Source of the DNA: Bacteroidales bacterium
GTDB lineage: Bacteria; Bacteroidota; Bacteroidia; Bacteroidales; UBA4181
Assembly (NCBI GenBank): GCA_031551645.1
Contig: JAVBNI010000087.1
Location: forward strand, 13,381 to 77,380
Reading direction: 5' to 3'
Length of the DNA stretch: 64,000 nt
In this document: one piece after another, positions 1 to 64,000 of the stretch
Position numbering within the stretch: the first letter of the stretch is position 1
Layout: each line of letters opens with the position of its first letter
Program-made: the position numbers and the translations under genes
Notes under the pieces: generated by a model
The model's input: only the letters and a program-made list of their open reading frames with translations
Told to the model about the DNA's origin: nothing
The model's database searches: none

Positions 1-554
1 CACCACCATATTACTTTTACGACGCCGGTTCGTCCATCGTCGTATATAACCGGCAGATGTGGTTTGGTCTTGCTGTCGATCATTTGCTCCGTCCCAATAC
101 CTCCCTGTCGCGTTTAAATGCGCGCACGGCTATGAAGTGGTCACAATTCGGCGGTATCAATTTTGGTATGACAAACAGGGTGGGAAAAGTACCTGAAGTC
201 ATTTCGCTGAATTATCTTTTTAAAAAGTCGGCCGATTTTTACCAACTCGATCTGGGCGCTAACTGGTATCATGCGCCTTTGATGCTGGGTTTTGCATGGC
301 GCGGTTTACCCGGATCCAAATATCCGTCATACGACGCTTTAATCTTTACAGCAGGGTTCGCTTTCAATAATATCGCCATTGGTTATAGTTACGATTTTAC
401 CGTATCAAAGTTAGGTCCGGCAACCGGTGGCTCTCATGAAATCACCATTTCTTTCTCCTTCAACGAGGGTAATAAATCGAACCGGAAAGGTTCCATCCCC
501 TGTCCAGATGTCGTTAAATTCAAAATGTTCGGAGACAAAGAAAGTTTCCGGTAA
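1..554 (+). CDS. PorP/SprF-family type IX secretion outer-membrane protein, C-terminal part (5' end outside window)
   Basis: The frame is open from nt 3 to the stop at 552-554. The C-terminal region (...YSYDFTVSKLGPATGGSHEITISFSF...) matches the signature I associate with the PorP/SprF family. Confidence 0.6.
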   Translation, partial: PPYYFYDAGSSIVVYNRQMWFGLAVDHLLRPNTSLSRLNARTAMKWSQFGGINFGMTNRVGKVPEVISLNYLFKKSADFYQLDLGANWYHAPLMLGFAWRGLPGSKYPSYDALIFTAGFAFNNIAIGYSYDFTVSKLGPATGGSHEITISFSFNEGNKSNRKGSIPCPDVVKFKMFGDKESFR

Positions 555-635
555 AAATACTCTTGTCTGAGAAAATCGGATCAAGATCAAAATATCTTCT
601 ATATTTTTTACATTTTGATCAAAAAAGGGACTGCG

Positions 636-864
636 TCATACGAAGTTTGACTTGCACTGTCCGAAGTTCAACTTGCACTGTCCGAAGCTTAACTTGCATT
701 GTTCGAAGTTCAACTTGCACTATCCGAAATTAAACTTGCACTGTCCGAAATTAAACTTGCATTGTCCGAAGCTCAACTTGCACTGTCCGAAGTTCAACTT
801 GCATCGTCCGAAGTTCGACTTGCACCCTTCGAAACTTAGTTTGCATCATCCGAAGCTCAATTAG
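636..864. repeat. Tandem array of ten 21-bp units (consensus ACTTGCACTGTCCGAAGTTCA) plus degenerate flanking partial units
   Basis: Read directly: the units occupy 650-670, 671-691, 692-712, 713-733, 734-754, 755-775, 776-796, 797-817, 818-838 and 839-859. Unit junctions form AAGTT-C-AACTT dyads. Confidence 0.95.
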
Positions 865-1061
865 TTTCGCCTCAATGACGAAATAACTCAAAGGTTTCAG
901 ACCGAACAAGTTTCCAAAATCTATTAGGTCTCATCATGATATTCTATCGTTGACACGACACTACTTTCTACTATGCAGTTACTGCATTTTTAATCTTCAT
1001 CCGGTCAAACATCATCAAAATGGAAGCAATAGTATTCAGGGGCATCTTGATAATCCCTCCA

Positions 1062-1110
1062 ACAAAAAAGAATGAACTACCCCCGCAGCAAGCTATCGGG
1101 GTAGTTCATT
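1062..1110 (-). terminator. Rho-independent terminator closing the long minus-strand gene train
   Basis: A 13-bp perfect stem (1071-1083 pairs with 1098-1110) encloses a 14-nt loop. On the minus strand the stem is followed by CTTTTTTGTT. It lies about 80 nt downstream of the stop at 1189. Confidence 0.8.
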
Positions 1111-1188
1111 TAGTAAAAATTCGTGCTAATTCGCGGATAAAAATTTTGATGCTGTTACCCTGGATCTATCATGTAAAAGTAAATAATC

Positions 1189-2463
1189 TTAGTTTTGCGA
1201 AGCCGGAGATTCATTGATCAGTTTCAATGCTTCTTCCATATATACTTCACCGGTCATTTCACCTAATGAGGTTTGGCTGATATATCTATATCTTTCAAAA
1301 CTATTGAAATCCACTTTTGTAAGTATGTATCCAAAAGCATCGTTGGTTAATCCGAAAAGAAACGGTTGGGTGGTTTTCATGTTCCTTTTCATATAAAACC
1401 CGATGTTGGGAAGCGCTTCTCCCGGGATTGTCAGGATTTGAGCTTTACCAACATTCACAAGGTTTAATCTGGTTGAAATCGATTCAAATGTTTTATCAGC
1501 AGTTTTTTCGCCAATGGGAGAATTTTTTAAGACATAACGCATGATTTCCGAATCAACCGGAAACGATATCATCTTTGAAGTACAATAGAGGTCGGGATTG
1601 TCATTGACCGGAGCATCGGCTATAATTCTCAGCGCTTCGTCGGCAAGCAGATTGCCAATTCTGACACACTCGTCCCAATGATTCGCTTCTTTTCCACCCT
1701 CAAGCCGTACATCAGCAGTTACCATGCCGCCTTGTGCACTATTCATAAACAATGCCATTCCTCCCGCTTTGGATTCTATCCTGTCATATAACGGGCCGCA
1801 AAGATCCGGGCTGATCAGTTTCCGCTTCGTCCCGAGAATTTCGGGGTGTGTGGCATAATTAACCAGGGTGGCGATAACTTTGCCTTTATTCTTTCCCGAA
1901 GCCGATATTGCCTGTATGACCCCACAACGCGGATCATACAACTTGTCAGCATAATAGTTATATGCGATTTTACCTTTGGCTTCGCCCACTGCTGTTTTTA
2001 TTGTGGCCGGTTCCAGTTTCGAAATTGCTTCGTTTACAGCTTCGGCGACCATTTTCGTACACCAGTCCAAATATTCCAAGTCTGCGCCAATTTTCCCATC
2101 TTTATCAGGAAAAGCATATGCATCTGGAGCGCTGTGCGTATGAGTTACACCAATCATGACATTTTGCGGAGGAATGCCCTTGATTAAATTTCTTGACCGG
2201 TCTCCCAGGTATGACGGCCAACCAATATTATCAATTCCGACAATTGCTACTCGTGTACCTCCTTTTTCCAATACAAGAGCCCTAACGAAAAGGTCTCCTT
2301 TTTTGCCTTCAGGAGGGGAAGGAGTTCCCATACCTCCGGAAATCGGGATAAGTTTGGAAGGAGTGATGACACGATATGCCGCACCTGCTTTAAAAGTCTG
2401 GGCATCGAGCCTGGTTATCAACAAGGAGAGAAATAAAATAGCTACAAGTCTTATTGTTTTCAT
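1189..2463 (-). CDS. Neutral/alkaline non-lysosomal ceramidase-like protein (divergent fifth paralog), secreted
   Basis: ATG start with an N-terminal signal peptide (MKTIRLVAILFLSLLITRLDAQ). It carries a GVTHTHSAPD motif and the upstream G...DLFVRALVL pattern typical of the neutral ceramidase N-terminal domain. Confidence 0.65.
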   Translation of the reverse strand: MKTIRLVAILFLSLLITRLDAQTFKAGAAYRVITPSKLIPISGGMGTPSPPEGKKGDLFVRALVLEKGGTRVAIVGIDNIGWPSYLGDRSRNLIKGIPPQNVMIGVTHTHSAPDAYAFPDKDGKIGADLEYLDWCTKMVAEAVNEAISKLEPATIKTAVGEAKGKIAYNYYADKLYDPRCGVIQAISASGKNKGKVIATLVNYATHPEILGTKRKLISPDLCGPLYDRIESKAGGMALFMNSAQGGMVTADVRLEGGKEANHWDECVRIGNLLADEALRIIADAPVNDNPDLYCTSKMISFPVDSEIMRYVLKNSPIGEKTADKTFESISTRLNLVNVGKAQILTIPGEALPNIGFYMKRNMKTTQPFLFGLTNDAFGYILTKVDFNSFERYRYISQTSLGEMTGEVYMEEALKLINESPASQN

Positions 2464-2488
2464 ATACGATGATTTTATGTATAACGTT

Positions 2489-3808
2489 TTAGTCTATATA
2501 AATGGGATTTGTATAAATCCATGGAAGATATTTTCCCCGGATTTTCAAATGCATCTCGAGTCTGTATGCGCCTTTTTGAACCGGTTCCTTCCACTCAAAT
2601 TCATATCTGTCGTCCGAAGAGACGTAAATCACTTTCCCATTATGGATCAATTTGAATTGTCCCGGGAAAGGCGACACGGCATTAAGTGAAGCAACATCGC
2701 TTATCTTCAATGAATCGCCTAAAATTCCGGCAACAGAACCGGCGTTGTTCTTTGCATAATAACAAAATCCTCTGGCATCGCCAAGATCCGTAAAAGCGGT
2801 AAAATGATGTCCCCTTTTTAAATGCCTGGTTATTGATGATAAAGTCAACGAATCGGCAAACAAGAAATTTGATACATACTTGAAATTGCATTCATATGTG
2901 TCGATCATCATTTTAAATATCCAACCATTTTCATCCGGTTCGCTCAACAACCACTTGTTCCAAATGGTTACCTGCTTTATACCAATAGGTTTTGCGTTGG
3001 GGCCGTACCACTTGACACGCCCGTCGGGAAGCATTTTGGCCCTGAGATTTATATTTTCATGCGTATCCACTGCCGAAAAACCGACCACTTTCCGGTGTGT
3101 ATTCAACGAATCCCACCTTGCGAGGATAGATGTCTGTTCATCGAATATTTCCCTCATTACCCATGACCGATACTTATTCTTATTGATCAGCGCATTGACA
3201 ATGAACGGAAAATATGACGGTTCGTCCAAAATATCCGTATGTATGTTATATATCTCCATTCCCTGGTAATACGGACTATCCCAGTTATGAGGCTCTTCCG
3301 TGTGGGCATAAAACATCATTCCGCCTTCCCGGATGATATTTTTTGATACGGTATCAATGTTCCTTCCCCAATCGATAATGGTTTCTTTCATAGGCCAGGC
3401 GTCGAAACCCGCTTTTTCCGATCCGGGTTCGATCAATACGCCATCATACAATCCCTTGTATCCTCTTGGAAAAGTATCCAGATTGCCATGAGGATGATCC
3501 GTTAGAAATATAAAATCGATTTGATTTTTCTTGGCTGCGGGAATGATATCATATAGTGTTCCTTCACAATCATGCGACCAGAAACTGTGCATGTGAAGCA
3601 CTCCCCGGTATATGTTATAACCTACAATATTACCCGGCTCTTTCCGTAGTTTCGCTAATTCTTTGACCTGTTTTTCAAATTTGGGATAAGTGACCACATG
3701 CCGCCAAATTGGACGGGCAAATATGATCAGGAATACAACTACCAAGAGTACTAAAACTGAAAGAATCAAATATTTTAACGCTTTCAATATCTTTTTTAAG
3801 ATGTTCAT
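2489..3808 (-). CDS. PHP-domain metal-dependent phosphoesterase with N-terminal membrane anchor
   Basis: HMHSFWSHDCEG and FLTDHPH motifs indicate PHP-type metal ligands. The N-terminus has a hydrophobic helix (LILSVLVLLVVVFLIIF). Confidence 0.6.
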   Translation of the reverse strand: MNILKKILKALKYLILSVLVLLVVVFLIIFARPIWRHVVTYPKFEKQVKELAKLRKEPGNIVGYNIYRGVLHMHSFWSHDCEGTLYDIIPAAKKNQIDFIFLTDHPHGNLDTFPRGYKGLYDGVLIEPGSEKAGFDAWPMKETIIDWGRNIDTVSKNIIREGGMMFYAHTEEPHNWDSPYYQGMEIYNIHTDILDEPSYFPFIVNALINKNKYRSWVMREIFDEQTSILARWDSLNTHRKVVGFSAVDTHENINLRAKMLPDGRVKWYGPNAKPIGIKQVTIWNKWLLSEPDENGWIFKMMIDTYECNFKYVSNFLFADSLTLSSITRHLKRGHHFTAFTDLGDARGFCYYAKNNAGSVAGILGDSLKISDVASLNAVSPFPGQFKLIHNGKVIYVSSDDRYEFEWKEPVQKGAYRLEMHLKIRGKYLPWIYTNPIYID

Positions 3809-3856
3809 AAAATAAAGATCGATGTGTTATTTTAATTTCGTTTTGAAAAAAATATT

Positions 3857-5242
3857 TTAACGGATGACCATATCGGATATGCGCCGCATCATATCAAAAG
3901 TATAATCCCCCATACTGGGGCCAAACCATCCCATGGCTCTTGATTCATACTGATCCCTGTCAAAGTACCTTCCGGGAACGATATATCCCACATAATTGCC
4001 GTTGAAGCTGGTAACGTTGGCTTTAAATCCTTTAGTCCAAAGATAATTTTTAAGCTGGAGTGCATATTCTCCGGAAAAGTCAGCCGGGGTGGTGACCCAC
4101 ACCATATTATTTAACCGGATAGCCTGAAGAATGGAATGATCGGGAATAGGCGACAACTTATTACTCAACGATGGAATTAAAGACCTCTTTTTCAAAATTC
4201 TGAAACTATATTTCGGCAAGTCGAATTTGAGCGTAACAGTAGAAAATACTACTTTGTCTTCCATCGGTGTTCTTGCTATTTGAGCAAGAACGGTATCGGC
4301 CAACGCTTCGCCAAGCGATTGCGGTCTGGCAAAACCTTCTCCCTGGGTAACAGGACTTTGACTTCCTACAGAACCGGCACAGAATATGGCATAGTCGGCA
4401 AACGATTGTTCCATTTTTCTTTGCCAATAACCGGGATAATCGCCACTAAATTCCATATTATCTGCCCCCATTGTTGTTGAATGGGCTGAAAAAGAACCAA
4501 TCACAGCTTTTTTAGCTCCTATCTGTTCCAATACGATATAGCTGAAATCATCGTTCTTGGTTCCCAGATCGCCGATAACACGATTTCTTGTATAAGATGC
4601 TGCCGGAATATTGTCCGACCCAATGGTTGCAGGCTTCAGGTCCTGGATGGCTTTTTTTACCACAGCAACAATTTGCTGCGTAACCCAGTGCTGGACATTT
4701 TCATTCTCCGGCCCTGAAAATTTTGGCCCGACTATTCCTGTCCCCCAACCACCAATACTGGAATGGCTGTGTGTTGCAGAAAACATCAATTGACCCCTGT
4801 TGATTCCGTCCCGATGCAATATATCAACAACAGGATCAATGATATTAGGGGGCAAAACAAGCATATCGACGCCTACAATAACCATTATCTTATCATCTAA
4901 TTTTAAGGCCGCAGCTTTTGCAAAAATGGAATCATGTATTCCTGTGGCGGGCTTTCCATCCCTGGCTCCATATCCGGCCAAAGGAATTTCTTTGAATTTC
5001 CCTTCCCTGGCATTATCTTCCGGGGAATTAAGTCCCGGGGTGATACTTACTTTTGCAAAACCCGCTTCTAAAGGATAAACTACTGTAACAGCGGTTTCCT
5101 TCAAACTATCCAACCGGAGACAACTTTTTTTATAATAATCGGATTCGTAAAAGGAAGTTCTGTCAATTTTACGGGTAGCCGACAACAGTACGGTAAGAAG
5201 TACTGCAATGATGACGCATACAACGATGATAATTTTTTTCAT
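3857..5242 (-). CDS. Neutral ceramidase-like protein, paralog 1 of tandem array (signal-anchor type)
   Basis: Contains the motifs GIHDSIFAKAAAL and FSATHSHSSIGGWG. It aligns along its length with the ORFs at 6428, 9101 and 10648. ATG start at 5242. Confidence 0.7.
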   Translation of the reverse strand: MKKIIIVVCVIIAVLLTVLLSATRKIDRTSFYESDYYKKSCLRLDSLKETAVTVVYPLEAGFAKVSITPGLNSPEDNAREGKFKEIPLAGYGARDGKPATGIHDSIFAKAAALKLDDKIMVIVGVDMLVLPPNIIDPVVDILHRDGINRGQLMFSATHSHSSIGGWGTGIVGPKFSGPENENVQHWVTQQIVAVVKKAIQDLKPATIGSDNIPAASYTRNRVIGDLGTKNDDFSYIVLEQIGAKKAVIGSFSAHSTTMGADNMEFSGDYPGYWQRKMEQSFADYAIFCAGSVGSQSPVTQGEGFARPQSLGEALADTVLAQIARTPMEDKVVFSTVTLKFDLPKYSFRILKKRSLIPSLSNKLSPIPDHSILQAIRLNNMVWVTTPADFSGEYALQLKNYLWTKGFKANVTSFNGNYVGYIVPGRYFDRDQYESRAMGWFGPSMGDYTFDMMRRISDMVIR

Positions 5243-5279
5243 TTTTCAAATATAATATCATTAAGAGATAATTGATTGA

Positions 5280-5315
5280 TTGTGTAAATCAATATGTTCT
5301 ATAAGATTTACACAA
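5280..5315. other. 11-bp perfect inverted repeat (TTGTGTAAATC / GATTTACACAA) with 14-nt loop, upstream of ceramidase-like gene
   Basis: Read directly. It sits 38-73 nt upstream of the ATG at 5242 and downstream of the esterase stop at 5451. No T-run follows it on either strand. Confidence 0.6.
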
Positions 5316-5450
5316 AATAATTTTACTCCTAAAAATAATACAAAACATATCGCAAAACATACAAGCCGGTTTAAAAATATCGACAGGTAATAATGTGCTA
5401 ATTATAAAAATGTTAACCAACTTGTCTTACGTCTGTTTTAGTGTCGTTTA

Positions 5451-6362
5451 TTATTTCGATTTCAAGTGTTTGTCGAAAAAATCTTCAATCGGCTTCATGT
5501 TCTCTGGTTGCTCAAATTCGGGGCCACCATGCGTTCCTCCTTTGACGGTAATGAACAGGCAATTGGCTCCCGCTTCCCTCAGAGCCTTATCGTACATTAC
5601 GCTCTGTTCATATGGAACAAGCTCATCCTCATCGCCGTGCAGAATAATAATGGGCACCACATCTTTTTTTACATAGCTCATGGGGCTGGCCTTCGTCCAA
5701 GCCTCTTTCGGATTTGGATGATTGGGATCGATCAGACGTCTTCTCGAGGAGGATTTCTGTTCGTTGGTTGCTTCCGAGCTGGCCGAAGCATAGACGGAAA
5801 GATCAACCACTCCGAAAAGATCGCATACCGCTTGAATATCACTTGATTGATCGAGATACTCTCCCACTTCAAATTCCTTCATTCCTGCGGTCGACCCCAT
5901 CAAGGCGACAAGGTGGCCTCCAGCCGAAGCCCCCCAAACTCCAATGTGTTTTTTGTCAATCTTATACTGTTCCGCGTGGGCGCGAAGCCAGCGAACAGCG
6001 GATTTACAATCTTGTAACTGAGCTGGAAAATAGGCTGCATCAAGAAGGCGATAATTGGTAATAACGACGACATAACCTTTAGGAACCAACCAGTTGGACA
6101 GAAAGACATATTCGTCCTTATTCCCTCTCACCCAACCACCTCCATGTACGGCAAAGATCGTCGGGTATGGTTTTTTTGCCTTTTCATAATCTTTGGGAAG
6201 GTAGATATCCAACTGCTGACGATATCCCCCGCCCGTCACGTAAGGAATGTTTTTGAGGACAATGAGATCCGGACTCGGTTCAACTTTTCTCTGTCCCCAA
6301 GCAAATGAGGAAAATAGTCCAAGAAACAAGGACACAACGATCAAATTTTTGTATGAAATCAT
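5451..6362 (-). CDS. Secreted alpha/beta-hydrolase esterase (HGGGW oxyanion motif, GASAGGH nucleophile elbow)
   Basis: Signal peptide MISYKNLIVVSLFLGLFSSFAWGQ, followed by HGGGW, GxSxG (GASAGG) and HGDEDELVP motifs. It is a close paralog of 8113..9003. Confidence 0.75.
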   Translation of the reverse strand: MISYKNLIVVSLFLGLFSSFAWGQRKVEPSPDLIVLKNIPYVTGGGYRQQLDIYLPKDYEKAKKPYPTIFAVHGGGWVRGNKDEYVFLSNWLVPKGYVVVITNYRLLDAAYFPAQLQDCKSAVRWLRAHAEQYKIDKKHIGVWGASAGGHLVALMGSTAGMKEFEVGEYLDQSSDIQAVCDLFGVVDLSVYASASSEATNEQKSSSRRRLIDPNHPNPKEAWTKASPMSYVKKDVVPIIILHGDEDELVPYEQSVMYDKALREAGANCLFITVKGGTHGGPEFEQPENMKPIEDFFDKHLKSK

Positions 6363-6401
6363 AAGTAATTTTGTTACATCATATTAATTTAACGCACATT
6401 A

Positions 6402-6429
6402 TCAATTGTCAATTGTCCATTGTCAATTT
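6402..6429. repeat. 7-bp-periodic tract TCAATTG x4 (one variant) overlapping the stop codon of the gene at 6428..7828
   Basis: Read directly: TCAATTG TCAATTG TCCATTG TCAATTT. Confidence 0.85.
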
Positions 6430-7828
6430 AACGAATAACAATATCCGCCATCTGGCGAATAAGGTCGGCAGAATAATCACCCATATTCGGGCCAAGCCAA
6501 CCCATGTCTTTCGATTCGTACATGTTGAGGAAAAAGTATTTGCTCGGGATAATATATCCGGCATAACTACCGTTAAACCCGGTTACATTCGCATTGAAAC
6601 CTTTCGGAAAAAGATAGTTTTTTGTCTGAAGCGCTATTTCTCCCGAAAAATCTCCGGGCGCAGATATCCAAACCATATTATTTAATCTCATCGCCTGAAG
6701 TACCGGATATTTCGGACCGGGTATCATTTTGTGGCTGAGAGCAGGTACAAGCGACCTCCTGTTCATGAGGCGGATGTTATATTCAGGCAAATTCAATTTC
6801 ATGGTAATGGCCGAAAATATTACACTGTCTTTCATCGGAGTTGTTGAAGCGCATTTCAATACGGTATCGGCCAGGGCTTCTCCATATATTTGGATTCGCT
6901 CGAACCCTTCTCCACCAATGATTACAGGACTTTGACTTCCCACTCCTCCGGCACAGAAAAAAGCATAATCAGCAAAAGTACTTTCCATTTTTCTTGCCCA
7001 GTAACCGGGATATTCGCCGCTTACTTCCATATTCTTCGCACTCATGATGGTGGGATGAGCCGAGTAGGAACCGATAATAGCCTTCTTACCTCCGATTTGT
7101 TCCAGGATAATATAGCTAAAATCGTCATTCTTGGTACCCAATTCGCCTATAACGCGGTTCCTGGTAAATGATGCCGCAGGTACATTACCGGAACCAATCA
7201 ATGCCGGCTTTAAATCCTTTATAGCTGTTCGTACAGATAGAGAAATCTGAGAAGCCAGCCAGCTCACCATGTTTTCATTCGGTTCTCCTGCGGTTTTTGA
7301 ACCCATAAGCCCCATGCCCCATCCGCCTAAGCTGGAGTGGCTATGAGTTGCGGAAAACATCAATTGATCCCTGCTTATTCCCGCTTTACGCAGCATGGAT
7401 ACAACCGTGTCTGCAATATTGTGGGGCATAATCACCAGGTCGGCTCCCAATATAACCATCAGCCGGCCAGCAACTTTAATGGCTGCAGCGCTGACAAAAA
7501 TCGAATCGTGTATTCCGGTTACAAATTTACCTTGCCTTGCGCTATAACCACCTAAAGTAACGTTTTTAAATTTTCCTTCGGCTATATTGTCTTCGGAATG
7601 GTTAAGGCTCGGTGTGATACTTATTTTGGCGAAACCTGCTTCGAGCGATTGATAGACCGAAGCGTTGTTCTTTCGAAGACTATCCAACTGAACGAGACTT
7701 TTTTTATAATAATCGCACTCGTAGTAGGAAGTTCTGTCAATTTTGCTGGTACCCAAAAACAATGCGGTGAGAGCTACAATGAGAAGTACCGCAATGATGA
7801 CGCATAGGGTGATGATAAATTTTTTCAT
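6428..7828 (-). CDS. Neutral ceramidase-like protein, paralog 2 (signal-anchor type)
   Basis: Contains FSATHSHSSLGGWG and GIHDSIFVSAAAI and aligns with the other paralogs. ATG start at 7828. Confidence 0.7.
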   Translation of the reverse strand: MKKFIITLCVIIAVLLIVALTALFLGTSKIDRTSYYECDYYKKSLVQLDSLRKNNASVYQSLEAGFAKISITPSLNHSEDNIAEGKFKNVTLGGYSARQGKFVTGIHDSIFVSAAAIKVAGRLMVILGADLVIMPHNIADTVVSMLRKAGISRDQLMFSATHSHSSLGGWGMGLMGSKTAGEPNENMVSWLASQISLSVRTAIKDLKPALIGSGNVPAASFTRNRVIGELGTKNDDFSYIILEQIGGKKAIIGSYSAHPTIMSAKNMEVSGEYPGYWARKMESTFADYAFFCAGGVGSQSPVIIGGEGFERIQIYGEALADTVLKCASTTPMKDSVIFSAITMKLNLPEYNIRLMNRRSLVPALSHKMIPGPKYPVLQAMRLNNMVWISAPGDFSGEIALQTKNYLFPKGFNANVTGFNGSYAGYIIPSKYFFLNMYESKDMGWLGPNMGDYSADLIRQMADIVIR

Positions 7829-7890
7829 TTTTCAAATACTAAGATATGTTCTAAAAATAACATATAATGTTCTTTAGTTAAATTGGTTTT

Positions 7891-7990
7891 TGTGCCTTCG
7901 GGCCTTAGTGGCCGATTTTCATGCCACGAAGGCTCGAAGACACAAAGCAGGAACTCAAAAACGTAACAATTTGTTTTTAGATCGTTCCTA
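7891..7990. repeat. Intergenic element copy A of about 100 bp: imperfect 22-bp-stem hairpin (7891-7912 / 7923-7944) plus conserved tail
   Basis: Near-identical to 10506-10606. The stem has 3 mismatches in this copy. Confidence 0.85.
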
Positions 7991-8047
7991 AGTTAATTGA
8001 AAAGCAACACCATGAAAATGCATAATTAATTAAAAATATACGTGTTA

Positions 8048-8102
8048 CAATTCTCAATTCTCAATTCTCAATTCTCAATTCTCAATTCTCAATTCTCAAT
8101 TT
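8048..8102. repeat. Perfect heptanucleotide microsatellite (TTCTCAA)7
   Basis: Read directly: seven exact units at 8051-8099 with partial units on each flank. It lies 11 nt from the esterase stop at 8113. Confidence 0.95.
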
Positions 8103-8112
8103 AATACTGCTT

Positions 8113-9003
8113 TTATTTCAAGTATTTTGCAAAAAAAGCTTCAATCGGCTTCAGTACTTGTGGCTGCATATAATCAGGGCCGCCGTGTTTCCCTCCTTTG
8201 ACGGTAATGAACTGACAATCGACACCCGCTTCTTTCAGAGCTTTGTCATAAATCACGCTCTGTTTGTATGGGACAAGTTCATCATCGTCACCATGCACGA
8301 TAATGGTAGGCGCCATATCTTTTTTCACGTAGGTCATGGGACTGGCTTTCATCCAGGCATCTTTCTGATTCGGGTGTTCAGGATCGATCAAACGTTTTCT
8401 CGATGCTCTAAGCGTTTCCGGATTGAGCGAAGCAATGGCGGAGAAGTCGGTCGGCCCGAAAAGATCGCACACCACTTGAATATCGCTCGATTGGTCAAGG
8501 TATTCACCCGTGTCGAATTCCTTCATTCCTGCGGTCGATCCCATCAAAGCGACGAGGTGAGCTCCGGCCGAAGCTCCCCAAGTCCCAATGTGTTTTTTGT
8601 CGATCTTATACTTTTCCGCATTGGCACGAAGCCAGCGAACGGCGGATTTACAATCTTGTAACTGAGCCGGGAAGTAGGCTACGTCGAGAAGACGATAATT
8701 AGTGATTGCGACGATATAACCTTCGGGAACCAGCCAGTTGGCCAGGAAAACGTATTCTTCCTTGCTCCCTTTTGTCCAACTACCCCCGTGTACAACAAGT
8801 ATTGTCGGGTACGGCTTTTCCGCTTTTTCATAACCTTTGGGAAGATAGAGATCTAACTGCTGGCGGTATTCCCCGCCTGTCACATAAGGAACGTTTTTGA
8901 GGACAACGAGATCCGGGTCCGGATCGACCTTCTGCCCCCAAACAAATGAAGAAAATAGTCCAAGAAACAAGGACACAACGATTAATTTTTTGTACGAAAT
9001 CAT
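8113..9003 (-). CDS. Secreted alpha/beta-hydrolase esterase, paralog of 5451..6362
   Basis: Carries the same motifs (HGGSW, GASAGAH, HGDDDELVP). The ORF track begins at a GTG at 9054. The ATG at 9003 gives MISYKKLIVVSLFLGLF..., matching the paralog N-terminus, so I prefer it. Confidence 0.75.
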   Translation of the reverse strand: MISYKKLIVVSLFLGLFSSFVWGQKVDPDPDLVVLKNVPYVTGGEYRQQLDLYLPKGYEKAEKPYPTILVVHGGSWTKGSKEEYVFLANWLVPEGYIVAITNYRLLDVAYFPAQLQDCKSAVRWLRANAEKYKIDKKHIGTWGASAGAHLVALMGSTAGMKEFDTGEYLDQSSDIQVVCDLFGPTDFSAIASLNPETLRASRKRLIDPEHPNQKDAWMKASPMTYVKKDMAPTIIVHGDDDELVPYKQSVIYDKALKEAGVDCQFITVKGGKHGGPDYMQPQVLKPIEAFFAKYLK

Positions 9004-9100
9004 ATTAATAACATTAAAGATTATAGCTTTTACATATTTGATGATAAATGACACCTGCCCGTCCAGTCAGAACAATATCATGTCATTTTTAATTCTCAAT

Positions 9101-10426
9101 TTAACGAATGACAATATCGGCTATCTGACGAATAAGGTCAGTGGTATAATCGCCCATATTCGGGCCAAACCAACCCATGGTTTTCGTCTCATAATGATCC
9201 CTGAAATAGTACTTACTTGGGACAATATACCCCAGATAACCACCATTAAAACCGGTTACATTCGCGTTAAATCCTTTCCGGTAAAGTCCGTTTTTTATTT
9301 GAAGCGCTATCTCTCCTGAAAAATCCGCAGGGGTGGAAATCCATACCATATCATTCAATCTAAACGCCTGAAGCGTTTGACCTTCAGGAGCAGGCGGTTG
9401 GCGACCAGCGAATAATCCATCTACGAGTTCTTTTGACATATTGAATTCAGGTGTATTCAATTTCATGGTAATGGCCGAAAAAACAACCTTATCTTTCATT
9501 GGAGTTGTTAAAGCGGATTTCAGAACGATATCACCTAAAGCTTCCCCCATTTTCCGGGCGCGCTCGAAACCTTCTGCGTCAACGCCTGCAGGCCCTTGAC
9601 TTCCCATGGCTCCGGCACAAAAGATGGCGTAATTGGCAAAGTTTTTTTCCATTTTCCTCTCCCAATAACCAGGGTAATCACCGCTTATTTCCAAATTTTT
9701 CGCACTCATGACTGTGGCATGGGCAGAGAAAGAACCAATAATGGCCTTCTTTCCTCCAATTTGTTGCAAAATAATATAGCTGAAATCGTCATTCTTGGTG
9801 CCTAATTCGTCAATAACGCGGTTCCTGACATACGATGCCGCAGACACATTTCCTGAACCGATCAATGCCGGTTTTAAATCCTTTATAGCTGATCTTATAG
9901 CTAAAGAAAACCGGGAAGCTAACCATCGATCAGTAATTTTGCCCGGATCTAAACTGGAGTGAGAATGTGTTGCGGTAAACATCAACTGATCTCTGCTTAT
10001 TCCGTCTTCACGCAACATGGATACAATCTCGTCTGTAAGTGTTTGGAACATTCTCAGATAATCGGCTCCCACTAAAATCATTAGACGGTCGGCAACTTTA
10101 ATAGCTGCAACCCTGACAAAAATTGAGTCATGTATTCCGGTTGCGAAATTTGTCCCTCTCGCACTATAACCGCCTAATCCGACGTTTTTAAATTTTCCTT
10201 CGGCAACATTGTCTTTTGGATAATGAAGGCCCGGAGTGATGCTCACTTTGGAAAAACCGGCTTCGAGCGAATGATCGATCGACGTGTTGTTCTTCCGCAG
10301 ACTGTCCAATTGAACGATGCTTTTTTTGTAATAATCGCAATCGTAGTAAGAAACTCCGACAACCTGGCCGGTGGCCGACAACGAAAAACCAAGGAATGCT
10401 GCAATTATGATGACAAATTTCCCCAT
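9101..10426 (-). CDS. Neutral ceramidase-like protein, paralog 3 (cleavable-signal type, short post-HSHSS loop)
   Basis: Contains FTATHSHSSLDPGK. The ORF track start at 10453 is TTG. The ATG at 10426 gives MGKFVIIIAAFLGFSLSATGQ, a signal peptide. Confidence 0.7.
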   Translation of the reverse strand: MGKFVIIIAAFLGFSLSATGQVVGVSYYDCDYYKKSIVQLDSLRKNNTSIDHSLEAGFSKVSITPGLHYPKDNVAEGKFKNVGLGGYSARGTNFATGIHDSIFVRVAAIKVADRLMILVGADYLRMFQTLTDEIVSMLREDGISRDQLMFTATHSHSSLDPGKITDRWLASRFSLAIRSAIKDLKPALIGSGNVSAASYVRNRVIDELGTKNDDFSYIILQQIGGKKAIIGSFSAHATVMSAKNLEISGDYPGYWERKMEKNFANYAIFCAGAMGSQGPAGVDAEGFERARKMGEALGDIVLKSALTTPMKDKVVFSAITMKLNTPEFNMSKELVDGLFAGRQPPAPEGQTLQAFRLNDMVWISTPADFSGEIALQIKNGLYRKGFNANVTGFNGGYLGYIVPSKYYFRDHYETKTMGWFGPNMGDYTTDLIRQIADIVIR

Positions 10427-10505
10427 TTTAAAAAAATTTAAGATTGAGTACAAAATATGATTTTTACGTTATTTTCAAAGACTTTGTGCTCCTTCAAGTG
10501 GTCTT

Positions 10506-10606
10506 TGTGTCTTCGAGCCTTAGTGGCCGGTTTTCATGCCACGAAGGCTCGAAGACACAAAGCAGAAACTCAAAACCGTAACAATTTGTTTTTAGGTCGT
10601 TCCTTA
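10506..10606. repeat. Intergenic element copy B of about 100 bp: 22-bp-stem hairpin (10506-10527 / 10538-10559, 1 mismatch) plus conserved tail
   Basis: Near-identical to 7891-7990. It lies upstream of the gene starting at 10426. Confidence 0.85.
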
Positions 10607-10647
10607 ACTGTGAAAGGAATATACATTCTCCATTGTCAATTCTCCAT

Positions 10648-11967
10648 TTAACGAATGATAATATCAGCCATCTGACGAATCACGTCGGCAGTATAATCAC
10701 CCATATTCTGGCCAAACCAACTCATGCTTTTCGATTCGTACTGATCAAGGTAATAGTATTTACTCGGAACAATATACCCCAGATAGCAACCATTAAAACT
10801 GGTTACATTCGCGTTAAATCCTTTCGGATAAAGATAGTTTTTAGTTTGAAGCGCTATCTCTCCTGAAAAATCTGCAGGCGTAGAAATCCATACCATATCA
10901 TTTAATCTCAGCGCCTGAAGTACTTGGCCTTCCATAGCAGGCAACGCCCTTTGGCTGCTGGAAGAAGTTCGAGTGGTATATTCAGGTATATTAAACCTCA
11001 TGGTGATGGCCGAATAAACAACCTTATCCTTCATTTGCGTTGTTGCAGCGCTTTTTTGGACGACATCTGCCAAGGCTTTTCCTAAATTTTGCGCCCGAAC
11101 GAAATCTTCTCCTTCAACGCCTGTAGGACTTTGGCTTCCCACTCCTCCGGCACAGAAAATAGCGTAGTTGGCAAAAGTACTTTCCATTTCTCTTTGCCAA
11201 TAGCCGGGATAATCGCCGCTTACTTCCATGTTTCTCGCACTCAAGACTGTGGCATGGGCAGAGAAGGAGCCAATAATAGCTTTCTTACCTTTGTTCTGTT
11301 TCAAAATAATATAGCTGAAATCGTCATTCTTGGTCCCTCGTTCGCCAATAACGCGGTTCCTGGTATATGATGCCGCAGGTATATTTCCTGAACCGATCAA
11401 CGCCGGCTTCAAATCCTTTATAGCCGATCTTACAGCTAAAGAAATCCGGGAAGCCAGCCAATTCAACATTGCATCTCCCCCCGGGCTCAAACTGGAATGA
11501 CTATGAGTTGCGGAAAACATCAACTGATCCCTACTTATTCCATCCTTTTGCAGCATGGATAAAACCGCGTCTGTAAGATTTTGGGGTATGATGATCAAAT
11601 CGGCTCCAATGATAACCATTAGTTTGTCTGCAACTTTAATCGCCGCCGTTTTGACAAAGATTGAGTCGTGTATTCCAGTTGCGGAATGTACTCCTCTTGC
11701 ACTATAGCCTCCTAAACCGACGCTTTTAAATTGTCCTTTGACATCATTGTCTTCGGAATAATGAAGACCCGGAGTGATGCTTACTTTAGCGAAACCGGCT
11801 TCGAGCGAATGTTGTATTGAACTGCTGTTTGTACGCAGACTGTCCAATTGGGCGATACTTTTTTTATAATAATCGCAATCGTAGTAGGAAATCCCGACAA
11901 CCTGACCGGTAGCCGGCAACGACAAACCAAGAAATACCACAATTACGATAAGGATAATTTTCTTCAT
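10648..11967 (-). CDS. Neutral ceramidase-like protein, paralog 4 (cleavable-signal type, short post-HSHSS loop)
   Basis: Contains FSATHSHSSLSPGG. The ORF track start at 12000 is TTG. The ATG at 11967 gives MKKIILIVIVVFLGLSLPATGQ. A heptad tract (10625-10647) abuts the stop codon. Confidence 0.7.
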   Translation of the reverse strand: MKKIILIVIVVFLGLSLPATGQVVGISYYDCDYYKKSIAQLDSLRTNSSSIQHSLEAGFAKVSITPGLHYSEDNDVKGQFKSVGLGGYSARGVHSATGIHDSIFVKTAAIKVADKLMVIIGADLIIIPQNLTDAVLSMLQKDGISRDQLMFSATHSHSSLSPGGDAMLNWLASRISLAVRSAIKDLKPALIGSGNIPAASYTRNRVIGERGTKNDDFSYIILKQNKGKKAIIGSFSAHATVLSARNMEVSGDYPGYWQREMESTFANYAIFCAGGVGSQSPTGVEGEDFVRAQNLGKALADVVQKSAATTQMKDKVVYSAITMRFNIPEYTTRTSSSSQRALPAMEGQVLQALRLNDMVWISTPADFSGEIALQTKNYLYPKGFNANVTSFNGCYLGYIVPSKYYYLDQYESKSMSWFGQNMGDYTADVIRQMADIIIR

Positions 11968-12089
11968 TTGAATATTTTTTTTGAAAAACCTAAAAATCAA
12001 GATAAAAAGAAAAAGTTTAAGAGAGGTAAATTTTCATCTTTGCACTTCCTCCCGTGAAATCATCGGGATTGGTAATATTGGGCGAAATG

Positions 12090-13175
12090 TCATTTTTTGA
12101 TTGTCAATTCATATTCCATTCCCTGATTGGGTTTTACGTAAAGATTTTCCACCACAAAACGAAGAACGACAGGTGTGTCTTTTTTCTTTATCTTGATTCC
12201 TGTCCTATGAATGGATTTAGGCGACAGCAAAAGCTCGCGTTCGCATTCCAACGACGGGTCATCTTTCTTCTTCAGCAGGAAAGGGATCTGCGAATTATTG
12301 CGTATCATGAAACTCACTCCATCAGGGCCTTCTTTGGCAGCAACAATCTCAACCGATGCTTCGAACAAAGCTTTGAGATATTCTTCACGACCGATCAGGA
12401 TATCACCATGATACACAACTGTCCGACCGGCCAGCAACGCTTCGCGGATGGATTCTACGGATCGTTCCTTGGCAAACACCAGCGTCATCGGGCGGTGTTC
12501 CCCTTTACCGAAGTCATAATAAAGACCTGTCGGGAGATGTGAATCGGAGTTCCCAATCATGGTCAGATTCTTTTCCAGACACCATTGATGTCCTTCGGGA
12601 AAATAGTCGCGGGTGTTGACAATTTCTATACCTTGTAACAATCCCTGTTGCAACATCCGGGTATGTTCGTCAAACCACCGCGTCACGTCCGGCTGATGCC
12701 GCCACCAACCAGGATGATTCCAGAAAATGAAACCGCCTTGTTGTTTTGCCTCTTTACAGGCATCCTTGAAGTCGGGTGTTTCCAACTTGTTGGCATCTTT
12801 AATAAAAATAGCGTTAATGTGACCGGGAGGCATGCCCCGCGAAATCTCGACCCCTTTTATCAGCAACAAGTTGAGCATATCAGCATATCCTTTGGCTTTT
12901 TTGTATGCAGTATTATGATCGCCCACTACTTCCTTGTCTTTTTTCGGTTCCCCGTATATGTGGTCCGAAAGCGCAATAGCGTCCAAACCCTCACTAATGG
13001 CTTCCAATACCCGCACATCGGGTGTTACGCTACCGTCGGAATAGATGGTATGCATATGAAAATCGCACTTCAAAGTCTTGTATCCCGGAATGTCGGGAAT
13101 TTCGACTTTGGTATACCGCACCTGAGCCGATAATGGTATAGCGAGACTTAGCAAGAAAAGAAAAACTGTTCTCAT
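12090..13175 (-). CDS. Secreted PHP-domain phosphoesterase/phosphodiesterase
   Basis: The motif CDFHMHTIYSDGSVTP...ALSDH is the classic PHP N-terminal metal-binding pattern. Signal peptide MRTVFLFLLSLAIPLSAQ. Confidence 0.65.
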   Translation of the reverse strand: MRTVFLFLLSLAIPLSAQVRYTKVEIPDIPGYKTLKCDFHMHTIYSDGSVTPDVRVLEAISEGLDAIALSDHIYGEPKKDKEVVGDHNTAYKKAKGYADMLNLLLIKGVEISRGMPPGHINAIFIKDANKLETPDFKDACKEAKQQGGFIFWNHPGWWRHQPDVTRWFDEHTRMLQQGLLQGIEIVNTRDYFPEGHQWCLEKNLTMIGNSDSHLPTGLYYDFGKGEHRPMTLVFAKERSVESIREALLAGRTVVYHGDILIGREEYLKALFEASVEIVAAKEGPDGVSFMIRNNSQIPFLLKKKDDPSLECERELLLSPKSIHRTGIKIKKKDTPVVLRFVVENLYVKPNQGMEYELTIKK

Positions 13176-14104
13176 TGTTTTTTTCTTTGCAATTCGAGTA
13201 AAGGACGATATCCAATAACGATGATTTTCTCATTCTCAATCAATTTTTTCAATTGAGGACTGCAAAAAAACTCCAACTCTTTGATCCGTTTGGGCGCCGT
13301 GCTTGAAAGCACACGGATCTCCTCGCTTTCGGAGCTTGCATGTACGTATATTTCTGTTACACCCGGTTTTATGTTCTTAATATAATTGGTCCAGAATTCG
13401 ACCACATTGTCATTTTTATAATCACTAAATTCTTCGCTGATAAAATAATCAGGGAAGACGAGACCCTTTTCTTCACATTCTTTCCGTATATTTGGAAATC
13501 CTCTTCTTTCCATTGATGCTTGTGACGCCATCCGCAACGGCAAATTAAATTCTTCGGCAAGCTGGACATATATCTTCAAGTATTCCAAGTCGTTCTGGTA
13601 GGTTCCCATATGCGAATCAATATGTGTTATGGGTATACCGCTTGCGAGCGCCTTTTGAATCTGGGCGCGTCCTTCCAGCAGAGCTTGCTGGGGATTCGAT
13701 GCTGCGTACACATCACGCACACCTTTCCACATATATCCCTGCCGGTCATACAATCCCGGAACCTCTGTCCATGAAAGCAAGGGTGTCCAGCGGTGTTTAG
13801 TCCACTCCGCCGTGAGGGTCAGGTGCACCCCAAAATCTTTTTCGGGATGTTGCACTGCATAAGTTGCTATTTCACTATACCACGAACAAGGCGTCATGAT
13901 AGTGGCCGTACTGATAAAGCCCTGCTCCATCCCTTTGATGGTTGCAGTATTAGCGGCATGACACATTCCGCAATCGTCATTATTTACAATCAGTATTCTG
14001 TCTGTTTTTTTATATCCTAATCTTTCGGCCAAAGTTTTCGTTTGTGCCGAAACGGTAGCCCCACTGACTACCATAGCAATTGCTAACAAAAAAGTATTTT
14101 TCAT
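13172..14104 (-). CDS. YdjC/ChbG/HpnK-family deacetylase, secreted
   Basis: Contains the family motifs NNDDCGMCHAANTATI, GVHLTL and HIDSHMG. Its stop overlaps the next gene's start as ATGA at 13172-13175. Confidence 0.65.
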   Translation of the reverse strand: MKNTFLLAIAMVVSGATVSAQTKTLAERLGYKKTDRILIVNNDDCGMCHAANTATIKGMEQGFISTATIMTPCSWYSEIATYAVQHPEKDFGVHLTLTAEWTKHRWTPLLSWTEVPGLYDRQGYMWKGVRDVYAASNPQQALLEGRAQIQKALASGIPITHIDSHMGTYQNDLEYLKIYVQLAEEFNLPLRMASQASMERRGFPNIRKECEEKGLVFPDYFISEEFSDYKNDNVVEFWTNYIKNIKPGVTEIYVHASSESEEIRVLSSTAPKRIKELEFFCSPQLKKLIENEKIIVIGYRPLLELQRKKQ

Positions 14105-14290
14105 TTGTGTAAAATTATTTTCTAAGGTTTATATTTCACTGACTTCGCTGAGCTTGCAGACTCAATTCATTACGATGGATGAACTACAATATTTATGGAT
14201 ATTTCATTTATTCATAAAATACATTGAAAGGATTTCTTGGGATTGTTTCAAAAGTCTTTTAAAAAAATCAAATTGTTTATTATCTGAATT

Positions 14291-15649
14291 TTAATTGTTT
14301 TTTACCAATAACTTTTTGTCGGTGGTAACAAACATACGGGTACTTTCGGTATAATCATGGCCGGAAGGACTTTGGTAGATCAAGTCAACAAAAAAGGCTT
14401 TGTATCCGGATTTTGGATAAGGAATATCAACAACTATTTCACCCTTGCCGGCGGCATTCAAATCCTGTCCCGACCAGGGTTCATCTCTGAAATCCTGATC
14501 TTCGGACTCTGCCCCCCAGAGTTCAGCGCCTTTTAAAAGTGCAGGAGTTGTTTTTACTTTCAACATGATAACACCATCTTGTTCTTTTATGGAATAATCA
14601 CAAATTGGATAATTCCCTCCAGTAATGGTTGTTTCAAAAAAAGCGCCGGTAGAAGTAAACACCTTTTTTCCATCACCCAAGTTGTGTACGGCATTGGGGA
14701 CATAACAGATATAATTCTTTCCCGGAATATCATCGATATAGTTTTTTATTGCATCAACAGGCCAATACGGATCATTTGTCGCCATAAATATCATTTTAGG
14801 CATAGTCAATGACTCCCTGTACGAATATGGATCAACCATTGTCACAAGGTCCTGGCCGCCCTTACTTGTGATCTGCTGGGTAATTCCCAGATCAACATAA
14901 TCCTGAATTTCTACGCTGTAATCTTTCCAGACCTCAATCTGATAATCAACACTGACAGGCATGTTGAGCACGTCAATTACTTTGGGGGCAATGGCTTTTA
15001 CACGTTTGTCATTAGCACCTGTCAACCAAGTAGTCCAGCCGCGTTTTGATTCTCCCGAAACCACAAATTCTTTTATATCCCACTTCCGTTCTTTATCAGC
15101 AAACTGCTGAATCACATCCATTCCCCTGATGGCGCTTTTAGTCATGGGAAAAAGTAAAGGCCAGGTCATATCCCCATCTTTCAAATAATTATGGAATGTG
15201 TAGGAGATTAAAGCATCTTCGGTCAGGTCGTTATAGAGGGGTTGATTAGGCACCTGCCAGAGCACGGCTGTAACCGCCATACTGTTTTTCGCAATCTCAC
15301 ACAGCGGGATTACAAATTTATCATTCCACGAATGCAGATTGGGTTTACCATCCTTAACACTACCCCCGGCAATCAGCATAAGCGCATCAGGGTATTTTAA
15401 CATGTCGGGTACTATAATTACCATTTCATGTACCCAATCAAACTCACGCCAGTGTTGCGATGTAAAGAGCACCCTGTACAAAGTAACACCATCCTGCTGG
15501 ATCTTATCATTCAATTCCCATTTGAAGGAATTGTCGGAATTATTGATATATGCCTGTAGCGCCGTAGCCGGAGTAACTGGGTTTTTAGTTTCGGCACAAC
15601 CGGCAAAAAAAGCACCAATGATGGAAATAAGAAATAGTAACTTCTTCAT
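14291..15649 (-). CDS. PhoPQ-activated pathogenicity-related (PqaA)-like alpha/beta-hydrolase lipoprotein, copy 1
   Basis: Lipobox FFAGC. The N-terminal pattern ALQAYINNSDNSFKW...FTSQHW...IAGGS and the SGESKRGWTTW motif match my recollection of the PhoPQ_related family. Confidence 0.6.
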   Translation of the reverse strand: MKKLLFLISIIGAFFAGCAETKNPVTPATALQAYINNSDNSFKWELNDKIQQDGVTLYRVLFTSQHWREFDWVHEMVIIVPDMLKYPDALMLIAGGSVKDGKPNLHSWNDKFVIPLCEIAKNSMAVTAVLWQVPNQPLYNDLTEDALISYTFHNYLKDGDMTWPLLFPMTKSAIRGMDVIQQFADKERKWDIKEFVVSGESKRGWTTWLTGANDKRVKAIAPKVIDVLNMPVSVDYQIEVWKDYSVEIQDYVDLGITQQITSKGGQDLVTMVDPYSYRESLTMPKMIFMATNDPYWPVDAIKNYIDDIPGKNYICYVPNAVHNLGDGKKVFTSTGAFFETTITGGNYPICDYSIKEQDGVIMLKVKTTPALLKGAELWGAESEDQDFRDEPWSGQDLNAAGKGEIVVDIPYPKSGYKAFFVDLIYQSPSGHDYTESTRMFVTTDKKLLVKNN

Positions 15650-15663
15650 ATTGAACTGTCATT

Positions 15664-15698
15664 AGAAAAAGCAGGAGATACTCTAAAGTATCTCCTGC
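15664..15698 (-). terminator. Hairpin plus T-tract between susD-like and PqaA-like genes (attenuator or 3' stabiliser), copy 1
   Basis: A 12-bp perfect stem (GCAGGAGATACT / AGTATCTCCTGC) with a 4-nt loop, followed on the minus strand by TTTTTCT. It ends 14 nt before the ATG at 15649. Confidence 0.6.
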
Positions 15699-15717
15699 CT
15701 AACATTTCTAAAATAAA

Positions 15718-17466
15718 TTACCAAGGCTTCCCTGTTTCTTGCAAAAGCCACATTCTTGACCATGCACTGTTCTTTGTATTCCCAGGCTCAGAAAATGGTT
15801 GCGGAGTTGGTTCGAGCCTATCAATAGCAACTTCTAAATTATCCCTGTTATAGCTTAATTCTTTAGTGCCATAATAAAAACGTATGGGAGGTACCGGGTT
15901 TTTTGTTCTTGTCCCCTCTGCTAAAACGGGAAAACCTGTTCTTCTCCAGTCAAACCATGCTTCACATGCAGCAGTCCAGCTTGCTATCCATTTCTGCTCT
16001 ATGATTTGCTCTAATGTCTCATTGTAGGCAATGTCAGGATGGGTAATAAAATCGTTATATCCGCTGCTTACACCCCATGTTTCTAAAGAAACTCTGATAG
16101 CTGCGTTATAATGTTCTTTGGCATCCCCGCCCCATCCGTTATAAGCTATTTCGGCAAGGCAGAATTGCATTTCGGCTGCCGACAACATTCTGGCCTTTAG
16201 CAGAGGATCGGCGGCTTTCTCATACAGCGAGCCGAGTTGTGATGCATGAGGATTGTACCTGCCTTGTCCGCCAGGCATATTCAGGTTATATACATATAAT
16301 GTGCCATCCGTCCATGCCGGCGGGTAACCGATATAATCAGTATCATAATTGAGCTTGTGCTTCTGTATGCCACCGTTAGTTCTTTCCCATCTGGTACTGA
16401 CACTGTCACCAATCACGCGTACTCCATCAATAATCTGATCAAATTCAACATCTTTGGTTAAATCAAGTTTTAACGGCGTCTCAACTTTGTTTGCCCACAC
16501 TCCTAATCTGGGATCCTTCGCCCGTGTGGGATCATTATGAGTCGGCCACATTTTATCGATCAATGTCTGACACATTTTTCGTCTGAGATATTCGCTGTCT
16601 ATGGTTTTACTAAACACAGTTGTGGTACGCCATGAATTGCCGGTAGTGGCTCCGATGCATGCATAAGCGGCATCATCGGCAGGAGTCAGAATCAGAGGAT
16701 ATTGTGCGGGATCGCCCAATATTTCTTTGATTCCTGTTTCGGCAATATCCCGTTCTTTGGTCGAAATTCTCAAATAATACCTTAATCTCAGCGAATTGGC
16801 AAATTTTCTCCATTTAGCAACATCACCGTTATAAAGAGGATCCTGATCGGGATTGATGATATATGCGCTCTGCGGTTGGGAGAAAAGCGTGTTCGCTTCC
16901 TTAAGCAACTCAATGACACCAATGTATATATCCCTTTGTTTGTCGTACCGCGGCTTCATAATCCCATCGTCAGCGCAAATTCCTTCAAGATAAGGCGCCG
17001 CACTGTATTTGCTCCAAAAAGGCGCATCAGCCGGCGAATCGCTCCAAAAAGGCGCATCGCCCCAAAAGTCGGCAATAGCTCCAAAATTATATGCCAAAAA
17101 TACTTTTGCTGCACCTTTGTAAAAGTCGTTACCTGCTTCATCTGCCTTCCGCAACATCTCTTTCGCATTTCTAAGGTTCTCGTAGAAGCCGTCCCATTCA
17201 TTGGCCGTCCAGTCATAAGCATTTACTCCTCCTGCCCAGCCATCCTGTTGGATATGCTGCATCACTCCGGAAATATCTCCTAATCCTCCATAACCGTTCA
17301 TCGTATTTCCGGTGCCGGTGATCACGGTGCCCAACAAAAGGCTTACGTCCGCTTGATTTGGATCGACGCCGTTGGGGTTGATGTTCATCTCGTCAAGGTC
17401 TTTACATGAAAAAAGCGAAAGACCAATCAAAAAACATGATACTATAATTGAATATTTTGTTTTCAT
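15718..17466 (-). CDS. SusD/RagB-family outer-membrane lipoprotein, copy 1
   Basis: Lipobox SLFSC, followed by KDLDEMNINPNG. The C-terminal ...NSAWSRMWLLQETGKPW and the overall length are typical. It lies immediately downstream of the SusC-like gene. Confidence 0.85.
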   Translation of the reverse strand: MKTKYSIIVSCFLIGLSLFSCKDLDEMNINPNGVDPNQADVSLLLGTVITGTGNTMNGYGGLGDISGVMQHIQQDGWAGGVNAYDWTANEWDGFYENLRNAKEMLRKADEAGNDFYKGAAKVFLAYNFGAIADFWGDAPFWSDSPADAPFWSKYSAAPYLEGICADDGIMKPRYDKQRDIYIGVIELLKEANTLFSQPQSAYIINPDQDPLYNGDVAKWRKFANSLRLRYYLRISTKERDIAETGIKEILGDPAQYPLILTPADDAAYACIGATTGNSWRTTTVFSKTIDSEYLRRKMCQTLIDKMWPTHNDPTRAKDPRLGVWANKVETPLKLDLTKDVEFDQIIDGVRVIGDSVSTRWERTNGGIQKHKLNYDTDYIGYPPAWTDGTLYVYNLNMPGGQGRYNPHASQLGSLYEKAADPLLKARMLSAAEMQFCLAEIAYNGWGGDAKEHYNAAIRVSLETWGVSSGYNDFITHPDIAYNETLEQIIEQKWIASWTAACEAWFDWRRTGFPVLAEGTRTKNPVPPIRFYYGTKELSYNRDNLEVAIDRLEPTPQPFSEPGNTKNSAWSRMWLLQETGKPW

Positions 17467-17478
17467 ATTACGATTACG

Positions 17479-20400
17479 TTAAAAAGTTAAATTTAGTTTT
17501 ACCCCTATAGGCATCACCCACGGTTCGAGGTTGTATTGTTCCATTCCTTGTCGCATTTGGGTTCCCCTTTTGCCATCGGTGGATGCTTCTATCCCGAATG
17601 CCCTCTCGGGGTCTATCCCAATTTTTGCCTTTGTCCAAAGCATAATGTTCCTGCTATACACGGAAAGTGCAAGGCCTTTGATCCTGAATTGCTCCAGAAA
17701 CTTTGACGGGACTCGATACGTCAGGGTTATTTCCCTGAGTTTGATATAATCGGCAGCGAATAAACTGCCCTCTGCAAAATCCCATGTATCCATGACAATA
17801 TAATAACGCATCACGGTACCTTCTCCACCGAAATTTTCAGTGATCTCTCCGGTAGCACCATCCACAAACACGCCTGGAAAGAAACACCCGTCATTTACAC
17901 CGGCATAAACGAATCCGCCTCTTTCTTTAGTGGGACCTCCCACAAAGTAGTTCATATTGTTCCGGAACAGGTGATCATTTTCAAAGATCCAGTTTTTCAG
18001 ATCAGCGCCTGTGCGACCTTCCGGATTAACAGCAAATTCCTCATAATTACGGGTAGATCCGCCCCAATTTTTCATGCGCCGTTCCGTTTGCGAAAAGAAC
18101 TGACCGCCACATCTCCAGTCGAGCGTCCAACTCAACGAAAGGTTTTTATAAGATACTGTGGAGTTAAGCCCGAGTATAAAATCAGGATTATAATTTCCTA
18201 TTTTATTTTTAGTTTGCTCTATCGGAATTTCCGTATATCCACCAGTGGCATCCAGAACAGGAAAACCGTGATAGGGAGAATTCGGGTCATCTATCCTCTC
18301 TATGGCAGCGCCGTAGATATCTCCTATCTCTTCTCCCACGTAAGTCCACGCTGCTGCATTATCTTTCCAGAACTCTATTTTTTCGATGCTGGGCGCAAGT
18401 TCTTTAAGCGTTGTACGGACTCTGGTCACATTCACGTCGATATCCCACATCCAGTCGCTGGTTTTGATGGGGGTACCTCCGATGGTAAATTCCCATCCTT
18501 TGCTTTGCACCAGTCCCATGTTGATATTTGATGTGCTGGAACCGCTCGACGGAGCATTGGGTACATTTTGTATGATCTGATTTTTATTATCTACCATGAA
18601 ATAAGTTCCTTCAAATCGTAACCTGTTGTCGAAAAATCCCAAGTTCGTACCAAATTCCATGGATGTTGCCAACTCCGGTTTCAGATTGGGCACCAAGATA
18701 GTACCCGATTTACTCAAACGCATGGTTGAACCCCATGGATCCAGAGAATTATACGTCGAAAGCAACTGGTACGGGCTGGTATCGCTACCCACTTGCGCCC
18801 ATCCGCCTCTCAATTTGATTAAGGATATCTTTGGCCCTAAATCGACCATTTGGTTGACCAATAAACTCAAGGATGCCGATGGATAAAAGTACGACCTGTT
18901 ATTCTTGGGGAGCGTGCTGCTCCAGTCGTTGCGCCCTGTCAAATCCAAGTATACCATGTCTTTCCATCCCAGATTGATAAACGCATACAGGCTCTGAACT
19001 GCTTTTTGTGACCAATCGCTGGCATATTCAAGTGCCTCCGGCTTGATATTGCTGATTTTGAAAACATTCGGAACAATCAGCCCCGCTTCTTGTTTCGCTT
19101 TATTTACCACAGAGGTGGCTTTTGTATACATCTCATTGCCTCCGGCAGAAATGGTGTAACTGAAATCGCCCACACGGTCATCCCATTTGATTAAAAAGTC
19201 AAAGTTGCGTTCATAACCCGTTGTATTCATCAGCCCATAATATCCCTTGGGTTCACGAGTCCAACCCAGTGGTATTTTCGTTTCGATCCGTTGAGAAAAC
19301 AAATCCATGGTCATACGCGCCATGGCACTCAATTTAGATGTGATCTGCCACTCTAACATCACATTGCCAAACATGCGATCTCTGCTGAAACCATTTTTGA
19401 TCTCATGTGCCATAAAATACGGATTGTTGGTAGTGCCCGGAATCATATTTACTACTTCGAACCCTTCTTTACCCGGGACCCAGTAATTTTCGAGTCTCCT
19501 GATATCGTAATTCACCGGGAAGTTAACCACCGCTTCCAATACATCACCGCGATTACCCGAAGGTCTGTTGTTGGCCCAATTTCTGCCGTAATTGATATTC
19601 GAACTGAGGGTTAAACTTTTGTTTACTTTTACCTGTACGGCGGTTGAGATGTTATTTCTGTGGAGATCAGTGCCGGGGATAACTCCCTTGTTGGTCATGT
19701 TGGTAACGCCTATGCGGTAGTTGATCCACTCGTTATTGTTCGAAACAGATATCGAATTGGTAGAAGTGATGCCGGTATTCACAAAATTCCTCATATTGTT
19801 CGGGTAACTGACCAACTCACTCGGAATCTGATCCCCATTGCCGTCTGTCGGACTGTCCCACTGTATGGCATAGTAACCTTTATCTAAGGGCATTCCGCTT
19901 GCAAACGACGCGCCTCTAATATCAAAAATGTGTCCTTCAGGATACATGTCGGGTGTTTCTGGCCGCGGGCCATGGGCAAACCATTTCTGTTGCTTATAAG
20001 ATTTGTAAGGAACGTCAAATACAGTATTGGAACTGATATCGACGCGCATACCTTTAGAATTTTTACCCGATTTGGTAGTCACTACAACCACGCCGTTGCC
20101 GGCACGTGAACCGTATAATGCTGCAGCGCTGGGGCCTTTCAAAACAGAAATATTCTCAATGTCCTCCGGATTCAAGTCAGAAATGGCATTACCATAGTCC
20201 ACTCTGTTATCCCTTCCCATTTGGGTAACATTATTCAACGAATTGGCTACGGGAACGCCGTCAATCACGAACAGGGGCTGGTTATCGCTGAAAAGCGAAG
20301 TAGCTCCGCGAATCACCATGCTTACGGAAGAACCTGTTCCACCTGTGGAGTTGATCGTTACGCCCGATACCTTTCCGGCAAGAGCATTCAGTACGTTTTC

Positions 20401-20838
20401 CTGGGGTACTTTTACCATATCGCTGCCACTGACTTTTCCTACAGAGTATCCGAGCGATTTTTCCTGCCGTGTGATACCCAAAGCGGTCACCACCACTTCT
20501 CCTATCTCAGTCACGTCTTCATTCAGTGTCAGATTGATGACTGTCCGGCCTTCTACGGGAACCTCCTGTGGTTTGTAGCCGATAAACGAAAAAACCAAAA
20601 CAGCATTGGATGGTACGGTGATCGTATATGTCCCGTTCAAGTCCGTGACCACGCCCCGTGTCGTTCCTTTCATCACCACGCTAACACCGGGCAGCCCCAG
20701 CTCGTCAGTGTCGGAAGTAATCGTCCCTTTGATGGTAACATCCTGTTGCCCCAGAGCCGAGCTACTGTATAATATAAACATAACGAAAACAAACAATAGT
20801 TGTTTTCCTGCTAATTTAATGATATTGATATAGTTCAT
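17479..20838 (-). CDS. SusC/RagA-family TonB-dependent outer-membrane transporter, copy 1 (no STN extension)
   Basis: The order is signal peptide, CarboxypepD_reg-like segment (ITIKGTITSD...GVSVVMKGTTRG), plug motifs and a barrel of about 900 aa ending ...KLNLTF. Confidence 0.9.
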   Translation of the reverse strand: MNYINIIKLAGKQLLFVFVMFILYSSSALGQQDVTIKGTITSDTDELGLPGVSVVMKGTTRGVVTDLNGTYTITVPSNAVLVFSFIGYKPQEVPVEGRTVINLTLNEDVTEIGEVVVTALGITRQEKSLGYSVGKVSGSDMVKVPQENVLNALAGKVSGVTINSTGGTGSSVSMVIRGATSLFSDNQPLFVIDGVPVANSLNNVTQMGRDNRVDYGNAISDLNPEDIENISVLKGPSAAALYGSRAGNGVVVVTTKSGKNSKGMRVDISSNTVFDVPYKSYKQQKWFAHGPRPETPDMYPEGHIFDIRGASFASGMPLDKGYYAIQWDSPTDGNGDQIPSELVSYPNNMRNFVNTGITSTNSISVSNNNEWINYRIGVTNMTNKGVIPGTDLHRNNISTAVQVKVNKSLTLSSNINYGRNWANNRPSGNRGDVLEAVVNFPVNYDIRRLENYWVPGKEGFEVVNMIPGTTNNPYFMAHEIKNGFSRDRMFGNVMLEWQITSKLSAMARMTMDLFSQRIETKIPLGWTREPKGYYGLMNTTGYERNFDFLIKWDDRVGDFSYTISAGGNEMYTKATSVVNKAKQEAGLIVPNVFKISNIKPEALEYASDWSQKAVQSLYAFINLGWKDMVYLDLTGRNDWSSTLPKNNRSYFYPSASLSLLVNQMVDLGPKISLIKLRGGWAQVGSDTSPYQLLSTYNSLDPWGSTMRLSKSGTILVPNLKPELATSMEFGTNLGFFDNRLRFEGTYFMVDNKNQIIQNVPNAPSSGSSTSNINMGLVQSKGWEFTIGGTPIKTSDWMWDIDVNVTRVRTTLKELAPSIEKIEFWKDNAAAWTYVGEEIGDIYGAAIERIDDPNSPYHGFPVLDATGGYTEIPIEQTKNKIGNYNPDFILGLNSTVSYKNLSLSWTLDWRCGGQFFSQTERRMKNWGGSTRNYEEFAVNPEGRTGADLKNWIFENDHLFRNNMNYFVGGPTKERGGFVYAGVNDGCFFPGVFVDGATGEITENFGGEGTVMRYYIVMDTWDFAEGSLFAADYIKLREITLTYRVPSKFLEQFRIKGLALSVYSRNIMLWTKAKIGIDPERAFGIEASTDGKRGTQMRQGMEQYNLEPWVMPIGVKLNLTF

Positions 20839-20863
20839 ATTCTTATTAAGTTAATATTATTAT

Positions 20864-21796
20864 TTATTCGGCAATAGCATCAAACGTCAGTACTACCGCA
20901 TGAGTTGCTCCATTAAGAGGTATGAGCGCTGCAGCTCCAGTGAAAAATAACGCCAGTTGCATTTTCTCCGCCGTCAGCGACGTAATAATACATTTCTTGT
21001 TAAAATCCAAAAAACCTATAAATTCGTCTTTTGTAAAACTCAGGGTCATCACATCCTTGAAAGTTACATTACCCATAGTGATACCGGAAAATATGGTAAA
21101 GTCCTCTTTTTCTACAAAATTATACGTTGCGCCTTCTGCTGCAGGACATTTGGCATAACAAAAAGCTTGAAAACCACTGGTACCCACTTTTAAAAGCTCA
21201 AGGCTTTTTGCAGTAGCATATATAGATGAACCATAAGATCCGCCATTTTTGGGCAGACGTTGGTAACTTCCGTCAGCTTTGAAAAGATACACGTCTTCAT
21301 ACGCCCATTCCAAACCAATTTGGCTCAATATTCCTGCTGAAAGTGCAGTAGTATTGTTTTTGCCAGTTACAGGAAAATCTTCTACTGCCTCACCAAGCCT
21401 GTCGCCTTTGGAATATGACAACTTCCATTTTTTCCCGTTAGGATAAGTTTGATCACCCGCAAGCATCTGTAAGGGAGAAAGGGCCAAACTCACTTTTTTG
21501 GTGATTGGCTTTTCAATACCGGTAACCGAAAGTGTCACAAAATAGGCACCACCCTCAGTGTAGGTGTGTACTGGATCCTTTTCTGTACTGGTATTTCCAT
21601 CGCCAAAATCCCAACTAAAATTACCATGATTACTCATGGCGTAAAATTCAACATCTTTACCTTCACCAACAATAGCATAATAGAAATTTGCTAGAACTGT
21701 CGGTTCACTTTCAGGTTCTTTTTCTTTACAGGATTGAAATGAAGCTAATGCACAAAAGACAAAAGCTACACATAAAAATAGATTTGATTTTTTCAT
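20864..21796 (-). CDS. PKD-domain surface lipoprotein, first gene of module copy 1
   Basis: Lipobox FQSC followed by KEKEPESEP. PKD signature FSWDFGDGNTSTEKDPVHTYTEGGAYFVTLSVTG. The C-terminal region of about 200 aa is unassigned. Confidence 0.7.
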   Translation of the reverse strand: MKKSNLFLCVAFVFCALASFQSCKEKEPESEPTVLANFYYAIVGEGKDVEFYAMSNHGNFSWDFGDGNTSTEKDPVHTYTEGGAYFVTLSVTGIEKPITKKVSLALSPLQMLAGDQTYPNGKKWKLSYSKGDRLGEAVEDFPVTGKNNTTALSAGILSQIGLEWAYEDVYLFKADGSYQRLPKNGGSYGSSIYATAKSLELLKVGTSGFQAFCYAKCPAAEGATYNFVEKEDFTIFSGITMGNVTFKDVMTLSFTKDEFIGFLDFNKKCIITSLTAEKMQLALFFTGAAALIPLNGATHAVVLTFDAIAE

Positions 21797-21828
21797 ATTG
21801 ACTTATAGTTTAAAATTACTGATTTTTG

Positions 21829-21848
21829 AAATGTAAACGTTTACATTT
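21829..21848. promoter_or_regulatory. LacI/GalR-type operator palindrome, proximal site, copy 1
   Basis: AAATGTAAACGTTTACATTT is a 20-bp perfect palindrome. It lies 32 nt from the ATG at 21796 and 10 nt upstream (gene orientation) of a TAATTTTA box (rc of 21811-21818). Confidence 0.6.
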
Positions 21849-22325
21849 TCAAGCCTTTTTAAAAACATAAAATTATTTCACAAGCAAACAAAATATATTT
21901 TAGATATTAATTTTTCAATAAACAGGCATCGTTAATCAAGAATGAAGCAAAACAAACGAATGGTACAGCAATGTTACTTGTCTGAATAAGTTTCTTCATT
22001 AAATCTGCAAGTAGAGGTTTATCTTTGTTTCAGAATGTAAATCCACGGAGCTTTAGTAAACCCCAGATGCGTTTTGACTATCATACGGAAATTAACCTAA
22101 TCCATCACACGGTCAATACACATGGTTACAAATTTGATTTACATAACTAATAGATATACATATACCGCAGTTTAATAAAAACTTTGATCAGACTTTAGAT
22201 AAGCCTGCCAACAGTAACAACAAATCATTCGCATCATTTCACAATATACAAACCTCTCCCTCTCTCACATAAAAACAATGCGATGATCTTGATCCACAAA
22301 TTTTAATAATAAAAATACAAATATT

Positions 22326-22341
22326 GCTTAAACGTTTAAGC
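22326..22341. promoter_or_regulatory. LacI/GalR-type operator palindrome, distal site, copy 1
   Basis: GCTTAAACGTTTAAGC is a 16-bp perfect palindrome with the same AAACGTTT core. Confidence 0.5.
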
Positions 22342-22526
22342 GACAACTTATAAAACCACTATAGCCTTTTCTCGATCTCCCTTCTTGTAGATTAAACAAA
22401 ACAATTTTCCCTCTTGCCTAAAAACTTCACTCTCATTTGTATCATTAATCGATATTTTGTATAAAATCGTAGAAGCAATCGAATATGCAAATATGAATAC
22501 TAAAACTTATACATCAGCCCTCATTT

Positions 22527-22561
22527 TGCGTGTTTAAATCCTCAAAACGCGCATTTTTTTT
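22527..22561 (+). terminator. Plus-strand intrinsic-terminator-like hairpin in module leader, copy 1
   Basis: A 9-bp stem (22527-22535 / 22545-22553, one G-U pair) with a 9-nt loop, followed by T8 (22554-22561). It is conserved with two compensatory pair changes at 30764-30798. Confidence 0.55.
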
Positions 22562-22671
22562 GAAATTATCAACTATAATAATTTCACATACACACCGGTA
22601 TTCATTTATTTGCAGATTCAGTTGAACGTTGACAGGATAGTGGTGATGTTCCGTTAGTTTTAAATCATACT

Positions 22672-24030
22672 TTAATTACTTTTTACCAGTAACCTTTTGT
22701 CCGTGGTCACAAACATTCTTGTGCTCTTAGTGTATTCGTGGCCGGTTTTCGTCTTATACTTCAGATCAACAAAGAAAGCTTTGTATCCCGATTTAGGATA
22801 ATCAATATGCACAACGATTTCTTTTTTATGGGCTGCATTCAGGTCTTCGCCCGACCAGCTATCATTTCTGAAATCCTGATCTTCCGATTCCGCATGCCAC
22901 AACTCAGCACCTAACAACAAATCCGGGGTTGTTGTTACATTTAATGTAATGATATTGGATTGTTCACTGATTGAATAATCGCATAGCGAGTGGCTTTCTC
23001 CGGTAGCCGTTATTTCAAAAAATGCGCCCAACGATGCAAATGCTTTTTGTCCGTTGCCAAGATTGTGTTTTACATTGGGGACATAACAGGTAAAATTCAC
23101 GCCCGGAATATCGTCAATGTAATTTTTCACTGCGTCAACAGGCCAGTATGGGTCGTTTGTACCCATAACCAACATTTTCGGCATGGTTAATGTTTTTCTG
23201 TATGAATAAGGATCTACCATTGTTACAAGATCCTGGCCACCCTTGCTTGTGATCTGTTGAGTAATTCCCAAATCAACATAATCCTGAATTTCTACGCTGT
23301 AATCCTTCCAGACCTCAATTTGGTAATCTACGCTTACAGGCATATTCAACACATCGATTACCATGGGTGCGATGGCTTTTACACGCTTATCGTTTGCGCC
23401 AGTCAGCCAGGTTGTCCATCCCCGTTTCGATTGCCCTGAAATCAGAAATTCTTTCACCTTCCATTCCAATTCCTTGTCGGTAAATTGCTGTATAGCGTCC
23501 ATCGCTTTGATGGCGCTTTTGGTCATGGGGAAAAGCAATGGCCAGGTCATATCGCCGTCATTCAAATAGTTGTGCAAGGTATAGGATATTAACGCATCTT
23601 CGGAAAGACCGTTATAGAGCGGTTGATTGGGTACCTGCCAGAGTACGGCTGTAACCGCCATACTGTTTTTTGCAGTTTGAAGCATGGGCGCAATAAATTT
23701 TCGGGCCCATTGCGGTGTGTGCGGCTCTCCATCTTCTATTTCGCCTCCGGTTATATACAAAAGGGCATCATGATATTTCAATATGTCAGGAACGATGATC
23801 ACCATCTCATGTTTCCACACGAATTCCCTCCATTGTTGTGAGGTAAATATCAACCGGTAAAGGGTTGCTCCTTCATTTTGGATTTTTTCAACCAGTTTCC
23901 ACTTAAAGGAATTGTCGGAGTTGTTGATATAAGCTTGTAGTGCCGTTTCAGGAGTCACCGGCTTTTTGGCTCCGGTACAACCGGCAAAAAAAAGGCCACT
24001 GATGGAAATAAGAAATAGTAACTTTTTCAT
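22672..24030 (-). CDS. PhoPQ-activated (PqaA)-like alpha/beta-hydrolase lipoprotein, copy 2
   Basis: Lipobox FFAGC and the SGQSKRGWTTW motif. It aligns along its length with 14291..15649. Confidence 0.6.
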   Translation of the reverse strand: MKKLLFLISISGLFFAGCTGAKKPVTPETALQAYINNSDNSFKWKLVEKIQNEGATLYRLIFTSQQWREFVWKHEMVIIVPDILKYHDALLYITGGEIEDGEPHTPQWARKFIAPMLQTAKNSMAVTAVLWQVPNQPLYNGLSEDALISYTLHNYLNDGDMTWPLLFPMTKSAIKAMDAIQQFTDKELEWKVKEFLISGQSKRGWTTWLTGANDKRVKAIAPMVIDVLNMPVSVDYQIEVWKDYSVEIQDYVDLGITQQITSKGGQDLVTMVDPYSYRKTLTMPKMLVMGTNDPYWPVDAVKNYIDDIPGVNFTCYVPNVKHNLGNGQKAFASLGAFFEITATGESHSLCDYSISEQSNIITLNVTTTPDLLLGAELWHAESEDQDFRNDSWSGEDLNAAHKKEIVVHIDYPKSGYKAFFVDLKYKTKTGHEYTKSTRMFVTTDKRLLVKSN

Positions 24031-24043
24031 ATTTAACTGTCTT

Positions 24044-24078
24044 AAAAAAAGCAGGAGATACTCTATAGTATCCCCTGC
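24044..24078 (-). terminator. Hairpin plus T-tract between susD-like and PqaA-like genes, copy 2
   Basis: Same stem as copy 1 with one change. That change is a G-U wobble in minus-strand RNA but an A-C mismatch in plus-strand RNA. T7 follows on the minus strand. Confidence 0.6.
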
Positions 24079-24097
24079 CTAACATTTCTAAAATAAA

Positions 24098-25747
24098 TTA
24101 CCAAGGCTTTCCAGTGTCTTTCAAAAGCCACATCTTAGACCAGGCGCTATTTTTACCGTCTTCTAAGTTATAATTTGTAGCGTCTAAATTTTGAATAGCC
24201 ACATCTACATTATCTCCATTATAATCCAACTCATTAAGGCCATAATAAAATCTTATTGGTATTGCATTTCTTTTAACAACGGTTCCGGGTTTAAGTGCAG
24301 GCAACCCGGTTCTTCGCCAGTCAAACCAAGCTTCGGTTGCAGCGCTCCAACTGGCAATCCATTTTTGCCACATGATTTGCTCCAAGGTATTGTCATATGT
24401 TACACGAGCCACATAATCAGCATAAGAATCTCCTACACCCCATGTATCAAATGAAGCTTTGATACCGGCATAGAAGTTTTCTTCTGCAGTACCTATGGAA
24501 GGCAACCCTCTCCATGCTAACTCGGCCAGGATAAAATACATTTCGGAAGCAGACAACATTCTGGTCTTTAATAAATCACCTGTTGCATTTTTATACATGG
24601 AGCTGATATGGGATGCGTGAGGGTTAATTGGAGCCTGCGCCAGGTTAGGATTAAGATTATATGACTGGGCGTTGGCATGCCATGCCGGAGGAAGTCCAAT
24701 ATAATCTTTGTTCAGGTTTAAAGGAACCTTATAATTATCTTCATAGGTTTTTGCTACGCCTGTTCCAATTACGCGCTCTCCATCTATAATTTTATCAAAA
24801 TCAGCAGGTTTACTGGGATCAATCACCAAAGGAGTCGCTATTTTATCAGCCCACACAGGCAGCCTGGGATCTTTCAAGTCTCTTAATAATTCCACTAATG
24901 TAGAACACATTTTCAATCGTCTCCAATTGGTTTCGTCGGCATTATATTTTGTATTACAAGGCCAGGAATCACTGCCACTACTCCCGACATAAGCAAACGC
25001 AGCATCATCCGCATGGTCAAGAGTAAGAGGATATTTATCAGGGTTGTTGATAATCTTGGCAATCCCCGCTTCTGCAATACTTGGCTCTTTATCTAGTATT
25101 CTCAAATAATACCGTAAAGCCAGAGAATTCGCAAATTTTCTCCATTTGATTACGCTTCCACCAAACAATACATCTAATGTATTATCTACAGTATATTGGC
25201 TTTGTCCCTTGGAGAGCAAGGTGTTCGCCTCTTCCAGATATGCGAGAATACCCAAATAAATATCCCTTTGTGAATCATACACAGGTTTTGCAACACCTTC
25301 TTCTCCTTTCAAGGCATCGCTAAAAGGAGCGTCTCCCCAAATATCGGCGATTATCCCAAAGTTGTATGCTTTAAACACTAACGCGGCTCCTTCATAAAAT
25401 TCAAGTCCCATATTATGGGCCTTTTGACGCATTTCTTCGGCATTCCGGAGATTTCCATAATAATCATCCCAATTCTGGGAAGTAGTCCAGTCATAAGAGT
25501 TATGTCCACTGGCCCAACCATCCTTTTGGGTATGTTGCATGACTCCTGCAATATCCCCAAAACCTAAACCTAATACTCTGGTACCCGTTTCAGTTATAAC
25601 AGTGCCAAGTAAAAATTTGGGGTTTGTTTTAGCCGGATCTATACCATTGGGATTGATATTTATTTCATCTAAATCTTTACATGAATAAAAAGAAAAGCCC
25701 GTCAAAAAAAGTATCAGAATTATATGTAAATTATATGTTTTCATCAT
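24098..25747 (-). CDS. SusD/RagB-family outer-membrane lipoprotein, copy 2
   Basis: Lipobox SFYSC, followed by KDLDEININPNG. The C-terminus ends ...NSAWSKMWLLKDTGKPW. Confidence 0.85.
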   Translation of the reverse strand: MMKTYNLHIILILFLTGFSFYSCKDLDEININPNGIDPAKTNPKFLLGTVITETGTRVLGLGFGDIAGVMQHTQKDGWASGHNSYDWTTSQNWDDYYGNLRNAEEMRQKAHNMGLEFYEGAALVFKAYNFGIIADIWGDAPFSDALKGEEGVAKPVYDSQRDIYLGILAYLEEANTLLSKGQSQYTVDNTLDVLFGGSVIKWRKFANSLALRYYLRILDKEPSIAEAGIAKIINNPDKYPLTLDHADDAAFAYVGSSGSDSWPCNTKYNADETNWRRLKMCSTLVELLRDLKDPRLPVWADKIATPLVIDPSKPADFDKIIDGERVIGTGVAKTYEDNYKVPLNLNKDYIGLPPAWHANAQSYNLNPNLAQAPINPHASHISSMYKNATGDLLKTRMLSASEMYFILAELAWRGLPSIGTAEENFYAGIKASFDTWGVGDSYADYVARVTYDNTLEQIMWQKWIASWSAATEAWFDWRRTGLPALKPGTVVKRNAIPIRFYYGLNELDYNGDNVDVAIQNLDATNYNLEDGKNSAWSKMWLLKDTGKPW

Positions 25748-25755
25748 CTTTATTT

Positions 25756-28700
25756 TTAAAAAGTAACATTTAATTTAAAACCGATCGGAAAAACCCAAGG
25801 CTCAACATTATACCTTTCGATACCCTGTTTCATCTGGATTCCCCGTCTACCTTCAGTAGATGCTTCCGGTTGGAAAGCCCGTTCAGGATCAACTCCGATC
25901 CCAGCTTTGGTCCACAACATGATATTACGACTATAAACAGATACTGCCATGCCTTTTATCCCTTTGATCTTGTTGAGAAACTTGCTGGGTAACTGATAGG
26001 TTAACGAAATTTCACGAAGTTTTACATAATCTGCATCAAATGTAGATGGTTTTCCAAACTCCCAGGGATAAGATCCGATATAAGGTTGAATTAAGGTAGT
26101 ACCTTCTTCACCCAGGTTTTCCTTATAGGTAACATTGCCTTGATCGTCAGTTATAGCAATTACACCCGGCACAAAACACCCGTCATTTACAGGTGTACCC
26201 CCATAGCTTTCACGGAATCCTCCATATTCCACGGTAGGACCGCCCACCACATGAAATCCGTTCTTAATTAGGTCATCTTCATTGGCTACTAACCAATTCT
26301 TCAATTCCTCGCCTGTCCTTCCGCCCGGATGGATCAACCTGTCCAAATGCGTTTGAGAAGATCCGTCTTCGGCCATATAACGTTCTGTTTGCGACACAAA
26401 CTGACCACCATTTCTCCAATCAATGGTCCAGTTTAGTGAAAAGTTTTTATAGGATAAAGTGGACTGAAAGCCCAAGATAAACTTGGGATTATAATTTCCT
26501 ATTCTGTTTTTTGTACTTTCCATTTTTGTTTCCTGCCATTCATATGCGTCAGAGCTTATAATCGGATAACCATAATAAGGTGAATTTGTGTCCGTCACTA
26601 TAAGCATCTCAGCATCGTAAATATCCCCTATTTCATCGCCGACATATGACCATGCACCACATTTTGCATCTTCCCAAAATTGAATTTTGTCAACATTCGG
26701 AGCTATTTCTTTCAAAATTGTTCGGTTTCTCGTAATATTAATACTGACATCCCACATCCAGCTTTGATTTCTTACAGGTACACCTCCGACCGTAAATTCC
26801 CAGCCCTTGCTTTTAATCAAACCGGCATTAATATTTGCCGATGTATAACCACTGGACCCAGCCTGCTTAACATTAGGTATAATTTGATTTTTATTTTCAA
26901 TTTCATAATATGTCCCTTCAAATCTTAATCTGTGGTCAAAAAACCCCAAATCTGTACCGAATTCTATCGAAGTTGCAATCTCGGGCTTCAAAGTGGGGGA
27001 TAATAATTCGCCTTTCTTATTCAACCGGACAGCATCACCCCATTGTCCGCTATTACCATATGTGGCAATCAATTGATACGGACTGGTATCGTTACCTACT
27101 TGAGCCCATCCGCCTCTAAGCTTGACTAATGAAACCCGGTCTCCCATATTGATCATTTGATCGATCAACAGGCTTAAGGATGCAGAAGGATAAAAATAAG
27201 ACCTGTCGTTTGGGGGAAGGGTACTTGTCCAGTCATTCCGGGCTGTCAAATCAAGGTAAACCATATCTCTCCATCCAAGATTGGCAAAAGCATACACGCT
27301 TCGAATAACCTTCTCAGACCAATTACTATTATAAACAAGATTGCCCGACACAATATTGTCAATAGTAAACAGGTTTGGAATAACCAATCCCGATCCCCCC
27401 TTTTTAGAAGAATTTGAAAAAGAGGTAGCTTTCGCATACATCATATTGCCGCCTGCAGAAACGACAAAGCTAAAATCATTCAAACGTTTGGAATATTTTG
27501 CCAAAAAATCAATGTTCCGTTCATAATTTGAGGTGTTCTGAAGGCCATAAAAACCATTAATTTCCTTTGTATACCCACTTGATATTTTTCCTTCGCGCCT
27601 TTCAGAAAACTTATCCATGGAGAAACGTCCCATCAGGCTGATATCGGAAAAGATTTGCCATTCCAGCATTAAGTTACCAAAAATCCTGTCCCTGTCAAAA
27701 CTATTATTTACTTCATGTGCCAAATAGTAGGGGTTATTGTATTGTTCCACATCAGGCACTCTTTGTACCAGCCCTTCATTCCCCGGCTCCCAATACTGCT
27801 CTAAATCCCTGATATCGGTATTTTGCGGAACAGCATATGCCCATTGTAACGGGTTAGTACCCCGATTGCCCGAAGGCCGATTATTTGACCAATTCTGACT
27901 ATAATTGATATTCGAACTAAGCGTTATATTGTCTGCCATTTTCAGAGATGTAGCTGCAGAAACATTGTTCCTGTACAAATCCGAATTGGGAACAATCCCT
28001 CTGTTGATCATATTGGTTACGCCAATCCTGTAATTGTACCGTTCAGTATTATTCGAAACAGACGCCGAATTGGTGGTAGTAATTCCGGTTTGTACAAAAT
28101 TGGCCACATTGTTGGGATGCGACACCAATTCTGTAGGTATTTGAGATCCGTTTGCATCAAGAGGACTATTCCATTGAATGGCATAATATCCTTTATCCAG
28201 TTCAATACCACAACCTGCAGCCAGCTTTGGATCTATATTCATGACGTATCCATCAGGAAAATCGCTTGGCACATAGGAAAAATAACCATTGGCAAATTTT
28301 TTCTGGATGTTATAATATCGATATGGAACATCAAATACGGTATTTGAACTGACATCAACCTGTAATCCTTTGTTTTTCTTTCCGGATTTTGTGGTAATCA
28401 CCACAACTCCGTTCCCTGCGCGTGAACCATATAGGGCAGCTGCACTGGGGCCTTTCAATACCGATACGCTTTCGATATCTTCCGAATTCAAATCGGACAT
28501 CGCATTTCCAAAATCGACACGATTATCAGATCCGAACTCAGTAACATTATTTAATGTATTGGAAATAGGAACCCCATCAACAACAAACAATGGTTGATTG
28601 TCATTACTTAATGATTTAGCCCCACGTATGACCATACTCACAGAAGAACCTGTACCTCCGGTAGAATTAATCTGGACGCCCGATACCTTGCCCGAAAGTG

Positions 28701-29208
28701 AATTCAGTGCATTTTCCTGTACCACCCTAACCATATCCGACCCGCTTACTTTCCCAACAGAGTAGCCAAGCGATTTTTCCTGGCGGCTAATCCCCAAAGC
28801 GGTTACCACTACTTCTTCCAACGCCGTAACATCTTCAATTAAGACTAAATCAATCGTACGTCTTTCGCCTACGACTATTTCCTGAGTTTGAAAACCAATA
28901 AAAGAAAAAATCAAGGTTACATCACCTGAAGGCACATCCAATGTATAATCTCCGTTCAAACCGGTAACAGTCCCTTTCGAAGTACCCTTTATCACAACGC
29001 TGACACCTGGTAATCCGTCTTTTTCGGTATCGGCAGTAACTTTACCTTTAATTGTAAAACCCTGCTGTACACTTACATTTTCTGAACCTGCCAAAGCAAT
29101 GCCTAAAAACAAAGTAGAAACCAGCAAAAGAGACAATACCCTTTTCGTATTTTTTCCAATCATGTATAAGTATTTCATGTATCTTGTTTTTAATAATTGA
29201 TTAATCAT
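25756..29208 (-). CDS. SusC/RagA-family TonB-dependent transporter, copy 2 (start uncertain: ATGs at 29208, 29178, 29163)
   Basis: Same domain order as copy 1, ending ...KLNVTF. Confidence 0.9.
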   Translation of the reverse strand: MINQLLKTRYMKYLYMIGKNTKRVLSLLLVSTLFLGIALAGSENVSVQQGFTIKGKVTADTEKDGLPGVSVVIKGTSKGTVTGLNGDYTLDVPSGDVTLIFSFIGFQTQEIVVGERRTIDLVLIEDVTALEEVVVTALGISRQEKSLGYSVGKVSGSDMVRVVQENALNSLSGKVSGVQINSTGGTGSSVSMVIRGAKSLSNDNQPLFVVDGVPISNTLNNVTEFGSDNRVDFGNAMSDLNSEDIESVSVLKGPSAAALYGSRAGNGVVVITTKSGKKNKGLQVDVSSNTVFDVPYRYYNIQKKFANGYFSYVPSDFPDGYVMNIDPKLAAGCGIELDKGYYAIQWNSPLDANGSQIPTELVSHPNNVANFVQTGITTTNSASVSNNTERYNYRIGVTNMINRGIVPNSDLYRNNVSAATSLKMADNITLSSNINYSQNWSNNRPSGNRGTNPLQWAYAVPQNTDIRDLEQYWEPGNEGLVQRVPDVEQYNNPYYLAHEVNNSFDRDRIFGNLMLEWQIFSDISLMGRFSMDKFSERREGKISSGYTKEINGFYGLQNTSNYERNIDFLAKYSKRLNDFSFVVSAGGNMMYAKATSFSNSSKKGGSGLVIPNLFTIDNIVSGNLVYNSNWSEKVIRSVYAFANLGWRDMVYLDLTARNDWTSTLPPNDRSYFYPSASLSLLIDQMINMGDRVSLVKLRGGWAQVGNDTSPYQLIATYGNSGQWGDAVRLNKKGELLSPTLKPEIATSIEFGTDLGFFDHRLRFEGTYYEIENKNQIIPNVKQAGSSGYTSANINAGLIKSKGWEFTVGGVPVRNQSWMWDVSINITRNRTILKEIAPNVDKIQFWEDAKCGAWSYVGDEIGDIYDAEMLIVTDTNSPYYGYPIISSDAYEWQETKMESTKNRIGNYNPKFILGFQSTLSYKNFSLNWTIDWRNGGQFVSQTERYMAEDGSSQTHLDRLIHPGGRTGEELKNWLVANEDDLIKNGFHVVGGPTVEYGGFRESYGGTPVNDGCFVPGVIAITDDQGNVTYKENLGEEGTTLIQPYIGSYPWEFGKPSTFDADYVKLREISLTYQLPSKFLNKIKGIKGMAVSVYSRNIMLWTKAGIGVDPERAFQPEASTEGRRGIQMKQGIERYNVEPWVFPIGFKLNVTF

Positions 29209-29219
29209 AATATGTCTTT

Positions 29220-30149
29220 CTATTTTATTGCCTCAAATGTAAAAACAGCCGCATGAGTTGGCTTGCTATAATGTTCGCCTGTGGATGTTGCAAGAAACAT
29301 AGCAACCAGCATCTTTTCAGGGGATAATTCTAAAATAATATAATCCCGGGTAAAATCCAGCAATCCAAAAAACTCTCCATCTGCAACGTTGAAATGTATT
29401 ACATTCTTATAGGTCCTATCGGTAACCGTTTTACCATCCGCGCTAACAGTTGGAATAGAAAAATCACCTTCTTTAAAAGTAAATGCTGCATTTTCCTTTG
29501 ATGGATAAGTAACGTAACTCAAACCATAAGTTTTCGAGTTACCTTTTTTTATTTCCAACTTACTAAGTGTTGCAAATACAAGACCGGAAAATGCGCCACC
29601 GCCTTTTGCTACACGTTGGAAACTACCATCGCTTTTAAAAAGAAATTCATCAGCATAAGCCTCCACCATTCCCAAAAAAGCCCCCAATGCTCCCTCAGGA
29701 ATTGGTTGAACAGAAGTAAAATTATCATCTGCATACGCAAGGCGGTCATTTTTAGAATGGCTAGAACTTATTTTCCATTTTTTTCCGTCGGGGTAAGTGT
29801 TGTCACCTGCAAGCATCTGGAGATTTGAAAGTGCCAAGGCTACACTCTTGGTAATTTGTTTTGTCTCCCCATTGCCGGTTACCTTAAGTGTCACAGAGTA
29901 GGTACCACCTTCATCATAAATGTGGACCGGATTTCGATCATTACTGGTATTTCCATCGCCGAAATCCCATAAAAAGGAATCTCCAAAGTTAATCATGGGA
30001 GTAAAAGCCGCTTGTTTCCCAGCAACACTAGAAAAGAAATTCAATGTCTCAGTTGGCTCACTCTTAGGCTCTTTCTCCTTACAGGATTGAAATGAAGCGA
30101 ATGCACAAAAGACAAAAGCTACACATAAAAATAGATTTGATTTTTTCAT
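29220..30149 (-). CDS. PKD-domain surface lipoprotein, first gene of module copy 2
   Basis: 31 of the first 33 residues are identical to 20864..21796. PKD signature FLWDFGDGNTSNDRNPVHIYDEGGTYSVTLKVTG. Confidence 0.7.
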   Translation of the reverse strand: MKKSNLFLCVAFVFCAFASFQSCKEKEPKSEPTETLNFFSSVAGKQAAFTPMINFGDSFLWDFGDGNTSNDRNPVHIYDEGGTYSVTLKVTGNGETKQITKSVALALSNLQMLAGDNTYPDGKKWKISSSHSKNDRLAYADDNFTSVQPIPEGALGAFLGMVEAYADEFLFKSDGSFQRVAKGGGAFSGLVFATLSKLEIKKGNSKTYGLSYVTYPSKENAAFTFKEGDFSIPTVSADGKTVTDRTYKNVIHFNVADGEFFGLLDFTRDYIILELSPEKMLVAMFLATSTGEHYSKPTHAAVFTFEAIK

Positions 30150-30180
30150 ATTGACTATAGTTTAAAATTACTAATTTTTG

Positions 30181-30200
30181 AAATGTAAACATTTACATTT
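30181..30200. promoter_or_regulatory. LacI/GalR-type operator, proximal site, copy 2 (one central mismatch)
   Basis: AAATGTAAACATTTACATTT is the same site as 21829-21848 with the central CG changed to CA. It lies 31 nt from the ATG at 30149. Confidence 0.5.
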
Positions 30201-30532
30201 CAGGCTTTTTTAAAAGCATAAAATTATTTCACAAGCAAAAAAAGCTTTATTTTAGACATTCATTTTTCAATAACCAGATATCATTAATTGTGAATCAAGA
30301 ATGAAGCAAAACAAATGAATGTTGCAGTAATATGCTACTTATAAATTTCTTCATTTCCGGTACGCTATTAATATATTTTGATAAATATCATATGTTTGAC
30401 AAATTTTTGGCAAATTCACCAACATTGACAACAAATCATTCATTTCACATTCACAATATACAAAACACCTTTCTCTATATCAGATAAAACATGCAACAAG
30501 ATTGACTTGCAGACTTTAATAAAAACACACAA

Positions 30533-30554
30533 ATCGCTTAAACGTTTAAGCGAT
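30533..30554. promoter_or_regulatory. LacI/GalR-type operator palindrome, distal site, copy 2
   Basis: ATCGCTTAAACGTTTAAGCGAT is a 22-bp perfect palindrome. Confidence 0.55.
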
Positions 30555-30763
30555 GGCGTAATAAAATTTATATCCCTTTCTCAATCACATCCCTCCTTTT
30601 AGATTAAATAAAACAACTATTTTTCCTCTTTAAAATTATTAGAGCCATAAAAATCCTACACTCAATTTATGTAATTAAATCATCATTTTGTATAAAACTG
30701 CAGAAGTCATATTAACTCTAATATGCAAAGTTAAATACTAAAATTGTATTTTTGCCCTCATTT

Positions 30764-30798
30764 TACGTATTTAAACCCTCAAAATGCGTATTTTTTTT
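30764..30798 (+). terminator. Plus-strand intrinsic-terminator-like hairpin in module leader, copy 2
   Basis: A 9-bp stem (30764-30772 / 30782-30790) with a 9-nt loop, followed by T8 (30791-30798). Confidence 0.55.
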
Positions 30799-30953
30799 GA
30801 TTTTAAGCTGCAATACCTTGGCGTACTCTGCTTATTTTCAGCGATTTTATGGGAATTAAATTAACGCAACTTTTCCGCTTTTAAATCCGATAATCTATAC
30901 AGATTATTAACAACACAAAAATGTAGCTATAAGATATGGTGTCACTAAAATTC

Positions 30954-31517
30954 TCAGACATTTATAAATTTTGCAACTATCTCTATTGCTTCCTCTTGTG
31001 CCTTTTCAAGTTGATCATTGATGAGAATATAATCGAACTGCGGAGCAAATGCTAATTCGTGTTCTGCTTTGGCTATACGTTGACGGATTTTATCTTCGCT
31101 GTCGGTGGAACGTGCAATCAAACGGCGTTCCAATTCCTCGACTGATGGTGGTTCGACAAAAATGGATAAAGCCTGTTCTCCGAATTGTTTCTTTAGAGCC
31201 AGCCCGCCTTTTACATCCACATCAAACAGAACGTGACGGCCTTCCGACCAAATACGTTCTACTTCGCTGCGTAAAGTTCCATAATAACTGCCTTCATATA
31301 CTTCTTCCCACTCGACAAAGTCTTCTTTGTCGATATGCGTATGGAATTCGGGAACGGTCATGAAATAATAATCACGTCCGTCTGTTTCACCTTGTCGGAT
31401 AGCACGGGTACAAGCCGATATGGAAAATGAAAGGGGTAATCCGCTTTGTAAAACATGCTTCACCAAAGTCGTTTTACCGGCACCTGATGGCGCCGAAAAA
31501 ATGATCAATTTACCCAT
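30954..31517 (-). CDS. gmk: Guanylate kinase
   Basis: P-loop SAPSGAGKTTL, a length of 187 aa and characteristic ...RxGExDGxDYxF... motifs. Confidence 0.9.
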   Translation of the reverse strand: MGKLIIFSAPSGAGKTTLVKHVLQSGLPLSFSISACTRAIRQGETDGRDYYFMTVPEFHTHIDKEDFVEWEEVYEGSYYGTLRSEVERIWSEGRHVLFDVDVKGGLALKKQFGEQALSIFVEPPSVEELERRLIARSTDSEDKIRQRIAKAEHELAFAPQFDYILINDQLEKAQEEAIEIVAKFINV

Positions 31518-31521
31518 AAGG

Positions 31522-32397
31522 TCACAAGATATTCAAGATCTGCTCCTTTATCTTTTCCAACTCGTCTTTCATTTGTATCACCGTTTGCTGCATATCTGCA
31601 TTATTAGCCTTGGAACCAATGGTATTGATTTCGCGACCTATTTCCTGGGCAATGAAACCGAGCTTTTTTCCCACTCCGCCGTTATCGCGCATGGTCGACA
31701 TAAAATAAGAACAATGGTTGCGCAGCCGCACTTTTTCTTCATTAATATCTATCTTTTCGAGGTAGTAAATCAATTCCTGTTCGAAACGATTCTGATCAAT
31801 CGTATTTTCACCGACGTACTCGGCCAGATTCTGACGCAAACGGGTTTTGATAACCTCCATGCGTGGTGCCTCAAACTTTTCGATTTCATCGATATATGAT
31901 TCTATCAAGCCGATACGTGCAGCTATATCTTCGGCCAACGCTTTACCTTCCTGTTTCCTGAAATTATTGACCTGTTCCAATGCCTGGCGTATCCCTTCGA
32001 GCAGCATTGCCCACTCTTCCTCTTCCAGTTCCGGGCGATCGGACTTCAGTACATCGGGCATACGTATGATGGAAGCCAGAATGTCTGACGGTAATGGAAT
32101 GTTGTTTCGTTTAGCAATATCGGACAATTGCGCATAATAACTTTTGACAGCTGTCTCGTTAAATTGGCTCATTACACCCTCCACACTCTCTTCTATCGAG
32201 ACATACAGCTCAATTTTTCCACGTTGTAACTGGGTAGTCAACTCATTGCGCAGATCCAATTCCCTTTCTTTGTATGTGTTGGGTATTTTAACTATTAAAT
32301 CGGCCTGTTTGCTATTTAAAGTTTTAATCTCAATAATAATCTTCCGTCGGTCATTTACACATTCGGCTTTGCCGAACCCTGTCATCGATTTAATCAT
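31522..32397 (-). CDS. yicC: YicC/YloC-family stress-induced protein
   Basis: MIKSMTGFGKA is the canonical family N-terminus. The ORF track start at 32469 adds 24 poorly fitting residues, so I prefer the ATG at 32397. Confidence 0.8.
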   Translation of the reverse strand: MIKSMTGFGKAECVNDRRKIIIEIKTLNSKQADLIVKIPNTYKERELDLRNELTTQLQRGKIELYVSIEESVEGVMSQFNETAVKSYYAQLSDIAKRNNIPLPSDILASIIRMPDVLKSDRPELEEEEWAMLLEGIRQALEQVNNFRKQEGKALAEDIAARIGLIESYIDEIEKFEAPRMEVIKTRLRQNLAEYVGENTIDQNRFEQELIYYLEKIDINEEKVRLRNHCSYFMSTMRDNGGVGKKLGFIAQEIGREINTIGSKANNADMQQTVIQMKDELEKIKEQILNIL

Positions 32398-32603
32398 TAT
32401 CAGTCTATTTTGATCATTCTCATTAACTATAACCCTTGTCTTAATTACCGGCAATCGGCACATCGACAATCAACTACCTTCACCATAACCTGCATGGTCA
32501 GTGCAACAAGGAAATCGTAAAAATATATAAAATATTCCGATCTTTGTTAAGTGAATGGATATTTTTTGTACCTTTATCCCCTTGCTTGTTATCCCAAATT
32601 GTC

Positions 32604-33299
32604 TTGAAAAAATACATTATCTATATCATTTTTGTATTTGCAGGATTGCAGCAGTTATCCGCCCAGGAAGTACTGGTGCAATGGACGGGAGTTGTCCGTA
32701 ACGATTTGCTGGAACCAATACCTTTTGCACATATCATCGTGAAAAAAGATTTCCGCGGGACTGTGAGCGATCCCCAGGGAATGTTCACCATTATCACGTA
32801 TCCAAATGATACGTTGTTGATTTCATGTGTTGGGTATAAAGCCCGTAAAATCCCAGTCCCCTACGTCTCTGCAGCCGATTCGAAACATTACATTAAAGAC
32901 ATTGTTCTGGAAGAGGACACCATCATGTTGAGCGAGGTGGTCATTTTCCCATGGAAGACGTATAAGGAATTTAAGGATGCTTTTATGTCGCTCGATTTGC
33001 CAGAGGACGACATGCAACGTGCTTACCGCAACATTGCGATAATACAGGAACAGATATATAACGCCGCCATGAATCGTTCGGCTACTCCGACATCCAATTT
33101 CCGCGATGTGATGGCCAGTAAGCACAACCGGATGATGAACTACGGGCATATGTACCCGACTTATTCGATAACTAATCCTCTTGCGTGGGCGCAATTTTTC
33201 CAGGCTATACGAAACGGTGAATTCAAAAAGAAAGAAAGCAGCAGCACCCGGAAAAATCCGTCTACTGTCAAAGAAATAATGAAGGATCAGAATGAATAA
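32604..33299 (+). CDS. Carboxypeptidase-regulatory-like domain protein (start uncertain)
   Basis: The segment WTGVVRNDLLEPIPFAHIIVKKDFRGTVSDPQGMFTI...CVGYK resembles a CarboxypepD_reg domain. There is no in-frame ATG. The TTG at 32604 gives a signal-like N-terminus (LKKYIIYIIFVFAGLQQLSAQ), while the ORF track uses the TTG at 32544. Confidence 0.5.
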   Translation: MKKYIIYIIFVFAGLQQLSAQEVLVQWTGVVRNDLLEPIPFAHIIVKKDFRGTVSDPQGMFTIITYPNDTLLISCVGYKARKIPVPYVSAADSKHYIKDIVLEEDTIMLSEVVIFPWKTYKEFKDAFMSLDLPEDDMQRAYRNIAIIQEQIYNAAMNRSATPTSNFRDVMASKHNRMMNYGHMYPTYSITNPLAWAQFFQAIRNGEFKKKESSSTRKNPSTVKEIMKDQNE

Positions 33300-34581
33300 G
33301 ATTGTTGTTTTTGGCCCGGGGCCGGGCTTTAAAGGCGGCATAGCTAATTACAGCATCTCACTGGCAAAAGCTTTTGCCGGAATCGAAGAAACGACGGAAA
33401 CGCACATGGTTTCGTGGATCAATCAATATCCGTTCTTTATTCCACATGATTTTATTGATGACAAAAGCCAATCAGACTTGTTGGAAAAAAGTGGCGTAAC
33501 CGTGCATTACACCATGAATTACAATCGTTTTTTTTCATGGCAGAAAACTTACCAGACTATAGCTGAAATTAATCCCGATTTTATTGTCTTCCAATGGTCA
33601 AATCCAATACAGGCATTCCCGATAGGTTATTTGATCCGTCAAATAAAGGCCAATACCGGTATCCGGGTAATTGCCGACCTGCATTTCGGGAACCGCAGAG
33701 AATATGCCAAGACTGTAAAACTGTTAACCAGTTACGCCATCAAATATGCTGACGCATATGTAGTTCATTCATATAAAACAGCTTTTGAGGTCAAGGAATT
33801 ATTTCCCGATACAACCTTCGATCTTATAGAAGGCTCGGATACCAGACGTGAATACAAGGGCAAGCCGATACAGAAGTTGTATCATCCTATTTACGATATG
33901 TACACGCCGGATTCGACTTTCGATGTGGCATTGCAAAAAAAACAACTTCATCTGCGTAAATTCGTGTTTTTGTTCTTCGGATTTATTGTCAAATACAAAG
34001 GTTTGCACAATGCCATTTCTGCCTTTGCCGAGTTGGTGAAGACACGCGATGATGTATCGCTGCTGATCGTTGGCGAATCGTCGTGGCAAGCCGAAAAACA
34101 ATCAAAACGAAAACGCTTCAAGCGACTTTTCAGCAGGCATTTGCGTGCCCAGTTCGTAAGCAAACGTGAAGACGAGATCAACTATCATCCGTTGGACATG
34201 ATCGACCAATTGGGTATTCGTGATTATGTTACAGTAGTCAACGAATTTGTTCCCAACGAAGATGTACATAAATATTTCCAGGTAAGTGACGCCAGTGTGT
34301 TGTTCTACGAATCAGCAACAGCATCGGGAGTTGAGTCCATAGCTTATAATTTCAAGATCCCGATAGTAGCAACCCGTGTCGGCCATTTTCCCGAATCGGT
34401 AAAAGAAGGTATTACCGGTTATTTAGCCAACCCCGACGACATATCTTCCATGACCGAAGCTATGATGAACATTATAGAGCAACCTATTCCTCCCGAAGAT
34501 ATCGAAGAAGTATCCAAAAACATGAGCTGGGAAAACTATGCCAAATCGATACGTAACATGGCTGGCTCGATACGACAATAG
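33292..34581 (+). CDS. GT4-type (GT-B fold) glycosyltransferase
   Basis: The C-terminal YESATASGVESIAYNFKIPIVATRVGHFPESVKEGITGYL fits an E-x7-E type motif. It overlaps the upstream gene by 8 nt. Confidence 0.7.
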   Translation: MNKIVVFGPGPGFKGGIANYSISLAKAFAGIEETTETHMVSWINQYPFFIPHDFIDDKSQSDLLEKSGVTVHYTMNYNRFFSWQKTYQTIAEINPDFIVFQWSNPIQAFPIGYLIRQIKANTGIRVIADLHFGNRREYAKTVKLLTSYAIKYADAYVVHSYKTAFEVKELFPDTTFDLIEGSDTRREYKGKPIQKLYHPIYDMYTPDSTFDVALQKKQLHLRKFVFLFFGFIVKYKGLHNAISAFAELVKTRDDVSLLIVGESSWQAEKQSKRKRFKRLFSRHLRAQFVSKREDEINYHPLDMIDQLGIRDYVTVVNEFVPNEDVHKYFQVSDASVLFYESATASGVESIAYNFKIPIVATRVGHFPESVKEGITGYLANPDDISSMTEAMMNIIEQPIPPEDIEEVSKNMSWENYAKSIRNMAGSIRQ

Positions 34582-34617
34582 GATACGCTAATTATTCATT
34601 CCTAAACATATCATTCA

Positions 34618-36246
34618 ATGAGATCAAAACTCGTTTCTTTTATCTTACTTATCAATATCTTTTTTCATTGCACAGCACAAGATGCATTCAGTCCCGAACA
34701 ACGTGCCGGTTGGTTAAAAAAAGCAGAAGCATTTAAACCCCGGTTGACGGAAACGATTAAAACCCCGCAACGGCTTGTTAAACTTGAGAAAAATCCCCAG
34801 GCATTCCAGGGATGGCAGGCAGTAGACGCTGGCCCGGTAAGTAATTTCTATTCCGGTTCGTTTAAAAAACAACCCGGAACAGTGGTCGATTTCGGCGAAC
34901 ATCTTACCGGACATTTTTCCTGTCGCTTTGTGCTGAATAGTAAAAACGATTCGGATGCTCCTACACGGGTAAAATTCACATTCGGAGAGGTACCTGCCGA
35001 ACTGGCGACACCATTTGATCCCTATCCCGGCGGCCTGAGTCGTGCCTGGCTACAGGACGAAATCGTCACCATGGATTATATCCCCAATGAGATTACCATA
35101 CCCCGGAGGTTATCATTCCGGTATGTGAAAATAGAATTATTGGGCGCATCTTCTTTCGATTTCAGGCTATCCGAGATGAGTGTCAAAGCTGTGACATCGG
35201 TAACCAATCAAGCGTCGCCGCTTCCTGCCGGTACACCGCAAATCATTGCCGATATTGATCGTGTAGGCTTAACGACGCTCAAAGAGTGTATGCAGACAGT
35301 ATACGAAGACGGCCCCAAACGCGACCTGAGGCTTTGGATTGGTGACCTCTATTTAGAAGCATTGGCAAACACCTATTCGTACAAAAATCACGACTTGACC
35401 AAACGATGCTTATACTTGTTAGCGGGCTTGGCTGCTCCCAGCGGGTTATTGCATGCCGCAGTATTTGAGGTGCCCGAACCTCATCCGCAAACAGGACAAC
35501 ATATCCTGGATTATGCATTGCTGTGGAATGTTGCATTGCTGGATTACCTGAAGACAACAGGCGACCGTGAAACAGCGCTTGATTTGTGGCCGGTAGCAGC
35601 CAAGCAGGTTGAAATTGCAAAAACATACATTGGCGAAAATTTTCTTTACAACGGAAAACCGATCTGGATATTTTTTGATTGGCGCGAAGGTTTTAATACA
35701 CAGGCTCCCTTGCAAGGTTTGTTTGTAAAGACATTCAAGGAAACATATGAATTGGCCAAGATGCTCGGCAAGGAAAAAGAAGTAGCGGATCTTCCCAAAT
35801 ACACAGACAAATTGGCGAAAGCAGCACGTAAAAACCTTTACGACAGCAAACGGGGAATTGTTGTCAGCGGGCCTGATAAACAAATCTCATATTTATCGCA
35901 AGTATGGATGACTCTGGGAGGGGTACTGAACAAACAGGAATCACAAAAAGCATTAAAGACGGTCATGGCCATGAAGGATGCTGTGTATCCGGGTTCGCCC
36001 TATGGCACGCATTACCTGATCGATGCTTTGATCGCCTGCGGGATGGAACGGGAAGCGAAAGATTATCTGGTAAATTATTGGGGTGGTATGGTGAAAAAAG
36101 GCGCTGATACTTTCTGGGAAGTTTACGACCCGAACGATGATCTTCTTTCGCCTTATCATTTTTTCCCTATCAACAGTTATTGTCATGCATGGAGCTGTAC
36201 TCCGGTGTATTTTATTAGAAAATATCCCGAAATATTCCAAAAATAA
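34618..36246 (+). CDS. (alpha/alpha)6-barrel glycoside-hydrolase-like protein, rhamnosidase (GH78)-related
   Basis: Signal peptide present. The C-terminal ...NSYCHAWSCTPVYF resembles the six-hairpin rhamnosidase-like family. The assignment is by recollection only. Confidence 0.45.
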   Translation: MRSKLVSFILLINIFFHCTAQDAFSPEQRAGWLKKAEAFKPRLTETIKTPQRLVKLEKNPQAFQGWQAVDAGPVSNFYSGSFKKQPGTVVDFGEHLTGHFSCRFVLNSKNDSDAPTRVKFTFGEVPAELATPFDPYPGGLSRAWLQDEIVTMDYIPNEITIPRRLSFRYVKIELLGASSFDFRLSEMSVKAVTSVTNQASPLPAGTPQIIADIDRVGLTTLKECMQTVYEDGPKRDLRLWIGDLYLEALANTYSYKNHDLTKRCLYLLAGLAAPSGLLHAAVFEVPEPHPQTGQHILDYALLWNVALLDYLKTTGDRETALDLWPVAAKQVEIAKTYIGENFLYNGKPIWIFFDWREGFNTQAPLQGLFVKTFKETYELAKMLGKEKEVADLPKYTDKLAKAARKNLYDSKRGIVVSGPDKQISYLSQVWMTLGGVLNKQESQKALKTVMAMKDAVYPGSPYGTHYLIDALIACGMEREAKDYLVNYWGGMVKKGADTFWEVYDPNDDLLSPYHFFPINSYCHAWSCTPVYFIRKYPEIFQK

Positions 36247-36304
36247 GACACGCATATATTCCGTTATGTAAGATCTATTTTTCAGACAAATAACCAAAAA
36301 CAAT

Positions 36305-37972
36305 ATGATGATGAACAGACGTAACTTTGTGAAAAAAGCTGGAATAGGAACAGCTGCTTCAATGGGTTTGGGCACGATTGTTTCTTCGACAGCTTGTAGT
36401 GGCATGCAGGAAAAAGCCAGCGATGCCCGTGACGGACAGGTACTTTTTATCGGCGAAAATATTGCCGTTGCCGATACAATTTACGGGAAAGTGAAAGGAT
36501 ATGTCATGAATGGCATCCAGACTTTCCTGGGAATACCTTATGGCGCTGACACATCGAAAAAAAACCGGTTTATGGCGCCGCAAAAACCCGAACCATGGAC
36601 AGATATTCGTCCGGCTGTGTTTTATGGCGATACTGCACCACAAATCATGGACAACCGTTTTCCCAACCGTTACAGTACTTTTGTCGACCACTGGAACTAC
36701 TATGATGTAAGTGAGAATTGCCTGATGTTGAACATCTGGACTCCGGCCATAGCCGACGGGGGTAAACGCCCTGTATTGGTTTGGCTGCACGGCGGAGGAT
36801 TCACCAATGGTAACGGCATTGAACATGATGGCTACCATGGCGAGAACATCAGCCGTTATGGTAATATCGTATATTGTTCTATCAACCATCGTTTGGGGCC
36901 AATCGGATTCTCAGATCTTTCAGGCGTTGGCGGCGAAAAATACAAGGATTCGGGCAATGTAGGAATGCTGGACATTGTAGCTGCTCTGGAATGGATAAAG
37001 GACAATATTGCCAATTTTGGCGGCGATCCCGGCAATGTGACCGTGATTGGGCAATCGGGTGGCGGAGCCAAGGTATGTGCTGTAGCAGCCATGCCATCTG
37101 TAAAAGGGTTGTTGCACAAAGGCGTTTCGCTCAGCGGCTCGATGGTCGAGGCACAAAGCCAGGATAATTCTCGTTTGCTGGGAAGCTATATTCTTAAGGA
37201 AGCAGGGTTGAAAAATATCGAAGTTGACAAACTGCAGGAAATTCCCTGGCGGGAATATTTGGACATTGCATACCGGGCGCTTAGCAAGTTCAATAATGAA
37301 AATCCTGCGACAGGACAAGTGCGGAGAGGATTTGCACCGGTAGCAGATGGGATTCATATTCCGAAAGGTATTTTCTATTCGGGACAATCCGACTCACCCA
37401 ATATCCCGATGATCTTTTGCACAACTTTTCATGAATGGAACCCCGACCGGGATGATGCTTCCCTCGAACAGATCACCCTAGAAGGAGTAACAGAAAAGAT
37501 AAAAGGGCGCTTTGGCGATAAAGCTGCCGGCATTGTGGATGCGTATGCAAAGAATTTTCCCGACCTACGTCCCATTGAATTATGGGCCATGATCGTGTCC
37601 AACCGGCAGGCTGTGGTAAAATCGGCCAATGCAAAATTGAAACAAAGATCGCAGGTTTATATGGCCTGGTTTGGATGGCAGTCGCCTTTGTTCGATAACC
37701 GGATGCGTGCTTTCCACTGTTCAGATATCTGTTTCTGGTTTGCCAATACCGATCGTATGGTGACACATACCGGCGGAGGCGCACGCCCCAGAAGATTATC
37801 GGTAAAAATGGCAGACGCATTGCTTCATTTCATGCGTAATGGCGATCCTAATTCCGGTTCGTTACCTCAATGGCCCCGGTATACCGAAGATAATGGCGAA
37901 ATCATGGTATTGAATGACGAATGTTCCGTGCAAAATGATCCCGACCGGGAAGCACGTAAATCTTTTGTATAG
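36305..37972 (+). CDS. Type-B carboxylesterase/lipase with twin-arginine (Tat) signal
   Basis: Tat-like N-terminus MMMNRRNFVKKAGIGTAAS...STACSG. The VWLHGGGF and GQSGGG nucleophile elbow motifs are also present. Confidence 0.8.
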   Translation: MMMNRRNFVKKAGIGTAASMGLGTIVSSTACSGMQEKASDARDGQVLFIGENIAVADTIYGKVKGYVMNGIQTFLGIPYGADTSKKNRFMAPQKPEPWTDIRPAVFYGDTAPQIMDNRFPNRYSTFVDHWNYYDVSENCLMLNIWTPAIADGGKRPVLVWLHGGGFTNGNGIEHDGYHGENISRYGNIVYCSINHRLGPIGFSDLSGVGGEKYKDSGNVGMLDIVAALEWIKDNIANFGGDPGNVTVIGQSGGGAKVCAVAAMPSVKGLLHKGVSLSGSMVEAQSQDNSRLLGSYILKEAGLKNIEVDKLQEIPWREYLDIAYRALSKFNNENPATGQVRRGFAPVADGIHIPKGIFYSGQSDSPNIPMIFCTTFHEWNPDRDDASLEQITLEGVTEKIKGRFGDKAAGIVDAYAKNFPDLRPIELWAMIVSNRQAVVKSANAKLKQRSQVYMAWFGWQSPLFDNRMRAFHCSDICFWFANTDRMVTHTGGGARPRRLSVKMADALLHFMRNGDPNSGSLPQWPRYTEDNGEIMVLNDECSVQNDPDREARKSFV

Positions 37973-37996
37973 AGAAAACAACGAAGTAGAATAAAT

Positions 37997-38650
37997 ATGA
38001 CAAAAAGAATTTTCATTTGCTTGCTGGCAGTTATTTTAAATCAAATAATTATGGCTCAAAGTTTGGAAAAGATGCAGTGGTTCAATGAACCTGAGATGTG
38101 GGAGATAAAAAACAACACACTAAACATATTTGTAACTCCGCAAAGTGATTACTGGCGCATATCGCATTACGGATTCACGGTAGACGACGCTCCGTTCTAC
38201 TATGCCACTTACGGGGGCGAATTTGAAGCAAAAGTAAAGATTACAGGCGAATATAAAGAGCGTTTCGATCAAATGGGGTTGATGCTTCGTGTTGATCACG
38301 AAAATTGGATAAAAGCAGGGATAGAATACGTAGACGGAAAATATAACCTAAGCGCTGTAGTGACACACAAAACAAGCGACTGGAGTGTTATTTCCTTAGA
38401 TAAGACTCTTCCTTTTGTATGGATAAAAGCAATAAGGAGACTTGATGCAGTTGAGATATTCTATTCTTATGATGACAAGACTTATACGATGATGCGCAAT
38501 GCACATCTTCAGGATAATATTCCTGTGATGGTCGGACTGATGGCTGCATCGCCGGACGGCAAGGGGTTTAATGCCAAATTCGAGAATTTCAAGGTAACCC
38601 ACCTTCCCGACTTGAGACGGTTGCAGTGGCTGAAAAACAACAAGGAATAA
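37997..38650 (+). CDS. DUF1349-family (concanavalin-like) protein
   Basis: Begins MQWFNEPEMWEIKNNTLNIFVTPQSDYWR..., which is typical of the family. Length 217 aa. Confidence 0.6.
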   Translation: MTKRIFICLLAVILNQIIMAQSLEKMQWFNEPEMWEIKNNTLNIFVTPQSDYWRISHYGFTVDDAPFYYATYGGEFEAKVKITGEYKERFDQMGLMLRVDHENWIKAGIEYVDGKYNLSAVVTHKTSDWSVISLDKTLPFVWIKAIRRLDAVEIFYSYDDKTYTMMRNAHLQDNIPVMVGLMAASPDGKGFNAKFENFKVTHLPDLRRLQWLKNNKE

Positions 38651-38718
38651 ATCTGCGAAATTCCATTAAGTAACGTGTAAAAAATAAGTTGGTCATTGCA
38701 ATTGACCTATTAGGTTTT

Positions 38719-38892
38719 AATGTCATTTACTTAAGCCGCATTATTCTGTCTTCACCCCTTAAACTTAGCGAAGCAGTCTCACAGAGTGGCGATGTGTCCG
38801 CCATTATCGTGGCGATGTGTCAACCATTATAAGGGAAGAGTGTCTCCCATTATAATGGCGAAATCGCCGACAGTCGTTAAGTAAACGACATT
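38719..38892. repeat. Inverted-repeat-flanked cluster of about 23-bp tandem repeats
   Basis: The inverted repeat is AATGTCATTTACTTAA (38719-38734) against TTAAGTAAACGACATT (38877-38892), matching 15 of 16. The units lie at 38786-38808, 38809-38831 and 38832-38854, with partial units on each flank. Confidence 0.8.
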
Positions 38893-38985
38893 GTATTAGG
38901 TTTTCAAAACCTGATAGAATGCTTATTATACAAAATGTCAGTGACAACAGGCGAAGTGCCTGTTTGTTACCTGTTAATGCTATTA

Positions 38986-40212
38986 TTAAAAAGAACTGTG
39001 CGTTTTTGCCGGTTCAAATCTTTCTGCGATCATTTCTGCGATGGTTTCACCAATAGCCAATGATGCGGTAGCAGCCGGCGAAGGTGCATTCAGAATATTG
39101 ATCATTAATTTGTCCTGATCGATCAGGAAGTCGTCGATTAATTTGCCATCACGCGTACAGGCTTGTGCACGAACTCCGGCACCACCCGGTACCAGGTCGT
39201 TTTTTTGTATTCCGGGGGATAATTTTTGCAATGCACGGGTAAATGCCTTTTTGTTATAACTGCGATAAAATTCGCCCAATCCTACGCGCCAGTATTTCCA
39301 CATCACTTTCATAAATCCCGGCCAGAACAACGAGCCCATTGTCTCGCCAACAGAAATATCCGATTTTTTATATCCTTCACGTTTGAATGCAAAAACGGCA
39401 TTAGGTCCGGCTTCGATACCTCCAGTGATACGACGGGTATAATGTACGCCCAGGAATGGGAATGCCGGATCGGGAACAGGGTACACCAGATTATTGATCA
39501 GGTGGTGTTTGTCTTTAGCCAATTCGTAATACTCTCCCCGGAATGGGATGATACGTACATCCGGTTTCATACCGCCCATGATAGCTATTTTATCACAATA
39601 CAACCCGGCTGTATTAACCACCAGCTTGGTTTCGAACGTTGCGTTGGCCGTTACCACTTCGCTCCAGTCTTCATGACGTTTGATCGCAATTACGCGATGA
39701 TCGGTGTGTATTTCTCCTCCATATCGGTTGACAAATATAGAGGCATATTTTTCGCTTACTGTCTTGTAGTCAACTATCCCGGTGTAGGGGACCCAAATTC
39801 CGGCCACTCCGGTAATACTCGATTCGTAATCCTTGATTTCAGCGGCGGTAATCATTTTATTCCGCGTCAAACCATTTTCAAGTCCTCTTTGATAAAGGCT
39901 TTCTAATCGCGGTAGTTCTTCTTTTGAAGTAGCAACAACAATTTTACCGCACAATTCGTATGGAATATTTTCCGCGTCGCAGAACTCGATCAATTTACTA
40001 TAACCTTTCAGGCAATTGGTCGCTTTCAAACTTCCGGGTTTGTAGTAAAGTCCCGAATGGATCACACCGCTGTTGTTGCCGGTTTGATGTGCCGCCAATG
40101 TCTTTTCTTTTTCCAGAAGAACAACCTTCAATTCCGGATTACTCTTTTTCAGTTGCATGGCTGTTGCGAGTCCAACGATGCCACCACCAATAATTACTAT
40201 GTCGTATTTCAT
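38986..40212 (-). CDS. lhgO: L-2-hydroxyglutarate oxidase/dehydrogenase
   Basis: The FAD fold starts MKYDIVIIGGGIVGLATA. Strong resemblance along its length to E. coli LhgO (HQTGxNSGVIHxGxYY, PFRGEY, NAPSPAAT). ATG at 40212. Confidence 0.85.
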   Translation of the reverse strand: MKYDIVIIGGGIVGLATAMQLKKSNPELKVVLLEKEKTLAAHQTGNNSGVIHSGLYYKPGSLKATNCLKGYSKLIEFCDAENIPYELCGKIVVATSKEELPRLESLYQRGLENGLTRNKMITAAEIKDYESSITGVAGIWVPYTGIVDYKTVSEKYASIFVNRYGGEIHTDHRVIAIKRHEDWSEVVTANATFETKLVVNTAGLYCDKIAIMGGMKPDVRIIPFRGEYYELAKDKHHLINNLVYPVPDPAFPFLGVHYTRRITGGIEAGPNAVFAFKREGYKKSDISVGETMGSLFWPGFMKVMWKYWRVGLGEFYRSYNKKAFTRALQKLSPGIQKNDLVPGGAGVRAQACTRDGKLIDDFLIDQDKLMINILNAPSPAATASLAIGETIAEMIAERFEPAKTHSSF

Positions 40213-40243
40213 CAAAAATGCCTTTATGTCCTTGTAGGTGTTT

Positions 40244-41767
40244 CTATTTGACTGTTTGCAATATCCTGTCGATTCTCCTTATTACTTCTTCCTTGCCCAG
40301 CATATTGGCTATAACCTGTAGATCGGGTCCAAAAGTTCCACCCACCAGGGCGATACGGAGTGGGATCATCACTTGTCCCATACCCAAACCTTTTTCTTCC
40401 GAATAGGCCTGTAATGAATCGTGAATATGTTCTTCCGAAAAGTCGGCCAAACCATTCAGAATATTCTTTACATCCTGCATAATAGCCGGAGTATTTTCCT
40501 TCCAGCGTTTCTTTATGACTGCTTCATCGTAACTTTCGGGTGCAATAAAGAAGAACGAAGCCTGATCCCAGATTTCAGAAACAAAATTAACACGTTCTTT
40601 TACTAAGCCGCATACTTTGGCAACATATGTAAAACCGGATGATATGCTTTTATTTTCCAATACCTTGGAGAATAATTCAGCAAGTTCTTCATCGGATTTT
40701 GCAACAAGATATTCGTGGTTGAACCAGTGCGCTTTCTTAAGGTCAAATTTAGCCCCCGATTTACTGATACGATCCAACGAAAAAAGTTCAATGAGCTGAC
40801 TCATGTCAAAAAGTTCCTGCTCTGTTCCGGGATTCCAACCCAATAAAGCAAGCATGTTGATCACAGCTTCGGGGAAATAACCATTTTCGCGATATCCGGA
40901 TGATATTTCTTTTGTTGCAGGATCAGTCCATTGGAGCGGAAACACAGGAAATCCAAGCCTGTCGCCGTCACGCTTACTGAGCTTGCCATTTCCGTCCGGT
41001 TTAAGAAGCAAAGGCAAATGGGCAAAACGCGGCATGGTATCCTCCCAGCCAAAGGCCTTATACAGCAAGACATGAAGCGGTGCGGAAGGTAGCCATTCTT
41101 CCCCCCGGATCACGTGGGTAATTTCCATCGTATGGTCATCCACAATGTTTGCCAAATGATAGGTTGGCATACCATCGGACTTAAACAACACTTTATCATC
41201 CAGCAAACTGGAATTAACCACCACTTCGCCACGAATCAAGTCGTCAACATGAATTTCGGTATCGGCAGGGAATTTGAAACGTACCACATACGGCATCCCG
41301 TCATTGAGACGTTGCTGAACTTCTTCGACAGACAGGGTAAGCGAATTGCACATGGCATCACGTGTAGAAGCATCGTACTGGAATGTTTTCTTTTCCTGTT
41401 CGTATTCTTTTCTTTTCGCTTCCAGGTCTTCCGGCGTATCGAATGCATAATAAGCCCAACCACCATTGATCAACTGGCCAGCATATTCGCGATACATCGG
41501 TTTACGATCCGACTGACGATAGGGAGCATATTTGCCGCCTACGTGCACTCCTTCGTCAAATTCGATGCCCAGCCAGGTGAGCGCTTCGATGATATATTCT
41601 TCCGCGCCCGGAACAAAACGGGTCTGATCCGTATCCTCGATCCGGAGGATCATGCTGCCGCCATGTTGTCTGGCAAACAGATAATTATATAATGCCGTAC
41701 GGACTCCGCCAATATGTAATGGTCCGGTGGGGCTGGGTGCAAAACGCACACGTATCTTTCCTTCCAT
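40244..41767 (-). CDS. gltX: Glutamate--tRNA ligase
   Basis: [19 protein letters not shown] (HIGH motif) and KLSKR (KMSKS motif) are both present. Confidence 0.95.
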
Positions 41768-41795
41768 TTTTGATTAATTTCAAGCTACATATTAG

Positions 41796-41839
41796 AACTT
41801 TCCAACTTGCAACCTGTAACTTTCCAACTTTCAATTTAA
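41796..41839. repeat. Degenerate 7/8-bp-periodic tract (AACTTTC-like units) just downstream of the thrA stop
   Basis: Read directly: AACTTTCC AACTTGC AACCTGT AACTTTCC AACTTTC AATTTAA. Confidence 0.7.
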
Positions 41840-41842
41840 TAT

Positions 41843-44278
41843 TTATACATTCGCAACCCGGATCACATCTGCAAAGACGCCTGCAGCCGTCACTTCGGCT
41901 CCTGCGCCATACCCTTTGATCACCATGGGCTGTTCGAAATAGCGGGCTGTGGTCAGCATGATGATATTATTGCTTCCTTCCAGCTCGTATGACGGATGTT
42001 TGCTGTCCACACTTTGCAGCCCGATAGACAGTTTTCCATTGTCGAGCGTGGCAATGAAACGCCATTTTTTGTTTTGGGCGGCAAGTTCCTTACGACGGGC
42101 TTCAAAATCGGCATCAAGAGCTTCCACTTTTTTCCAAAAATCGTCCAAACTACCTTCAAAACAATCTTCCGGCAGGAAAGTATGTACCTCAATGTCCTTT
42201 TTTTCGATGGGATAACCTGATTCTCGAGCAAGGATAATTAATTTGCGTACCACATCAGTACCACTGAGATCCAATCGCGGATCGGGTTCCGAGAACCCTT
42301 TTTCCTTGGCCAGCCGGATAGCTTTACTCATCGGTACATCTTCACTCAATACATTGAAAATAAAATTAAGCGTACCCGAAACTACTGCATCGATTTTCAA
42401 TATTTTGTCACCACTTCGTATCAGGTCGGTAATTGTATTGATTACCGGAAGACCTGCACCTACGTTCGTCTCGAAAGTAAAACGAACGCCATGTTCCTTG
42501 GCATTTTCTTTCAACGACTTGTACAAACTATATTCCGACGAACATGCGATTTTATTTGCAGTCACCACCGAAATGTAATGTTCAAACAATCTGCCATATG
42601 AAGAAGCGACCACCTCGTTGCCGGTACAATCAATAAATACGCTGTTGCGCATGTTCAATTCAAATATCTTGTCGGTATATTGATGTATATTAAACGGTTC
42701 GCCTTTTTGCTCCAAAGCTTCTGCATAAGCCATCGGTTCAATACCGCCACGTTCGATGCACATCCTACGCGAATTGGCAACTCCTATCAGGTTAATTTTC
42801 AGTCTCAGGTCTTCCATCAATATATCCCGCTGACTTTGTATTTGTTGTAACAAGCTCCGACCAACATTACCTACGCCAACCAGGAACAGGTGTAATTCCT
42901 TGTAATTCGAAAGGAAAAAGCCTTCGTGAATGGCATTAAGCGCTTTACGCAAATTGTTGCGTTTGATCACTACCGAAATATTCAACTCCGACGAACCTTG
43001 GGCAGTAGCTATTACGCTAATCCCATTGCGTGCCAGGGAACGAAATAATGTAGCCGATATTCCCGGAGTATTGCGCATACGTTCGCCAACAATGGCAATA
43101 ATAGATAGATCCCTTTCTACCTGCAACTTGATCTCTCCCGACGTGTTGATTTTGGGATAAAACTCCTTATAGATGGCTTCTACGGCAATATCAGCTTCGT
43201 CAGGTCTTACAGCTATTGTAAGCGAATATTCCGATGATGCCTGTGTTACCATAATGACATTGACCTTGTGATCGGACAATACTTTGAAGAACCGTGCCGA
43301 AACATTGGTAATGCCCACTAACCCGGTACCTTGTAAAGAGATCAACGATATATCCGCAATGGATGAAATACCTTTAATAAGGGAAGATGTCTCACCTTCG
43401 GAAGCATTCCGGTTATAAATCAGTGTTCCCTTTGCCTCGGGATTATATGTATTCCTAATATTAATCGGAATATTTTTTTCATAAACAGGCCGGATGGTTG
43501 GCGAAAAAATCACTGATGCTCCGAAATGCGATAGTTCGATAGCCTCCGAATAAGACAAATATTCGATGGGTTGCGCTTTGGAGATAATTTCCGGGTCGGC
43601 AGTCATAAAACCGTCTACATTCATCCATAATTCGAGTTTGGATGCATTCAGAGCAGCTGCAATGGTAGCAGCTACATAATCTGCTCCCCGTTGTCCCAGG
43701 TTGGTGATGGTTCCGTTTTTGTTACCGGCCATGTATCCCGGAAGAACAGCCGTATGGTTGAGATTTGTAAATCGTTCGGCAATCAGGCGGTCACTTTCCT
43801 CGAAATCGATTTTGGCATCCATGTATCCCGAGCTGGTACGTATCAGCTCGCAAGTGTTGTGGTAACGGGCATTGGTCACAATACTGCCGAGCACAAAAGC
43901 CGATAACCGTACGCCCACACTCAGTATCCGTGCACGGGTTTTGGGCGTGAGATCCTGCAGAAGATATAATCCATAAAGGGTATCTTCATATTCTCCCAGA
44001 ATACGTTGGACTTCGGATAATACCATCGTCCGGTGCTCCACAGGCACCAACGCATTTACTACATCGAAATGCAGTTTTGCAATTGGATGAATACCGCTTT
44101 TATATTGCTCGTCATGCTGTACGGCCTGTTGTGCCAAAGCGAGCAACTGGTGGGTCACCCCTTCAAAAGCAGACACTACCACAATGCAGGGCGAATCCTG
44201 CGATTCAATGATTTGTTGTACTAAACTTACCGAACGGGCATCGCACATGGATGACCCGCCAAACTTGAGAACCTTCAT
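41843..44278 (-). CDS. thrA: Bifunctional aspartokinase / homoserine dehydrogenase
   Basis: N-terminal MKVLKFGGSS aspartokinase, followed by ACT regions and a C-terminal homoserine dehydrogenase. Length 811 aa. Confidence 0.9.
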   Translation of the reverse strand: MKVLKFGGSSMCDARSVSLVQQIIESQDSPCIVVVSAFEGVTHQLLALAQQAVQHDEQYKSGIHPIAKLHFDVVNALVPVEHRTMVLSEVQRILGEYEDTLYGLYLLQDLTPKTRARILSVGVRLSAFVLGSIVTNARYHNTCELIRTSSGYMDAKIDFEESDRLIAERFTNLNHTAVLPGYMAGNKNGTITNLGQRGADYVAATIAAALNASKLELWMNVDGFMTADPEIISKAQPIEYLSYSEAIELSHFGASVIFSPTIRPVYEKNIPINIRNTYNPEAKGTLIYNRNASEGETSSLIKGISSIADISLISLQGTGLVGITNVSARFFKVLSDHKVNVIMVTQASSEYSLTIAVRPDEADIAVEAIYKEFYPKINTSGEIKLQVERDLSIIAIVGERMRNTPGISATLFRSLARNGISVIATAQGSSELNISVVIKRNNLRKALNAIHEGFFLSNYKELHLFLVGVGNVGRSLLQQIQSQRDILMEDLRLKINLIGVANSRRMCIERGGIEPMAYAEALEQKGEPFNIHQYTDKIFELNMRNSVFIDCTGNEVVASSYGRLFEHYISVVTANKIACSSEYSLYKSLKENAKEHGVRFTFETNVGAGLPVINTITDLIRSGDKILKIDAVVSGTLNFIFNVLSEDVPMSKAIRLAKEKGFSEPDPRLDLSGTDVVRKLIILARESGYPIEKKDIEVHTFLPEDCFEGSLDDFWKKVEALDADFEARRKELAAQNKKWRFIATLDNGKLSIGLQSVDSKHPSYELEGSNNIIMLTTARYFEQPMVIKGYGAGAEVTAAGVFADVIRVANV

Positions 44279-44310
44279 AAACTAATATAAATTAGAAGCC
44301 CCCTCCCTAG

Positions 44311-44445
44311 CCCTCCCCCATTTAGGGGGAGGGAATTGCGCCACCCAAAGGTAGTGGGCAACAATCAAAGACACATAAAATATACATATCATTTGTCAAT
44401 TTTCCACTAATCCGTACGTCACCCCCTCCCCACATGTGGGGAGGG
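44311..44445. repeat. Two GC-rich hairpins sharing the CCCTCCCC/GGGGAGGG stem
   Basis: Hairpin 1 is 44311-44333 (9-bp stem, loop ATTTA). The second is 44424-44445, the 22-bp perfect palindrome CCCTCCCCACATGTGGGGAGGG. Confidence 0.85.
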
Positions 44446-44460
44446 AGCCGGGGGTGGGGC

Positions 44461-45342
44461 TTATTCTGCACTTATAGCATTTACATTTGCATTGGTTTTC
44501 TTTACCAGGCCTTGTAATACCTTACCTGGACCAACTTCGATAAAATCGGTAGCGCCATCGGCTATCATATTGATGACCGATTGCGTCCAACGGACCGGTG
44601 CGGTAAGTTGGGCTACCAGATTGGCTTTAATCTGTGAAGGATCAGTAACGGCATTAGCTGTTACATTCTGATAAACAGGGCAAATTGGTTGTGAAAACAC
44701 TGTTTCGTTGATAGCCTGTTCGAGCGATACACGTGCAGGCTCCATCAAGGGTGAATGGAAAGCGCCACCCACCTGTAATTTCAGTGCCCGTTTTGCTCCG
44801 GCTTCCTTTAATTTTTCGCAAGCTTCGTCAATGGCTGCAACAGCGCCTGAAATCACCAATTGTCCCGGACAATTATAATTAGCTGGAACCACGATCCCTT
44901 TAACGGCCTTACATATTTCTTCTACTTTGGCATCATCCAATCCCAAAACCGCAGCCATGGTGGAAGGTTCAGCTTCACAGGCTTTCTGCATAGCCTGTGC
45001 ACGTTTCGATACCAATACCAAGCCGTCTTCGAACGAGAGCGCACGGCAAGCTACCAATGCCGAAAATTCACCCAGGGAATGCCCGGCGACCATATCAGGA
45101 CGGAAACTGTCGCCCAACATATTGGTCAACACAACTGAATGAAGAAAAATAGCCGGTTGGGTTACTTTTGTTTGTTTGAGGTCGTCTTCTGTGCCATTAA
45201 ACATCATGTCGGTAATGCGGAAGCCAAGTATGTCGTTGGCTTTTTCAAACATCGCGCGTGCATGTTCCGACTTATCGTACATATCCTTCCCCATCCCGGG
45301 ATACTGCGCTCCCTGTCCGGGAAATACGTATGCTATTTTCAT
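44461..45342 (-). CDS. fabD: Malonyl-CoA:ACP transacylase
   Basis: FPGQGAQYPGMG and the active-site GHSLGEFSAL motif are both present. Confidence 0.95.
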   Translation of the reverse strand: MKIAYVFPGQGAQYPGMGKDMYDKSEHARAMFEKANDILGFRITDMMFNGTEDDLKQTKVTQPAIFLHSVVLTNMLGDSFRPDMVAGHSLGEFSALVACRALSFEDGLVLVSKRAQAMQKACEAEPSTMAAVLGLDDAKVEEICKAVKGIVVPANYNCPGQLVISGAVAAIDEACEKLKEAGAKRALKLQVGGAFHSPLMEPARVSLEQAINETVFSQPICPVYQNVTANAVTDPSQIKANLVAQLTAPVRWTQSVINMIADGATDFIEVGPGKVLQGLVKKTNANVNAISAE

Positions 45343-45428
45343 GAATAAAAATAAATTTTAAAATAAGAAGGCAAAGGTAGAAAAATTGTAGATAGAAAGA
45401 TCAGGTTATTACTCAGGACACCTTTATT

Positions 45429-46373
45429 TCATTTTTCGACCGAAATGTATGGCATTACCCGATTAGCTTCTTCCTGTGTCAGGATATTATTTTTCACCAA
45501 TTCGTCCATATTGTTAATAGTCCCCTGTAGTTTCCGGTAATTTAGGATTCCCCGTGTTTGCTGTTCGTTGAGATAAGGATGGCTAACTAAATCTTTGAAT
45601 GTAGCGCGATTGATGAATATTTTTCTAACCAGCAGACTATCGGCGGAAAGACTTGGTGTGAGACGATCCATTAATTCTGTTTTAATTCCATATACTTCAT
45701 CCAATTGTGACACTTTAGCATAGCCTCCTATACGGTTCCGGTATTTTATGATACGCGAGGCCAGCACCGGGCCGATACCCGGTAACTGCGTCAACTCAGT
45801 GCTATCGGCTGTGTTAAGCTCTATATGTACTATTTTTTTCGACGGAATCGATAAAGTATCGCGTGCTCTGGTCTCCTTTACCTGTATGTCAACTTTTCTA
45901 ACAGGCTCTTTAGGTGGTGGTTTCTCGCCGGCAATCACGATATACGGTTCCAGGGCTTCGTATTGAGCAACGGAAATAGTGTAGAGCTTTCGGAAATCTT
46001 CCTTTTTCCTGAAGCGCCCACCTTTGGCCTGATAATTCCTGATATTACGGATTTGCCGATTGTTAAGACCAAGTTTTTCCCAATCCTTATCGGTCGCAGT
46101 ATTGGGATCAAAATAGAAAAGCTCTATTGTTGATGGATGAAAATCATCTGCCGTTCCTGTGTTCTTTGTCAGATTTACTGAATCAACCGCTTTCTGGAAT
46201 GATGCGATTTCCGCTTCAAATGTCGTTGGATCGGAAGGCTTGTGTTCCATCCAACGAGGCAGTAACAGCTTGACACAAAACACCACAAGGATAACTACGC
46301 ATAAAACTGTTATCCCGTAACGCTCGGAACGCGTAAAATTAAGGTATTTTTTCAGGAATGATTTCCAAGGCAT
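45429..46373 (-). CDS. ComEA-like helix-hairpin-helix DNA-binding membrane protein
   Basis: N-terminal TM helix. An HhH motif (LTQLPGIGPVLASRIIKYR) plus a second HhH-like segment. Confidence 0.65.
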   Translation of the reverse strand: MPWKSFLKKYLNFTRSERYGITVLCVVILVVFCVKLLLPRWMEHKPSDPTTFEAEIASFQKAVDSVNLTKNTGTADDFHPSTIELFYFDPNTATDKDWEKLGLNNRQIRNIRNYQAKGGRFRKKEDFRKLYTISVAQYEALEPYIVIAGEKPPPKEPVRKVDIQVKETRARDTLSIPSKKIVHIELNTADSTELTQLPGIGPVLASRIIKYRNRIGGYAKVSQLDEVYGIKTELMDRLTPSLSADSLLVRKIFINRATFKDLVSHPYLNEQQTRGILNYRKLQGTINNMDELVKNNILTQEEANRVMPYISVEK

Positions 46374-46379
46374 CTCCCA

Positions 46380-46715
46380 TTATTCCTCGTAACTTTCTGA
46401 CGAAGATGCAATATTATCCGGATTTTCGTCATCCTTGGTGTCGAAATCGGAATCGGAATCAGATGCATCATTGTTACTTGACCCAAATTGTTTTTCGAAT
46501 TCTTCTTCGGTGAGATTATCTATTTTCACATCAACCTTCACCAAATAACTAACATTGTTAAAATCAATAGTAATTGCATGAAAAAAATCACCGCTTGGTT
46601 TTTGCACTTTGATAATGGCATCACCATACCCAGTGGGATATTTTTCCTTGAGAGCCTGTAATACTTCAACCGGACAATTTTTATAACTTACAACCAGTCT
46701 CTTCTTTTGTTCCAT
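46380..46715 (-). CDS. Hypothetical small protein with acidic Ser/Asp-rich tail
   Basis: ATG-initiated ORF, tightly spaced with the downstream gene (6-nt gap). I recognise no family. Confidence 0.45.
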   Translation of the reverse strand: MEQKKRLVVSYKNCPVEVLQALKEKYPTGYGDAIIKVQKPSGDFFHAITIDFNNVSYLVKVDVKIDNLTEEEFEKQFGSSNNDASDSDSDFDTKDDENPDNIASSSESYEE

Positions 46716-46900
46716 TGCTTAATAATAAATTGACTATGATAACTATACTTGAACAGATAAAGCTTGAAAACTTCGGCAATGTAAATACAAATTTTGCAGA
46801 TTTCAAAGTGGCACAATAAAAATTTGTTGGGATGCAGCATACATTTTCCCATCAAGCCTATTATCTTTTTGAAAATAAGCAAAATAAATAATAAAGAATT

Positions 46901-49900
46901 TTATTTTTGAAATAACTTCAACAACTTGGGCAACCACCGGAAATACAGTGCTATGAAACAAATGATGTTAAAACACCATATTACTATGACATTAATCCAC
47001 AAAGTCGGATAGTAAGCACCAAAAATTTGTTTCGAAGGAGCATAAAATTGTGCCTTGATAAAAGGATATTCAGGTTCTTTGTATATTTGATGATAGTTCT
47101 GTAATAATCGGCCTTTGTATTCGATCAACCGGTAAGTTTCATTGCTGTTTTTTACCATATTACCCAAACTTTGATTGTAATATCGCGAGCGGAGTATGTT
47201 CAGGCTATCAGGATTTCTCGCTGCAATTTGGGCAGTCAACTGGTCTTTCCGTTCCGATGATTTATTGTACAACGCAATGTAATAGCGGGTCAATTGGTTA
47301 AAGTACTGGGTAGTTTCTTCTATCAGTTGCTTGGATATGCCATTGGTCGAAAGTATGGAGTCAAACGGCAGCTTTACGAGATCCTGCCGACGGTTTTCCA
47401 ATTCTATTTCATTACGAAATAAAGCCAGAGTCTCCTCAGATGGTTGTATTCCTCTATCTACTTGCGTCTTGACTTCCGCTAATTTATTTTTCATTTCCAC
47501 CAGCCAGTAGTTCTTTTGAAAATCAGCAATGCTCATTGTTTTCTCATAAGGGTACATGATTTTTTCGTACCTGTTATTCATAAACTGTTCCACGGCCAAA
47601 GCCTCAAAAGCCCAACGGGCGGTGACGATCTCGCCATACCAGGGTACTGAAGCCGGAGCAGCAATCACCGGGTTGACTTTTTCAAAACGCAGTAATACAC
47701 CACTCAGCATCAATTGTGGAATAACAATAAACGGAATGAGTATGTAAATGGTTACTACTGATTTAAATGTGTCGGAAATGATCAGTCCCATCAGGTTGGC
47801 ACAAGTCCATGACGAAAAAAGTACCAGCCAATAGATTGCCGTCATGTTAAGAATACCAGTAATACTGTTGCCCACCCAGACAAACAAAACTGCTTGCAAG
47901 GCGGAAATGATAAAAAGCACCAGTGTTTTCGAAAAAAGGTAACTTCCACGGCTCAGGTTGAGGAATGTTTCGCGATTAAGCATTTTGCGATCTTTGATGA
48001 TTTCCTCGGCGCTTACCGACAGGCCAATAAAGATGGCAACAATAACAGCTACAAATATGTATATGGGCACATTTTCATTCAATTCAAAAGTATATCCGCC
48101 GTCCGACACATTATAATAGCGGATAATATATGACAGCAACAATGCCAGCAACGGCGCTTCAAGCAGACAGACAGCCATATACTGCATATCGCTGAGTTTG
48201 GTGAGCACATTACGTGTAGCATATACCACGAATTGTTTCAGTCGGGATGGCCGTTTAATTGTTGCAACAGGAAGTTCTTGCAGCTGTTCGTCTTCCGGAA
48301 TTTTTGGAACAGGCATTTTTCGAAATGCGTCGTACCATTCCTTAGGCGATATACGGCGTGTATCTGTGGCTTGTCCCTGCTCGTCGAGTACCCGCGCTTC
48401 TACAATATTAAATATCTGTTCCGGGTTGACATTACCGCATTCGGGGCATTCGCTGGTATCTCGATTTGCCTGATATGTCTGCGACTTGAAATATAAAACC
48501 GCATCCACCGGGTTCCCGTTATAAATCATATAACCTCCTTGATCAAGCACAAGAAGGCGGTCGAACATCTTGAAAATATCGGATGAAGGCTGATGTATCA
48601 CTACAAAGACTAATTTTCCTTTTAAAGATAACTCCTTGAGCAATACCATAATATTGTCCGAGTCGCGTGACGACAATCCCGAAGTCGGCTCATCGAGGAA
48701 AAGGACGGCGGGCTGGCGAATCAGTTCCAAAGCAATGTTAAGGCGTTTGCGTTGCCCACCGCTTATTTTTTTATTGAGCGGCGATCCCACTTTCATGTCA
48801 CGGATCTCAAATAATCCAAGATCACGCAACATTTCATCCGTTTTTTGATGTATTTCTTCCTCAGTATGCTGCCCAAAACAAAGTTTGGCGTTAAAATATA
48901 AATTCTGGAATACTGTTAATTCCTCCACCAACAGATCGTCTTGCGAAACATAGCCGATAACGCCCTCTATCGCCTGACTCTGAGTATGGATATCGATATT
49001 GTTCAGCAACACCTGTCCGGATGATGGTTTGTACAGGCCGGTGAGTACTCCTAATAAAGTTGATTTCCCCGCACCACTTCCTCCCATAATCCCGACGATA
49101 TTCCCCGACCGGATTTCAAAATTTACAGGATGCAGTCCTCTTGCACCATTTTCAAACATATACTCCACGTCCTGTACTTTGAAAAGGAATGGACTGGATT
49201 GTGATTCGAGATAAAAACAATTAACAATATCGCTGTAATAGACTGGTTTTATTTGCGAACTACGGATGCTGCATCCATAATTCAGAATATAGACTTGTTC
49301 ATTGTCAATCTGCTGGCTGTTGATATACATCTCTTTACCGCCTTCGTAGCGACAAATATACATATTGACACTTTGGACATGCAGCACAGCTATACTGTCA
49401 TTCACACCGTCGCGATACAAGTGTTTACAGGTAGTGTCAATCTCCTTGTTATTGTTAATCAATAATAAGTTGGGAGAATGGAGCAGGTATTCGACAGGAA
49501 ACAATACAAACTGTATTAATTCCTGAAATTCATCATGATTGATGTTAATCGCATGGGCTACAGTTTCAACAAATTCCTGTTCGAACTCGGAAATAGTACT
49601 TAAACTTCCATGCCCCGATTTAATAAAACTGAGCAACAACACCATCAAAGCAAACTTCTGATTTTGTGTCAACTCCTTATTGATCTGTGCACAAATGACT
49701 AATAACTTAACAGAGCTGGATGATGTACGTTTTTGATGTTTTTGTTTGTCCTTATATTTTTCCTGATAAGTGAGATAGTATCCATCAAAGATCTCAATAT
49801 ACTCTTGGGCTAATTCCTGATTTAGTTGCTTTCTCAGAAAACCTTCAATCACCTTGCGTCGGTCGGAAGGGTCACTTTCGGGGCGCGAGATAATTGCAAA

Positions 49901-49936
49901 CAATTGCATTAGAGCCTTTAATATTCTTTCACTCAT
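46901..49936 (-). CDS. ABC transporter fusion: N-terminal non-transport module of about 270 aa, ABC ATPase, and ABC-2-type permease with long insert
   Basis: Walker A GGSGAGKST, signature ISGGQRKR and Walker B LFLDEPTSG. Multiple C-terminal TM helices. Confidence 0.8.
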   Translation of the reverse strand: MSERILKALMQLFAIISRPESDPSDRRKVIEGFLRKQLNQELAQEYIEIFDGYYLTYQEKYKDKQKHQKRTSSSSVKLLVICAQINKELTQNQKFALMVLLLSFIKSGHGSLSTISEFEQEFVETVAHAININHDEFQELIQFVLFPVEYLLHSPNLLLINNNKEIDTTCKHLYRDGVNDSIAVLHVQSVNMYICRYEGGKEMYINSQQIDNEQVYILNYGCSIRSSQIKPVYYSDIVNCFYLESQSSPFLFKVQDVEYMFENGARGLHPVNFEIRSGNIVGIMGGSGAGKSTLLGVLTGLYKPSSGQVLLNNIDIHTQSQAIEGVIGYVSQDDLLVEELTVFQNLYFNAKLCFGQHTEEEIHQKTDEMLRDLGLFEIRDMKVGSPLNKKISGGQRKRLNIALELIRQPAVLFLDEPTSGLSSRDSDNIMVLLKELSLKGKLVFVVIHQPSSDIFKMFDRLLVLDQGGYMIYNGNPVDAVLYFKSQTYQANRDTSECPECGNVNPEQIFNIVEARVLDEQGQATDTRRISPKEWYDAFRKMPVPKIPEDEQLQELPVATIKRPSRLKQFVVYATRNVLTKLSDMQYMAVCLLEAPLLALLLSYIIRYYNVSDGGYTFELNENVPIYIFVAVIVAIFIGLSVSAEEIIKDRKMLNRETFLNLSRGSYLFSKTLVLFIISALQAVLFVWVGNSITGILNMTAIYWLVLFSSWTCANLMGLIISDTFKSVVTIYILIPFIVIPQLMLSGVLLRFEKVNPVIAAPASVPWYGEIVTARWAFEALAVEQFMNNRYEKIMYPYEKTMSIADFQKNYWLVEMKNKLAEVKTQVDRGIQPSEETLALFRNEIELENRRQDLVKLPFDSILSTNGISKQLIEETTQYFNQLTRYYIALYNKSSERKDQLTAQIAARNPDSLNILRSRYYNQSLGNMVKNSNETYRLIEYKGRLLQNYHQIYKEPEYPFIKAQFYAPSKQIFGAYYPTLWINVIVIWCFNIICFIALYFRWLPKLLKLFQK

Positions 49937-50114
49937 TACAATATGTTATAAACAAGCAAGAGATAACAGATCATTTAATTTTACGTAATGTAATACCAGA
50001 TATATAATCCCGACATACTTTATACAAAAGTACGAAAATTAGTCACCATTTGTTTCAAAATAACGAAGAATTTAATCCTACTTCGGACTTTATGCGCTTT
50101 GAAACCACGTAAAA

Positions 50115-52778
50115 TTACAAGCCAGAAATTTGGTAGCTTACATGATAATTACCGCTTTCTATTGTAGCAAAAGACGCTCCTTTCAATGTCATTTTTTGTC
50201 CGTCCAACGAATAATCAACCACCTTTTCGGGCAGGACAAGTTTGGCTGTACATCCAGTGGGAACAATAATATTCATTTTCAATAATCCCTTTTCCAGTGT
50301 CCAATCGATATGGATAGTTCCGTAAGGAGTCTCTTTTGATGTTTTTGCCCAGGTGATACCTTCCGGGATCTGCGGTTGAACATAAAACTGCCGGTAAGCG
50401 GGAAATTCTTTGTCGGGTCGTATTCCGCCAATAGCTTGGTAAAACCATGTTCCGATACCGTTGTAGCAATTGTGGATATGGCTGCGGTCTCCGTTCCAAT
50501 GTTCCCAGGTAGTGGTAGCCCCATTGTCGATCATATACAAATACCCGGGATAATCTCTTTTCTTAAGCATGGAATACATCAATTCCGAGGCTTGATCTTC
50601 TACTGCCCATTCTGTAAAAATAGGCACACCCACCAAGCCGGTGGCAAAATGTCCGTTACGATTTTGCAATATCTCCTGATAAAGGCTTTTTGTAACATCC
50701 GCCGTAACAGCATCGGACGATACCCGTGCAAGCATGGGGTAAGTCAGGTCAATCTGAGAACCTGTTGCATAAGATTTTTTTGTGTCATCATAAAAAGTCT
50801 GGTGTACCAGTTTTTTCAGTTGTTCTGTTTTCTGAGCATAAGCTTTTGTGTCATTCATCTTACCCAATGTGCGGGCAATTTTGGACATCGTTTCATAACA
50901 CTGTACGACAAAACAGTTATTGACTAAACTAACGGAAGCTTCAGCTTTCTGGTCGACACCTTCGGGAACAGCCCAATCCCCGAGAAACCAACCCCTGTAA
51001 TCGGTATCAGGCCAACGCTGCAATAATCCTTCCGGCGAATAATGCTCTACATAGCTTAACCATTGTTGCATGACAGGATAATATTTTTCCAACGGATACC
51101 TATCGCCATAATTCATATAGGTGTTCCATGAAGCCGTAATGATAAACCCACACCAATACGGCCCACCACCTGCATCATACGGATTTGGAGCTGTATGAGG
51201 CATACCACCGTCCGGACGGACGCAATCGGCCCATGCCTGCAACCAGTTGGCATAAAGAGGCGACAGATCGAACATGGTTTGTGCGGTGGGCGTGGAGGCA
51301 TTACCATCGCCACCGTAACCCAAACGTTCGATATGGGGACAGTCGACCAGATATCCGCCAAGACTCAGGCAACGAAGCGTACGTTGTACCATATCGTGAA
51401 TTGCATTCATATCGGTATCGGAACAAGCAAAAGAAGACGTCTGCCGGAATCCGGTTTGGATAAGGTATGCGGAAATATCCTCTATCGCCGGTTCCCGGGT
51501 TAAACCCGATATTTTGACATACCGGAACGCATGGTAATTAAACTTGTTATGAAATGTTTCCCGGCCATTTCCTGATGCAATATACAGGTCGGTTTGCCGC
51601 TTTTTGGGAAAACCTTCAATAAAGTCGCAATATTCCAATGTGATGACTTGCTTTGCAGATAATTCCGGAAACTTTATTTCAAACCATCCTGTTAGGTTTT
51701 TTCCCATATCAATCATGAACGTGCTGTCGTCCACTTGTGTAACTTTTTGAGGCTTGAGCCTTTCGGTAATTAAGTTGGGTTCTGACATTTGGGGGGATAC
51801 TTCATGTTCCGGAATATCAACCTTGGTGACAGGGCTCCATTTTACTTTTTCCAGCGAAGCATGTGTCAGATCAGCTAATAGCAAAGAGCCGTCGATTACT
51901 TCACCTCCAAACCTGTGCGGACGCCAGTTTCCTGTGCCGGAATATCCGCTGTTGCGCCCTGTCCATGAAGCATCGGTGACAACAAGTGTTTCCCATTGTC
52001 CATCGTCTAATACATCCAATTGCGCTCTAACAACAGGTGCATTATAATAGTCTCCTCCCCAGAAAGGACGGTACCAACCCTTACCAAGCCATAATATCAA
52101 TTCGTTCTGTCCTTTTTGCAAATAAGAAGTAACATCATATGTATTGATCAATGAGCGTTTACCGAATTGTGATACCGCAGGAGCAAGCACCACGTCTGTC
52201 ACCTTTTTTCCGTTCAGCCACAGTTCGTGATATCCCAGTGAGTTGACATGAAGCGCTGTAGCTTCGCCTGTACCTTGCCAGTCGAAAGTCTTTCTCAATT
52301 GAGGGCTTTCATGATCAACACCTGCAGGAAGCTCCGTTACCGGTAAAGCTATATAATCGGCCGTCCAGTCGTTCTTGTCGAGCAAGCCGACACTGAACTT
52401 CGCTGTTTCGCTCCAACAGGTATTTCCATTTTCATCCCATACACAAACTTTCCAATAACCAACGGATCGTGACGATAGTTTTTTACCTTCGTATGGAACC
52501 AACACACTCGACACAGACGATTGTTTATCAGTATCCCACAGGTCGGCCTTGCCTTCGTTCAACAACTTGCGGCTGCTTGCTACCAATATTTGATACGACT
52601 GTTGTGATGCGCCATTTTTGTCCGATTTCATCTTCCAACTGAAACGAGGAGCTGTGTTGGCGATACCTTCCGGATCGACAAGATTCTCACAACGGAGATC
52701 ATAAACGGAAAGGTTTTCATGTTTGCATGCAGCAAGAGAGAAAAAGCATATGAAAAATAAAATATGTCGAAAATGCAT
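50115..52778 (-). CDS. GH78 alpha-L-rhamnosidase lipoprotein
   Basis: The N-terminal LRCENLVDPEGIANTAPRFSWKM pattern is typical of GH78. Length about 890 aa. The ORF track TTG at 52802 is replaced by the ATG at 52778 (MHFRHILFFICFFSLAAC lipobox). Confidence 0.75.
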   Translation of the reverse strand: MHFRHILFFICFFSLAACKHENLSVYDLRCENLVDPEGIANTAPRFSWKMKSDKNGASQQSYQILVASSRKLLNEGKADLWDTDKQSSVSSVLVPYEGKKLSSRSVGYWKVCVWDENGNTCWSETAKFSVGLLDKNDWTADYIALPVTELPAGVDHESPQLRKTFDWQGTGEATALHVNSLGYHELWLNGKKVTDVVLAPAVSQFGKRSLINTYDVTSYLQKGQNELILWLGKGWYRPFWGGDYYNAPVVRAQLDVLDDGQWETLVVTDASWTGRNSGYSGTGNWRPHRFGGEVIDGSLLLADLTHASLEKVKWSPVTKVDIPEHEVSPQMSEPNLITERLKPQKVTQVDDSTFMIDMGKNLTGWFEIKFPELSAKQVITLEYCDFIEGFPKKRQTDLYIASGNGRETFHNKFNYHAFRYVKISGLTREPAIEDISAYLIQTGFRQTSSFACSDTDMNAIHDMVQRTLRCLSLGGYLVDCPHIERLGYGGDGNASTPTAQTMFDLSPLYANWLQAWADCVRPDGGMPHTAPNPYDAGGGPYWCGFIITASWNTYMNYGDRYPLEKYYPVMQQWLSYVEHYSPEGLLQRWPDTDYRGWFLGDWAVPEGVDQKAEASVSLVNNCFVVQCYETMSKIARTLGKMNDTKAYAQKTEQLKKLVHQTFYDDTKKSYATGSQIDLTYPMLARVSSDAVTADVTKSLYQEILQNRNGHFATGLVGVPIFTEWAVEDQASELMYSMLKKRDYPGYLYMIDNGATTTWEHWNGDRSHIHNCYNGIGTWFYQAIGGIRPDKEFPAYRQFYVQPQIPEGITWAKTSKETPYGTIHIDWTLEKGLLKMNIIVPTGCTAKLVLPEKVVDYSLDGQKMTLKGASFATIESGNYHVSYQISGL

Positions 52779-53035
52779 GATTTTTATGTGTTTATATAAC
52801 AAATAATAACTGTGACATTAAAGTCGATAGCAAAAATACAATTCTTTTCTGGTTTTCATCATTTTTTGCGAATTACTCTGGGAAAAATACAGATGATTAA
52901 GGAAAATCAATTCAATATCCAATTAATCATATTGTAAAATCAATGTCGTTTAGTCAAGAATTCTATTCTGATCCTGTCAGATGGCCTGTCAAAAATTGTT
53001 GTTTTCATGAGAAACAAATTCGCTCAAAATTTAAG

Positions 53036-53222
53036 GGCTGCAAGCTCGGCATATCATAGCCCAATGGCTTTAGCCTTGGGACAAATCGTACGATACCGTT
53101 CCTTCAAGTCCTGTAAGGACGATATAACTGATTATGCCGTCCCTTCAGGACTTTGCCTGTTTATTTGTTTTTCACCCAAGGCTAAAGCCATTGGGCTAAG
53201 TTATACCGTCGCTTTGCGACTA
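53036..53222. other. Nested long hairpin of about 190 nt (MITE-like element or structured RNA)
   Basis: A 23-bp perfect inverted repeat pairs 53058-53080 with 53175-53197. An inner 16-bp repeat pairs 53106-53121 with 53138-53153 (14 of 16). The imperfect pairing extends outward. Confidence 0.75.
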
Positions 53223-53369
53223 AAATGGAACGAAAATATTTCAAAATGAATCCTAATTTTTGACACATCACCTGTCAGAGTCATTATAACCGACATAAAT
53301 ACTTATCATACAAAAAGCCGGAAAAGTCATTTAGATGACGATCCCGGCCTTTGTTTGATACGCTCAGAT

Positions 53370-54842
53370 TTATTCTATAGTATCGGTAATCACTGAATTA
53401 CTCGATTTGGATTTGTTCTTGTTTTTGTGATATATAGATATCTTCATCCCCATACAAAAGTTTATTTCACGAAGCTTGTTGGAAAACATCATATTGAACA
53501 TATTACTTGAACCTACCCACAGGGGTCCAAGCTGCAAGCCAACTCCAACATTAAATGCGTGGAACTGATCATAAGTAATGGGTAATGAGAAACCCAATCC
53601 TGCCATTTCAATACGCGGAGTTACGTTAACACTTGTCATATAGTGCGTTCCAACCTTATTGCCTTTTTTCTGGCGAAGGGCAAAGTAGGGGTTTACACCT
53701 AAATACAACCATTGATAAATACGCCAATCGGTTTGAATGCTGATAGCTGAGGGTAATCCCACGCGGTATTTCGTTTCCTGTTCTTTCAGTCCGAAAGCAT
53801 CCCGCAATGCATCAAAGTCTGTGATTTCATCCTCAGGAATTTCTTCCTGAGTGTTCATTGCAAAACTTTGTGTCCAATCGGAAGTATATTTCATGGAACC
53901 GACATCCAAAACCGATAAACCTATACGGAAAAGATATTTTGAAGGTTCGTAACGTTTCCACATTGATGGATTATCGGGATGACGATAGTTTTCATGGTTA
54001 GGACGATATTCATATACTGCGCCAAAATCGAAACCTACACCAAGATTTTTACCAAATTTCCAATCGTCGAACATATTCTCAACGTCTTCGAAATCTTCAA
54101 AATCACTAAATCCGGAAGGCATGGCCATTTCACCCTTGGCTTTCAACCATACGTCTTCGGTTGCTTCATCCACAGACTGAGCATTTGGATTCGGTTTAAT
54201 GCTGTATCCGGCATCCTCAATGTAGATATAACCGGAAGTTACAGGTTGAACCAGTTTTAAGGTCACCCCGCCTTTTAAATAATGCGGTCCCCAATCCATG
54301 ATCTCGCGGGCATATGTAACTCCGAAATCCGCCCATGCATTGGCCCTGAAAGCCATATCCTTAATTGTATATGACTGGCCAATGAAGTCAGATATATCGT
54401 TGTCCATTATGTCGAACAGGTTAGGGTCAACACCATCCACATTGACCATAGTACGTACCCGCGAATGAAATGCTAACGCGGATTTGGGTGAAAGTGTTAC
54501 CATAAAGTTCAACAATTGCAGATCAAGTCCCACTTGCATCCGGTGGTTTTTAATTTTTTCCAATGGAGTAGAATATTCATCGATCTTATCGAACCAATCA
54601 CCACTTGTGACAAAGCCCTTTTTCATGCCATAAAAACTGTTTCCCACATTAACATCTACACCAAACAGGGTCATGTCAAATTTCATACGAGTGTCTGCAA
54701 TAGACGCAGGTTGCAGATAGACTCCCGTGACTCCTGCATGATTCCACGTGGAAAATGGAATAAATGGTTGTGATTTAGCGTTGTTTGTAAAAAACACGCA
54801 TAATAAAATAATAATTAAACTACGTGAGCTAAAAAATCGCAT
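53370..54842 (-). CDS. Putative outer-membrane beta-barrel protein (DUF5723-like)
   Basis: The ATG at 54842 gives the signal peptide MRFFSSRSLIIILLCVFFTNNAKSQ. The protein has an alternating beta-strand-like, aromatic-rich composition. The family name is tentative. Confidence 0.5.
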   Translation of the reverse strand: MRFFSSRSLIIILLCVFFTNNAKSQPFIPFSTWNHAGVTGVYLQPASIADTRMKFDMTLFGVDVNVGNSFYGMKKGFVTSGDWFDKIDEYSTPLEKIKNHRMQVGLDLQLLNFMVTLSPKSALAFHSRVRTMVNVDGVDPNLFDIMDNDISDFIGQSYTIKDMAFRANAWADFGVTYAREIMDWGPHYLKGGVTLKLVQPVTSGYIYIEDAGYSIKPNPNAQSVDEATEDVWLKAKGEMAMPSGFSDFEDFEDVENMFDDWKFGKNLGVGFDFGAVYEYRPNHENYRHPDNPSMWKRYEPSKYLFRIGLSVLDVGSMKYTSDWTQSFAMNTQEEIPEDEITDFDALRDAFGLKEQETKYRVGLPSAISIQTDWRIYQWLYLGVNPYFALRQKKGNKVGTHYMTSVNVTPRIEMAGLGFSLPITYDQFHAFNVGVGLQLGPLWVGSSNMFNMMFSNKLREINFCMGMKISIYHKNKNKSKSSNSVITDTIE

Positions 54843-54898
54843 TTTGGTATTTAAAATTGTTTTTCTTTTTTTACGCAAACCCTGAAAAATAGTTTCAT

Positions 54899-54930
54899 TT
54901 TGCAAAAAAAAATCGCCAATTGTAGTTTTG
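54899..54930 (+). promoter_or_regulatory. Bacteroidota-type promoter candidate: TTTG (-33) and TAGTTTTG (-7)
   Basis: TTTG lies at 54899-54902 and TAGTTTTG at 54923-54930, separated by a 20-nt spacer. The -7 box is 43 nt upstream of the Hpt gene ATG. Confidence 0.45.
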
Positions 54931-54973
54931 TTTCGTAAAAAGTAATATTTTTACAGCATTTTATTATAAAGAT

Positions 54974-55330
54974 ATGATAACGGATTTGAAGTATTTGCAG
55001 CAAATGACCGGTAACAATGGTGAGATGATGAAAGAAATGATAGAACTATTTCTACTTCAGCTTACTGAGATACGTTCAGATTTCGAAACATTGATTAATA
55101 ATAAAAATTGGGTGGAATTGAGTCGTTTGGCTCATAAGATCAAATCATCGGCCTTGGTAATGGGAATAGAGTCAATGGCCAATGAAATGAAAGAGTTGGA
55201 ATTGTTGGCCAAGGAGTCGAAAAGTCCGGAAAAATATCCGGAATATGTCTCTCGGTTCAACAATATGACAGACATGGTGGAGGTAGAACTAAAAACATTT
55301 CTGGCTTCATCTGAAACGTACACACATTAA
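54974..55330 (+). CDS. Stand-alone Hpt (histidine phosphotransfer) domain protein
   Basis: AHKIKSSALVMGI matches the Hpt H-x-[LI]-K-[GS]-S motif. Length 118 aa. Confidence 0.7.
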   Translation: MITDLKYLQQMTGNNGEMMKEMIELFLLQLTEIRSDFETLINNKNWVELSRLAHKIKSSALVMGIESMANEMKELELLAKESKSPEKYPEYVSRFNNMTDMVEVELKTFLASSETYTH

Positions 55331-55343
55331 TTAAAAAAGATTT

Positions 55344-55682
55344 ATGTTGAAAATTGATACAATCGGGGATGTAACTGAAGTGAAATTCGACAACATTCAG
55401 AAATTGAATGTTTTGATTAGTGAAACTATCAAAACGGACCTCCAAAAGTTATTTGAAAAACCCAATGCAAAAGTTTTAATTAATATGGAGGGTGTTCATT
55501 TTTTAGACAGTTCTGGTTTCGCTACGCTCTTATCTGTCTCAAAAGCCGCCAAAAAAACCGAAGGGCAAATTATTTTCTGTAATATCGGGGCTTCTGCCTT
55601 GGATCTTTTTAAAGTGTTGCAATTGCATATGGTATTCAACATCATCAATAGTCACGAAGAAGCGCTGAAAGCCTTTGGATAA
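55344..55682 (+). CDS. STAS-domain anti-sigma-factor antagonist
   Basis: Contains a FLDSSGFATLL motif with a phosphorylatable-Ser context. Length 112 aa. Confidence 0.7.
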   Translation: MLKIDTIGDVTEVKFDNIQKLNVLISETIKTDLQKLFEKPNAKVLINMEGVHFLDSSGFATLLSVSKAAKKTEGQIIFCNIGASALDLFKVLQLHMVFNIINSHEEALKAFG

Positions 55683-55776
55683 TATTTCCGATCGGCCTAA
55701 AGGAAATACATAGATTGATGTGTAAGCATTAATTGAATTTTCGGCAATATTATCTAAGTGTGTGTTTATTAAAATA

Positions 55777-55959
55777 ATGAAAAAAACAATACTACTTACT
55801 TTATCAATAGCCTTTGGCATTATAGCTGCCAAAGCTCAGGAAACAAACACAATCAGGCAGCCATACTACCGAACCCTCACAGTCAACGATGTGATACTGG
55901 ATCTTCCGGTTCAACGTCCCAATGTTGAGGCCGCGGTGATTGAATTGTTTCTTGAATAA
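55777..55959 (+). CDS. Small secreted hypothetical protein
   Basis: The ATG at 55777 gives the signal peptide MKKTILLTLSIAFGIIAAKAQ. I recognise no family. Confidence 0.35.
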   Translation: MKKTILLTLSIAFGIIAAKAQETNTIRQPYYRTLTVNDVILDLPVQRPNVEAAVIELFLE

Positions 55960-55966
55960 ATGAATA

Positions 55967-56015
55967 ACAATTGACAGTTAACAACTGACAATCGAATATT
56001 ATTGATTATCAATTA
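55967..56015. repeat. Degenerate 7-bp-periodic tract (ACAATTG-like units) upstream of truA
   Basis: Read directly: ACAATTG ACAGTTA ACAACTG ACAATCG AATATTA TTGATTA TCAATTA. Confidence 0.65.
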
Positions 56016-56017
56016 TT

Positions 56018-56779
56018 TTGTATCGTTATTTTATTGAACTGGCATATAAGGGTACACCCTTTTGCGGCTGGCAGTTGCAGCCTAATGGACCGACCGTGCA
56101 GGAAGAATTGGAACGTGTTTTCAGCATGTTGTTGCGAGAGGAGATCCGCATAACAGGAGCCGGAAGAACAGATACAGGTGTACACGCTTCTTATTTTGTT
56201 GCTCATTTCGATACTTCGAAAGATGGCCTGCATACTGATATGCAATTGATGGGTAAAATCAACCAACTCATCCCCAAGGAAATCGCCATTTATCGTATTC
56301 TTAAAGTCGCACCTGATGCACATGCACGTTTCGATGCTATATCGCGTACTTACCATTACCGTATAGCTACAAAAAAGAATCCGTTTACTGCTGATTTGGC
56401 TTACCATTTCTATCGCTCATTAGATATTGGTAAAATGAACGAAGCGGCAACGATTTTGATGGAATATGCTGATTTCACAAGTTTTAGCAAACTACATGGC
56501 AATGCAAAAACAAATCTGTGTGAGATTTCGCAAGCGTATTGGACAGAAAATAAAGATGGTGAGGTATGTTTTATCATCACAGCCAATCGATTTTTGCGCA
56601 ATATGGTACGGGCTATTGTCGGCACCATGCTGGAAGTTGGCCTCGGTAAACTGCAGCCGGAAGGCATCAGGCAAGTCATCGAAGCCAAAGATCGTGGATT
56701 TGCCGGAACATCAGTACCTCCCCAAGGCCTTTACCTTGTGGACATTAAATATCCTGCATCGATATTTAACTACGGTTAA
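56018..56779 (+). CDS. truA: tRNA pseudouridine(38-40) synthase
   Basis: YRYFIELAYKGTPFCGWQLQPNG and the catalytic GRTDTGVHA motif are present. The start codon is TTG. Confidence 0.9.
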   Translation: MYRYFIELAYKGTPFCGWQLQPNGPTVQEELERVFSMLLREEIRITGAGRTDTGVHASYFVAHFDTSKDGLHTDMQLMGKINQLIPKEIAIYRILKVAPDAHARFDAISRTYHYRIATKKNPFTADLAYHFYRSLDIGKMNEAATILMEYADFTSFSKLHGNAKTNLCEISQAYWTENKDGEVCFIITANRFLRNMVRAIVGTMLEVGLGKLQPEGIRQVIEAKDRGFAGTSVPPQGLYLVDIKYPASIFNYG

Positions 56780-56868
56780 GTTAATTATAAACTGGTGTTA
56801 AGAATATGCATAATTACATAAAAATATGCATGTTGCAATTATATCTGGTGAAAATCGCTAACGCTGAG

Positions 56869-56903
56869 TTCTTAATTCTTAATTTTTAACTCTTAATTTA
56901 ACA
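56869..56903. repeat. 7-bp-periodic tract (TTCTTAA-like units) abutting the ftsK stop codon
   Basis: Read directly: TTCTTAA TTCTTAA TTTTTAA CTCTTAA TTTAACA. Confidence 0.75.
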
Positions 56904-59336
56904 CTACGCTTCCCCGCGCGATAACTTGCTCAAATAATTCTCTAATGATGCTTCGTCGGTAAAAAGTACCTGTCGCGCTTTGCTGCCTTCGTTCGCACCC
57001 ACGATTCCGGCTGCTTCCAATTGATCCATGATACGCCCTGCACGGTTGTAACCGATAGAAAACTTGCGCTGGATGAGCGAAGTAGAACCCTGCTGATGTA
57101 TCACCACCAACCGAGCGGCATCATCAAATAATTCATCTTTTTTGCTGAGATCAATATCTTTGAGATCGACAGCATCTTCGGCCGTATATTCCGGTAACAG
57201 GAAGGCGGTCGGATAACCTTGCTGGTTACCGATAAAACGGGTGATTTCTTCAATTTCGGGGGTGTCGATGAAAGCGCATTGCACACGAGTCAAGTCTCCG
57301 CCCGACGTAAACAGCAAATCCCCGCGGCCAATCAACTGGTTGGCGCCCGAACCGTCAAGAATGGTACGTGAGTCGATTTGCGAAATAACACGGAAAGCGA
57401 CACGTGCCGGAAAGTTGGCCTTAATAACACCTGTAATGATATTCGTAGTGGGACGTTGTGTTGCGATAATCAAGTGGATACCGGCCGCACGGGCCTTCTG
57501 CGCCAAGCGGGCAATCGGCATCTCGATTTCCTTTCCAGCGGTCATTACCAAATCGGCATACTCATCAATAACCACCACAATATAAGGCAAATATCGGTGA
57601 CCAAGATGTGGATTCAGTTTGCGGGCAATAAATTTACCGTTGTATTCCTTGACATTACGAACCTGTGCATCCTTGAGCAGACTGTACCGCGTATCCATTT
57701 CAACACATAATGAATTAATTGTATAAATCACTTTTTGTGTATCGATGATGATCGCTTCTTCAGCGTCGGGAAGTTTGGCTAAGAAATGACGTTCTATCCT
57801 TTCGTATGGAGTAAATTCCACCGATTTTGGGTCGACCATGACCAGTTTTACCTGCGAAGGATGCTTTTTATATAAAATAGAGGCTATGATCGCATTCAAA
57901 CCAACCGATTTTCCCTGCCCGGTTGAACCGGCAACCAAAAGGTGGGGCATCCGGGTGAGGTCAAAAACGAAGGTTTCGTTTGAAATGGTTTTACCTAAAG
58001 CGATCGGCAATTCCATATTGGCTTCCTGGAAACGTCGCGAAGCAATAATCGAACGCATCGATACGATCTCCGGATTCAGATTCGGTACTTCGATACCAAT
58101 GGTGCCTTTGCCCGGCATTGGCGCGATGATACGGATACCCAATGCGGAAAGGCTCAGCGCAATGTCGTCCTCGAGGTTTTTGATTTTCGAAATACGAACG
58201 CCCGGCGCCGGTACAATTTCGTAAAGGGTCACCGTAGGCCCGATGGTAGCCTTGATCTTATCGATCTGTATCTTATAGTTGGCTAACGTTTCAACAATTT
58301 TGTTCTTGTTGTTAATCAACTCATCGTTACTGACTACTGAATTTTCCGATTTGTGATCAGCAAGTAATTCAAGCGATGGCATCTCATAACGTGACAGATC
58401 GAGCGTGGGATCATATTCTCCCAAAGCTGCAATGTCCTCCATCACATAAGGTTCCTGCTCCGTTTCTTCGTCGGCAAGAGGTGACTCATTTAACGACTGC
58501 GCCTCGATAGTCAGTTCGATATCTTCGTCTAATAATTCCTCGAGGGTTTTCACATTCGGATCGGTTTTCTTGTCGTCCACCAGAAAATCTATTTCGTTTT
58601 CGTTCGTTACAAATGGCGGTCGATCTATATCCCTATTATCCCCAGCCTCGTCATCTTCATCGTCATAAAAATCATCCTCATCATTTTTACGGCTACGGGG
58701 TTTTCTTTCAATTTTCGGAATTTTCGGCACTTTAACTGATTTGACTGTTTTAGTAAACCATCCGAAAAATCCCGCAAAAGAGAATGTAAGAAATAAAAAT
58801 GTCAACAATATCAACAGGATACTCGCACCAAAACTACCCAAGAGCGATTTCAACCAGTTGGCCATGAAAAAGCCATGCGCTCCGCCAAGCCCGCTTCCAA
58901 GAAACCCGCCTGCAGTACCGAACACAAATCCGAGAATAAGCGATAAAAGAACCAACCCGACAATCGATGTCTTAATGGTCCATCCAAGTGGCAACAATTT
59001 CACCTTCAGCAAACGAAACCCGAGCACAATCAGCACCAATGGAATAAAAAATGAAGCCACACCAAATCCGTTGTTGATGATCCCATTGGCAATACGTGCA
59101 CCCAACTTGCCCGCCCAGTTTTCGACCCGGATATTCGAAAATAATTGTGACGACTCAAAACTCTGATCGGATTTCCATGTGAAAAAATACGATACAAAAG
59201 CGATAAGCATCAGAATGCCACAGCCTATTAACAATAGTGCAAATGTCATTTTGAAACGTTCGTCGGTGAAGAAAGCGGCTAACTTCCCTTTTTGCTTTGA
59301 TTTTTTGGAGTTTTCCGTCTTTTTACTTTTAGCCAT
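56904..59336 (-). CDS. ftsK: FtsK/SpoIIIE DNA translocase
   Basis: N-terminal TM helices, an acidic linker, the Walker A GSTGQGKS motif and a C-terminal winged-helix gamma domain. Confidence 0.9.
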   Translation of the reverse strand: MAKSKKTENSKKSKQKGKLAAFFTDERFKMTFALLLIGCGILMLIAFVSYFFTWKSDQSFESSQLFSNIRVENWAGKLGARIANGIINNGFGVASFFIPLVLIVLGFRLLKVKLLPLGWTIKTSIVGLVLLSLILGFVFGTAGGFLGSGLGGAHGFFMANWLKSLLGSFGASILLILLTFLFLTFSFAGFFGWFTKTVKSVKVPKIPKIERKPRSRKNDEDDFYDDEDDEAGDNRDIDRPPFVTNENEIDFLVDDKKTDPNVKTLEELLDEDIELTIEAQSLNESPLADEETEQEPYVMEDIAALGEYDPTLDLSRYEMPSLELLADHKSENSVVSNDELINNKNKIVETLANYKIQIDKIKATIGPTVTLYEIVPAPGVRISKIKNLEDDIALSLSALGIRIIAPMPGKGTIGIEVPNLNPEIVSMRSIIASRRFQEANMELPIALGKTISNETFVFDLTRMPHLLVAGSTGQGKSVGLNAIIASILYKKHPSQVKLVMVDPKSVEFTPYERIERHFLAKLPDAEEAIIIDTQKVIYTINSLCVEMDTRYSLLKDAQVRNVKEYNGKFIARKLNPHLGHRYLPYIVVVIDEYADLVMTAGKEIEMPIARLAQKARAAGIHLIIATQRPTTNIITGVIKANFPARVAFRVISQIDSRTILDGSGANQLIGRGDLLFTSGGDLTRVQCAFIDTPEIEEITRFIGNQQGYPTAFLLPEYTAEDAVDLKDIDLSKKDELFDDAARLVVIHQQGSTSLIQRKFSIGYNRAGRIMDQLEAAGIVGANEGSKARQVLFTDEASLENYLSKLSRGEA

Positions 59337-59502
59337 TGATTAGAAGTGCTTTATATTCAATCGTTATCATGGGGATTATTCCCGTACAAAAGTAATGTTT
59401 AATTGCTATTTGTGAAAATTAGAAAAGATTTAAAAATTTGACTCACTTTAGCTGTTACATTAATCCATCGAAGCAGTTGTTTGACCGGATAAACCCAATA
59501 AT

Positions 59503-60528
59503 TCAGGAGAAGAAACAACCGGTTGACTGTCTTGCAAACAATGAGGTTTCGAAAGTAATCGTTTGGGGGCAGAGTGAATTTTTATCATTCATGTGCTTCA
59601 AAAACAACCGGGCGGCTTCCATTCCCATCCGAACCACCGGGTGTTCGATAGATGACAGGTTGGGCTCAATGATCTGGCAATCCTTTTCGTTGTTGAATCC
59701 AATAATTTTTATCCGTTTGGGAACATCAATTCCTTCTTTCTTAAGAGTGAGAAGAGCATTGATAGCCACGTCGTCGTTAAAGCAGGAAATACCGTCGGGC
59801 GGATTGGGTTGCCTGATCAACCATCTGATATGATTGGGCGTAAATTCCGGATTGGTGCCGTTTTCAATCAGATATTCGGGAATAAACGGCAAATGATGAA
59901 CTTCCAATGCTTTTTTGAAGCCTTTGATACGATTCTTGGCAATAGACAAAACCTGTGGTCCGCTTAGATGCGCAATACGGGTACAACCTTGCCCGATAAG
60001 ATGTTCTGTCGCCTTGAATGCTGCCAATTCGTGATCAATGACCACTTTTGAGCAGTCAACATCGTCACTTACCCTGTCGAACATGATGATTGGGAATTTA
60101 TCGTTAAGCAAAGTGCGAAAATAATCGCAATAGTGGGTTTGTCCGGATAAAGATATGATCAACCCGTCAACGCGGCTGGCGATCAACTGCCGCACTACCT
60201 TGTATTCTTGTTCGGCCGATTCGTTCGACTGCCCGATCAATACATTATAACCGGCAGGCAATACCACTTCCTGGATCCCGCTGATGGCGGATGAAAAATA
60301 TTTGTGCGCAATTTCGGGTACGACCACTCCCAGCGTGAACGAGCGATGTGTTTTTAATCCGCGCGCCTGGGGATTCAGTTGAAATCCCCATTGCTCAGCC
60401 AGTTTGCGAACTTTTTGTTTGGTTTCCTCTCCGATCTGATAAGAATCATGTAAAGCCCTCGAAACAGTCGATTTCGAAAGATTCAATTCATGGGCAAGGT
60501 CTTCGATGGTTTTCTTTTGCGGCAACAT
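59503..60528 (-). CDS. LacI-family transcriptional regulator (no adjacent catabolic genes)
   Basis: N-terminal HTH TIEDLAHELNLSKSTVSRAL, followed by a periplasmic-binding-protein-like sugar-binding fold. Length 341 aa. Confidence 0.85.
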   Translation of the reverse strand: MLPQKKTIEDLAHELNLSKSTVSRALHDSYQIGEETKQKVRKLAEQWGFQLNPQARGLKTHRSFTLGVVVPEIAHKYFSSAISGIQEVVLPAGYNVLIGQSNESAEQEYKVVRQLIASRVDGLIISLSGQTHYCDYFRTLLNDKFPIIMFDRVSDDVDCSKVVIDHELAAFKATEHLIGQGCTRIAHLSGPQVLSIAKNRIKGFKKALEVHHLPFIPEYLIENGTNPEFTPNHIRWLIRQPNPPDGISCFNDDVAINALLTLKKEGIDVPKRIKIIGFNNEKDCQIIEPNLSSIEHPVVRMGMEAARLFLKHMNDKNSLCPQTITFETSLFARQSTGCFFS

Positions 60529-60590
60529 TTTGCAGTGCGTACAACAAATAATTTTCTTTCACAAACATACAAAATTAACCCGACATGTAA

Positions 60591-61403
60591 TTATTTCCCA
60601 ATTGTTTCATTCATACTTCCTGTGCGATACCCCTGGATATCGACAGTAATGTAAGTAAACCCGGCTTTTTTTATTCCATCACAAACGGCTTCGCGAACGT
60701 CCTGCGTCAACAGCTTGTCCATTTCGCCGGGAGCGACTTCTATTCTTGCTAAGTTGCCATGATGCCGCACACGTACCTGTTTAAACCCCAGACTGAATAA
60801 CAATTGTTCGGATTCATCTATGGCTTTTAGTTTTTCACGGGTAATATTTTCTCCATATGGGAACCGGGATGCAAGGCATGCAAACGACGGCTTTTCCCAG
60901 GTAGGTAATCCCATTTCTTTGGATAACGCCCTGATTTCAGTTTTAGTAAGACCAACTGCTTTCAAAGGACTGAGTACTTTCAATTCTTTGATCGCCAACA
61001 TTCCCGGGCGATAGTCGTTGTCGTCGTCAACATTTGAACCTTCGGCAAGATGAACATAACCATTTGCGGCAGCTGTCTCCTTGAACATGGCGAACAGGGT
61101 TTTCTTGCATAAGTAACAACGATTAACCGGATTACGGGCAAATCCTTCGATACTGAGCTCATCTATTTCGCGCACCAGATGACGGATATTGTTATCCGCA
61201 GCAAACATTTTTGCTTCGTTCATTTCTTTTTCGGGAAACATTCCCGAACGGGCTGTAATAGCCAGCACTTCCGCACCGAGTTCCTGGTGCGCCACCATTA
61301 ACAGGAAGGTGGAATCGACTCCTCCGGAGAAAGCAATGGCAACTTTCCCTAATTCCCTGAGGTAGGTCTTGAGCGCCTGTAATTTTATATGGGCTTCATT
61401 CAT
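60591..61403 (-). CDS. larE: LarE-like ATP-dependent sulfur transferase (PP-loop ATPase)
   Basis: PP-loop AFSGGVDSTFLL, followed by the CYLCK and CLASRFPYG motifs. Confidence 0.75.
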   Translation of the reverse strand: MNEAHIKLQALKTYLRELGKVAIAFSGGVDSTFLLMVAHQELGAEVLAITARSGMFPEKEMNEAKMFAADNNIRHLVREIDELSIEGFARNPVNRCYLCKKTLFAMFKETAAANGYVHLAEGSNVDDDNDYRPGMLAIKELKVLSPLKAVGLTKTEIRALSKEMGLPTWEKPSFACLASRFPYGENITREKLKAIDESEQLLFSLGFKQVRVRHHGNLARIEVAPGEMDKLLTQDVREAVCDGIKKAGFTYITVDIQGYRTGSMNETIGK

Positions 61404-61452
61404 ATGTTCTAATATTTTCAGGTCTAAAACTGAATGACCGACTTCGACAATA

Positions 61453-63702
61453 TCAGCTCGATTCCTGACTTTTTTCGTAAAGATAATGATTCATCACCAG
61501 ACGGATTTCGGAATACGAATAATGATCACCAACAGCTTCCTTGATAGGAGACAGGCGTATATTATCTTCTGCTGCCGCAGCCTGAACCCATGGCATTAAT
61601 TCATCAATGGTGCTTTGGGGTAAAATTGCGGAAACATGGAGCTGACCATTCAACACAGCTTCGGCCAGATGTGTCAATACGGTTGTCGTGCTGATGTTGC
61701 GGGTTTTGGCTATCTCTTCTGCCGAAAATCCTTCCCTGAACAAATTCAGGCTCTGTGTGGTTGACGGGACATGCGACATTTCATTATCATGTTGTTCCTT
61801 CGGAGAGCGTTCATTCCGGGATTCCGTTTTTTCCGATTTTTTTTGCCGTTCTGTTGTTGCAGATTCGGCTTGTGTATATAAATCACTGCGATCAGGAACG
61901 GGAAATTCTTCGCAATTGATGAGCGGAATATCATTGTACCGCACCTTTTTCATATTTTCGATAAACAACTTCAGATCAAGTTCCAGATTACAGACATTCT
62001 TATGGAATGTCTTGGCCTTTTTTACCTTGAATCCATTGATGTACTGTTGCAACGGCAACAGCATCCGTTCAATGATATGCTGGTGAAAATATTTTACTGC
62101 ACTCTGGCATCGCCCGGCCAGTAACCCGGTATCGCCGTTTTGCTGTTGTTGCTGTACGATACCCCTCAACTGCGCTTGGAATTTCACGGCTACTTCCTCT
62201 ATCTTATAAGCCTGTTGCAACATGTCCCTCGCTAAAGTGTGAGCTGGATTATATTCGGGCGACATCTTATCTTCGAGCAACTTGTGCAACCTACGCGGAA
62301 TGACGACCAGTTCTTTGCAATCAAAATACATCAGCAAGCGATCTGCCCAAAAATGCCGTTTTTCTTCCTCGAGTATCCGGCACAATTCAAGCTCCTCTTT
62401 TTCTGTTTTGGACAGGCTCACGGCCTGTTCATCCGTTTGTATGCTACTGTGCGTGATAGGCGAAAGCAGGACGATACCATCAAGCGAAGTGCAACGACTC
62501 AGGGCCACATAAGCCTGTCCCGGAGCAAAAGCATCGCCGGTATCGATAATCGCCCGCTCAAAAGTCAACCCCTGGCTTTTGTGAATGGTGATCGCCCATG
62601 CCAACCGAATGGGGTATTGTATGAATGCGCCCAATTCTTCCTCGGCAATCTCACCGGTATCCTTGTTCAAGGTGTAACGGACATTCGGCCATGTTTCCTT
62701 CTCAATGGCAATGATATCTCCAGAACCTTCCAATCGGACTTCAATCCTTTCGTTACGGATACGCTCAATCGTCCCAAGTTTTCCGTTAAAATAACGACGC
62801 ATTTCCCCCACATCGTTTTTGATGAACATGACCTGCGCACCTTCTTTAAGCGTCAATACCATTTCGGTGGGAAGCGCATATTCGGGGAACTCTCCTTTTA
62901 TTTCGCCCTTGAACTGGCAAGCGCGGGTGGTCAATCGATCTAATTCCTGGCTGTTGATCCGGTCGGCACGGGCATTGTGTGTGGTGAGTATGATATATCG
63001 TGTCTCCGGTGGCGCTTTAAAATGCGGTTGGTATCGCTGGTTAAGCAATTGCAGGTCGTCCCGGGTGAGATCATCATTACGCACACGGTTCAACAAATCG
63101 ACAAACACTTGTTCCCTTTGACGATAGACTTTTTTTAATTCAAGATATACCAAAGGAACACGTTGTGCAGCCTTAGCATGAAAAAAGAACGGAGAAGCGT
63201 AATAATCACGGAGTATGCTCCATTCTTCATCTTTCACCACCGGTGGCAGTTGGAACAAGTCGCCGATATATATCATCTGTACGCCGCCAAAAGGCTTGTC
63301 ATTGCGACGGATACGACGAAGCGTGGTGTCAATGGAGTCAAGCGTATCGGCACGCATCATACTTACTTCGTCAATAATCAAAACTTCCAGCCGCCTGAGC
63401 ATATCCAATTTAAGCGCCGACATTTTGAATGAATCCTGGGCTTTCCGGTATTCCAAACCGGGAATGAACAGTTCGAAAGGCAATTGGAACAATGAATGCA
63501 GAGTAACCCCACCGGCATTGATTGCAGCGACGCCCGTCGGAGCAGCTACAATACAATTTTTATGGGTCGTCTTGCGGATGTATTTCAAAAAAGTTGTTTT
63601 ACCCGTACCTGCTTTTCCGGTTAGGAATATATGCTGTGAAGTCTGATTCACAAAATCGGCAGCAAGATGGAAAATCGGATTATTGGCATCGGGACTAATC
63701 AT
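61453..63702 (-). CDS. Pif1/RecD-family DNA helicase with long C-terminal extension ending in an HTH-like segment
   Basis: Walker A GKAGTGKTT, then VAAPTGVAA and DEVSM (Walker B). The C-terminus EEIAKTRNISTTTVLTHL is HTH-like. ATG at 63702. Confidence 0.75.
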   Translation of the reverse strand: MISPDANNPIFHLAADFVNQTSQHIFLTGKAGTGKTTFLKYIRKTTHKNCIVAAPTGVAAINAGGVTLHSLFQLPFELFIPGLEYRKAQDSFKMSALKLDMLRRLEVLIIDEVSMMRADTLDSIDTTLRRIRRNDKPFGGVQMIYIGDLFQLPPVVKDEEWSILRDYYASPFFFHAKAAQRVPLVYLELKKVYRQREQVFVDLLNRVRNDDLTRDDLQLLNQRYQPHFKAPPETRYIILTTHNARADRINSQELDRLTTRACQFKGEIKGEFPEYALPTEMVLTLKEGAQVMFIKNDVGEMRRYFNGKLGTIERIRNERIEVRLEGSGDIIAIEKETWPNVRYTLNKDTGEIAEEELGAFIQYPIRLAWAITIHKSQGLTFERAIIDTGDAFAPGQAYVALSRCTSLDGIVLLSPITHSSIQTDEQAVSLSKTEKEELELCRILEEEKRHFWADRLLMYFDCKELVVIPRRLHKLLEDKMSPEYNPAHTLARDMLQQAYKIEEVAVKFQAQLRGIVQQQQQNGDTGLLAGRCQSAVKYFHQHIIERMLLPLQQYINGFKVKKAKTFHKNVCNLELDLKLFIENMKKVRYNDIPLINCEEFPVPDRSDLYTQAESATTERQKKSEKTESRNERSPKEQHDNEMSHVPSTTQSLNLFREGFSAEEIAKTRNISTTTVLTHLAEAVLNGQLHVSAILPQSTIDELMPWVQAAAAEDNIRLSPIKEAVGDHYSYSEIRLVMNHYLYEKSQESS

Positions 63703-63789
63703 CAACTTCTGTATGAAAATGGTTTACCTGGCAAAGGTACTCCATTTTTTATTATCCCCGTATTTCCGGATATTGTATCTTTGCACACT

Positions 63790-64000
63790 ATGTCCCGGTT
63801 ATATATAGTTGTCATCGTTTTGCTATTTTGGGTACAGACATGCCCGGCGCTGGAGACATCGCCTACTCGTCCTGTTATAAAACCCTACCTGCATTCGTTT
63901 ACCCAGATGCGTACCGACTTGCGCCGTGATACGATCCTATTCAAGCAGGAAAAGGTCATTTTTGGAGTAAATATCACACTCAACAAATATTGGTCGGCAC
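63790..64000 (+). CDS. Hypothetical secreted protein, 5' part (continues past window end)
   Basis: An ATG at 63790 is followed by an open frame to the window edge and a hydrophobic N-terminus (MSRLYIVVIVLLFWVQTCPA). A TATCTTTG -7-type box lies at 63776-63783. Confidence 0.35.
   Translation, partial: MSRLYIVVIVLLFWVQTCPALETSPTRPVIKPYLHSFTQMRTDLRRDTILFKQEKVIFGVNITLNKYWSA

Follow-up and report, generated by a model that had tools for sequence, protein, structure and literature searches.

What does a SusC/SusD locus take up when the enzymes encoded with it include no glycosidase? The locus considered here spans about 29 kb (30149 to 1189) in DNA from an uncultured Bacteroidota bacterium; the window is the whole stretch analyzed, 64,000 nucleotides. 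An initial annotation had read the locus as an uptake and breakdown system for an acylated, phosphorylated lipid or glycolipid. We examined its layout, its protein families, and its relatives in other genomes.

Results

Eighteen minus-strand ORFs of at least 100 aa lie within 30149-1189 in the ORF listing (Table 1). The train opens with two tandem PKD-lipoprotein/SusC/SusD/PqaA-like modules and continues with one YdjC, two PHP, two BD-FAE, and five neutral-ceramidase-fold proteins. The initial annotation was right that all genes run in one direction, but it counted 19 of them, and the short gaps that it described do not fit five spacers of 876, 284, 208, 194, and 186 bp. It had also assigned a signal peptide, lipobox, or anchor to each enzyme; inspection of the N termini found a signal peptide, lipobox, or TM anchor on all 18 proteins. 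Its family assignments were all confirmed by Pfam and NCBIfam, with one PHP-like and one ceramidase-like protein below the Pfam threshold. Catalytic residues were intact in every family examined, a set that left out the YdjC, BD-FAE, and PHP+Ig proteins. Its claim that glycoside hydrolases, polysaccharide lyases, sulfatases, and regulators are absent held as well: profile searches with Pfam and NCBIfam found none of these families in the train at E≤0.01. The only peptidase-named matches in the train, Peptidase_S9 and S15, came from the two BD-FAE esterases and reflect general alpha/beta-hydrolase similarity. A dedicated peptidase family is indeed lacking, but the PqaA family, PF10142, is listed as MEROPS S82 (PMC11878206), so the earlier statement that there is no peptidase has lost its certainty. 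The same source calls S82 "barely characterised" (PMC11878206).

Table 1. Features of the locus, in the order of the train, and associated noncoding elements
Feature	Coordinates	Strand	Evidence
Operator-like 20-bp palindrome	30181..30200		AAATGTAAACATTTACATTT, one mismatch; 32-51 nt upstream of PKD1 start codon
PKD1, candidate surface lipoprotein, PKD domain + 200-aa C-terminal domain	29220..30149	-	PF18911 49 bits; N-terminus ends ...SFQSC
SusC1, SusC/RagA TonB-dependent transporter	25756..29208	-	TIGR04056 595 bits (cutoff 368)
SusD1, SusD-like_2 lipoprotein	24098..25747	-	PF12771 245 bits; nearest PDB 3ejn, E 1e-33
Terminator/attenuator-like hairpin + T-run after SusD1	24049..24080	-	14-bp stem, -21.2 kcal/mol, z -5.7
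Pqa1, PhoPQ_related (PF10142, MEROPS S82) alpha/beta-hydrolase lipoprotein	22672..24030	-	333 bits; lipobox FFAGC; 77% identical to Pqa2
Noncoding inter-module spacer, 876 bp	21797..22671		ORFs ≤35 aa only
Perfect palindrome	21829-21848		AAATGTAAACGTTTACATTT; inside 876-bp spacer, before PKD2
PKD2, PKD1 paralogue	20864..21796	-	50% identity; Pfam + pairwise comparison
SusC2, SusC/RagA transporter	17479..20838	-	TIGR04056 613 bits (cutoff 368); 61% identical to SusC1
SusD2, SusD-like_2 lipoprotein	15718..17466	-	PF12771 226 bits; 51% identical to SusD1
Terminator/attenuator-like hairpin + T-run after SusD2	15669..15700	-	-21.8 kcal/mol, z -6.5
Pqa2, PhoPQ_related serine hydrolase lipoprotein	14291..15649	-	347 bits
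YdjC-family carbohydrate deacetylase, signal peptide	13172..14104	-	PF04794 176 bits
PHP metallohydrolase + C-terminal Ig-like DUF5001	12090..13175	-	PF02811 29.1 bits (threshold 26.4); PF16392 43 bits
CerA1, neutral-ceramidase-fold Zn amidase candidate	10648..12000	-	PF04734 39.3 bits; HSHS motif; 14-residue deletion after motif
CerA2, CerA1 paralogue	9101..10453	-	PF04734 40.6 bits; 71% identical to CerA1
FAE1, BD-FAE-family esterase	8113..9054	-	PF20434 210 bits
CerA3, CerA paralogue, N-terminal TM anchor	6428..7828	-	PF04734 49.3 bits
FAE2, BD-FAE-family esterase	5451..6362	-	PF20434 212 bits; 76% identical to FAE1
CerA4, TM-anchored, orthologue of conserved-core CerA	3857..5242	-	PF04734 52 bits; fold matches 2zws, 4wgk; Zn ligands align
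PHPL, TM-anchored PHP-like metallophosphoesterase, second triad gene	2489..3808	-	PF02811 22.4 bits, below threshold
CerB, divergent neutral-ceramidase-fold, cleavable signal peptide, third triad gene	1189..2463	-	PF04734 22.6 bits, below threshold
Intrinsic terminator, train end	1061..1110	-	13-bp stem then TCTTTTTT; -23.1 kcal/mol, z -4.8

The scores against TIGR04056 and PF12771 bear out the two SusC/SusD pairs recognized earlier and, again as claimed, a profile search detected no STN domain in either SusC. SusC1 has plug, barrel, and CarboxypepD_reg domains (Pfam/NCBIfam). The 200-aa C-terminal domain of PKD1 has no Pfam match. The presence of two SusCD modules, 51-61% identical, and of four CerA paralogues suggests that the range of substrates has broadened.

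How might the train be regulated? The palindrome core TGTAAAC[G/A]TTTACA occurs only twice in 64 kb, once ahead of each PKD gene. It resembles a LacI-type operator, which hints at a sugar effector, and its presence before both modules suggests a single repressor over the two. We looked for this palindrome in relatives and found that it is not conserved. The 876-bp spacer has no Rfam match. As to termination, the hairpin at 1062-1110 had been described as the only strong terminator; it is real, but two further strong terminator-like hairpins follow the SusD genes. In most related loci, the spacer between SusD and Pqa holds an equivalent hairpin. These post-SusD hairpins would hold transporter mRNA above enzyme mRNA. 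Elsewhere in the window, a LacI gene lies at 59503-60528.

Among the putative deacylases, Pqa2 has a Ser-Asp-His triad (G-x-S201-x-G, D293, H322) that is invariant across 26 homologues. The structures nearest to its AF2 model (pLDDT 81) are CE7 (acetyl-xylan esterases) and CE15 carbohydrate esterases. Similarly, acetyl-xylan and carbohydrate esterases are among the nearest PDB entries to FAE2 (6nkf, 6xyc, 6tkx, and 6mly). The YdjC protein scores under the NCBIfam equivalog cutoffs for both ChbG and HpnK.

Four train proteins exceed the Ceramidase_alk (PF04734) threshold of 32.1 bits, at 39-52 bits. CerB is 22-24% identical to CerA and aligns at the conserved HTHS, H, GYI, and Y residues; its orthologues are 67-80% identical, and CerA4 homologues across the related loci are 52-61% identical. 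The only significant PDB matches of the ceramidase-like structures were 2zws, 2zxc, and 4wgk (E 1e-18 to 7e-17, TM 0.61-0.65). Residues equivalent to His97, His99, His204, Glu411, Tyr448, and Tyr460 of the Pseudomonas aeruginosa ceramidase aligned and were conserved. Judged by alignment, no Zn ligand or catalytic residue of the neutral-ceramidase family is missing from the ceramidase-like proteins. However, CerA is only ~15% identical to known ceramidases, lacks their C-terminal domain, and scores ~20 bits against an NCBIfam ceramidase equivalog with a cutoff of 1200. Hence, its acyl-amide substrate could be nonlipid. Of the two PHP proteins, the one carrying DUF5001 matches PDB 3e38 (E 5e-105) and just clears NF038032 (CehA/McbA), at 81.1 with a cutoff of 80; in PHPL, the metal-binding motifs H-x-H, D-H, H, H, and D-x-H are invariant across 26 homologues.

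Is this gene combination peculiar to one genome? The initial annotation had proposed a neighborhood survey, and among 80 related loci from environmental Bacteroidota genomes, ceramidase-like and PqaA-like genes do recur with SusCD. A conserved core, PKD-SusC-SusD-PqaA-CerA-PHP-CerB, is present in dozens of environmental Bacteroidota; Maribellus luteus, Draconibacterium aestuarii, and Gaoshiqia hydrogeniformans are examples of carriers in culture. SusC-SusD-Pqa occurs in 33 of the 80 loci and the CerA-PHPL-CerB triad in 42, and PHPL follows CerA in 59. By its gene content, then, the present locus belongs, in expanded form, to a widespread and uncharacterized class of Bacteroidota SusCD loci. 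Recurrent partners in relatives include BD-FAE with a third ceramidase-like gene of ~519 aa (20 loci), a PF04185 (phospholipase-C/acid-phosphatase-type) phosphoesterase (10 loci), GDPD, YdjC, and anion-type and FucP/NagP-type MFS transporters. Because the module recurs with PF04185, GDPD, and the third ceramidase-like gene, a phospho-acyl substrate fits.

In these relatives, exo-type glycosidases usually adjoin the core. GH31 is the commonest, flanking the module in 20 of the 80 loci, and GH2, GH78, GH92, GH116, GH109-like, and BNR_2 neighbors also recur. Where the locus is linked to SusCD, the glycosidases seen are of exo type only (GH31, GH92, GH116, GH109-like, GH2 glucosaminidase-like, and BNR_2), and no endo-polysaccharidase was seen nearby. 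The comparison indicates that the absence of glycosidases is specific to the present genome. In ~12 genomes, the triad sits without SusCD inside a same-strand GH2-GH2-beta-helix-GDSL...GH78-GH43-like cluster, and solo CerA genes adjoin GH28/rhamnogalacturonase-like genes.

Discussion

We tentatively favor the reading that the locus strips acylated, phosphorylated glycolipid-like molecules, whose sugar core is then cleaved by exo-glycosidases. The families, the fold, and the glycosidase-free train of the earlier lipid or glycolipid reading all stand; a lipid substrate as such is plausible, but the likeness of the esterases to carbohydrate esterases and the glycosidases of related loci weaken it. 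At the cell surface, a small glycoconjugate, either amphiphilic or oligomeric, would be captured by the PKD and SusD lipoproteins (the train encodes no surface endo-enzyme), and SusC would import it. Periplasmic enzymes, mostly at the surface of the inner membrane, would then remove its substituents: PqaA and BD-FAE would take off ester-linked acyl groups, CerA1-4 and CerB amide-linked ones, YdjC N-acetyl groups, and the two PHP enzymes phosphate or phosphodiester groups. Exo-glycosidases would finally cut the leftover sugar or polyol core; other genomes encode such enzymes (GH31 and others) beside the module, and the present genome would encode them elsewhere.

The most likely substrate class is headgroups or backbones of acylated phospho-glycolipids, and no single candidate is confidently favored. 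Candidates include inositol-phosphoceramide, GIPC- or GPI-type sphingolipids, bacterial glycosphingolipids, and lipid-A-type glucosamine lipids. In P. aeruginosa, the PF04185 enzyme PlcH and a PF04734 ceramidase together catabolize sphingomyelin, and the glucosylceramidase GBA2 is a GH116 member. Counting against this class, GIPC-type lipids are not known to carry ester-linked acyl groups, nor lipid A an N-acetyl group, and none of the candidates calls for the whole set of enzymes. GIPC-PLC frees soluble inositol-phosphate glycans with GlcN or GlcNAc (PMC11496612).

Perhaps the locus instead removes decorations from a complex acylated, phosphorylated polysaccharide or cell-envelope polymer? 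O-acyl, N-acyl, and phosphate groups would then be taken off imported oligosaccharides, with depolymerizing glycosidases encoded elsewhere; teichoic or teichuronic acids, capsular or O-antigen glycans with unusual N-acyl amino sugars, peptidoglycan-linked polymers, and a rhamnose-containing plant or algal glycan are candidates. We consider this unlikely, though it is the alternative to which we give most weight. A decorated polysaccharide is indicated by the triads within GH2/GH78/GH43-like clusters in ~12 genomes and by the solo CerA genes next to GH28-like genes. The kinship of PqaA with CE7/CE15 and of BD-FAE with acetyl-xylan esterases, the membership of YdjC in a carbohydrate deacetylase family, and the LacI-type palindrome with the LacI gene of the window point the same way, and GDPD neighbors suit polyol-phosphate polymers. 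The window also contains GH78-type genes (34618-36246 and 50115-52802), but housekeeping genes separate them from the train and their homologues are unlinked to the module elsewhere. Moreover, neither the train nor its SusCD-linked relatives have an endo-acting depolymerase or surface enzyme, lipid amides are the substrates of the only characterized CerA-fold members, and TM-anchored CerA and PHPL would be unusual for enzymes of soluble oligosaccharides. Uptake and degradation of peptides, lipopeptides, or depsipeptides, or a xenobiotic amide/carbamate system, is the least probable account. It would make PqaA a peptidase, the ceramidase-fold proteins acyl-amide or peptide amidases, the CehA/McbA-like PHP protein a carbamate or ester hydrolase, and SusCD a counterpart of RagAB or BT2263-64. 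MEROPS places PF10142 among the peptidases, as S82 (PMC11878206), but S82 has no established peptidase activity and carbohydrate esterases are the closest structures to the PqaA model. SusD-like_2 includes BT2263, which was found peptide bound and is among the PDB matches (E 2.5e-16), yet 3ejn and several glycan-binding SusDs outscore it. The PHP+Ig protein barely passes the CehA/McbA cutoff, and YdjC and the GH31, GH92, and GH116 neighbors in relatives favor sugars.

A system for phosphorus rather than carbon nutrition is also improbable. In such a Pho-regulated system, SusCD would import organophosphate headgroups (glycerophosphodiesters, inositol phosphates, or phospho-sugars), PHP would free the phosphate, and the esterases and amidases would merely release headgroups from lipids. 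The two PHP phosphoesterases of the train and the PF04185 and GDPD neighbors in relatives are consistent with this, and there is a precedent: in Flavobacterium johnsoniae, the SusCD-like PusCD1/2 take up phosphatidylinositol and its headgroups without glycosidases (bioRxiv 10.64898/2026.09.03.749221). However, 9 of the 12 train enzymes are deacylases, far beyond what phosphate release needs, and the operator-like palindrome is of LacI type, not a Pho box. Stripping of glycolipid-like molecules remains our preferred reading. The initial annotation knew of no characterized Sus-like system for such substrates; PusCD1/2 make that statement partly outdated, and for the present locus type we found no paper. 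Unlike Pus1/Pus2, the train has no PI-PLC, calcineurin-like phosphatase, PhoA/PhoX/PafA, or ECF sigma/anti-sigma factor, which counts against a phosphorus-scavenging role. The PusCD phosphoinositol-lipid system (bioRxiv, 2026) is the nearest precedent for the present locus.

A SusCD gene train without glycosidases

The minus-strand gene run from 30149 down to 1189 (the train) contains 18 open reading frames of at least 100 aa. The initial annotation had counted 19 genes, but the sole room for a further one is an 876-bp stretch that holds neither an ORF of more than 35 aa nor an Rfam match. Nor are the gaps uniformly short, as had been stated: they include spacers of 876, 284, 208, 194 and 186 bp. 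We typed the 18 proteins by Pfam and NCBIfam profile searches with a reporting limit of E<=0.01, and every family that had been named from the sequence alone was borne out.

Both SusC proteins have all the hallmarks of SusC/RagA TonB-dependent transporters: they score 613 and 595 bits against TIGR04056 (cutoff 368) and 63 and 61 bits against the SusC signature TIGR04057 (cutoff 46), carry N-terminal CarboxypepD_reg, Plug and beta-barrel domains and, as predicted, lack an STN extension. A SusD-like_2 gene begins 9 to 13 bp past each of them. The two products are SusD proteins in every respect (PF12771, 226 and 245 bits; PF12741, 128 and 160 bits), with N-termini that read ...FSC and ...YSC followed by KDLDE, giving a lipoprotein signal. 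Two PKD-domain lipoproteins (PKD1 and PKD2) complete the transport genes.

The remaining genes encode twelve exported hydrolases of four chemistries: serine esterase, Zn amidase, PHP metallophosphoesterase and YdjC deacetylase. The two PqaA-like proteins (Pqa1 and Pqa2) match PhoPQ_related (PF10142) over its full length, model positions 1-367, with 347 and 333 bits, and the two BD-FAE esterases (FAE1 and FAE2) match PF20434 over positions 1-214 of 215 with 212 and 210 bits. The YdjC protein scores 176 bits against PF04794 (threshold 29.7) but does not reach the equivalog cutoffs for ChbG (88 bits against 227), HpnK (71 against 233) or the Thermus carbohydrate deacetylase (119 against 400). One PHP-domain protein, which also carries DUF5001, exceeds the PHP threshold of 26.4 bits (29.1), and the PHP-like protein PHPL falls under it (22.4). 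Four proteins match Ceramidase_alk (PF04734) with 39-52 bits against a threshold of 32.1, and a fifth, CerB, stays below at 22.6; these matches span only model positions ~8-260 of 509.

No glycoside hydrolase, polysaccharide lyase, sulfatase or regulator was found among the 18 proteins at E<=0.01, in agreement with the initial annotation, and the train encodes no endo-acting or surface enzyme. Cryptic glycosidases were rejected at the same limit in Pfam and NCBIfam and also in fold searches of CerA and PqaA. Nor did PKD1, PKD2, PHPL and PqaA yield a match when their unassigned C-terminal domains were scanned permissively with Pfam. The export signal ascribed to every enzyme held for all 18 proteins, each of which starts with a signal peptide, a lipobox or a TM anchor; CerA3, CerA4 and PHPL are the membrane-anchored ones.

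Upstream of the train lie genes for guanylate kinase and YicC, and the nearest regulator in the window is a LacI-family gene. A plus-strand cluster 4.5 kb upstream of the locus encodes a GH78-like protein (542 aa), a carboxylesterase (555 aa) and a DUF1349 protein, and a full-length GH78 rhamnosidase gene lies farther away. We rejected the GH78/COesterase/DUF1349 cluster (34.6-38.7 kb) as part of the locus: it is divergent, gmk, yicC and a glycosyltransferase gene lie between, and it is unlinked to the module elsewhere. Conserved linkage of the window GH78 genes to the module was not found in relatives. The sole Rfam match in the window at the gathering threshold is an Acido-Lenti-1 sRNA (41.9 bits, E 4e-6) adjoining a DUF5723 gene. 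Near the window's start, an ORF matches only the C-terminal part (model positions 152-273) of PorP/SprF, a type IX secretion membrane protein; it may be a truncated gene or have a mis-called start.

Duplications, hairpins and a palindrome

The train is the product of duplications. Its two tandem modules of PKD, SusC, SusD and Pqa genes encode proteins that are 50%, 61%, 51% and 77% identical, respectively; the four CerA paralogues share 54-71% identity and the BD-FAE pair 76%. Side observations concern the intergenic DNA of the enzyme genes. Two 112-nt elements upstream of CerA3 and CerA2 are 92% identical, better conserved than the flanking coding DNA, and each folds into a stem-loop of ~20 bp plus a second hairpin; they occur in two copies only in the window and have no Rfam match. 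A tandem heptanucleotide repeat lies just past the FAE1 stop codon.

Positions of the features discussed, with folding energies where calculated
Feature	Position	Strand	Remarks
ORF matching PorP/SprF	57-554	plus
Hairpin at end of train	1110-1061		-23.1 kcal/mol, z -4.8
PHPL gene	2489-3808	minus
112-nt intergenic elements	7878-7989 and 10493-10604	minus	-45 and -50 kcal/mol, z about -7.7
Heptanucleotide repeat (ATTGAGA) x 8	~8050-8105
CerA1 and CerA2 genes	9101-12000	minus
PHP+DUF5001 gene	12090-13175	minus
Hairpin and T-run after SusD2	15700-15669	minus	-21.8 kcal/mol
876-bp stretch	21797-22671
20-bp palindrome AAATGTAAACGTTTACATTT	21829-21848 and 30181-30200		before both PKD genes, 32-52 nt upstream of start codons
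Hairpin and T-run after SusD1	24080-24049	minus	-21.2 kcal/mol
GH78-like/carboxylesterase/DUF1349 cluster	34618-38650	plus
GH78 rhamnosidase gene	50115-52802	minus
Acido-Lenti-1 sRNA	53175-53221	plus
LacI-family gene	59503-60528

The hairpin at the end of the train, originally described as its only strong terminator, is real, but it is not the only one: two equally strong hairpins, each with a T-run, follow the SusD genes. Comparable hairpins occupy the SusD-Pqa spacers of most related loci in other genomes (L007-L084), with a stem built on AAGCAG...CUGCUU and a variable inner stem. The element looks like a conserved attenuator, terminator or mRNA-stabilising structure between transporter and enzyme genes. 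Such a pattern would be expected if transporter transcripts were kept above enzyme transcripts.

Both PKD genes are preceded by the palindrome AAATGTAAACGTTTACATTT, which sits in a 45-nt segment with 96% identity between its two copies; the rest of the window has no further instance of the palindrome core. This palindrome resembles LacI-family operators, and the candidate operator sequence for a LacI-family protein is TGTAAACGTTTACA. The LacI-family gene and the palindrome are linked by co-presence in the window only. Among relatives, 34 regions upstream of PKD genes contained no exact match to AAATGTAAACGTTTACATTT and no shared palindrome, and the LacI-type palindrome is confined to this genome.

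A separate branch of the neutral-ceramidase fold

Perhaps the partial Ceramidase_alk matches reflect only a distant likeness? An alignment of 26 CerA sequences has invariant residues at H158/H160 (HSHS), H254, E392, Y420 and Y432/E433. Searched against the PDB, its profile found neutral ceramidases only (2zws, E 6e-12; 4wgk, E 2e-9), and the alignment to 2zws placed the HSHS, AHST, SGEY, GYI and EYE motifs onto His97/99, His204, Glu411, Tyr448 and Tyr460 of the Pseudomonas enzyme. An AlphaFold2 model of CerA, of moderate confidence only (pLDDT 68.7, pTM 0.75), gave significant Foldseek matches only to 2zws, 2zxc and 4wgk (E 1e-18 to 7e-17, TMq 0.61-0.65); the next match had an E value of 5e-3. 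CerB is 22-24% identical to CerA and keeps the HTHS, His, GYI and Tyr residues. Across the five window paralogues the H-x-H, His and Tyr/Tyr positions are invariant; the Glu column is kept in CerA1-4, and CerB has a PGE that the alignment places offset from it. Alignments and model together show CerA and CerB to be genuine neutral-ceramidase-fold proteins whose Zn site is complete.

They form a branch separate from the known ceramidases (PF04734; PaCD/CerN of P. aeruginosa, 2zws, and human ASAH2, 4wgk), because their identity to these is ~15%, they are ~450 aa long, they have no C-terminal Ig-like domain and they score only ~20 bits against NF041649. The catalytic-domain fold and the H-x-H, His, Glu and Tyr residues of the Zn site are common to CerA and these enzymes. 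Neutral ceramidases, by contrast, exceed 630 aa; the window proteins end ~180 residues short, with no match to the C-terminal Ig-like domain, and reach 20-22 bits against the NF041649 ceramidase equivalog in NCBIfam (cutoff 1200). Unlike neutral ceramidases, they also have an N-terminal TM anchor or signal peptide and occur as 4+1 paralogues within a SusCD locus. A 14-residue segment that directly follows the HSHSS metal-binding motif in CerA4 (IGGWGTGIVGPKFS) is missing from both CerA1 and CerA2, which suggests changed substrate-binding loops among the paralogues.

The PHP-like and PqaA-like enzymes look catalytically competent, as their sequences retain the expected residues. In PHPL the metal-binding motifs H72/H74, D104/H105, H169, H190 and D248/H250 are invariant among homologues, and so is the Ser-Asp-His triad of the PqaA-like proteins (G-x-S201-x-G, D293, H322). 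The PHP+DUF5001 protein is close to a full-length homologue of PDB 3e38 (E 5e-105), a two-domain BVU PHP protein from structural genomics; 3e38 carries no assigned function, and this full-length alignment speaks to fold, not activity. Nearest to the PqaA model (pLDDT 81) are CE7 acetyl-xylan esterases and cephalosporin-C deacetylases, followed by CE15 glucuronoyl esterases and a putative Bacteroides acetyl-xylan esterase (E 1e-9 to 1e-7, TM ~0.45/0.60). The BD-FAE proteins are likewise nearest to acetyl-xylan and carbohydrate esterases.

The module is widespread in environmental Bacteroidota

We scanned 185,579 species genomes with the CerA alignment, recovered 367 relatives and examined 80 loci with 10-kb flanks, clustering the neighbouring genes and typing one representative per cluster with Pfam and NCBIfam. 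The closest relatives in the collection have CerA proteins 52-61% identical to ours. All 80 loci come from environmental Bacteroidota: Prolixibacteraceae, Draconibacterium, Mariniphaga, Maribellus, Gaoshiqia, Chitinophagaceae, Cytophagaceae, Spirosoma and Sphingobacteriales.

Ceramidase-like and PqaA-like genes do co-occur with SusCD in these genomes, an association that the initial annotation had read from a single one. As minimum counts, many of the contigs ending early, SusC-SusD-Pqa was present in 33 of the 80 loci and PKD-SusC-SusD in 32, the CerA-PHPL-CerB triad in 42 and CerA-PHPL in 59. On these minima, the conserved core therefore consists of the last three genes of the train (CerA4-PHPL-CerB) plus one PKD-SusC-SusD-Pqa module. 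Additions specific to the lineage are the second such module, YdjC, the PHP protein that resembles 3e38, the three other CerA genes and both BD-FAE genes.

The module occurs in two contexts among relatives. In Type I, which is SusCD-linked, a GH31 gene lies divergently upstream (20 loci), often with an Rce1-like gene; in a search for their subfamily, the GH31 proteins aligned only in part with characterised alpha-xylosidase and alpha-glucosidase entries (E ~1e-24). Downstream in 20 loci is a convergent unit, absent from the window, of BD-FAE and a third ceramidase-like gene (~519 aa, TM-anchored), often joined by a beta-propeller fusion of a PF04185 phosphoesterase (10 loci) and by an MFS transporter of the anion type (10 loci). 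Carriers of the unit include L010, L012, L013, L015, L019, L022, L032, L033, L037, L050, L053, L054 and L084, and the PF04185 fusions are ~920 aa long, with a 7-bladed beta-propeller and a phospholipase C/acid phosphatase domain. Sporadic Type I neighbours are GDPD, YdjC, BNR_2, GH92, GH172, GH116, a GH109-like oxidoreductase, GH2 exo-beta-glucosaminidase-like and ADP-ribosyl-glycohydrolase-like genes. In Type II, the triad stands without SusCD in a same-strand GH2-GH2-beta-helix-GDSL...GH78-GH43-like cluster (~12 loci). Solo CerA genes adjoin GH28/rhamnogalacturonase-like genes. Only 12 SusCD-bearing loci had no GH-like gene in view; hence, the absence of glycosidases belongs to the arrangement in this genome and not to the family.

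Variants were seen among L087, L088 and L089. In one, Pqa is followed by GH109-like, Amidohydro_2, DUF6786, MFS, GH116 and CerA genes; another has BD-FAE, ADP-ribosylglycohydrolase-like, CerA and CerB genes and no PHP protein. Because of this last variant, the PHP gene appears replaceable.

What the locus may import

The imported substrate would be small enough to need no surface depolymerisation. It may be a sugar or polyol core bearing ester-linked acyl, amide-linked acyl and phosphate groups, and these substituents would be removed in the periplasm, along the surface of the inner membrane. Acylated phospho-glycolipid headgroups or backbones seem to us to fit best, at close to an even chance; candidates are inositol-phosphoceramide, GIPC or GPI-type lipids, bacterial glycosphingolipids and lipid A. 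This reading is supported because every characterised enzyme with the CerA fold hydrolyses lipid amides, because PF04185 enzymes partner ceramidases in known sphingolipid catabolism (PlcH with CerN in P. aeruginosa; Arabidopsis NPC4 on GIPC, as cited in PMC11496612), and because SusCD-like import of lipid-derived organophosphates has experimental precedent. It also gains from GIPC-PLC, since that enzyme releases soluble inositol-phosphate glycans carrying GlcN or GlcNAc (PMC11496612). Against it, no single candidate lipid requires every enzyme. A more far-reaching form is less likely than not: a dedicated lipid utilisation locus, in which SusCD would import whole or part-processed N-/O-acylated phospho-glycolipids for full periplasmic dismantling, as carbon and phosphorus nutrition. 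The substrates would be GIPC or GPI-type inositol-phosphoceramides, bacterial glycosphingolipids or lipid A from necromass. Dismantling would take place at the periplasmic face of the inner membrane, by amidases of the neutral-ceramidase fold that form a new branch in bacteria, together with PqaA-family deacylases and PHP phosphatases, and would give the orphan PqaA family its first biochemical role.

Two further points count against glycolipids: the esterases resemble carbohydrate esterases, and the Type II contexts have the look of clusters for a decorated polysaccharide. A substrate of that kind, from the cell envelope or from plants, would suit both points but is rather unlikely. Phosphorus scavenging of the kind carried out by the phospho(inositol)lipid utilisation (Pus) loci of Flavobacterium johnsoniae is improbable: the window shares the Pus concept and none of its enzymes or regulators, and on gene content it is not a Pus locus. 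Peptide, lipopeptide or xenobiotic substrates are very unlikely. The train was said to hold no peptidase, and indeed no dedicated peptidase family was found, only generic alpha/beta-hydrolase matches of the BD-FAE proteins to peptidase-named entries. That claim needs a caveat because PF10142 is MEROPS family S82, described as barely characterised (PMC11878206). As for the glycolipid interpretation first put forward, its enzyme inventory and unusual logic hold, and the lipid substrate itself is still hypothetical.

Significance and comparison with known systems

SusCD loci are the main tool with which Bacteroidota harvest polymers, and to our knowledge nearly all of those studied act on glycans. 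If such a locus has a conserved module poor in glycosidases and made of amidases, esterases and phosphoesterases, this would extend SusCD to acylated phospho-glycoconjugates. In soils, sediments and lakes, the glycolipids of plant, fungal and bacterial membranes form a large reservoir of carbon and phosphorus that has been poorly followed. Testable functions would follow for three orphan groups: PqaA/PF10142, the ~450-aa neutral-ceramidase-fold branch and the membrane-anchored PHP proteins. With cultured carriers in Maribellus, Draconibacterium, Gaoshiqia, Flavihumibacter and Chryseolinea, the question is open to direct testing.

Full-text literature searches turned up nothing that connects neutral-ceramidase-like or PqaA-like genes with SusC/SusD or a PUL. 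The closest published system is PusCD1/PusCD2 (bioRxiv 10.64898/2026.09.03.749221, Sept 2026), and the earlier statement that there is no Sus-like precedent needs updating in its light. ECF regulators occur at both pus loci, and Pus1 contains genes for a PI-PLC of the periplasm and for a calcineurin-like homologue of GIPC-PLC (10.64898/2026.09.03.749221). Like the window locus, they combine a SusC/SusD-like pair in Bacteroidota with periplasmic phosphoesterases and no glycoside hydrolase, and their enzymes, as in the window, are predicted to be periplasmic, not secreted. The Pus substrate derives from membrane lipids, a further likeness to the window locus, where such a substrate is predicted. 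The PI-PLC, calcineurin-like GIPC-PLC homologue, PhoA-type phosphatase and ECF sigma/anti-sigma pairs of Pus1/Pus2 are all absent from the window, which has PqaA-like, BD-FAE, neutral-ceramidase-fold, PHP and YdjC enzymes and a PKD lipoprotein instead. SusD1 matched only glycan-type or unannotated SusDs in the PDB, and no PusD.

With canonical PULs (the Sus paradigm, PULDB) the locus shares tandem susC/susD genes with an extra surface lipoprotein, downstream enzymes with signal peptides, a strong hairpin past susD and carbohydrate-esterase-like genes. It differs in having no GH or PL, no surface endo-enzyme, no HTCS, SusR or ECF regulator and no STN on SusC. Because it has neither a GH or PL nor a dedicated regulator, it falls outside the canonical definition. 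Compared with the PqaA/AprA family (PF10142), whose full-length match (333-347 bits) and Ser-Asp-His triad Pqa1 and Pqa2 share, the window proteins are lipoproteins, and their gene is fixed directly downstream of SusD in 33 related loci.

PlcH (PF04185) and CerN of P. aeruginosa are a sphingomyelin catabolic pair, and a PF04185 phosphoesterase gene likewise adjoins a ceramidase-fold gene in at least 10 related loci. The window itself, in contrast, has no PF04185 gene, and the PF04185 proteins of relatives are, unlike PlcH, beta-propeller fusions with weak scores and an acid-phosphatase-type NCBIfam match (E 6e-8). PlcH and CerN are secreted, whereas uptake here is predicted to proceed via SusCD. 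We conclude that this is best regarded as a SusCD locus in which deacylases and phosphoesterases, not glycosidases, make up the conserved enzyme core, and that it represents an uncharacterised class widespread in environmental Bacteroidota.

Follow-up and report, generated by a model that had tools for sequence, protein, structure and literature searches.

The closest described relatives of the proteins analyzed here are the neutral ceramidases (PF04734), represented by solved structures of the Pseudomonas enzyme (PaCD; 2zws and 2zxc) and of human ASAH2 (4wgk). The Pseudomonas enzyme is secreted and the mammalian enzyme also occurs as a type II membrane-anchored protein, so the split between anchored and soluble forms described below recurs within the superfamily. 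At the level of gene organization, the nearest comparison is with Bacteroidota PULs, which combine SusC/SusD pairs and a leading lipoprotein with hydrolase genes on the same strand whose products bear lipoprotein, periplasmic or inner-membrane signals. Their modules and enzymes are tandemly duplicated in places, and SusC/SusD systems usually import hydrophilic oligomers. A third reference point is BD-FAE (PF20434), the bifunctional feruloyl/acetyl-xylan esterase family.

Within the window, the whole 64,000-nucleotide stretch of Bacteroidales DNA that we analyzed, six intact genes lie in a row on the minus strand (Table 1). Four encode PF04734 ceramidase-fold proteins (cer1-4; 57–73% pairwise amino-acid identity) and two encode BD-FAE esterases (est1 and est2; 77% identity). 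The sequence-only reading had described this region as a six-gene tandem array of paralogs, and we found all six ORFs open as it had placed them. The cer-est units all run on the same strand and recur in tandem every 2.57–2.67 kb. Upstream TTG or GTG starts are possible for cer3, cer4, and est2, but homology favors the ATG codons of that reading.

Table 1. Positions of the array genes, their neighbors and the repeats in the window.
Feature	Position	Strand	Description
cer0	1189..2463	-	distant ceramidase-fold paralog, 424 aa; type-I signal peptide ending LDA↓Q
PHP1	2489..3808	-	PHP-like metallohydrolase, 439 aa; hydrophobic N-terminal anchor
cer1	3857..5242	-	predicted class A amidase, 461 aa, ceramidase fold; adjoins PHP1 (ancestral position); signal anchor residues 4-23; 23-residue loop nt 4688-4756; HSHSS nt 4757-4771
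est1	5451..6362	-	BD-FAE-type serine esterase, 303 aa; signal peptide ending AWG↓Q
cer2	6428..7828	-	predicted class A amidase, 466 aa; signal anchor residues 4-28; loop nt 7262-7330; HSHSS nt 7331-7345
Palindromic repeat, copy 1	7878..7989		dispersed, long hairpin; upstream of cer2
Microsatellite	8048..8101		perfect 7-nt unit, 7.7 copies; just after est2 stop codon
est2	8113..9003	-	BD-FAE esterase, 296 aa; PF20434 210 bits
cer3	9101..10426	-	predicted class B amidase, 441 aa; loop cut to 9 residues (nt 9926-9952); second segment 26 residues (nt 9374-9451)
Palindromic repeat, copy 2	10493..10604		dispersed; upstream of cer3; arms 25 nt, 96% complementary
cer4	10648..11967	-	predicted class B amidase, 439 aa; loop cut to 10 residues (nt 11461-11490); second segment 22 residues (nt 10921-10986)
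Upstream part of locus	12090..30149	-	PHP/DUF5001 phosphoesterase-like gene, YdjC deacetylase, two PqaA-SusD-SusC-PKD lipoprotein modules (Pfam)

The locus around the array resembles a PUL in its two pairs of adjacent SusC and SusD genes (15718-20838 and 24098-29208), each in a module with a PKD lipoprotein, and in the tandem duplication of both modules and enzymes. Unlike PULs, however, none of the genes between 1189 and 30149, a 29-kb locus, has a GH or PL domain; the enzymes are instead amidases, esterases, PHP metallohydrolases, a PqaA alpha/beta hydrolase, and a YdjC deacetylase. The PHP/DUF5001 protein has a PDB match, 3e38, at E 5e-105, while PHP1 shows a weak PHP match together with a CehA/McbA metallohydrolase domain match and has no sequence relative in the PDB. 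Both esterases align with the full PF20434 domain (profile positions 1-214/215; 212.5 bits for est1) and conserve the GASAG motif of the nucleophilic Ser, and D and H motifs are visible for est1 in the esterase alignment. Their neighbors, however, are amidases rather than xylanases.

Comparison with other genomes indicates that the cer genes are part of a conserved Bacteroidota SusC/SusD locus that normally holds one copy of the amidase gene. Among 80 foreign loci, cer is single-copy in every one, the best match in the window to that single-copy ortholog is always cer1, and the canonical order PKD-SusC-SusD-PqaA-cer-PHP-cer0 is complete in about 40. PHP1 directly follows cer in 59 of the 80, and orthologs of cer0 (67–80% identical), the final gene of the cer-PHP1-cer0 trio, follow PHP1 in 58. 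The cer0 protein itself, a fifth paralog, is distant in sequence from those of the array (24% identity to cer1), carries an HTHS motif and scores 22.6 bits against PF04734, below the cut-off. Esterases of about 30% identity occur in the same locus type of other genomes, and related loci carry GDPD and Gfo/Idh/MocA genes. The cer subfamily is present in 4 of 201 Bacteroidales genomes, and only the present one has more than one copy; this genome holds 12 ceramidase-fold ORFs, whereas such ORFs are absent from most Bacteroidales.

By both sequence and fold, the only PDB relatives of the cer proteins are neutral ceramidases (2zws, 2zxc, and 4wgk). Scores against PF04734 are 52.0, 49.3, 40.7, and 39.6 bits for cer1 through cer4 (Pfam gathering score 32.1), from matches that span only profile positions ~8-260 of 509. 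AlphaFold models of cer2 (pLDDT 88.3, pTM 0.90) and cer3 (pLDDT 82.7, pTM 0.86) match all three structures in Foldseek at E 1e-21 or lower with TMq 0.68–0.70, the closest matches to 2zws being at E 4e-27 for cer2 and 5e-26 for cer3 (TMq 0.70 in each case). PaCD residues H97, H99, R160, H204, E411, Y448, and Y460 correspond to H162, H164, R225, H258, D393, Y425, and Y437 of cer2, where the pairing of R160 with R225 rests on a common RNR motif, HMMER having put R160 in an adjacent insertion. The H-x-H pair thus aligned comprises the Zn ligand His97 and the catalytic His99 of the Pseudomonas enzyme. These positions are invariant across 118 relatives, with the exception of D393 (>90% conserved), and all are kept in cer1-4, as is the Ser of the (Q/L)SP motif. 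The fourth Zn ligand position, Glu in PaCD, is Asp within PADFSGE in the cer proteins, and Glu in the relative P0012 and in cer0 (PGE); judged by sequence, this is a conservative substitution.

The cer proteins differ from the solved ceramidases in being only 13–19% identical to them and ~200 residues shorter. They end ~30 residues past the last catalytic Tyr, have no Pfam match beyond PF04734 where the C-terminal Ig-like domain (~150–200 residues) would lie, and reach target-normalized TM-scores of only ~0.5. Literature searches found no characterized member of this short-form subfamily. On balance, cer1-4 are probably short-form Zn hydrolases of the neutral-ceramidase fold.

Whether they are also ceramidases in function is doubtful, although of the alternatives that we considered this one fares best. 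The locus would then be a scavenging system for sphingolipids, for instance ceramide phospho-head-group lipids of dietary or microbial origin or glycosyl-inositol-phosphoceramides, with each paralog adapted to its own ceramide species. The fold and catalytic site agree with such a role, as do the phosphoesterase-like PHP genes and the GDPD and Gfo/Idh/MocA genes of related loci. However, identity to characterized ceramidases is only ~18%, the C-terminal domain is missing, and the NCBIfam neutral-ceramidase equivalog (NF041649) is matched at ~21 bits (20–22), far below its cut-off of 1200. The esterases, the YdjC deacetylase, and BNR-type genes of the conserved locus fit an O-/N-acylated sugar, for example one that is lipid A-like, at least equally well, and the hydrophilic cargo usual for SusC/SusD systems also argues against sphingolipids.

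The four paralogs fall into two classes, cer1 and cer2 (class A) and cer3 and cer4 (class B), whose differences are not scattered but concentrated and correlated in three places, namely the signal, a loop, and a second segment. At the N-terminus, the longest apolar stretch measures 20 residues in cer1, 25 in cer2, 17 in cer3, and 18 in cer4, and the N-termini of the latter two end as type-I signal peptides, SATG↓Q and PATG↓Q respectively. Signal peptidase I substrates of Bacteroidota typically carry Gln at +1 (PMC5837995, PMC10653852). Among the 118 relatives, this small-x-small↓Q motif occurs only in cer3, cer4, and the metagenomic protein P0013. The loop after HSHSS, which starts 2 residues past the second His of H-x-H, has 23 residues in class A, so that 14 residues are deleted in cer3 and 13 in cer4, and the segment before LQAxR has 29 residues in class A and is shorter in both class B proteins (Table 1). 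Each of these differences had been picked out by the sequence-only reading, including the placement of an indel beside a presumed metal or active-site motif, and each was borne out by our measurements.

Loop length is fixed in 115 of the 118 relatives, the only deviants again being cer3, cer4, and P0013. In the cer2 model, whose N-terminal helix spans residues 2-26, the loop forms a strand (165-167) and a helix (173-180). The class B deletion removes W170, G171, G173, G176, and G181, each at least 90% conserved in the 118 relatives, and with them the GGW motif common to the Pseudomonas and human enzymes; class A retains the GG-aromatic motif after H-x-H-S, whereas class B lacks the excursion found in both solved enzymes. 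Elsewhere in the genome, three signal-peptide-bearing ceramidase-fold paralogs (one on contig C179, two on C169) have naturally short loops after H-x-H, and both membrane-anchored subfamilies (cer1/cer2 and the pair on C197 and C85) have long loops with W and G. Because the soluble paralog cer0 retains a long loop, loop length is not strictly tied to anchoring. Judged by how long the hydrophobic runs are, by whether a cleavage motif is present, and by the AlphaFold helices, classes A and B are likely to differ in localization, and a changed substrate pocket or access geometry in class B is plausible.

The phylogeny that we reconstructed places cer1 outside all other members of the expanded clade, as their sister, and groups cer4 with P0013 (support 94/85) inside a clade with cer3 (100/97). 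AU tests reject cer1-4 as one clade (p 1.6e-14) and cer1 plus cer2 as a clade (p 3.5e-5). In this sequence tree, class A is ancestral and paraphyletic and class B is derived and nested within it. The copies are old and, from their substitution patterns, under purifying selection: dS ranges from 0.6 to >2 and omega from 0.08 to 0.28 among the copies compared. The lower value is for cer2 against its ortholog P0002 (about 80% identity, 78–81% by alignment) and the higher for cer3 against cer4 (dS ~0.6), indicating that class B evolves faster. Neighboring pairs of an A-type protein and a member of the clade that contains class B also occur in other organisms, with P0013 adjoining P0002 at one locus (L001) and P0011 adjoining P0019 at another (L092). 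Old paralogs under purifying selection, together with these pairs, argue against simple redundancy, in line with what the sequence-only reading had proposed, and the duplications themselves prove to be old.

We consider it probable that the region arose within the conserved PKD-SusC-SusD-PqaA-cer-PHP1-cer0 locus by lineage-specific tandem expansion of an amidase step and its accompanying esterase, with class B specialized. In this model, the substrate of cer1-4 is imported, putatively a glycoconjugate or lipid head group that is acylated and probably also phosphorylated, and the most likely reaction is removal of an acyl chain bound to it through an amide. The class A proteins would have kept the ancestral uncleaved signal anchor, tethering them to the inner membrane and facing the periplasm. 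The class B ancestor would be a duplicate that swapped this anchor for a cleavable type-I signal peptide exposing Gln, yielding a soluble periplasmic enzyme; its strand-plus-helix excursion after H-x-H would have degraded first and then been excised, and its second segment would have been remodeled as well. If access geometry changed, class A might work on substrate that partitions into the membrane, and class B on fragments in solution. The class B proteins probably do a different job from cer1 and cer2.

A bolder version, which we regard as unlikely, holds that class B are functional soluble amidases derived from an anchored ancestor by excision of an active-site flap that neutral ceramidases have conserved between Pseudomonas and humans, and that the array belongs to a SusC/SusD system, the first of its kind, whose task is to remove phosphates as well as fatty acids in amide or ester linkage from the head group of an imported glycolipid, such as a lipid A-like or sphingolipid-derived one. 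If true, the array would be a natural experiment on how the ceramidase fold gates lipid versus soluble substrates.

Specialization of class B has to be weighed against decay, in which loop loss cripples catalysis and cer3 and cer4 are relaxed or non-catalytic, persisting as binding proteins or pseudogenes-to-be. Such an outcome would suit the strong conservation of the deleted residues and a search of 5.8 billion proteins that returned no further loop-deleted member. The higher omega of class B and the second variable segment of cer3, where residues 329-346 of the model fall below pLDDT 50, are likewise compatible with relaxed constraint. However, both reading frames are intact, the Zn-site and catalytic residues are all invariant, omega is still ≤0.28 over dS ~0.6, the ortholog P0013 is kept in another organism, and short loops are natural in other ceramidase-fold subfamilies, so that we hold decay to be improbable. 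Least credible is a simple dosage amplification of a rate-limiting step with neutral sequence differences. The regular same-strand cer-est units, the duplicated SusC/SusD module, and the genome's excess of ceramidase-fold ORFs would fit it, but the copies are old and divergent, the AU test rejects their monophyly within the genome, the class differences are correlated, and a search for recent gene-conversion tracts among the array copies found none.

The sequence-only reading had taken the duplicated element upstream of cer2 and cer3 as evidence of segmental duplication, but this claim did not hold up. The two copies are 92% identical, more alike than the flanking genes (74–78%), and further copies lie on nine other contigs (C239, C56, C294, C11, C206, C282, C4, C261, and C182), so the element is a repeat scattered over the genome rather than a feature of the array. 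Both copies are predicted to fold stably (-46.2 kcal/mol, z = -6.4 for copy 1; -51.4 kcal/mol, z = -7.1 for copy 2). Degenerate copies of the 7-nt microsatellite that follows est2 are also found after the stop codons of cer2, cer3, and cer4.

The six ORFs of the array are intact and lie exactly where the sequence-only reading placed them. Each of the four cer products scores above the gathering cut-off of Pfam PF04734, the N-terminal domain of neutral/alkaline ceramidase, and est1 and est2 both encode full-length BD-FAE esterases; pairwise identity is 57–73% among cer1-4 and 77% between the two esterases. Tandem duplication, as had been proposed, is still supported, given the homology of the genes and a 2.57–2.67 kb period in the succession of cer/est units. 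No glycoside hydrolase was found among the genes of the locus, and an Rfam scan of window positions 1-32000 gave no RNA family match.

Features of the array and its surroundings (window coordinates)
Feature	Coordinates	Position and remarks
Head-to-tail 21-bp repeats, about ten	641-860	85% matches; in a 634-bp gap between the end of a PorP/SprF-like gene (554) and the convergent cer0 stop (1189)
cer0, distant ceramidase-fold gene	1189-2463	downstream; 24% identical to cer1
PHP1, membrane-anchored PHP-like metallohydrolase	2489-3808	downstream of cer1, same block
cer4, cer3, est2, cer2, est1, cer1 (in this order)	3857-11967	minus strand
Degenerate heptad copies	6398-6428	
Palindromic repeat, first copy	7878-7989	upstream of cer2
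Perfect 7-nt microsatellite, 7.7 copies	8048-8101	directly after the est2 stop
Palindromic repeat, second copy	10493-10604	upstream of cer3
PHP/DUF5001 protein	12090-13175	upstream of array; homolog of PDB 3e38
YdjC deacetylase		upstream of array
PqaA-SusD-SusC-PKD modules, two		upstream of array

A PDB search with a profile of the five paralogs matched only neutral ceramidases, those of Pseudomonas (2zws/2zxc) and human (4wgk). The same structures were the sole Foldseek matches in the PDB for AlphaFold models of cer2 (pLDDT 88.3, pTM 0.90) and cer3 (pLDDT 82.7, pTM 0.86), with 2zws the best for both (E 4e-27 and 5e-26, respectively; TMq 0.70 for each). Counted along the HMMER alignment, Pseudomonas H97, H99, H204, Y448, and Y460 fall on cer2 H162, H164, H258, Y425, and Y437, while R160 falls on R225 through an RNR motif common to both proteins, and E411 aligns with D393 of a PADFSGE motif, a position occupied by Glu in cer0 and in one relative (P0012). 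These catalytic and Zn positions are present in all four paralogs and are invariant or >90% conserved across 118 relatives; cer1-4 are predicted to function as ceramidase-fold, Zn-dependent N-acyl amidases. Classing them as ceramidases is not justified, because they fall ~200 residues short of the true neutral enzymes in length, do not have the C-terminal Ig-like domain of those enzymes, and score ~21 bits against the NCBIfam ceramidase equivalog, for which the cut-off is 1200. Short-form ceramidase-fold proteins are common in environmental Bacteroidota.

The paralogs form two classes in which the N-terminal signal, the loop that follows the HSHSS motif, and the segment that precedes LQAxR differ together, in agreement with the sequence-only reading. 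In class A (cer1 and cer2), the longest apolar N-terminal run covers 20 and 25 residues, respectively, with no cleavage motif; the loop, measured from HSHSS to the next conserved Trp, has 23 residues in each, and the pre-LQAxR segment has 29 in each. In class B (cer3 and cer4), the apolar run covers 17 and 18 residues and is followed by the motifs SATG/Q and PATG/Q (the slash marks the predicted cleavage position), the loop has 9 and 10 residues, and the segment 26 and 22. The shorter loop had been described as a deletion of about 14 residues, which proves to be 14 in cer3 and 13 in cer4. Residues 2-26 of cer2, its hydrophobic N-terminus, form a helix in the AlphaFold model, and the class B ends would fit cleavage by signal peptidase I before Gln, a preference known in Bacteroidota as the "Q-rule" (PMC5837995, PMC10653852). 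The cer2 loop is modeled at pLDDT near 90, with residues 165-167 as a short strand and 173-180 as a helix; in the cer3 model, the histidine pair leads almost straight into the long helix that comes next.

Loop length is identical in 115 of the 118 relatives, the only exceptions being cer3, cer4, and the metagenomic protein P0013, which retains a loop of 22 residues but lacks two residues, and the Trp, that the others have. Likewise, the small-x-small/Q motif occurs only in these three. The stretch deleted in class B holds W170, G171, G173, G176, and G181, all of them conserved at 90% or more, and its GG-aromatic start is common to the Pseudomonas (HTHSGPGGF) and human (HTHSGPAGY) ceramidases; a cer3 query against 5.8 billion proteins recovered no additional loop-deleted member. 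In a maximum-likelihood tree, cer1-4 all lie within one 19-sequence clade (support 100/100), in which cer1 is sister to the remainder, cer2 groups with its ortholog P0002, and a 100/97 clade of cer3, cer4, and P0013 is embedded among sequences that have the anchor and the full loop. AU tests rejected both a single clade of the four window genes (p 1.6e-14) and a cer1+cer2 clade (p 3.5e-5). Because of the loop conservation, the nesting in the tree, and the AU tests, class A is paraphyletic and represents the ancestral state, and class B is derived. Within the latter, the tree pairs cer4 with P0013, a grouping that would imply two independent loop deletions; a sister pairing of cer3 and cer4 is not rejected by the AU test (p 0.31), so the loop may have been lost once or twice.

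Dating of the duplications, together with the phylogeny, yields old copies (dS 0.63 to >2) with class B nested. By Nei-Gojobori estimates, dS is 0.63 for cer3 against cer4 (omega 0.28), 0.76–0.96 for cer2 against either (omega 0.22–0.25), >2 for any pair with cer1 (omega 0.11–0.13), and 1.33 for cer2 against P0002 (omega 0.08). The values among cer2, cer3, and cer4 (0.63–0.96) are thus lower than that between cer2 and P0002, which is closer at the protein level; the low within-genome dS could reflect a common codon bias or partial homogenisation long ago. Sliding-window nucleotide identity gave no recent gene-conversion tracts among cer2, cer3, and cer4, the highest value being ~88–90% near the 3' end. 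On a 13-kb metagenomic contig with the order SusC-SusD-P0013-P0002-PHP-cer0, an A-type gene adjoins a member of the clade containing class B, and only P0013 of this neighbouring pair has class B features; a JGI contig carries a further pair, P0011 then P0019. The duplicates are therefore old and kept in more than one organism, and this age and retention argue against pure redundancy. Of the earlier proposal of subfunctionalisation in place of simple redundancy, these results support the case against redundancy.

Expansion of this step is rare. Among 80 loci from named genomes of Prolixibacteraceae, Sphingobacteriales, Cytophagales, and Chitinophagales, the amidase is single-copy in all 80, its best window match is cer1 in every one, and the complete canonical order PKD-SusC-SusD-PqaA-cer-PHP1-cer0 is found in ~40. 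The position of cer1 adjoining PHP1 is the ancestral position. Cultured carriers of the canonical single-copy locus include Maribellus luteus XSD2, Draconibacterium aestuarii Z1-6, and Gaoshiqia hydrogeniformans Z1-71. The subfamily occurs in 4 of 201 sampled Bacteroidales genomes, in more than one copy in this genome only, and any PF04734 gene in 10 of the 201; this genome has 12 ceramidase-fold ORFs, with eight beyond the window on contigs C187, C197, C179, C85, C233, C169 (two), and C258. A literature search on this locus type or on PqaA function returned nothing relevant. Contig C50 of the same genome (L011 3084-19953) carries another SusC-SusD locus, which encodes two Big_2 proteins and four PqaA paralogs and also contains two YdjC genes and one PHP/DUF5001 gene 97.5% identical to the window copy; an AMP-binding (acyl-CoA-ligase-like) gene adjoins it. 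In Gaoshiqia hydrogeniformans Z1-71, a BNR_2 (sialidase-like)-YdjC fusion (L088 33-1985) lies directly upstream of the canonical locus, downstream of which are convergent BD-FAE, ceramidase-like, DUF3748, Gfo/Idh/MocA, and DUF6807 genes.

The array represents an expansion, specific to this lineage, of a single step in a conserved SusC/SusD locus; it is made up of four active-site-intact amidase-like genes and two esterases, with a derived class B in which changes of signal, loop, and second segment are correlated. It does not amount to a new type of system; it is a solid case of gene-family expansion in which the targeting signal and active-site surroundings changed together. Own-genome paralogs with a signal peptide (C179 and the two on C169) have a naturally short connection after H-T-H-S, and in the two membrane-anchored subfamilies (cer1/cer2 and C197/C85) the loop is long and includes W and G; cer0, which is soluble, has a long loop. 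This small sample, in which the rule is not strict, is suggestive of a loop that may help draw substrate off the membrane surface. We propose that class A would be an inner-membrane-tethered form and class B a soluble periplasmic one, that excision of the flap beside the catalytic histidines may alter access to the pocket, and that class A may act on a membrane-partitioned acylated substrate and class B on soluble fragments. The conserved partners (PqaA and BD-FAE hydrolases, PHP metallohydrolases, and the YdjC deacetylase), together with the BNR, GDPD, and Gfo/Idh/MocA genes that related loci additionally carry, suggest a sugar-containing substrate that is phosphorylated and both O- and N-acylated; lipid A-like and sphingolipid-derived candidates are both possible. 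As four naturally diverged versions in a single operon-like block, the array would offer, through a four-way comparison, a direct route to the substrate of the family and to the role of the loop beside the catalytic histidines in the neutral ceramidase fold.

A duplicated intergenic element had also been taken as a sign of segmental duplication, an interpretation that fails. The two copies are 92% identical, more alike than the genes they separate (74–78% at the nucleotide level), and whole-genome BLAST located more copies on nine other contigs (C239, C56, C294, C11, C206, C282, C4, C261, and C182). The element is a palindromic repeat scattered through the genome; its copies here were either inserted or homogenised independently, and it is therefore no relic of segmental duplication. 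Each copy is predicted to form a long hairpin (-46 and -51 kcal/mol, z ~-6.4 and -7.1, respectively), and the family, ~110–130 bp long with a stem of 20–25 bp, is similar to REP or MITE elements. The two copies, upstream of cer2 and cer3, could serve as attenuators or mRNA stabilisers in the operon. The heptad of the microsatellite behind est2, ATTGAGA/ATTGACA on the coding strand, also recurs in degenerate copies past the stops of cer2, cer3, and cer4.

Follow-up and report, generated by a model that had tools for sequence, protein, structure and literature searches.

The window, i.e. the whole stretch of 64,000 nucleotides analyzed here, stems from an uncultured Bacteroidales bacterium and contains two tandem sugar-uptake modules, each with a LacI-type site ahead of it. 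The modules and their genes are located as follows:

14291 to 21796, minus strand: module 1, encoding a PKD lipoprotein, SusC, SusD and a PhoPQ_related PF10142 protein
20864 to 21796, minus strand: PKD lipoprotein of module 1
17479 to 20838, minus strand: SusC of module 1
15718 to 17466, minus strand: SusD of module 1
14291 to 15649, minus strand: PhoPQ_related PF10142 protein of module 1
22672 to 30149, minus strand: module 2, encoding a PKD lipoprotein, SusC, SusD and a PhoPQ_related protein
29220 to 30149, minus strand: PKD lipoprotein of module 2
25756 to 29208, minus strand: SusC of module 2
24098 to 25747, minus strand: SusD of module 2
22672 to 24030, minus strand: PhoPQ_related protein of module 2

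The two SusC/SusD pairs, together with co-oriented YdjC, PHP, ceramidase-like and BD-FAE genes, identify the region as a PUL. SusR, hybrid two-component and ECF regulators, reported as absent by a first-pass annotation of this DNA, were indeed not found among the 42 large ORFs scanned in the window. The same annotation regarded LacI-type operators as an unusual control logic for a PUL. This view does not hold, since regulator families of predicted PULs include the LacI family (PMC7641319), a lacI gene accompanies susC/susD in one locus of 'Gramella forsetii' (PMC4069401), and the link recurs in the metagenome loci L092, L117 and L194 described below. That LacI-type regulators can control PULs has been recognised before, and the sites ahead of these duplicated modules add a further case.

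Four palindromes are found in the leaders of the two modules, each at the position assigned to it in the first-pass annotation:

21829 to 21848, unstranded: proximal candidate operator of module 1, AAATGTAAACGTTTACATTT, a perfect 20-bp palindrome with half-site TGTAAAC and centre CG
30181 to 30200, unstranded: proximal candidate operator of module 2, the 20-mer of module 1 except for CA in place of CG at the centre
22326 to 22341, unstranded: distal palindrome of module 1, GCTTAAACGTTTAAGC, a perfect 16-mer, followed on the minus strand by AATATTTGTATTTTTATT
30533 to 30554, unstranded: distal palindrome of module 2, ATCGCTTAAACGTTTAAGCGAT, a perfect 22-mer with the minus-strand tail TTGTGTGTTT

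The distances given previously were confirmed as well. The proximal sites lie 32 nt (ATG at 21796) and 31 nt (ATG at 30149) from the first ATG, and the centres of the proximal and distal sites are 495 bp apart in module 1 and 353 bp in module 2. Relative to the ATG, the centres of the proximal sites are located about 42 nt upstream and those of the distal sites about 537 nt (module 1) and 394 nt (module 2) upstream. Perfect palindromes of at least 20 bp occur three times in the window as compared to 0.08 expected from first-order Markov shuffles, and those of at least 16 bp six times as compared to 1.45. The 14-mer core with up to three mismatches is not enriched in the window (4 matches versus 3.8 expected); only its matches with no or one mismatch are informative, and both of these are located in the module leaders. 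For the 16-mer distal motif, again with up to three mismatches, two matches were obtained in the window versus 0.38 expected.

According to Ravcheev et al. 2014 (PMC4052901), LacI motifs have an even palindromic form, a length of 16-22 nt and CG at the centre, and over 75% of the sites fall 30-140 bp ahead of the start codon. The proximal site agrees with this description in length, evenness, CG centre and distance. All four palindromes are even and 16-22 bp long (20, 16, 20 with one central mismatch, and 22 bp), and three of the four have the CG centre, the exception being the proximal site of module 2 with CA. In the recognition code of the family, IA, VA and TA heads read operator positions 5 and 4 as TA (32, 67 and 29 sites, respectively; Camas et al. 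2010, Table S1; PMC2978694). The KS head reads GG at these positions (44 sites), and R20 of the TVSR helix pairs with operator G6 (Camas et al. 2010, PMC2978694). TA is present at positions 5 and 4 in all four palindromes; G6 is found in both proximal sites (TGTAAAC) and T6 in both distal sites (CTTAAAC). An identical 14-mer, TGTAAACGTTTACA, is entered in the same work as a predicted site of class IATVSR (Camas et al. 2010, PMC2978694). Full-text literature searches for the motif strings gave nothing useful. The Cra protein of Pseudomonas putida binds TTAAACGTTTCA; the assignment made here does not draw on this.

Furthermore, JGI metagenomes were scanned for the exact 18-mer core AATGTAAACGTTTACATT, and at least 120 stretches matched. 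A LacI-family gene was present in 62 of 120 loci (790 kb) among the matches listed, and in 33 loci among these matches the 18-mer was located 0-150 bp upstream of the LacI gene. As a control, 86 unrelated loci, taken from genome and metagenome contigs fetched via PKD homologues, were analyzed; none of them showed this co-occurrence. Among the matches listed, 60 of the 62 LacI proteins have Ala as the second specificity residue of their recognition helix, before TVSR, and the reading heads are IA (38), TA (13), VA (7), LA (2) and others (2), with no KS head in the 62 proteins. At the level of gene neighborhood, this test, which covered the proximal motif, has shown that the exact 18-mer is tied family-wide to LacI genes of one reading-head class. 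The earlier proposal that the proximal palindrome is a LacI/GalR-type operator thus has strong comparative support, the published data sets agree with it, and the distance to the start codon is the usual one. These comparisons make it very probable that AAATGTAAACGTTTACATTT is a genuine LacI-family operator. The best explanation, to which we assign a probability of roughly 0.65, is that the proximal palindromes would serve as operators for a dimeric xA-TVSR LacI-family repressor. An RNA hairpin as the primary function of the proximal site was also considered and was rejected because of the weak A-U-rich stems (-6 to -9 kcal/mol), the missing U tract after them and the overwhelming link to LacI genes.

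One LacI-family gene is located in the window itself and had been named as candidate regulator:

59503 to 60528, minus strand: LacI-family gene, recognition helix S-K-S-T-V-S-R

The encoded protein is full-length with an HTH and a periplasmic-binding-protein fold, its gene is found on the same contig 29 kb off, and no classical PUL-type regulator is otherwise present in the window, all of which would fit a repressor that binds the palindromes. However, the S-K-S-TVSR helix is kept in orthologues of 70-84% identity, and the KS class reads GG where the palindromes have TA, so that the window LacI is predicted to be non-cognate; in addition, KS heads are missing from the LacI genes adjoining the exact 18-mer among the matches listed (0/62). 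In all cases the orthologous genes come after a gene for a PP-loop ATPase, in a neighborhood of housekeeping genes and with no palindrome of this kind nearby. As to an operator of its own, no conserved palindrome was found upstream of the gene or its orthologues, where only a TATGTTTG -7 box is conserved, and sites of the GGG..CG..CCC type are not above chance in the window. It therefore appears improbable that this protein represses the two modules, and going by its predicted reading head it is probably not the binder of these operators. No other LacI gene, and thus no LacI-family protein with a matching head, is encoded in the window.

Homologous PKD-SusC loci of other organisms were compared with the leaders. 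A comparable leader or LacI-type palindrome was present neither in the closest PKD homologues (L001, L003, L085 and L086; 76% and about 50% identity) nor in the distant ones (L210, L211 and L005). Thus, these loci provide no phylogenetic footprint. A profile search of genome contigs with the PKD-lipoprotein alignment was dominated by the generic PKD motif and returned only L005 and L006 as distant full-length relatives. The homologous PKD-SusC loci adjoin other regulators, i.e. AraC, or MarR plus a hybrid two-component system. When set beside the LacI-type sites found here, this suggests that regulators appear to have been exchanged between homologous PULs. Operators of the present kind do occur at other SusC/SusD genes: the flavobacterial loci L092 and L117 contain two identical operator cores 65-66 bp apart just upstream of SusC/SusD, and in L194 the site, a SusD-family gene and a LacI gene with an LA-TVSR head are found in one contig.

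The two leaders are paralogous over their whole length (77% identity), so that neither site gains independent support from its second copy. Three islands are conserved between them: a promoter-like block, a distal block and a proximal block. Identity in the proximal block (-140 to +97) amounts to 82-98% as compared to about 50-60% for coding DNA, and this conservation may be due to gene conversion rather than to operator selection. Within the leaders, Rfam gave no match, whether with gathering thresholds or with E values up to 1, and no conserved small ORF was found. Paralogy throughout the leaders, a 5' block perhaps homogenised by gene conversion, and orthologous PULs that lack the palindromes would be compatible with palindromes without function, which arose by chance or as a relic pair copied in the module duplication. 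We consider this very improbable, since the perfect 20-mer is identical to the operator consensus of a large class of LacI proteins, with about 0.08 palindromes of this length expected per window even without fixing the sequence, the proximal site keeps the canonical spacing to the start codon, and the distal core is conserved amid diverged flanks.

The -7 element of Bacteroidota promoters has the consensus TAnnTTTG. A TAATTTTA box next to the operator had been assigned to this element. The minus-strand boxes are indeed present at 21811-21818 and 30163-30170, 10 nt from the operator; as a promoter, however, the box is weak: the final G is missing, and with 14 nt between the end of the box and the ATG the leader would measure about 10 nt at most. 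Of the 11 other exact TAnnTTTG boxes upstream of genes in the window, ten have their end at a distance of 26-88 nt from the start codon. In the leaders, the only canonical TAnnTTTG is located about 580-700 bp upstream of the ATG, in the promoter-like block, and the far ends of both leaders also contain a hairpin on the opposite strand:

22482 to 22495, minus strand: candidate sense promoter block of leader 1, best -7-like box CATATTTG followed by CATATT, about 700 nt upstream of the ATG
30720 to 30733, minus strand: the same block in leader 2, TAACTTTG, the sole exact TAnnTTTG of the 804-bp leader
22528 to 22561, plus strand: terminator-like hairpin with T8 in leader 1, antisense to the PUL genes
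30765 to 30798, plus strand: counterpart hairpin with T8 in leader 2

A TTTGCATA motif was also observed 100-125 nt upstream of the PKD homologues in L085 and L086.

The two copies of the plus-strand hairpin differ by two compensatory G-C to A-U changes, and a U-G wobble in it pairs only in plus-strand RNA. As no plus-strand gene is present near 22528-22561, this terminator, conserved at the far leader end 700 or 585 nt off, is not explained by any plus-strand gene. Cis-antisense small RNAs have been described at Bacteroides PULs. In an alternative reading, the proximal operator would act on an antisense transcript from the plus strand, instead of or besides the PUL promoter. -7-like boxes do abut the operator on the plus strand, GATTTTTG at 21821-21828 and AATTTTTG at 30173-30180, and TACTTTTG is found 4 nt before the same operator in both L092 and L117. 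Both plus-strand boxes, however, lack the first T of TAnnTTTG, conservation is a weak argument with only two paralogous copies, and the Rfam search of the leader was blank; we regard antisense control as unlikely. A compound leader instead of a simple operator pair, in which a far-upstream sense promoter would be combined with a palindrome acting as LacI site in the DNA and also as attenuator hairpin in the leader RNA, and with a LacI-gated antisense transcript running from the proximal operator to the plus-strand terminator, is a similarly long shot. If it were true, repressor binding would determine how sense and antisense transcription are balanced over the 600-700 nt leader.

The distal palindromes are more difficult to assign. 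They have the 10-bp core TAAACGTTTA in common with the proximal sites, with T instead of G at position 6, and in the leader alignment this core forms a conserved island in diverged flanks. The notion of paired operators is borne out insofar as perfect palindromes exist at the distal positions; it is weakened by the missing G6 for Arg20 and by their position outside the 30-140 bp zone, and the TVSR site set that has been published contains no TTAAACGTTTAA site. The missing G6 and the absence from this set would be in line with intrinsic-terminator-like hairpins in the sense leader RNA that are not, or not only, operators, and that act as an attenuator or terminate a transcript of some 170-200 nt initiated at the conserved TAnnTTTG block. 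Both distal palindromes follow the only good -7 box at a distance of about 150 nt. In copy 2 the consensus scan recognized a terminator-like element with a 9-bp stem and the tail TTGTGTGTTT, and in copy 1 the U-rich tail AATATTTGTATTTTTATT follows; the predicted hairpins have energies of -5 and -10.8 kcal/mol. The stem of copy 1, however, comprises 6 bp with two G-C pairs and failed the consensus scan. Moreover, the TAAACGTTTA core and the central CG recur in the proximal operator of the same leader, which would hardly be expected if the hairpin were unrelated to it. The distal copies agree at each of the 16 core positions, loop included, and therefore no covariation backs the stem. Termination as the role of these sites is thus conceivable but doubtful, and the distal palindromes may serve as auxiliary operators, as terminators in the leader, or in both roles. 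Looping between distal and proximal sites, as suggested previously, is conjecture, and the helical phase of the two copies is unlike (47.1 versus 33.6 turns).

According to the preferred reading of the proximal palindromes as operators, a dimeric LacI-family protein of the TVSR group would bind the proximal palindrome of each module. Its head would consist of Ile, Val, Thr or Leu followed by Ala at recognition position 16, reading T-A at positions 5 and 4 and G6 via Arg20, with a hinge-helix Leu inserted into the central CpG. The gene for this repressor most likely resides elsewhere in the genome than the LacI gene of the window. The bound repressor would keep both modules off until a sugar or sugar derivative freed from the PUL substrate releases it, and both paralogous modules would thereby be co-induced. 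The distal palindromes would most simply be weaker auxiliary sites for the same repressor, and their hairpin with the U-rich tail may act in the leader RNA too.

Overall, the regulatory prediction is sound but ordinary, and it leaves the understanding of LacI repressors and of how PULs work unchanged. It opens a concrete, testable way into the regulation of a so far uncharacterised family of PULs (PKD lipoprotein, SusC/SusD, PhoPQ_related protein, YdjC, PHP and multiple ceramidase-like enzymes) of an uncultured Bacteroidales lineage. The predicted head, [I/V/T/L]-A-TVSR, allows the missing repressor to be singled out among the proteins of the full genome.

When compared to known systems, the proximal sites resemble the operators of xA-TVSR proteins (GalR/GalS and CcpA-type, half-site TGTAAAC; classes IATVSR, VATVSR and TATVSR of Camas et al. 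2010) as even palindromes with central CG, TA at positions 5 and 4, G6 and a location about 30-40 nt before the start codon. They differ in the CA centre of one copy and in that the window encodes no LacI-family protein with a matching head, and the distal sites differ by T6, which is normally not tolerated by the xA-TVSR class. With LacI-associated PULs of Flavobacteriia ('Gramella forsetii', PMC4069401; L092, L117, L194) the locus shares the SusC/SusD module and the LacI link. In L092 and L117, however, the first operator follows 4 nt after an exact TAnnTTTG box and the operators are 65-66 bp apart, whereas here no canonical sense-strand -7 box adjoins, the spacing is 353-495 bp, no regulator gene is present in the locus, and the PUL enzyme content differs. 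KdgR, UxaR, UxuR and UxmR of Bacteroides (Ravcheev et al. 2013, PMC3878776) are likewise LacI-family repressors of sugar catabolism in Bacteroidales with predicted palindromic sites; they govern regulons of monosaccharide (uronate) pathways, whereas the sites described here directly head SusC/SusD modules. Finally, two palindromes per unit, one near the first gene and one hundreds of bp off, are reminiscent of lac O1/O2/O3 and gal OE/OI. Looping of the lac/gal type takes a tetramer or an accessory protein, and in contrast to these loops the spacing and helical phase differ between the copies (47.1 versus 33.6 turns) and the distal site is unlike the proximal one at positions 6-8.

All genes of the locus are encoded on the minus strand. 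Among them are two tandem modules of the same make-up, each with genes for a PKD-domain lipoprotein, SusC, SusD and a PhoPQ_related (PF10142) protein. The four palindromes that the first-pass annotation had described in the leaders of these modules were all found exactly where it had placed them. Its spacings were correct as well, with the proximal site 32 nt (copy 1) and 31 nt (copy 2) from the first ATG, and with a centre-to-centre distance between proximal and distal site of 495 bp (copy 1) and 353 bp (copy 2).

Modules and leader elements of the locus
30149 down to 22672, minus strand: module 2
21796 down to 14291, minus strand: module 1
21829-21848: proximal site of module 1, AAATGTAAACGTTTACATTT, perfect 20-mer palindrome
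22326-22341: distal site of module 1, GCTTAAACGTTTAAGC, perfect 16-mer palindrome
30181-30200: proximal site of module 2, the AAATGTAAACGTTTACATTT 20-mer with CA instead of CG at its centre
30533-30554: distal site of module 2, ATCGCTTAAACGTTTAAGCGAT, perfect 22-mer palindrome
22528-22561 and 30765-30798, plus strand (antisense to the PUL genes): hairpin followed by T8, adjoining a promoter-like block

An exhaustive listing for the window gave three perfect palindromes of at least 20 bp, where 0.08 are expected, and six of at least 16 bp, where 1.45 are expected. The third long palindrome, CCCTCCCCACATGTGGGGAGGG at 44424-44445, is unrelated to those of the leaders. It is a perfect, G+C-rich 22-bp palindrome located just 3' of an acyltransferase (FabD-like) gene, and is probably a terminator stem.

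The exact 18-mer AATGTAAACGTTTACATT was searched in JGI metagenome contigs without reference to the window and was found in at least 120 stretches, with G+C contents from 0.26 to 0.70 in the 80 loci tabulated. A LacI-family gene was present in 62 of the 120 loci listed (tblastn; 790 kb), as compared to none of 86 control loci fetched for other reasons. In 33 of the 120 loci the site lies 0-150 bp upstream of the LacI gene, an autoregulatory position; among the first 80 it lies about 1.2 kb upstream in nine, leaving space for one gene, and at most 60 bp downstream in four. The proximal site also agrees with the published properties of LacI-family motifs, which are even palindromes of 16-22 nt, have a central CG for 1173 of 1303 transcription factors of the family and are located 30-140 bp before the start codon in more than 75% of cases (PMC4052901). 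Furthermore, the identical 14-mer TGTAAACGTTTACA is contained in the site set of Camas et al., in class IATVSR. The link to LacI genes, the control loci and the published properties all support the LacI-type assignment made in the first-pass annotation, and from their sequence the proximal sites are with high probability bona fide LacI-type operators.

The two leaders (intergenic regions of 875 and 804 bp) can be aligned end to end with 77% identity. This identity is uneven and is concentrated in three islands, given here relative to the ATG of module 1:

-763 to -704: island 1, 82% identity
-609 to -493: island 2, 72-73% identity, contains the distal palindrome
-140 to +97: island 3, 82-98% identity, contains the proximal palindrome, start codon and signal peptide

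Between the distal and proximal islands identity is only 10-63%. The distal core stands out as a clear conserved island amid diverged flanks. The coding DNA of the two modules, PKD genes beyond the 5' block included, has about 50-60% identity; the PKD proteins share 50% identity overall, yet 32 of their first 34 residues are identical. For the proximal 5' blocks (21699-21936 and 30052-30290, spanning about -140 to +97 at each ATG), the contrast with the diverged PKD genes suggests either gene conversion or a strong constraint on start region and signal peptide, and their very high identity may owe as much to gene conversion as to selection. Since the leaders represent one duplicated unit, the two copies of a site do not count as separate pieces of evidence.

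The Bacteroidota -7 consensus is TAnnTTTG. The box TAATTTTA (21811-21818 and 30163-30170), proposed earlier as the -7 element, is a poor candidate, as it is without the terminal G and its end is 14 nt away from the ATG. For the 11 other exact TAnnTTTG boxes upstream of genes in the window, the distance from the end of the box to the start codon is 26-88 nt in ten cases and 4 nt in one. A second TAATTTTA is present at 21868-21875 and 30219-30226, with which the proximal operator would fall at about +13 to +32. The sole exact match in either leader is TAACTTTG at 30726-30733. In leader 1 it corresponds to CATATTTG (22488-22495), which falls within conserved island 1, some 150 nt upstream of the distal site. 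The 'TTTGCATA' signature of that block is also found 100-125 nt upstream of the PKD homologues in two other loci (L085 and L086). If this far-upstream box were the promoter, the 5' leader would measure 580-700 nt and include both palindromes, and a repressor bound there would form a roadblock.

The first-pass annotation had suggested the LacI protein encoded at 59503-60528 as a candidate regulator. The bases at operator positions 5 and 4 are specified by residues 15 and 16 in the TVSR group, and Arg20 pairs with G at position 6; TA is read by IA (32 sites), VA (67) and TA (29), and GG by KS (44 sites, ratio 0.99) (Camas et al., PMC2978694). Among the LacI proteins adjoining the exact 18-mer, the recognition helix is remarkably uniform, S-x-A-T-V-S-R, with residues 15-16 being IA in 38, TA in 13, VA in seven, LA in two, other in two and KS in none of the 62 proteins listed. 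All four palindromes of the window carry T-A at positions 5 and 4, counted from the centre, whereas the helix of the LacI protein in the window is L-S-K-S-T-V-S-R (numbering confirmed by alignment to PurR), as in its orthologues at 70-84% identity. As its KS-TVSR head belongs to the class reading GG, the 59503-60528 protein is predicted to be the wrong repressor, and GG-type sites are not enriched within the window. From these sequence rules, an xA-TVSR LacI protein encoded elsewhere in the genome is expected as the cognate repressor.

The KS-TVSR LacI gene and the preceding gene for a PP-loop ATPase form a pair (59503-61403, minus strand) that recurs in three loci (L087, L088 and L089) from Bacteroidales MAGs. 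The near relatives of the LacI gene come from 'Bacteroidales bacterium' MAGs, and its orthologues are always preceded by the ATPase gene (270 aa) and located among housekeeping genes. No palindrome of the leader type was found near these orthologues, and the one conserved element upstream of them is a -7 box, TATGTTTG. With this box and no recognisable operator, the KS-TVSR LacI is an orphan regulator. In L089 (3390-3700; MAG GCA_031265445.1), about seven imperfect palindromes TTGCAAGCTTGCAAAC, spaced about 45 bp apart, lie 5' of the LacI orthologue, as a possible binding array or repeat element.

For the distal palindromes, the role given earlier is unsupported or overstated. In favour of a common binding protein, they have the 10-bp core TAAACGTTTA, the central CG and T-A at positions 5 and 4 in common with the proximal site. 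However, position 6 is T and not G, which counts against a common protein or for another role; secondary sites beside the 18-mer in the 80 listed loci keep G6 almost without exception, and TTAAACGTTTAA is absent from the published TVSR site set (Camas et al.). The distal sites are also far from the ATG (about 390-540 nt), and each is followed on the sense strand by a U-rich tail; distal copy 2 passes a consensus terminator scan, whereas copy 1, with a weaker stem, does not. Judged by these features, they may be weak auxiliary operators, leader terminators/attenuators, or both. Paired sites are common: the 80 listed loci have 25 secondary sites at no more than 700 bp from the main one, nine of them with at most one mismatch. 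Nevertheless, looping between the two sites is a conjecture, because the helical phase is not kept between the copies (47.1 vs 33.6 turns).

On the plus strand, the two copies of the hairpin with T8 differ by two compensatory G-C to A-U changes, and a U-G wobble pairs only in plus-strand RNA. There is no plus-strand gene nearby. The hairpin may mark the end of a small or antisense transcript. Immediately next to the proximal operator, this strand has a -7-like box (GATTTTTG and AATTTTTG) that is directed away from the PKD gene, towards the terminator; in two flavobacterial SusC loci (L092 and L117), TACTTTTG is found 4 nt before the same operator. Together with this putative terminator, the box would allow for a repressor-gated antisense transcript.

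SusR-like, hybrid two-component and ECF-sigma/anti-sigma regulators were absent from the 42 large ORFs scanned in the window, as noted before. Downstream of the modules, to position 1189, follow genes for a YdjC deacetylase and two PHP-domain proteins, for two BD-FAE esterases and for six ceramidase-like paralogues, five of which reach or exceed the Pfam cut-off while one scores lower. The enzyme content of this PUL (1189-30149, minus strand) is unusual; one of the PHP-domain proteins matches CehA/McbA metallohydrolases. The source is an uncultured lineage of the Bacteroidales, and each protein checked is the sole member of its 90%-identity cluster. Elsewhere in the window, an Rfam match to the Acido-Lenti-1 small RNA (53175-53221, plus strand; 41.9 bits, gathering score 37, E 4e-6) sits in a 567-bp gap between a GH78 rhamnosidase gene and a DUF5723 gene.

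The core set of PKD, SusC, SusD, PhoPQ_related, YdjC and ceramidase-like proteins recurs in Pareuzebyella sediminis (L210), where a BNR sialidase-like protein, DHDPS/NanA-like proteins and an SSF transporter are added. An AraC-type regulator gene is located near that PUL, and a MarR-type gene and a hybrid two-component system near the homologous PUL in L211. Such palindromes are absent from homologous PULs elsewhere, including these two, and the LacI-type wiring appears specific to the lineage of the window. In L086, a 105-aa small ORF (1100-1417; helix-turn-helix-like as judged by eye) directly upstream of the PKD gene may encode a different local regulator of the same PUL family.

Overall, the observation of the first-pass annotation is confirmed and its interpretation partly supported, with 'unusual control logic for a PUL' going too far. 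LacI-type repressor control is uncommon in classical gut Bacteroides models but is not new, because LacI-family proteins are among the regulator families of predicted PULs (PMC7641319), 'Gramella forsetii' has a lacI gene in a locus with susC/susD (PMC4069401), in L092 and L117 the identical operator core occurs twice ahead of SusC/SusD, at a distance of 65-66 bp, and a further contig (L194) combines operator site, LacI gene and SusD-family gene. Our finding adds a case to a known kind of regulation.
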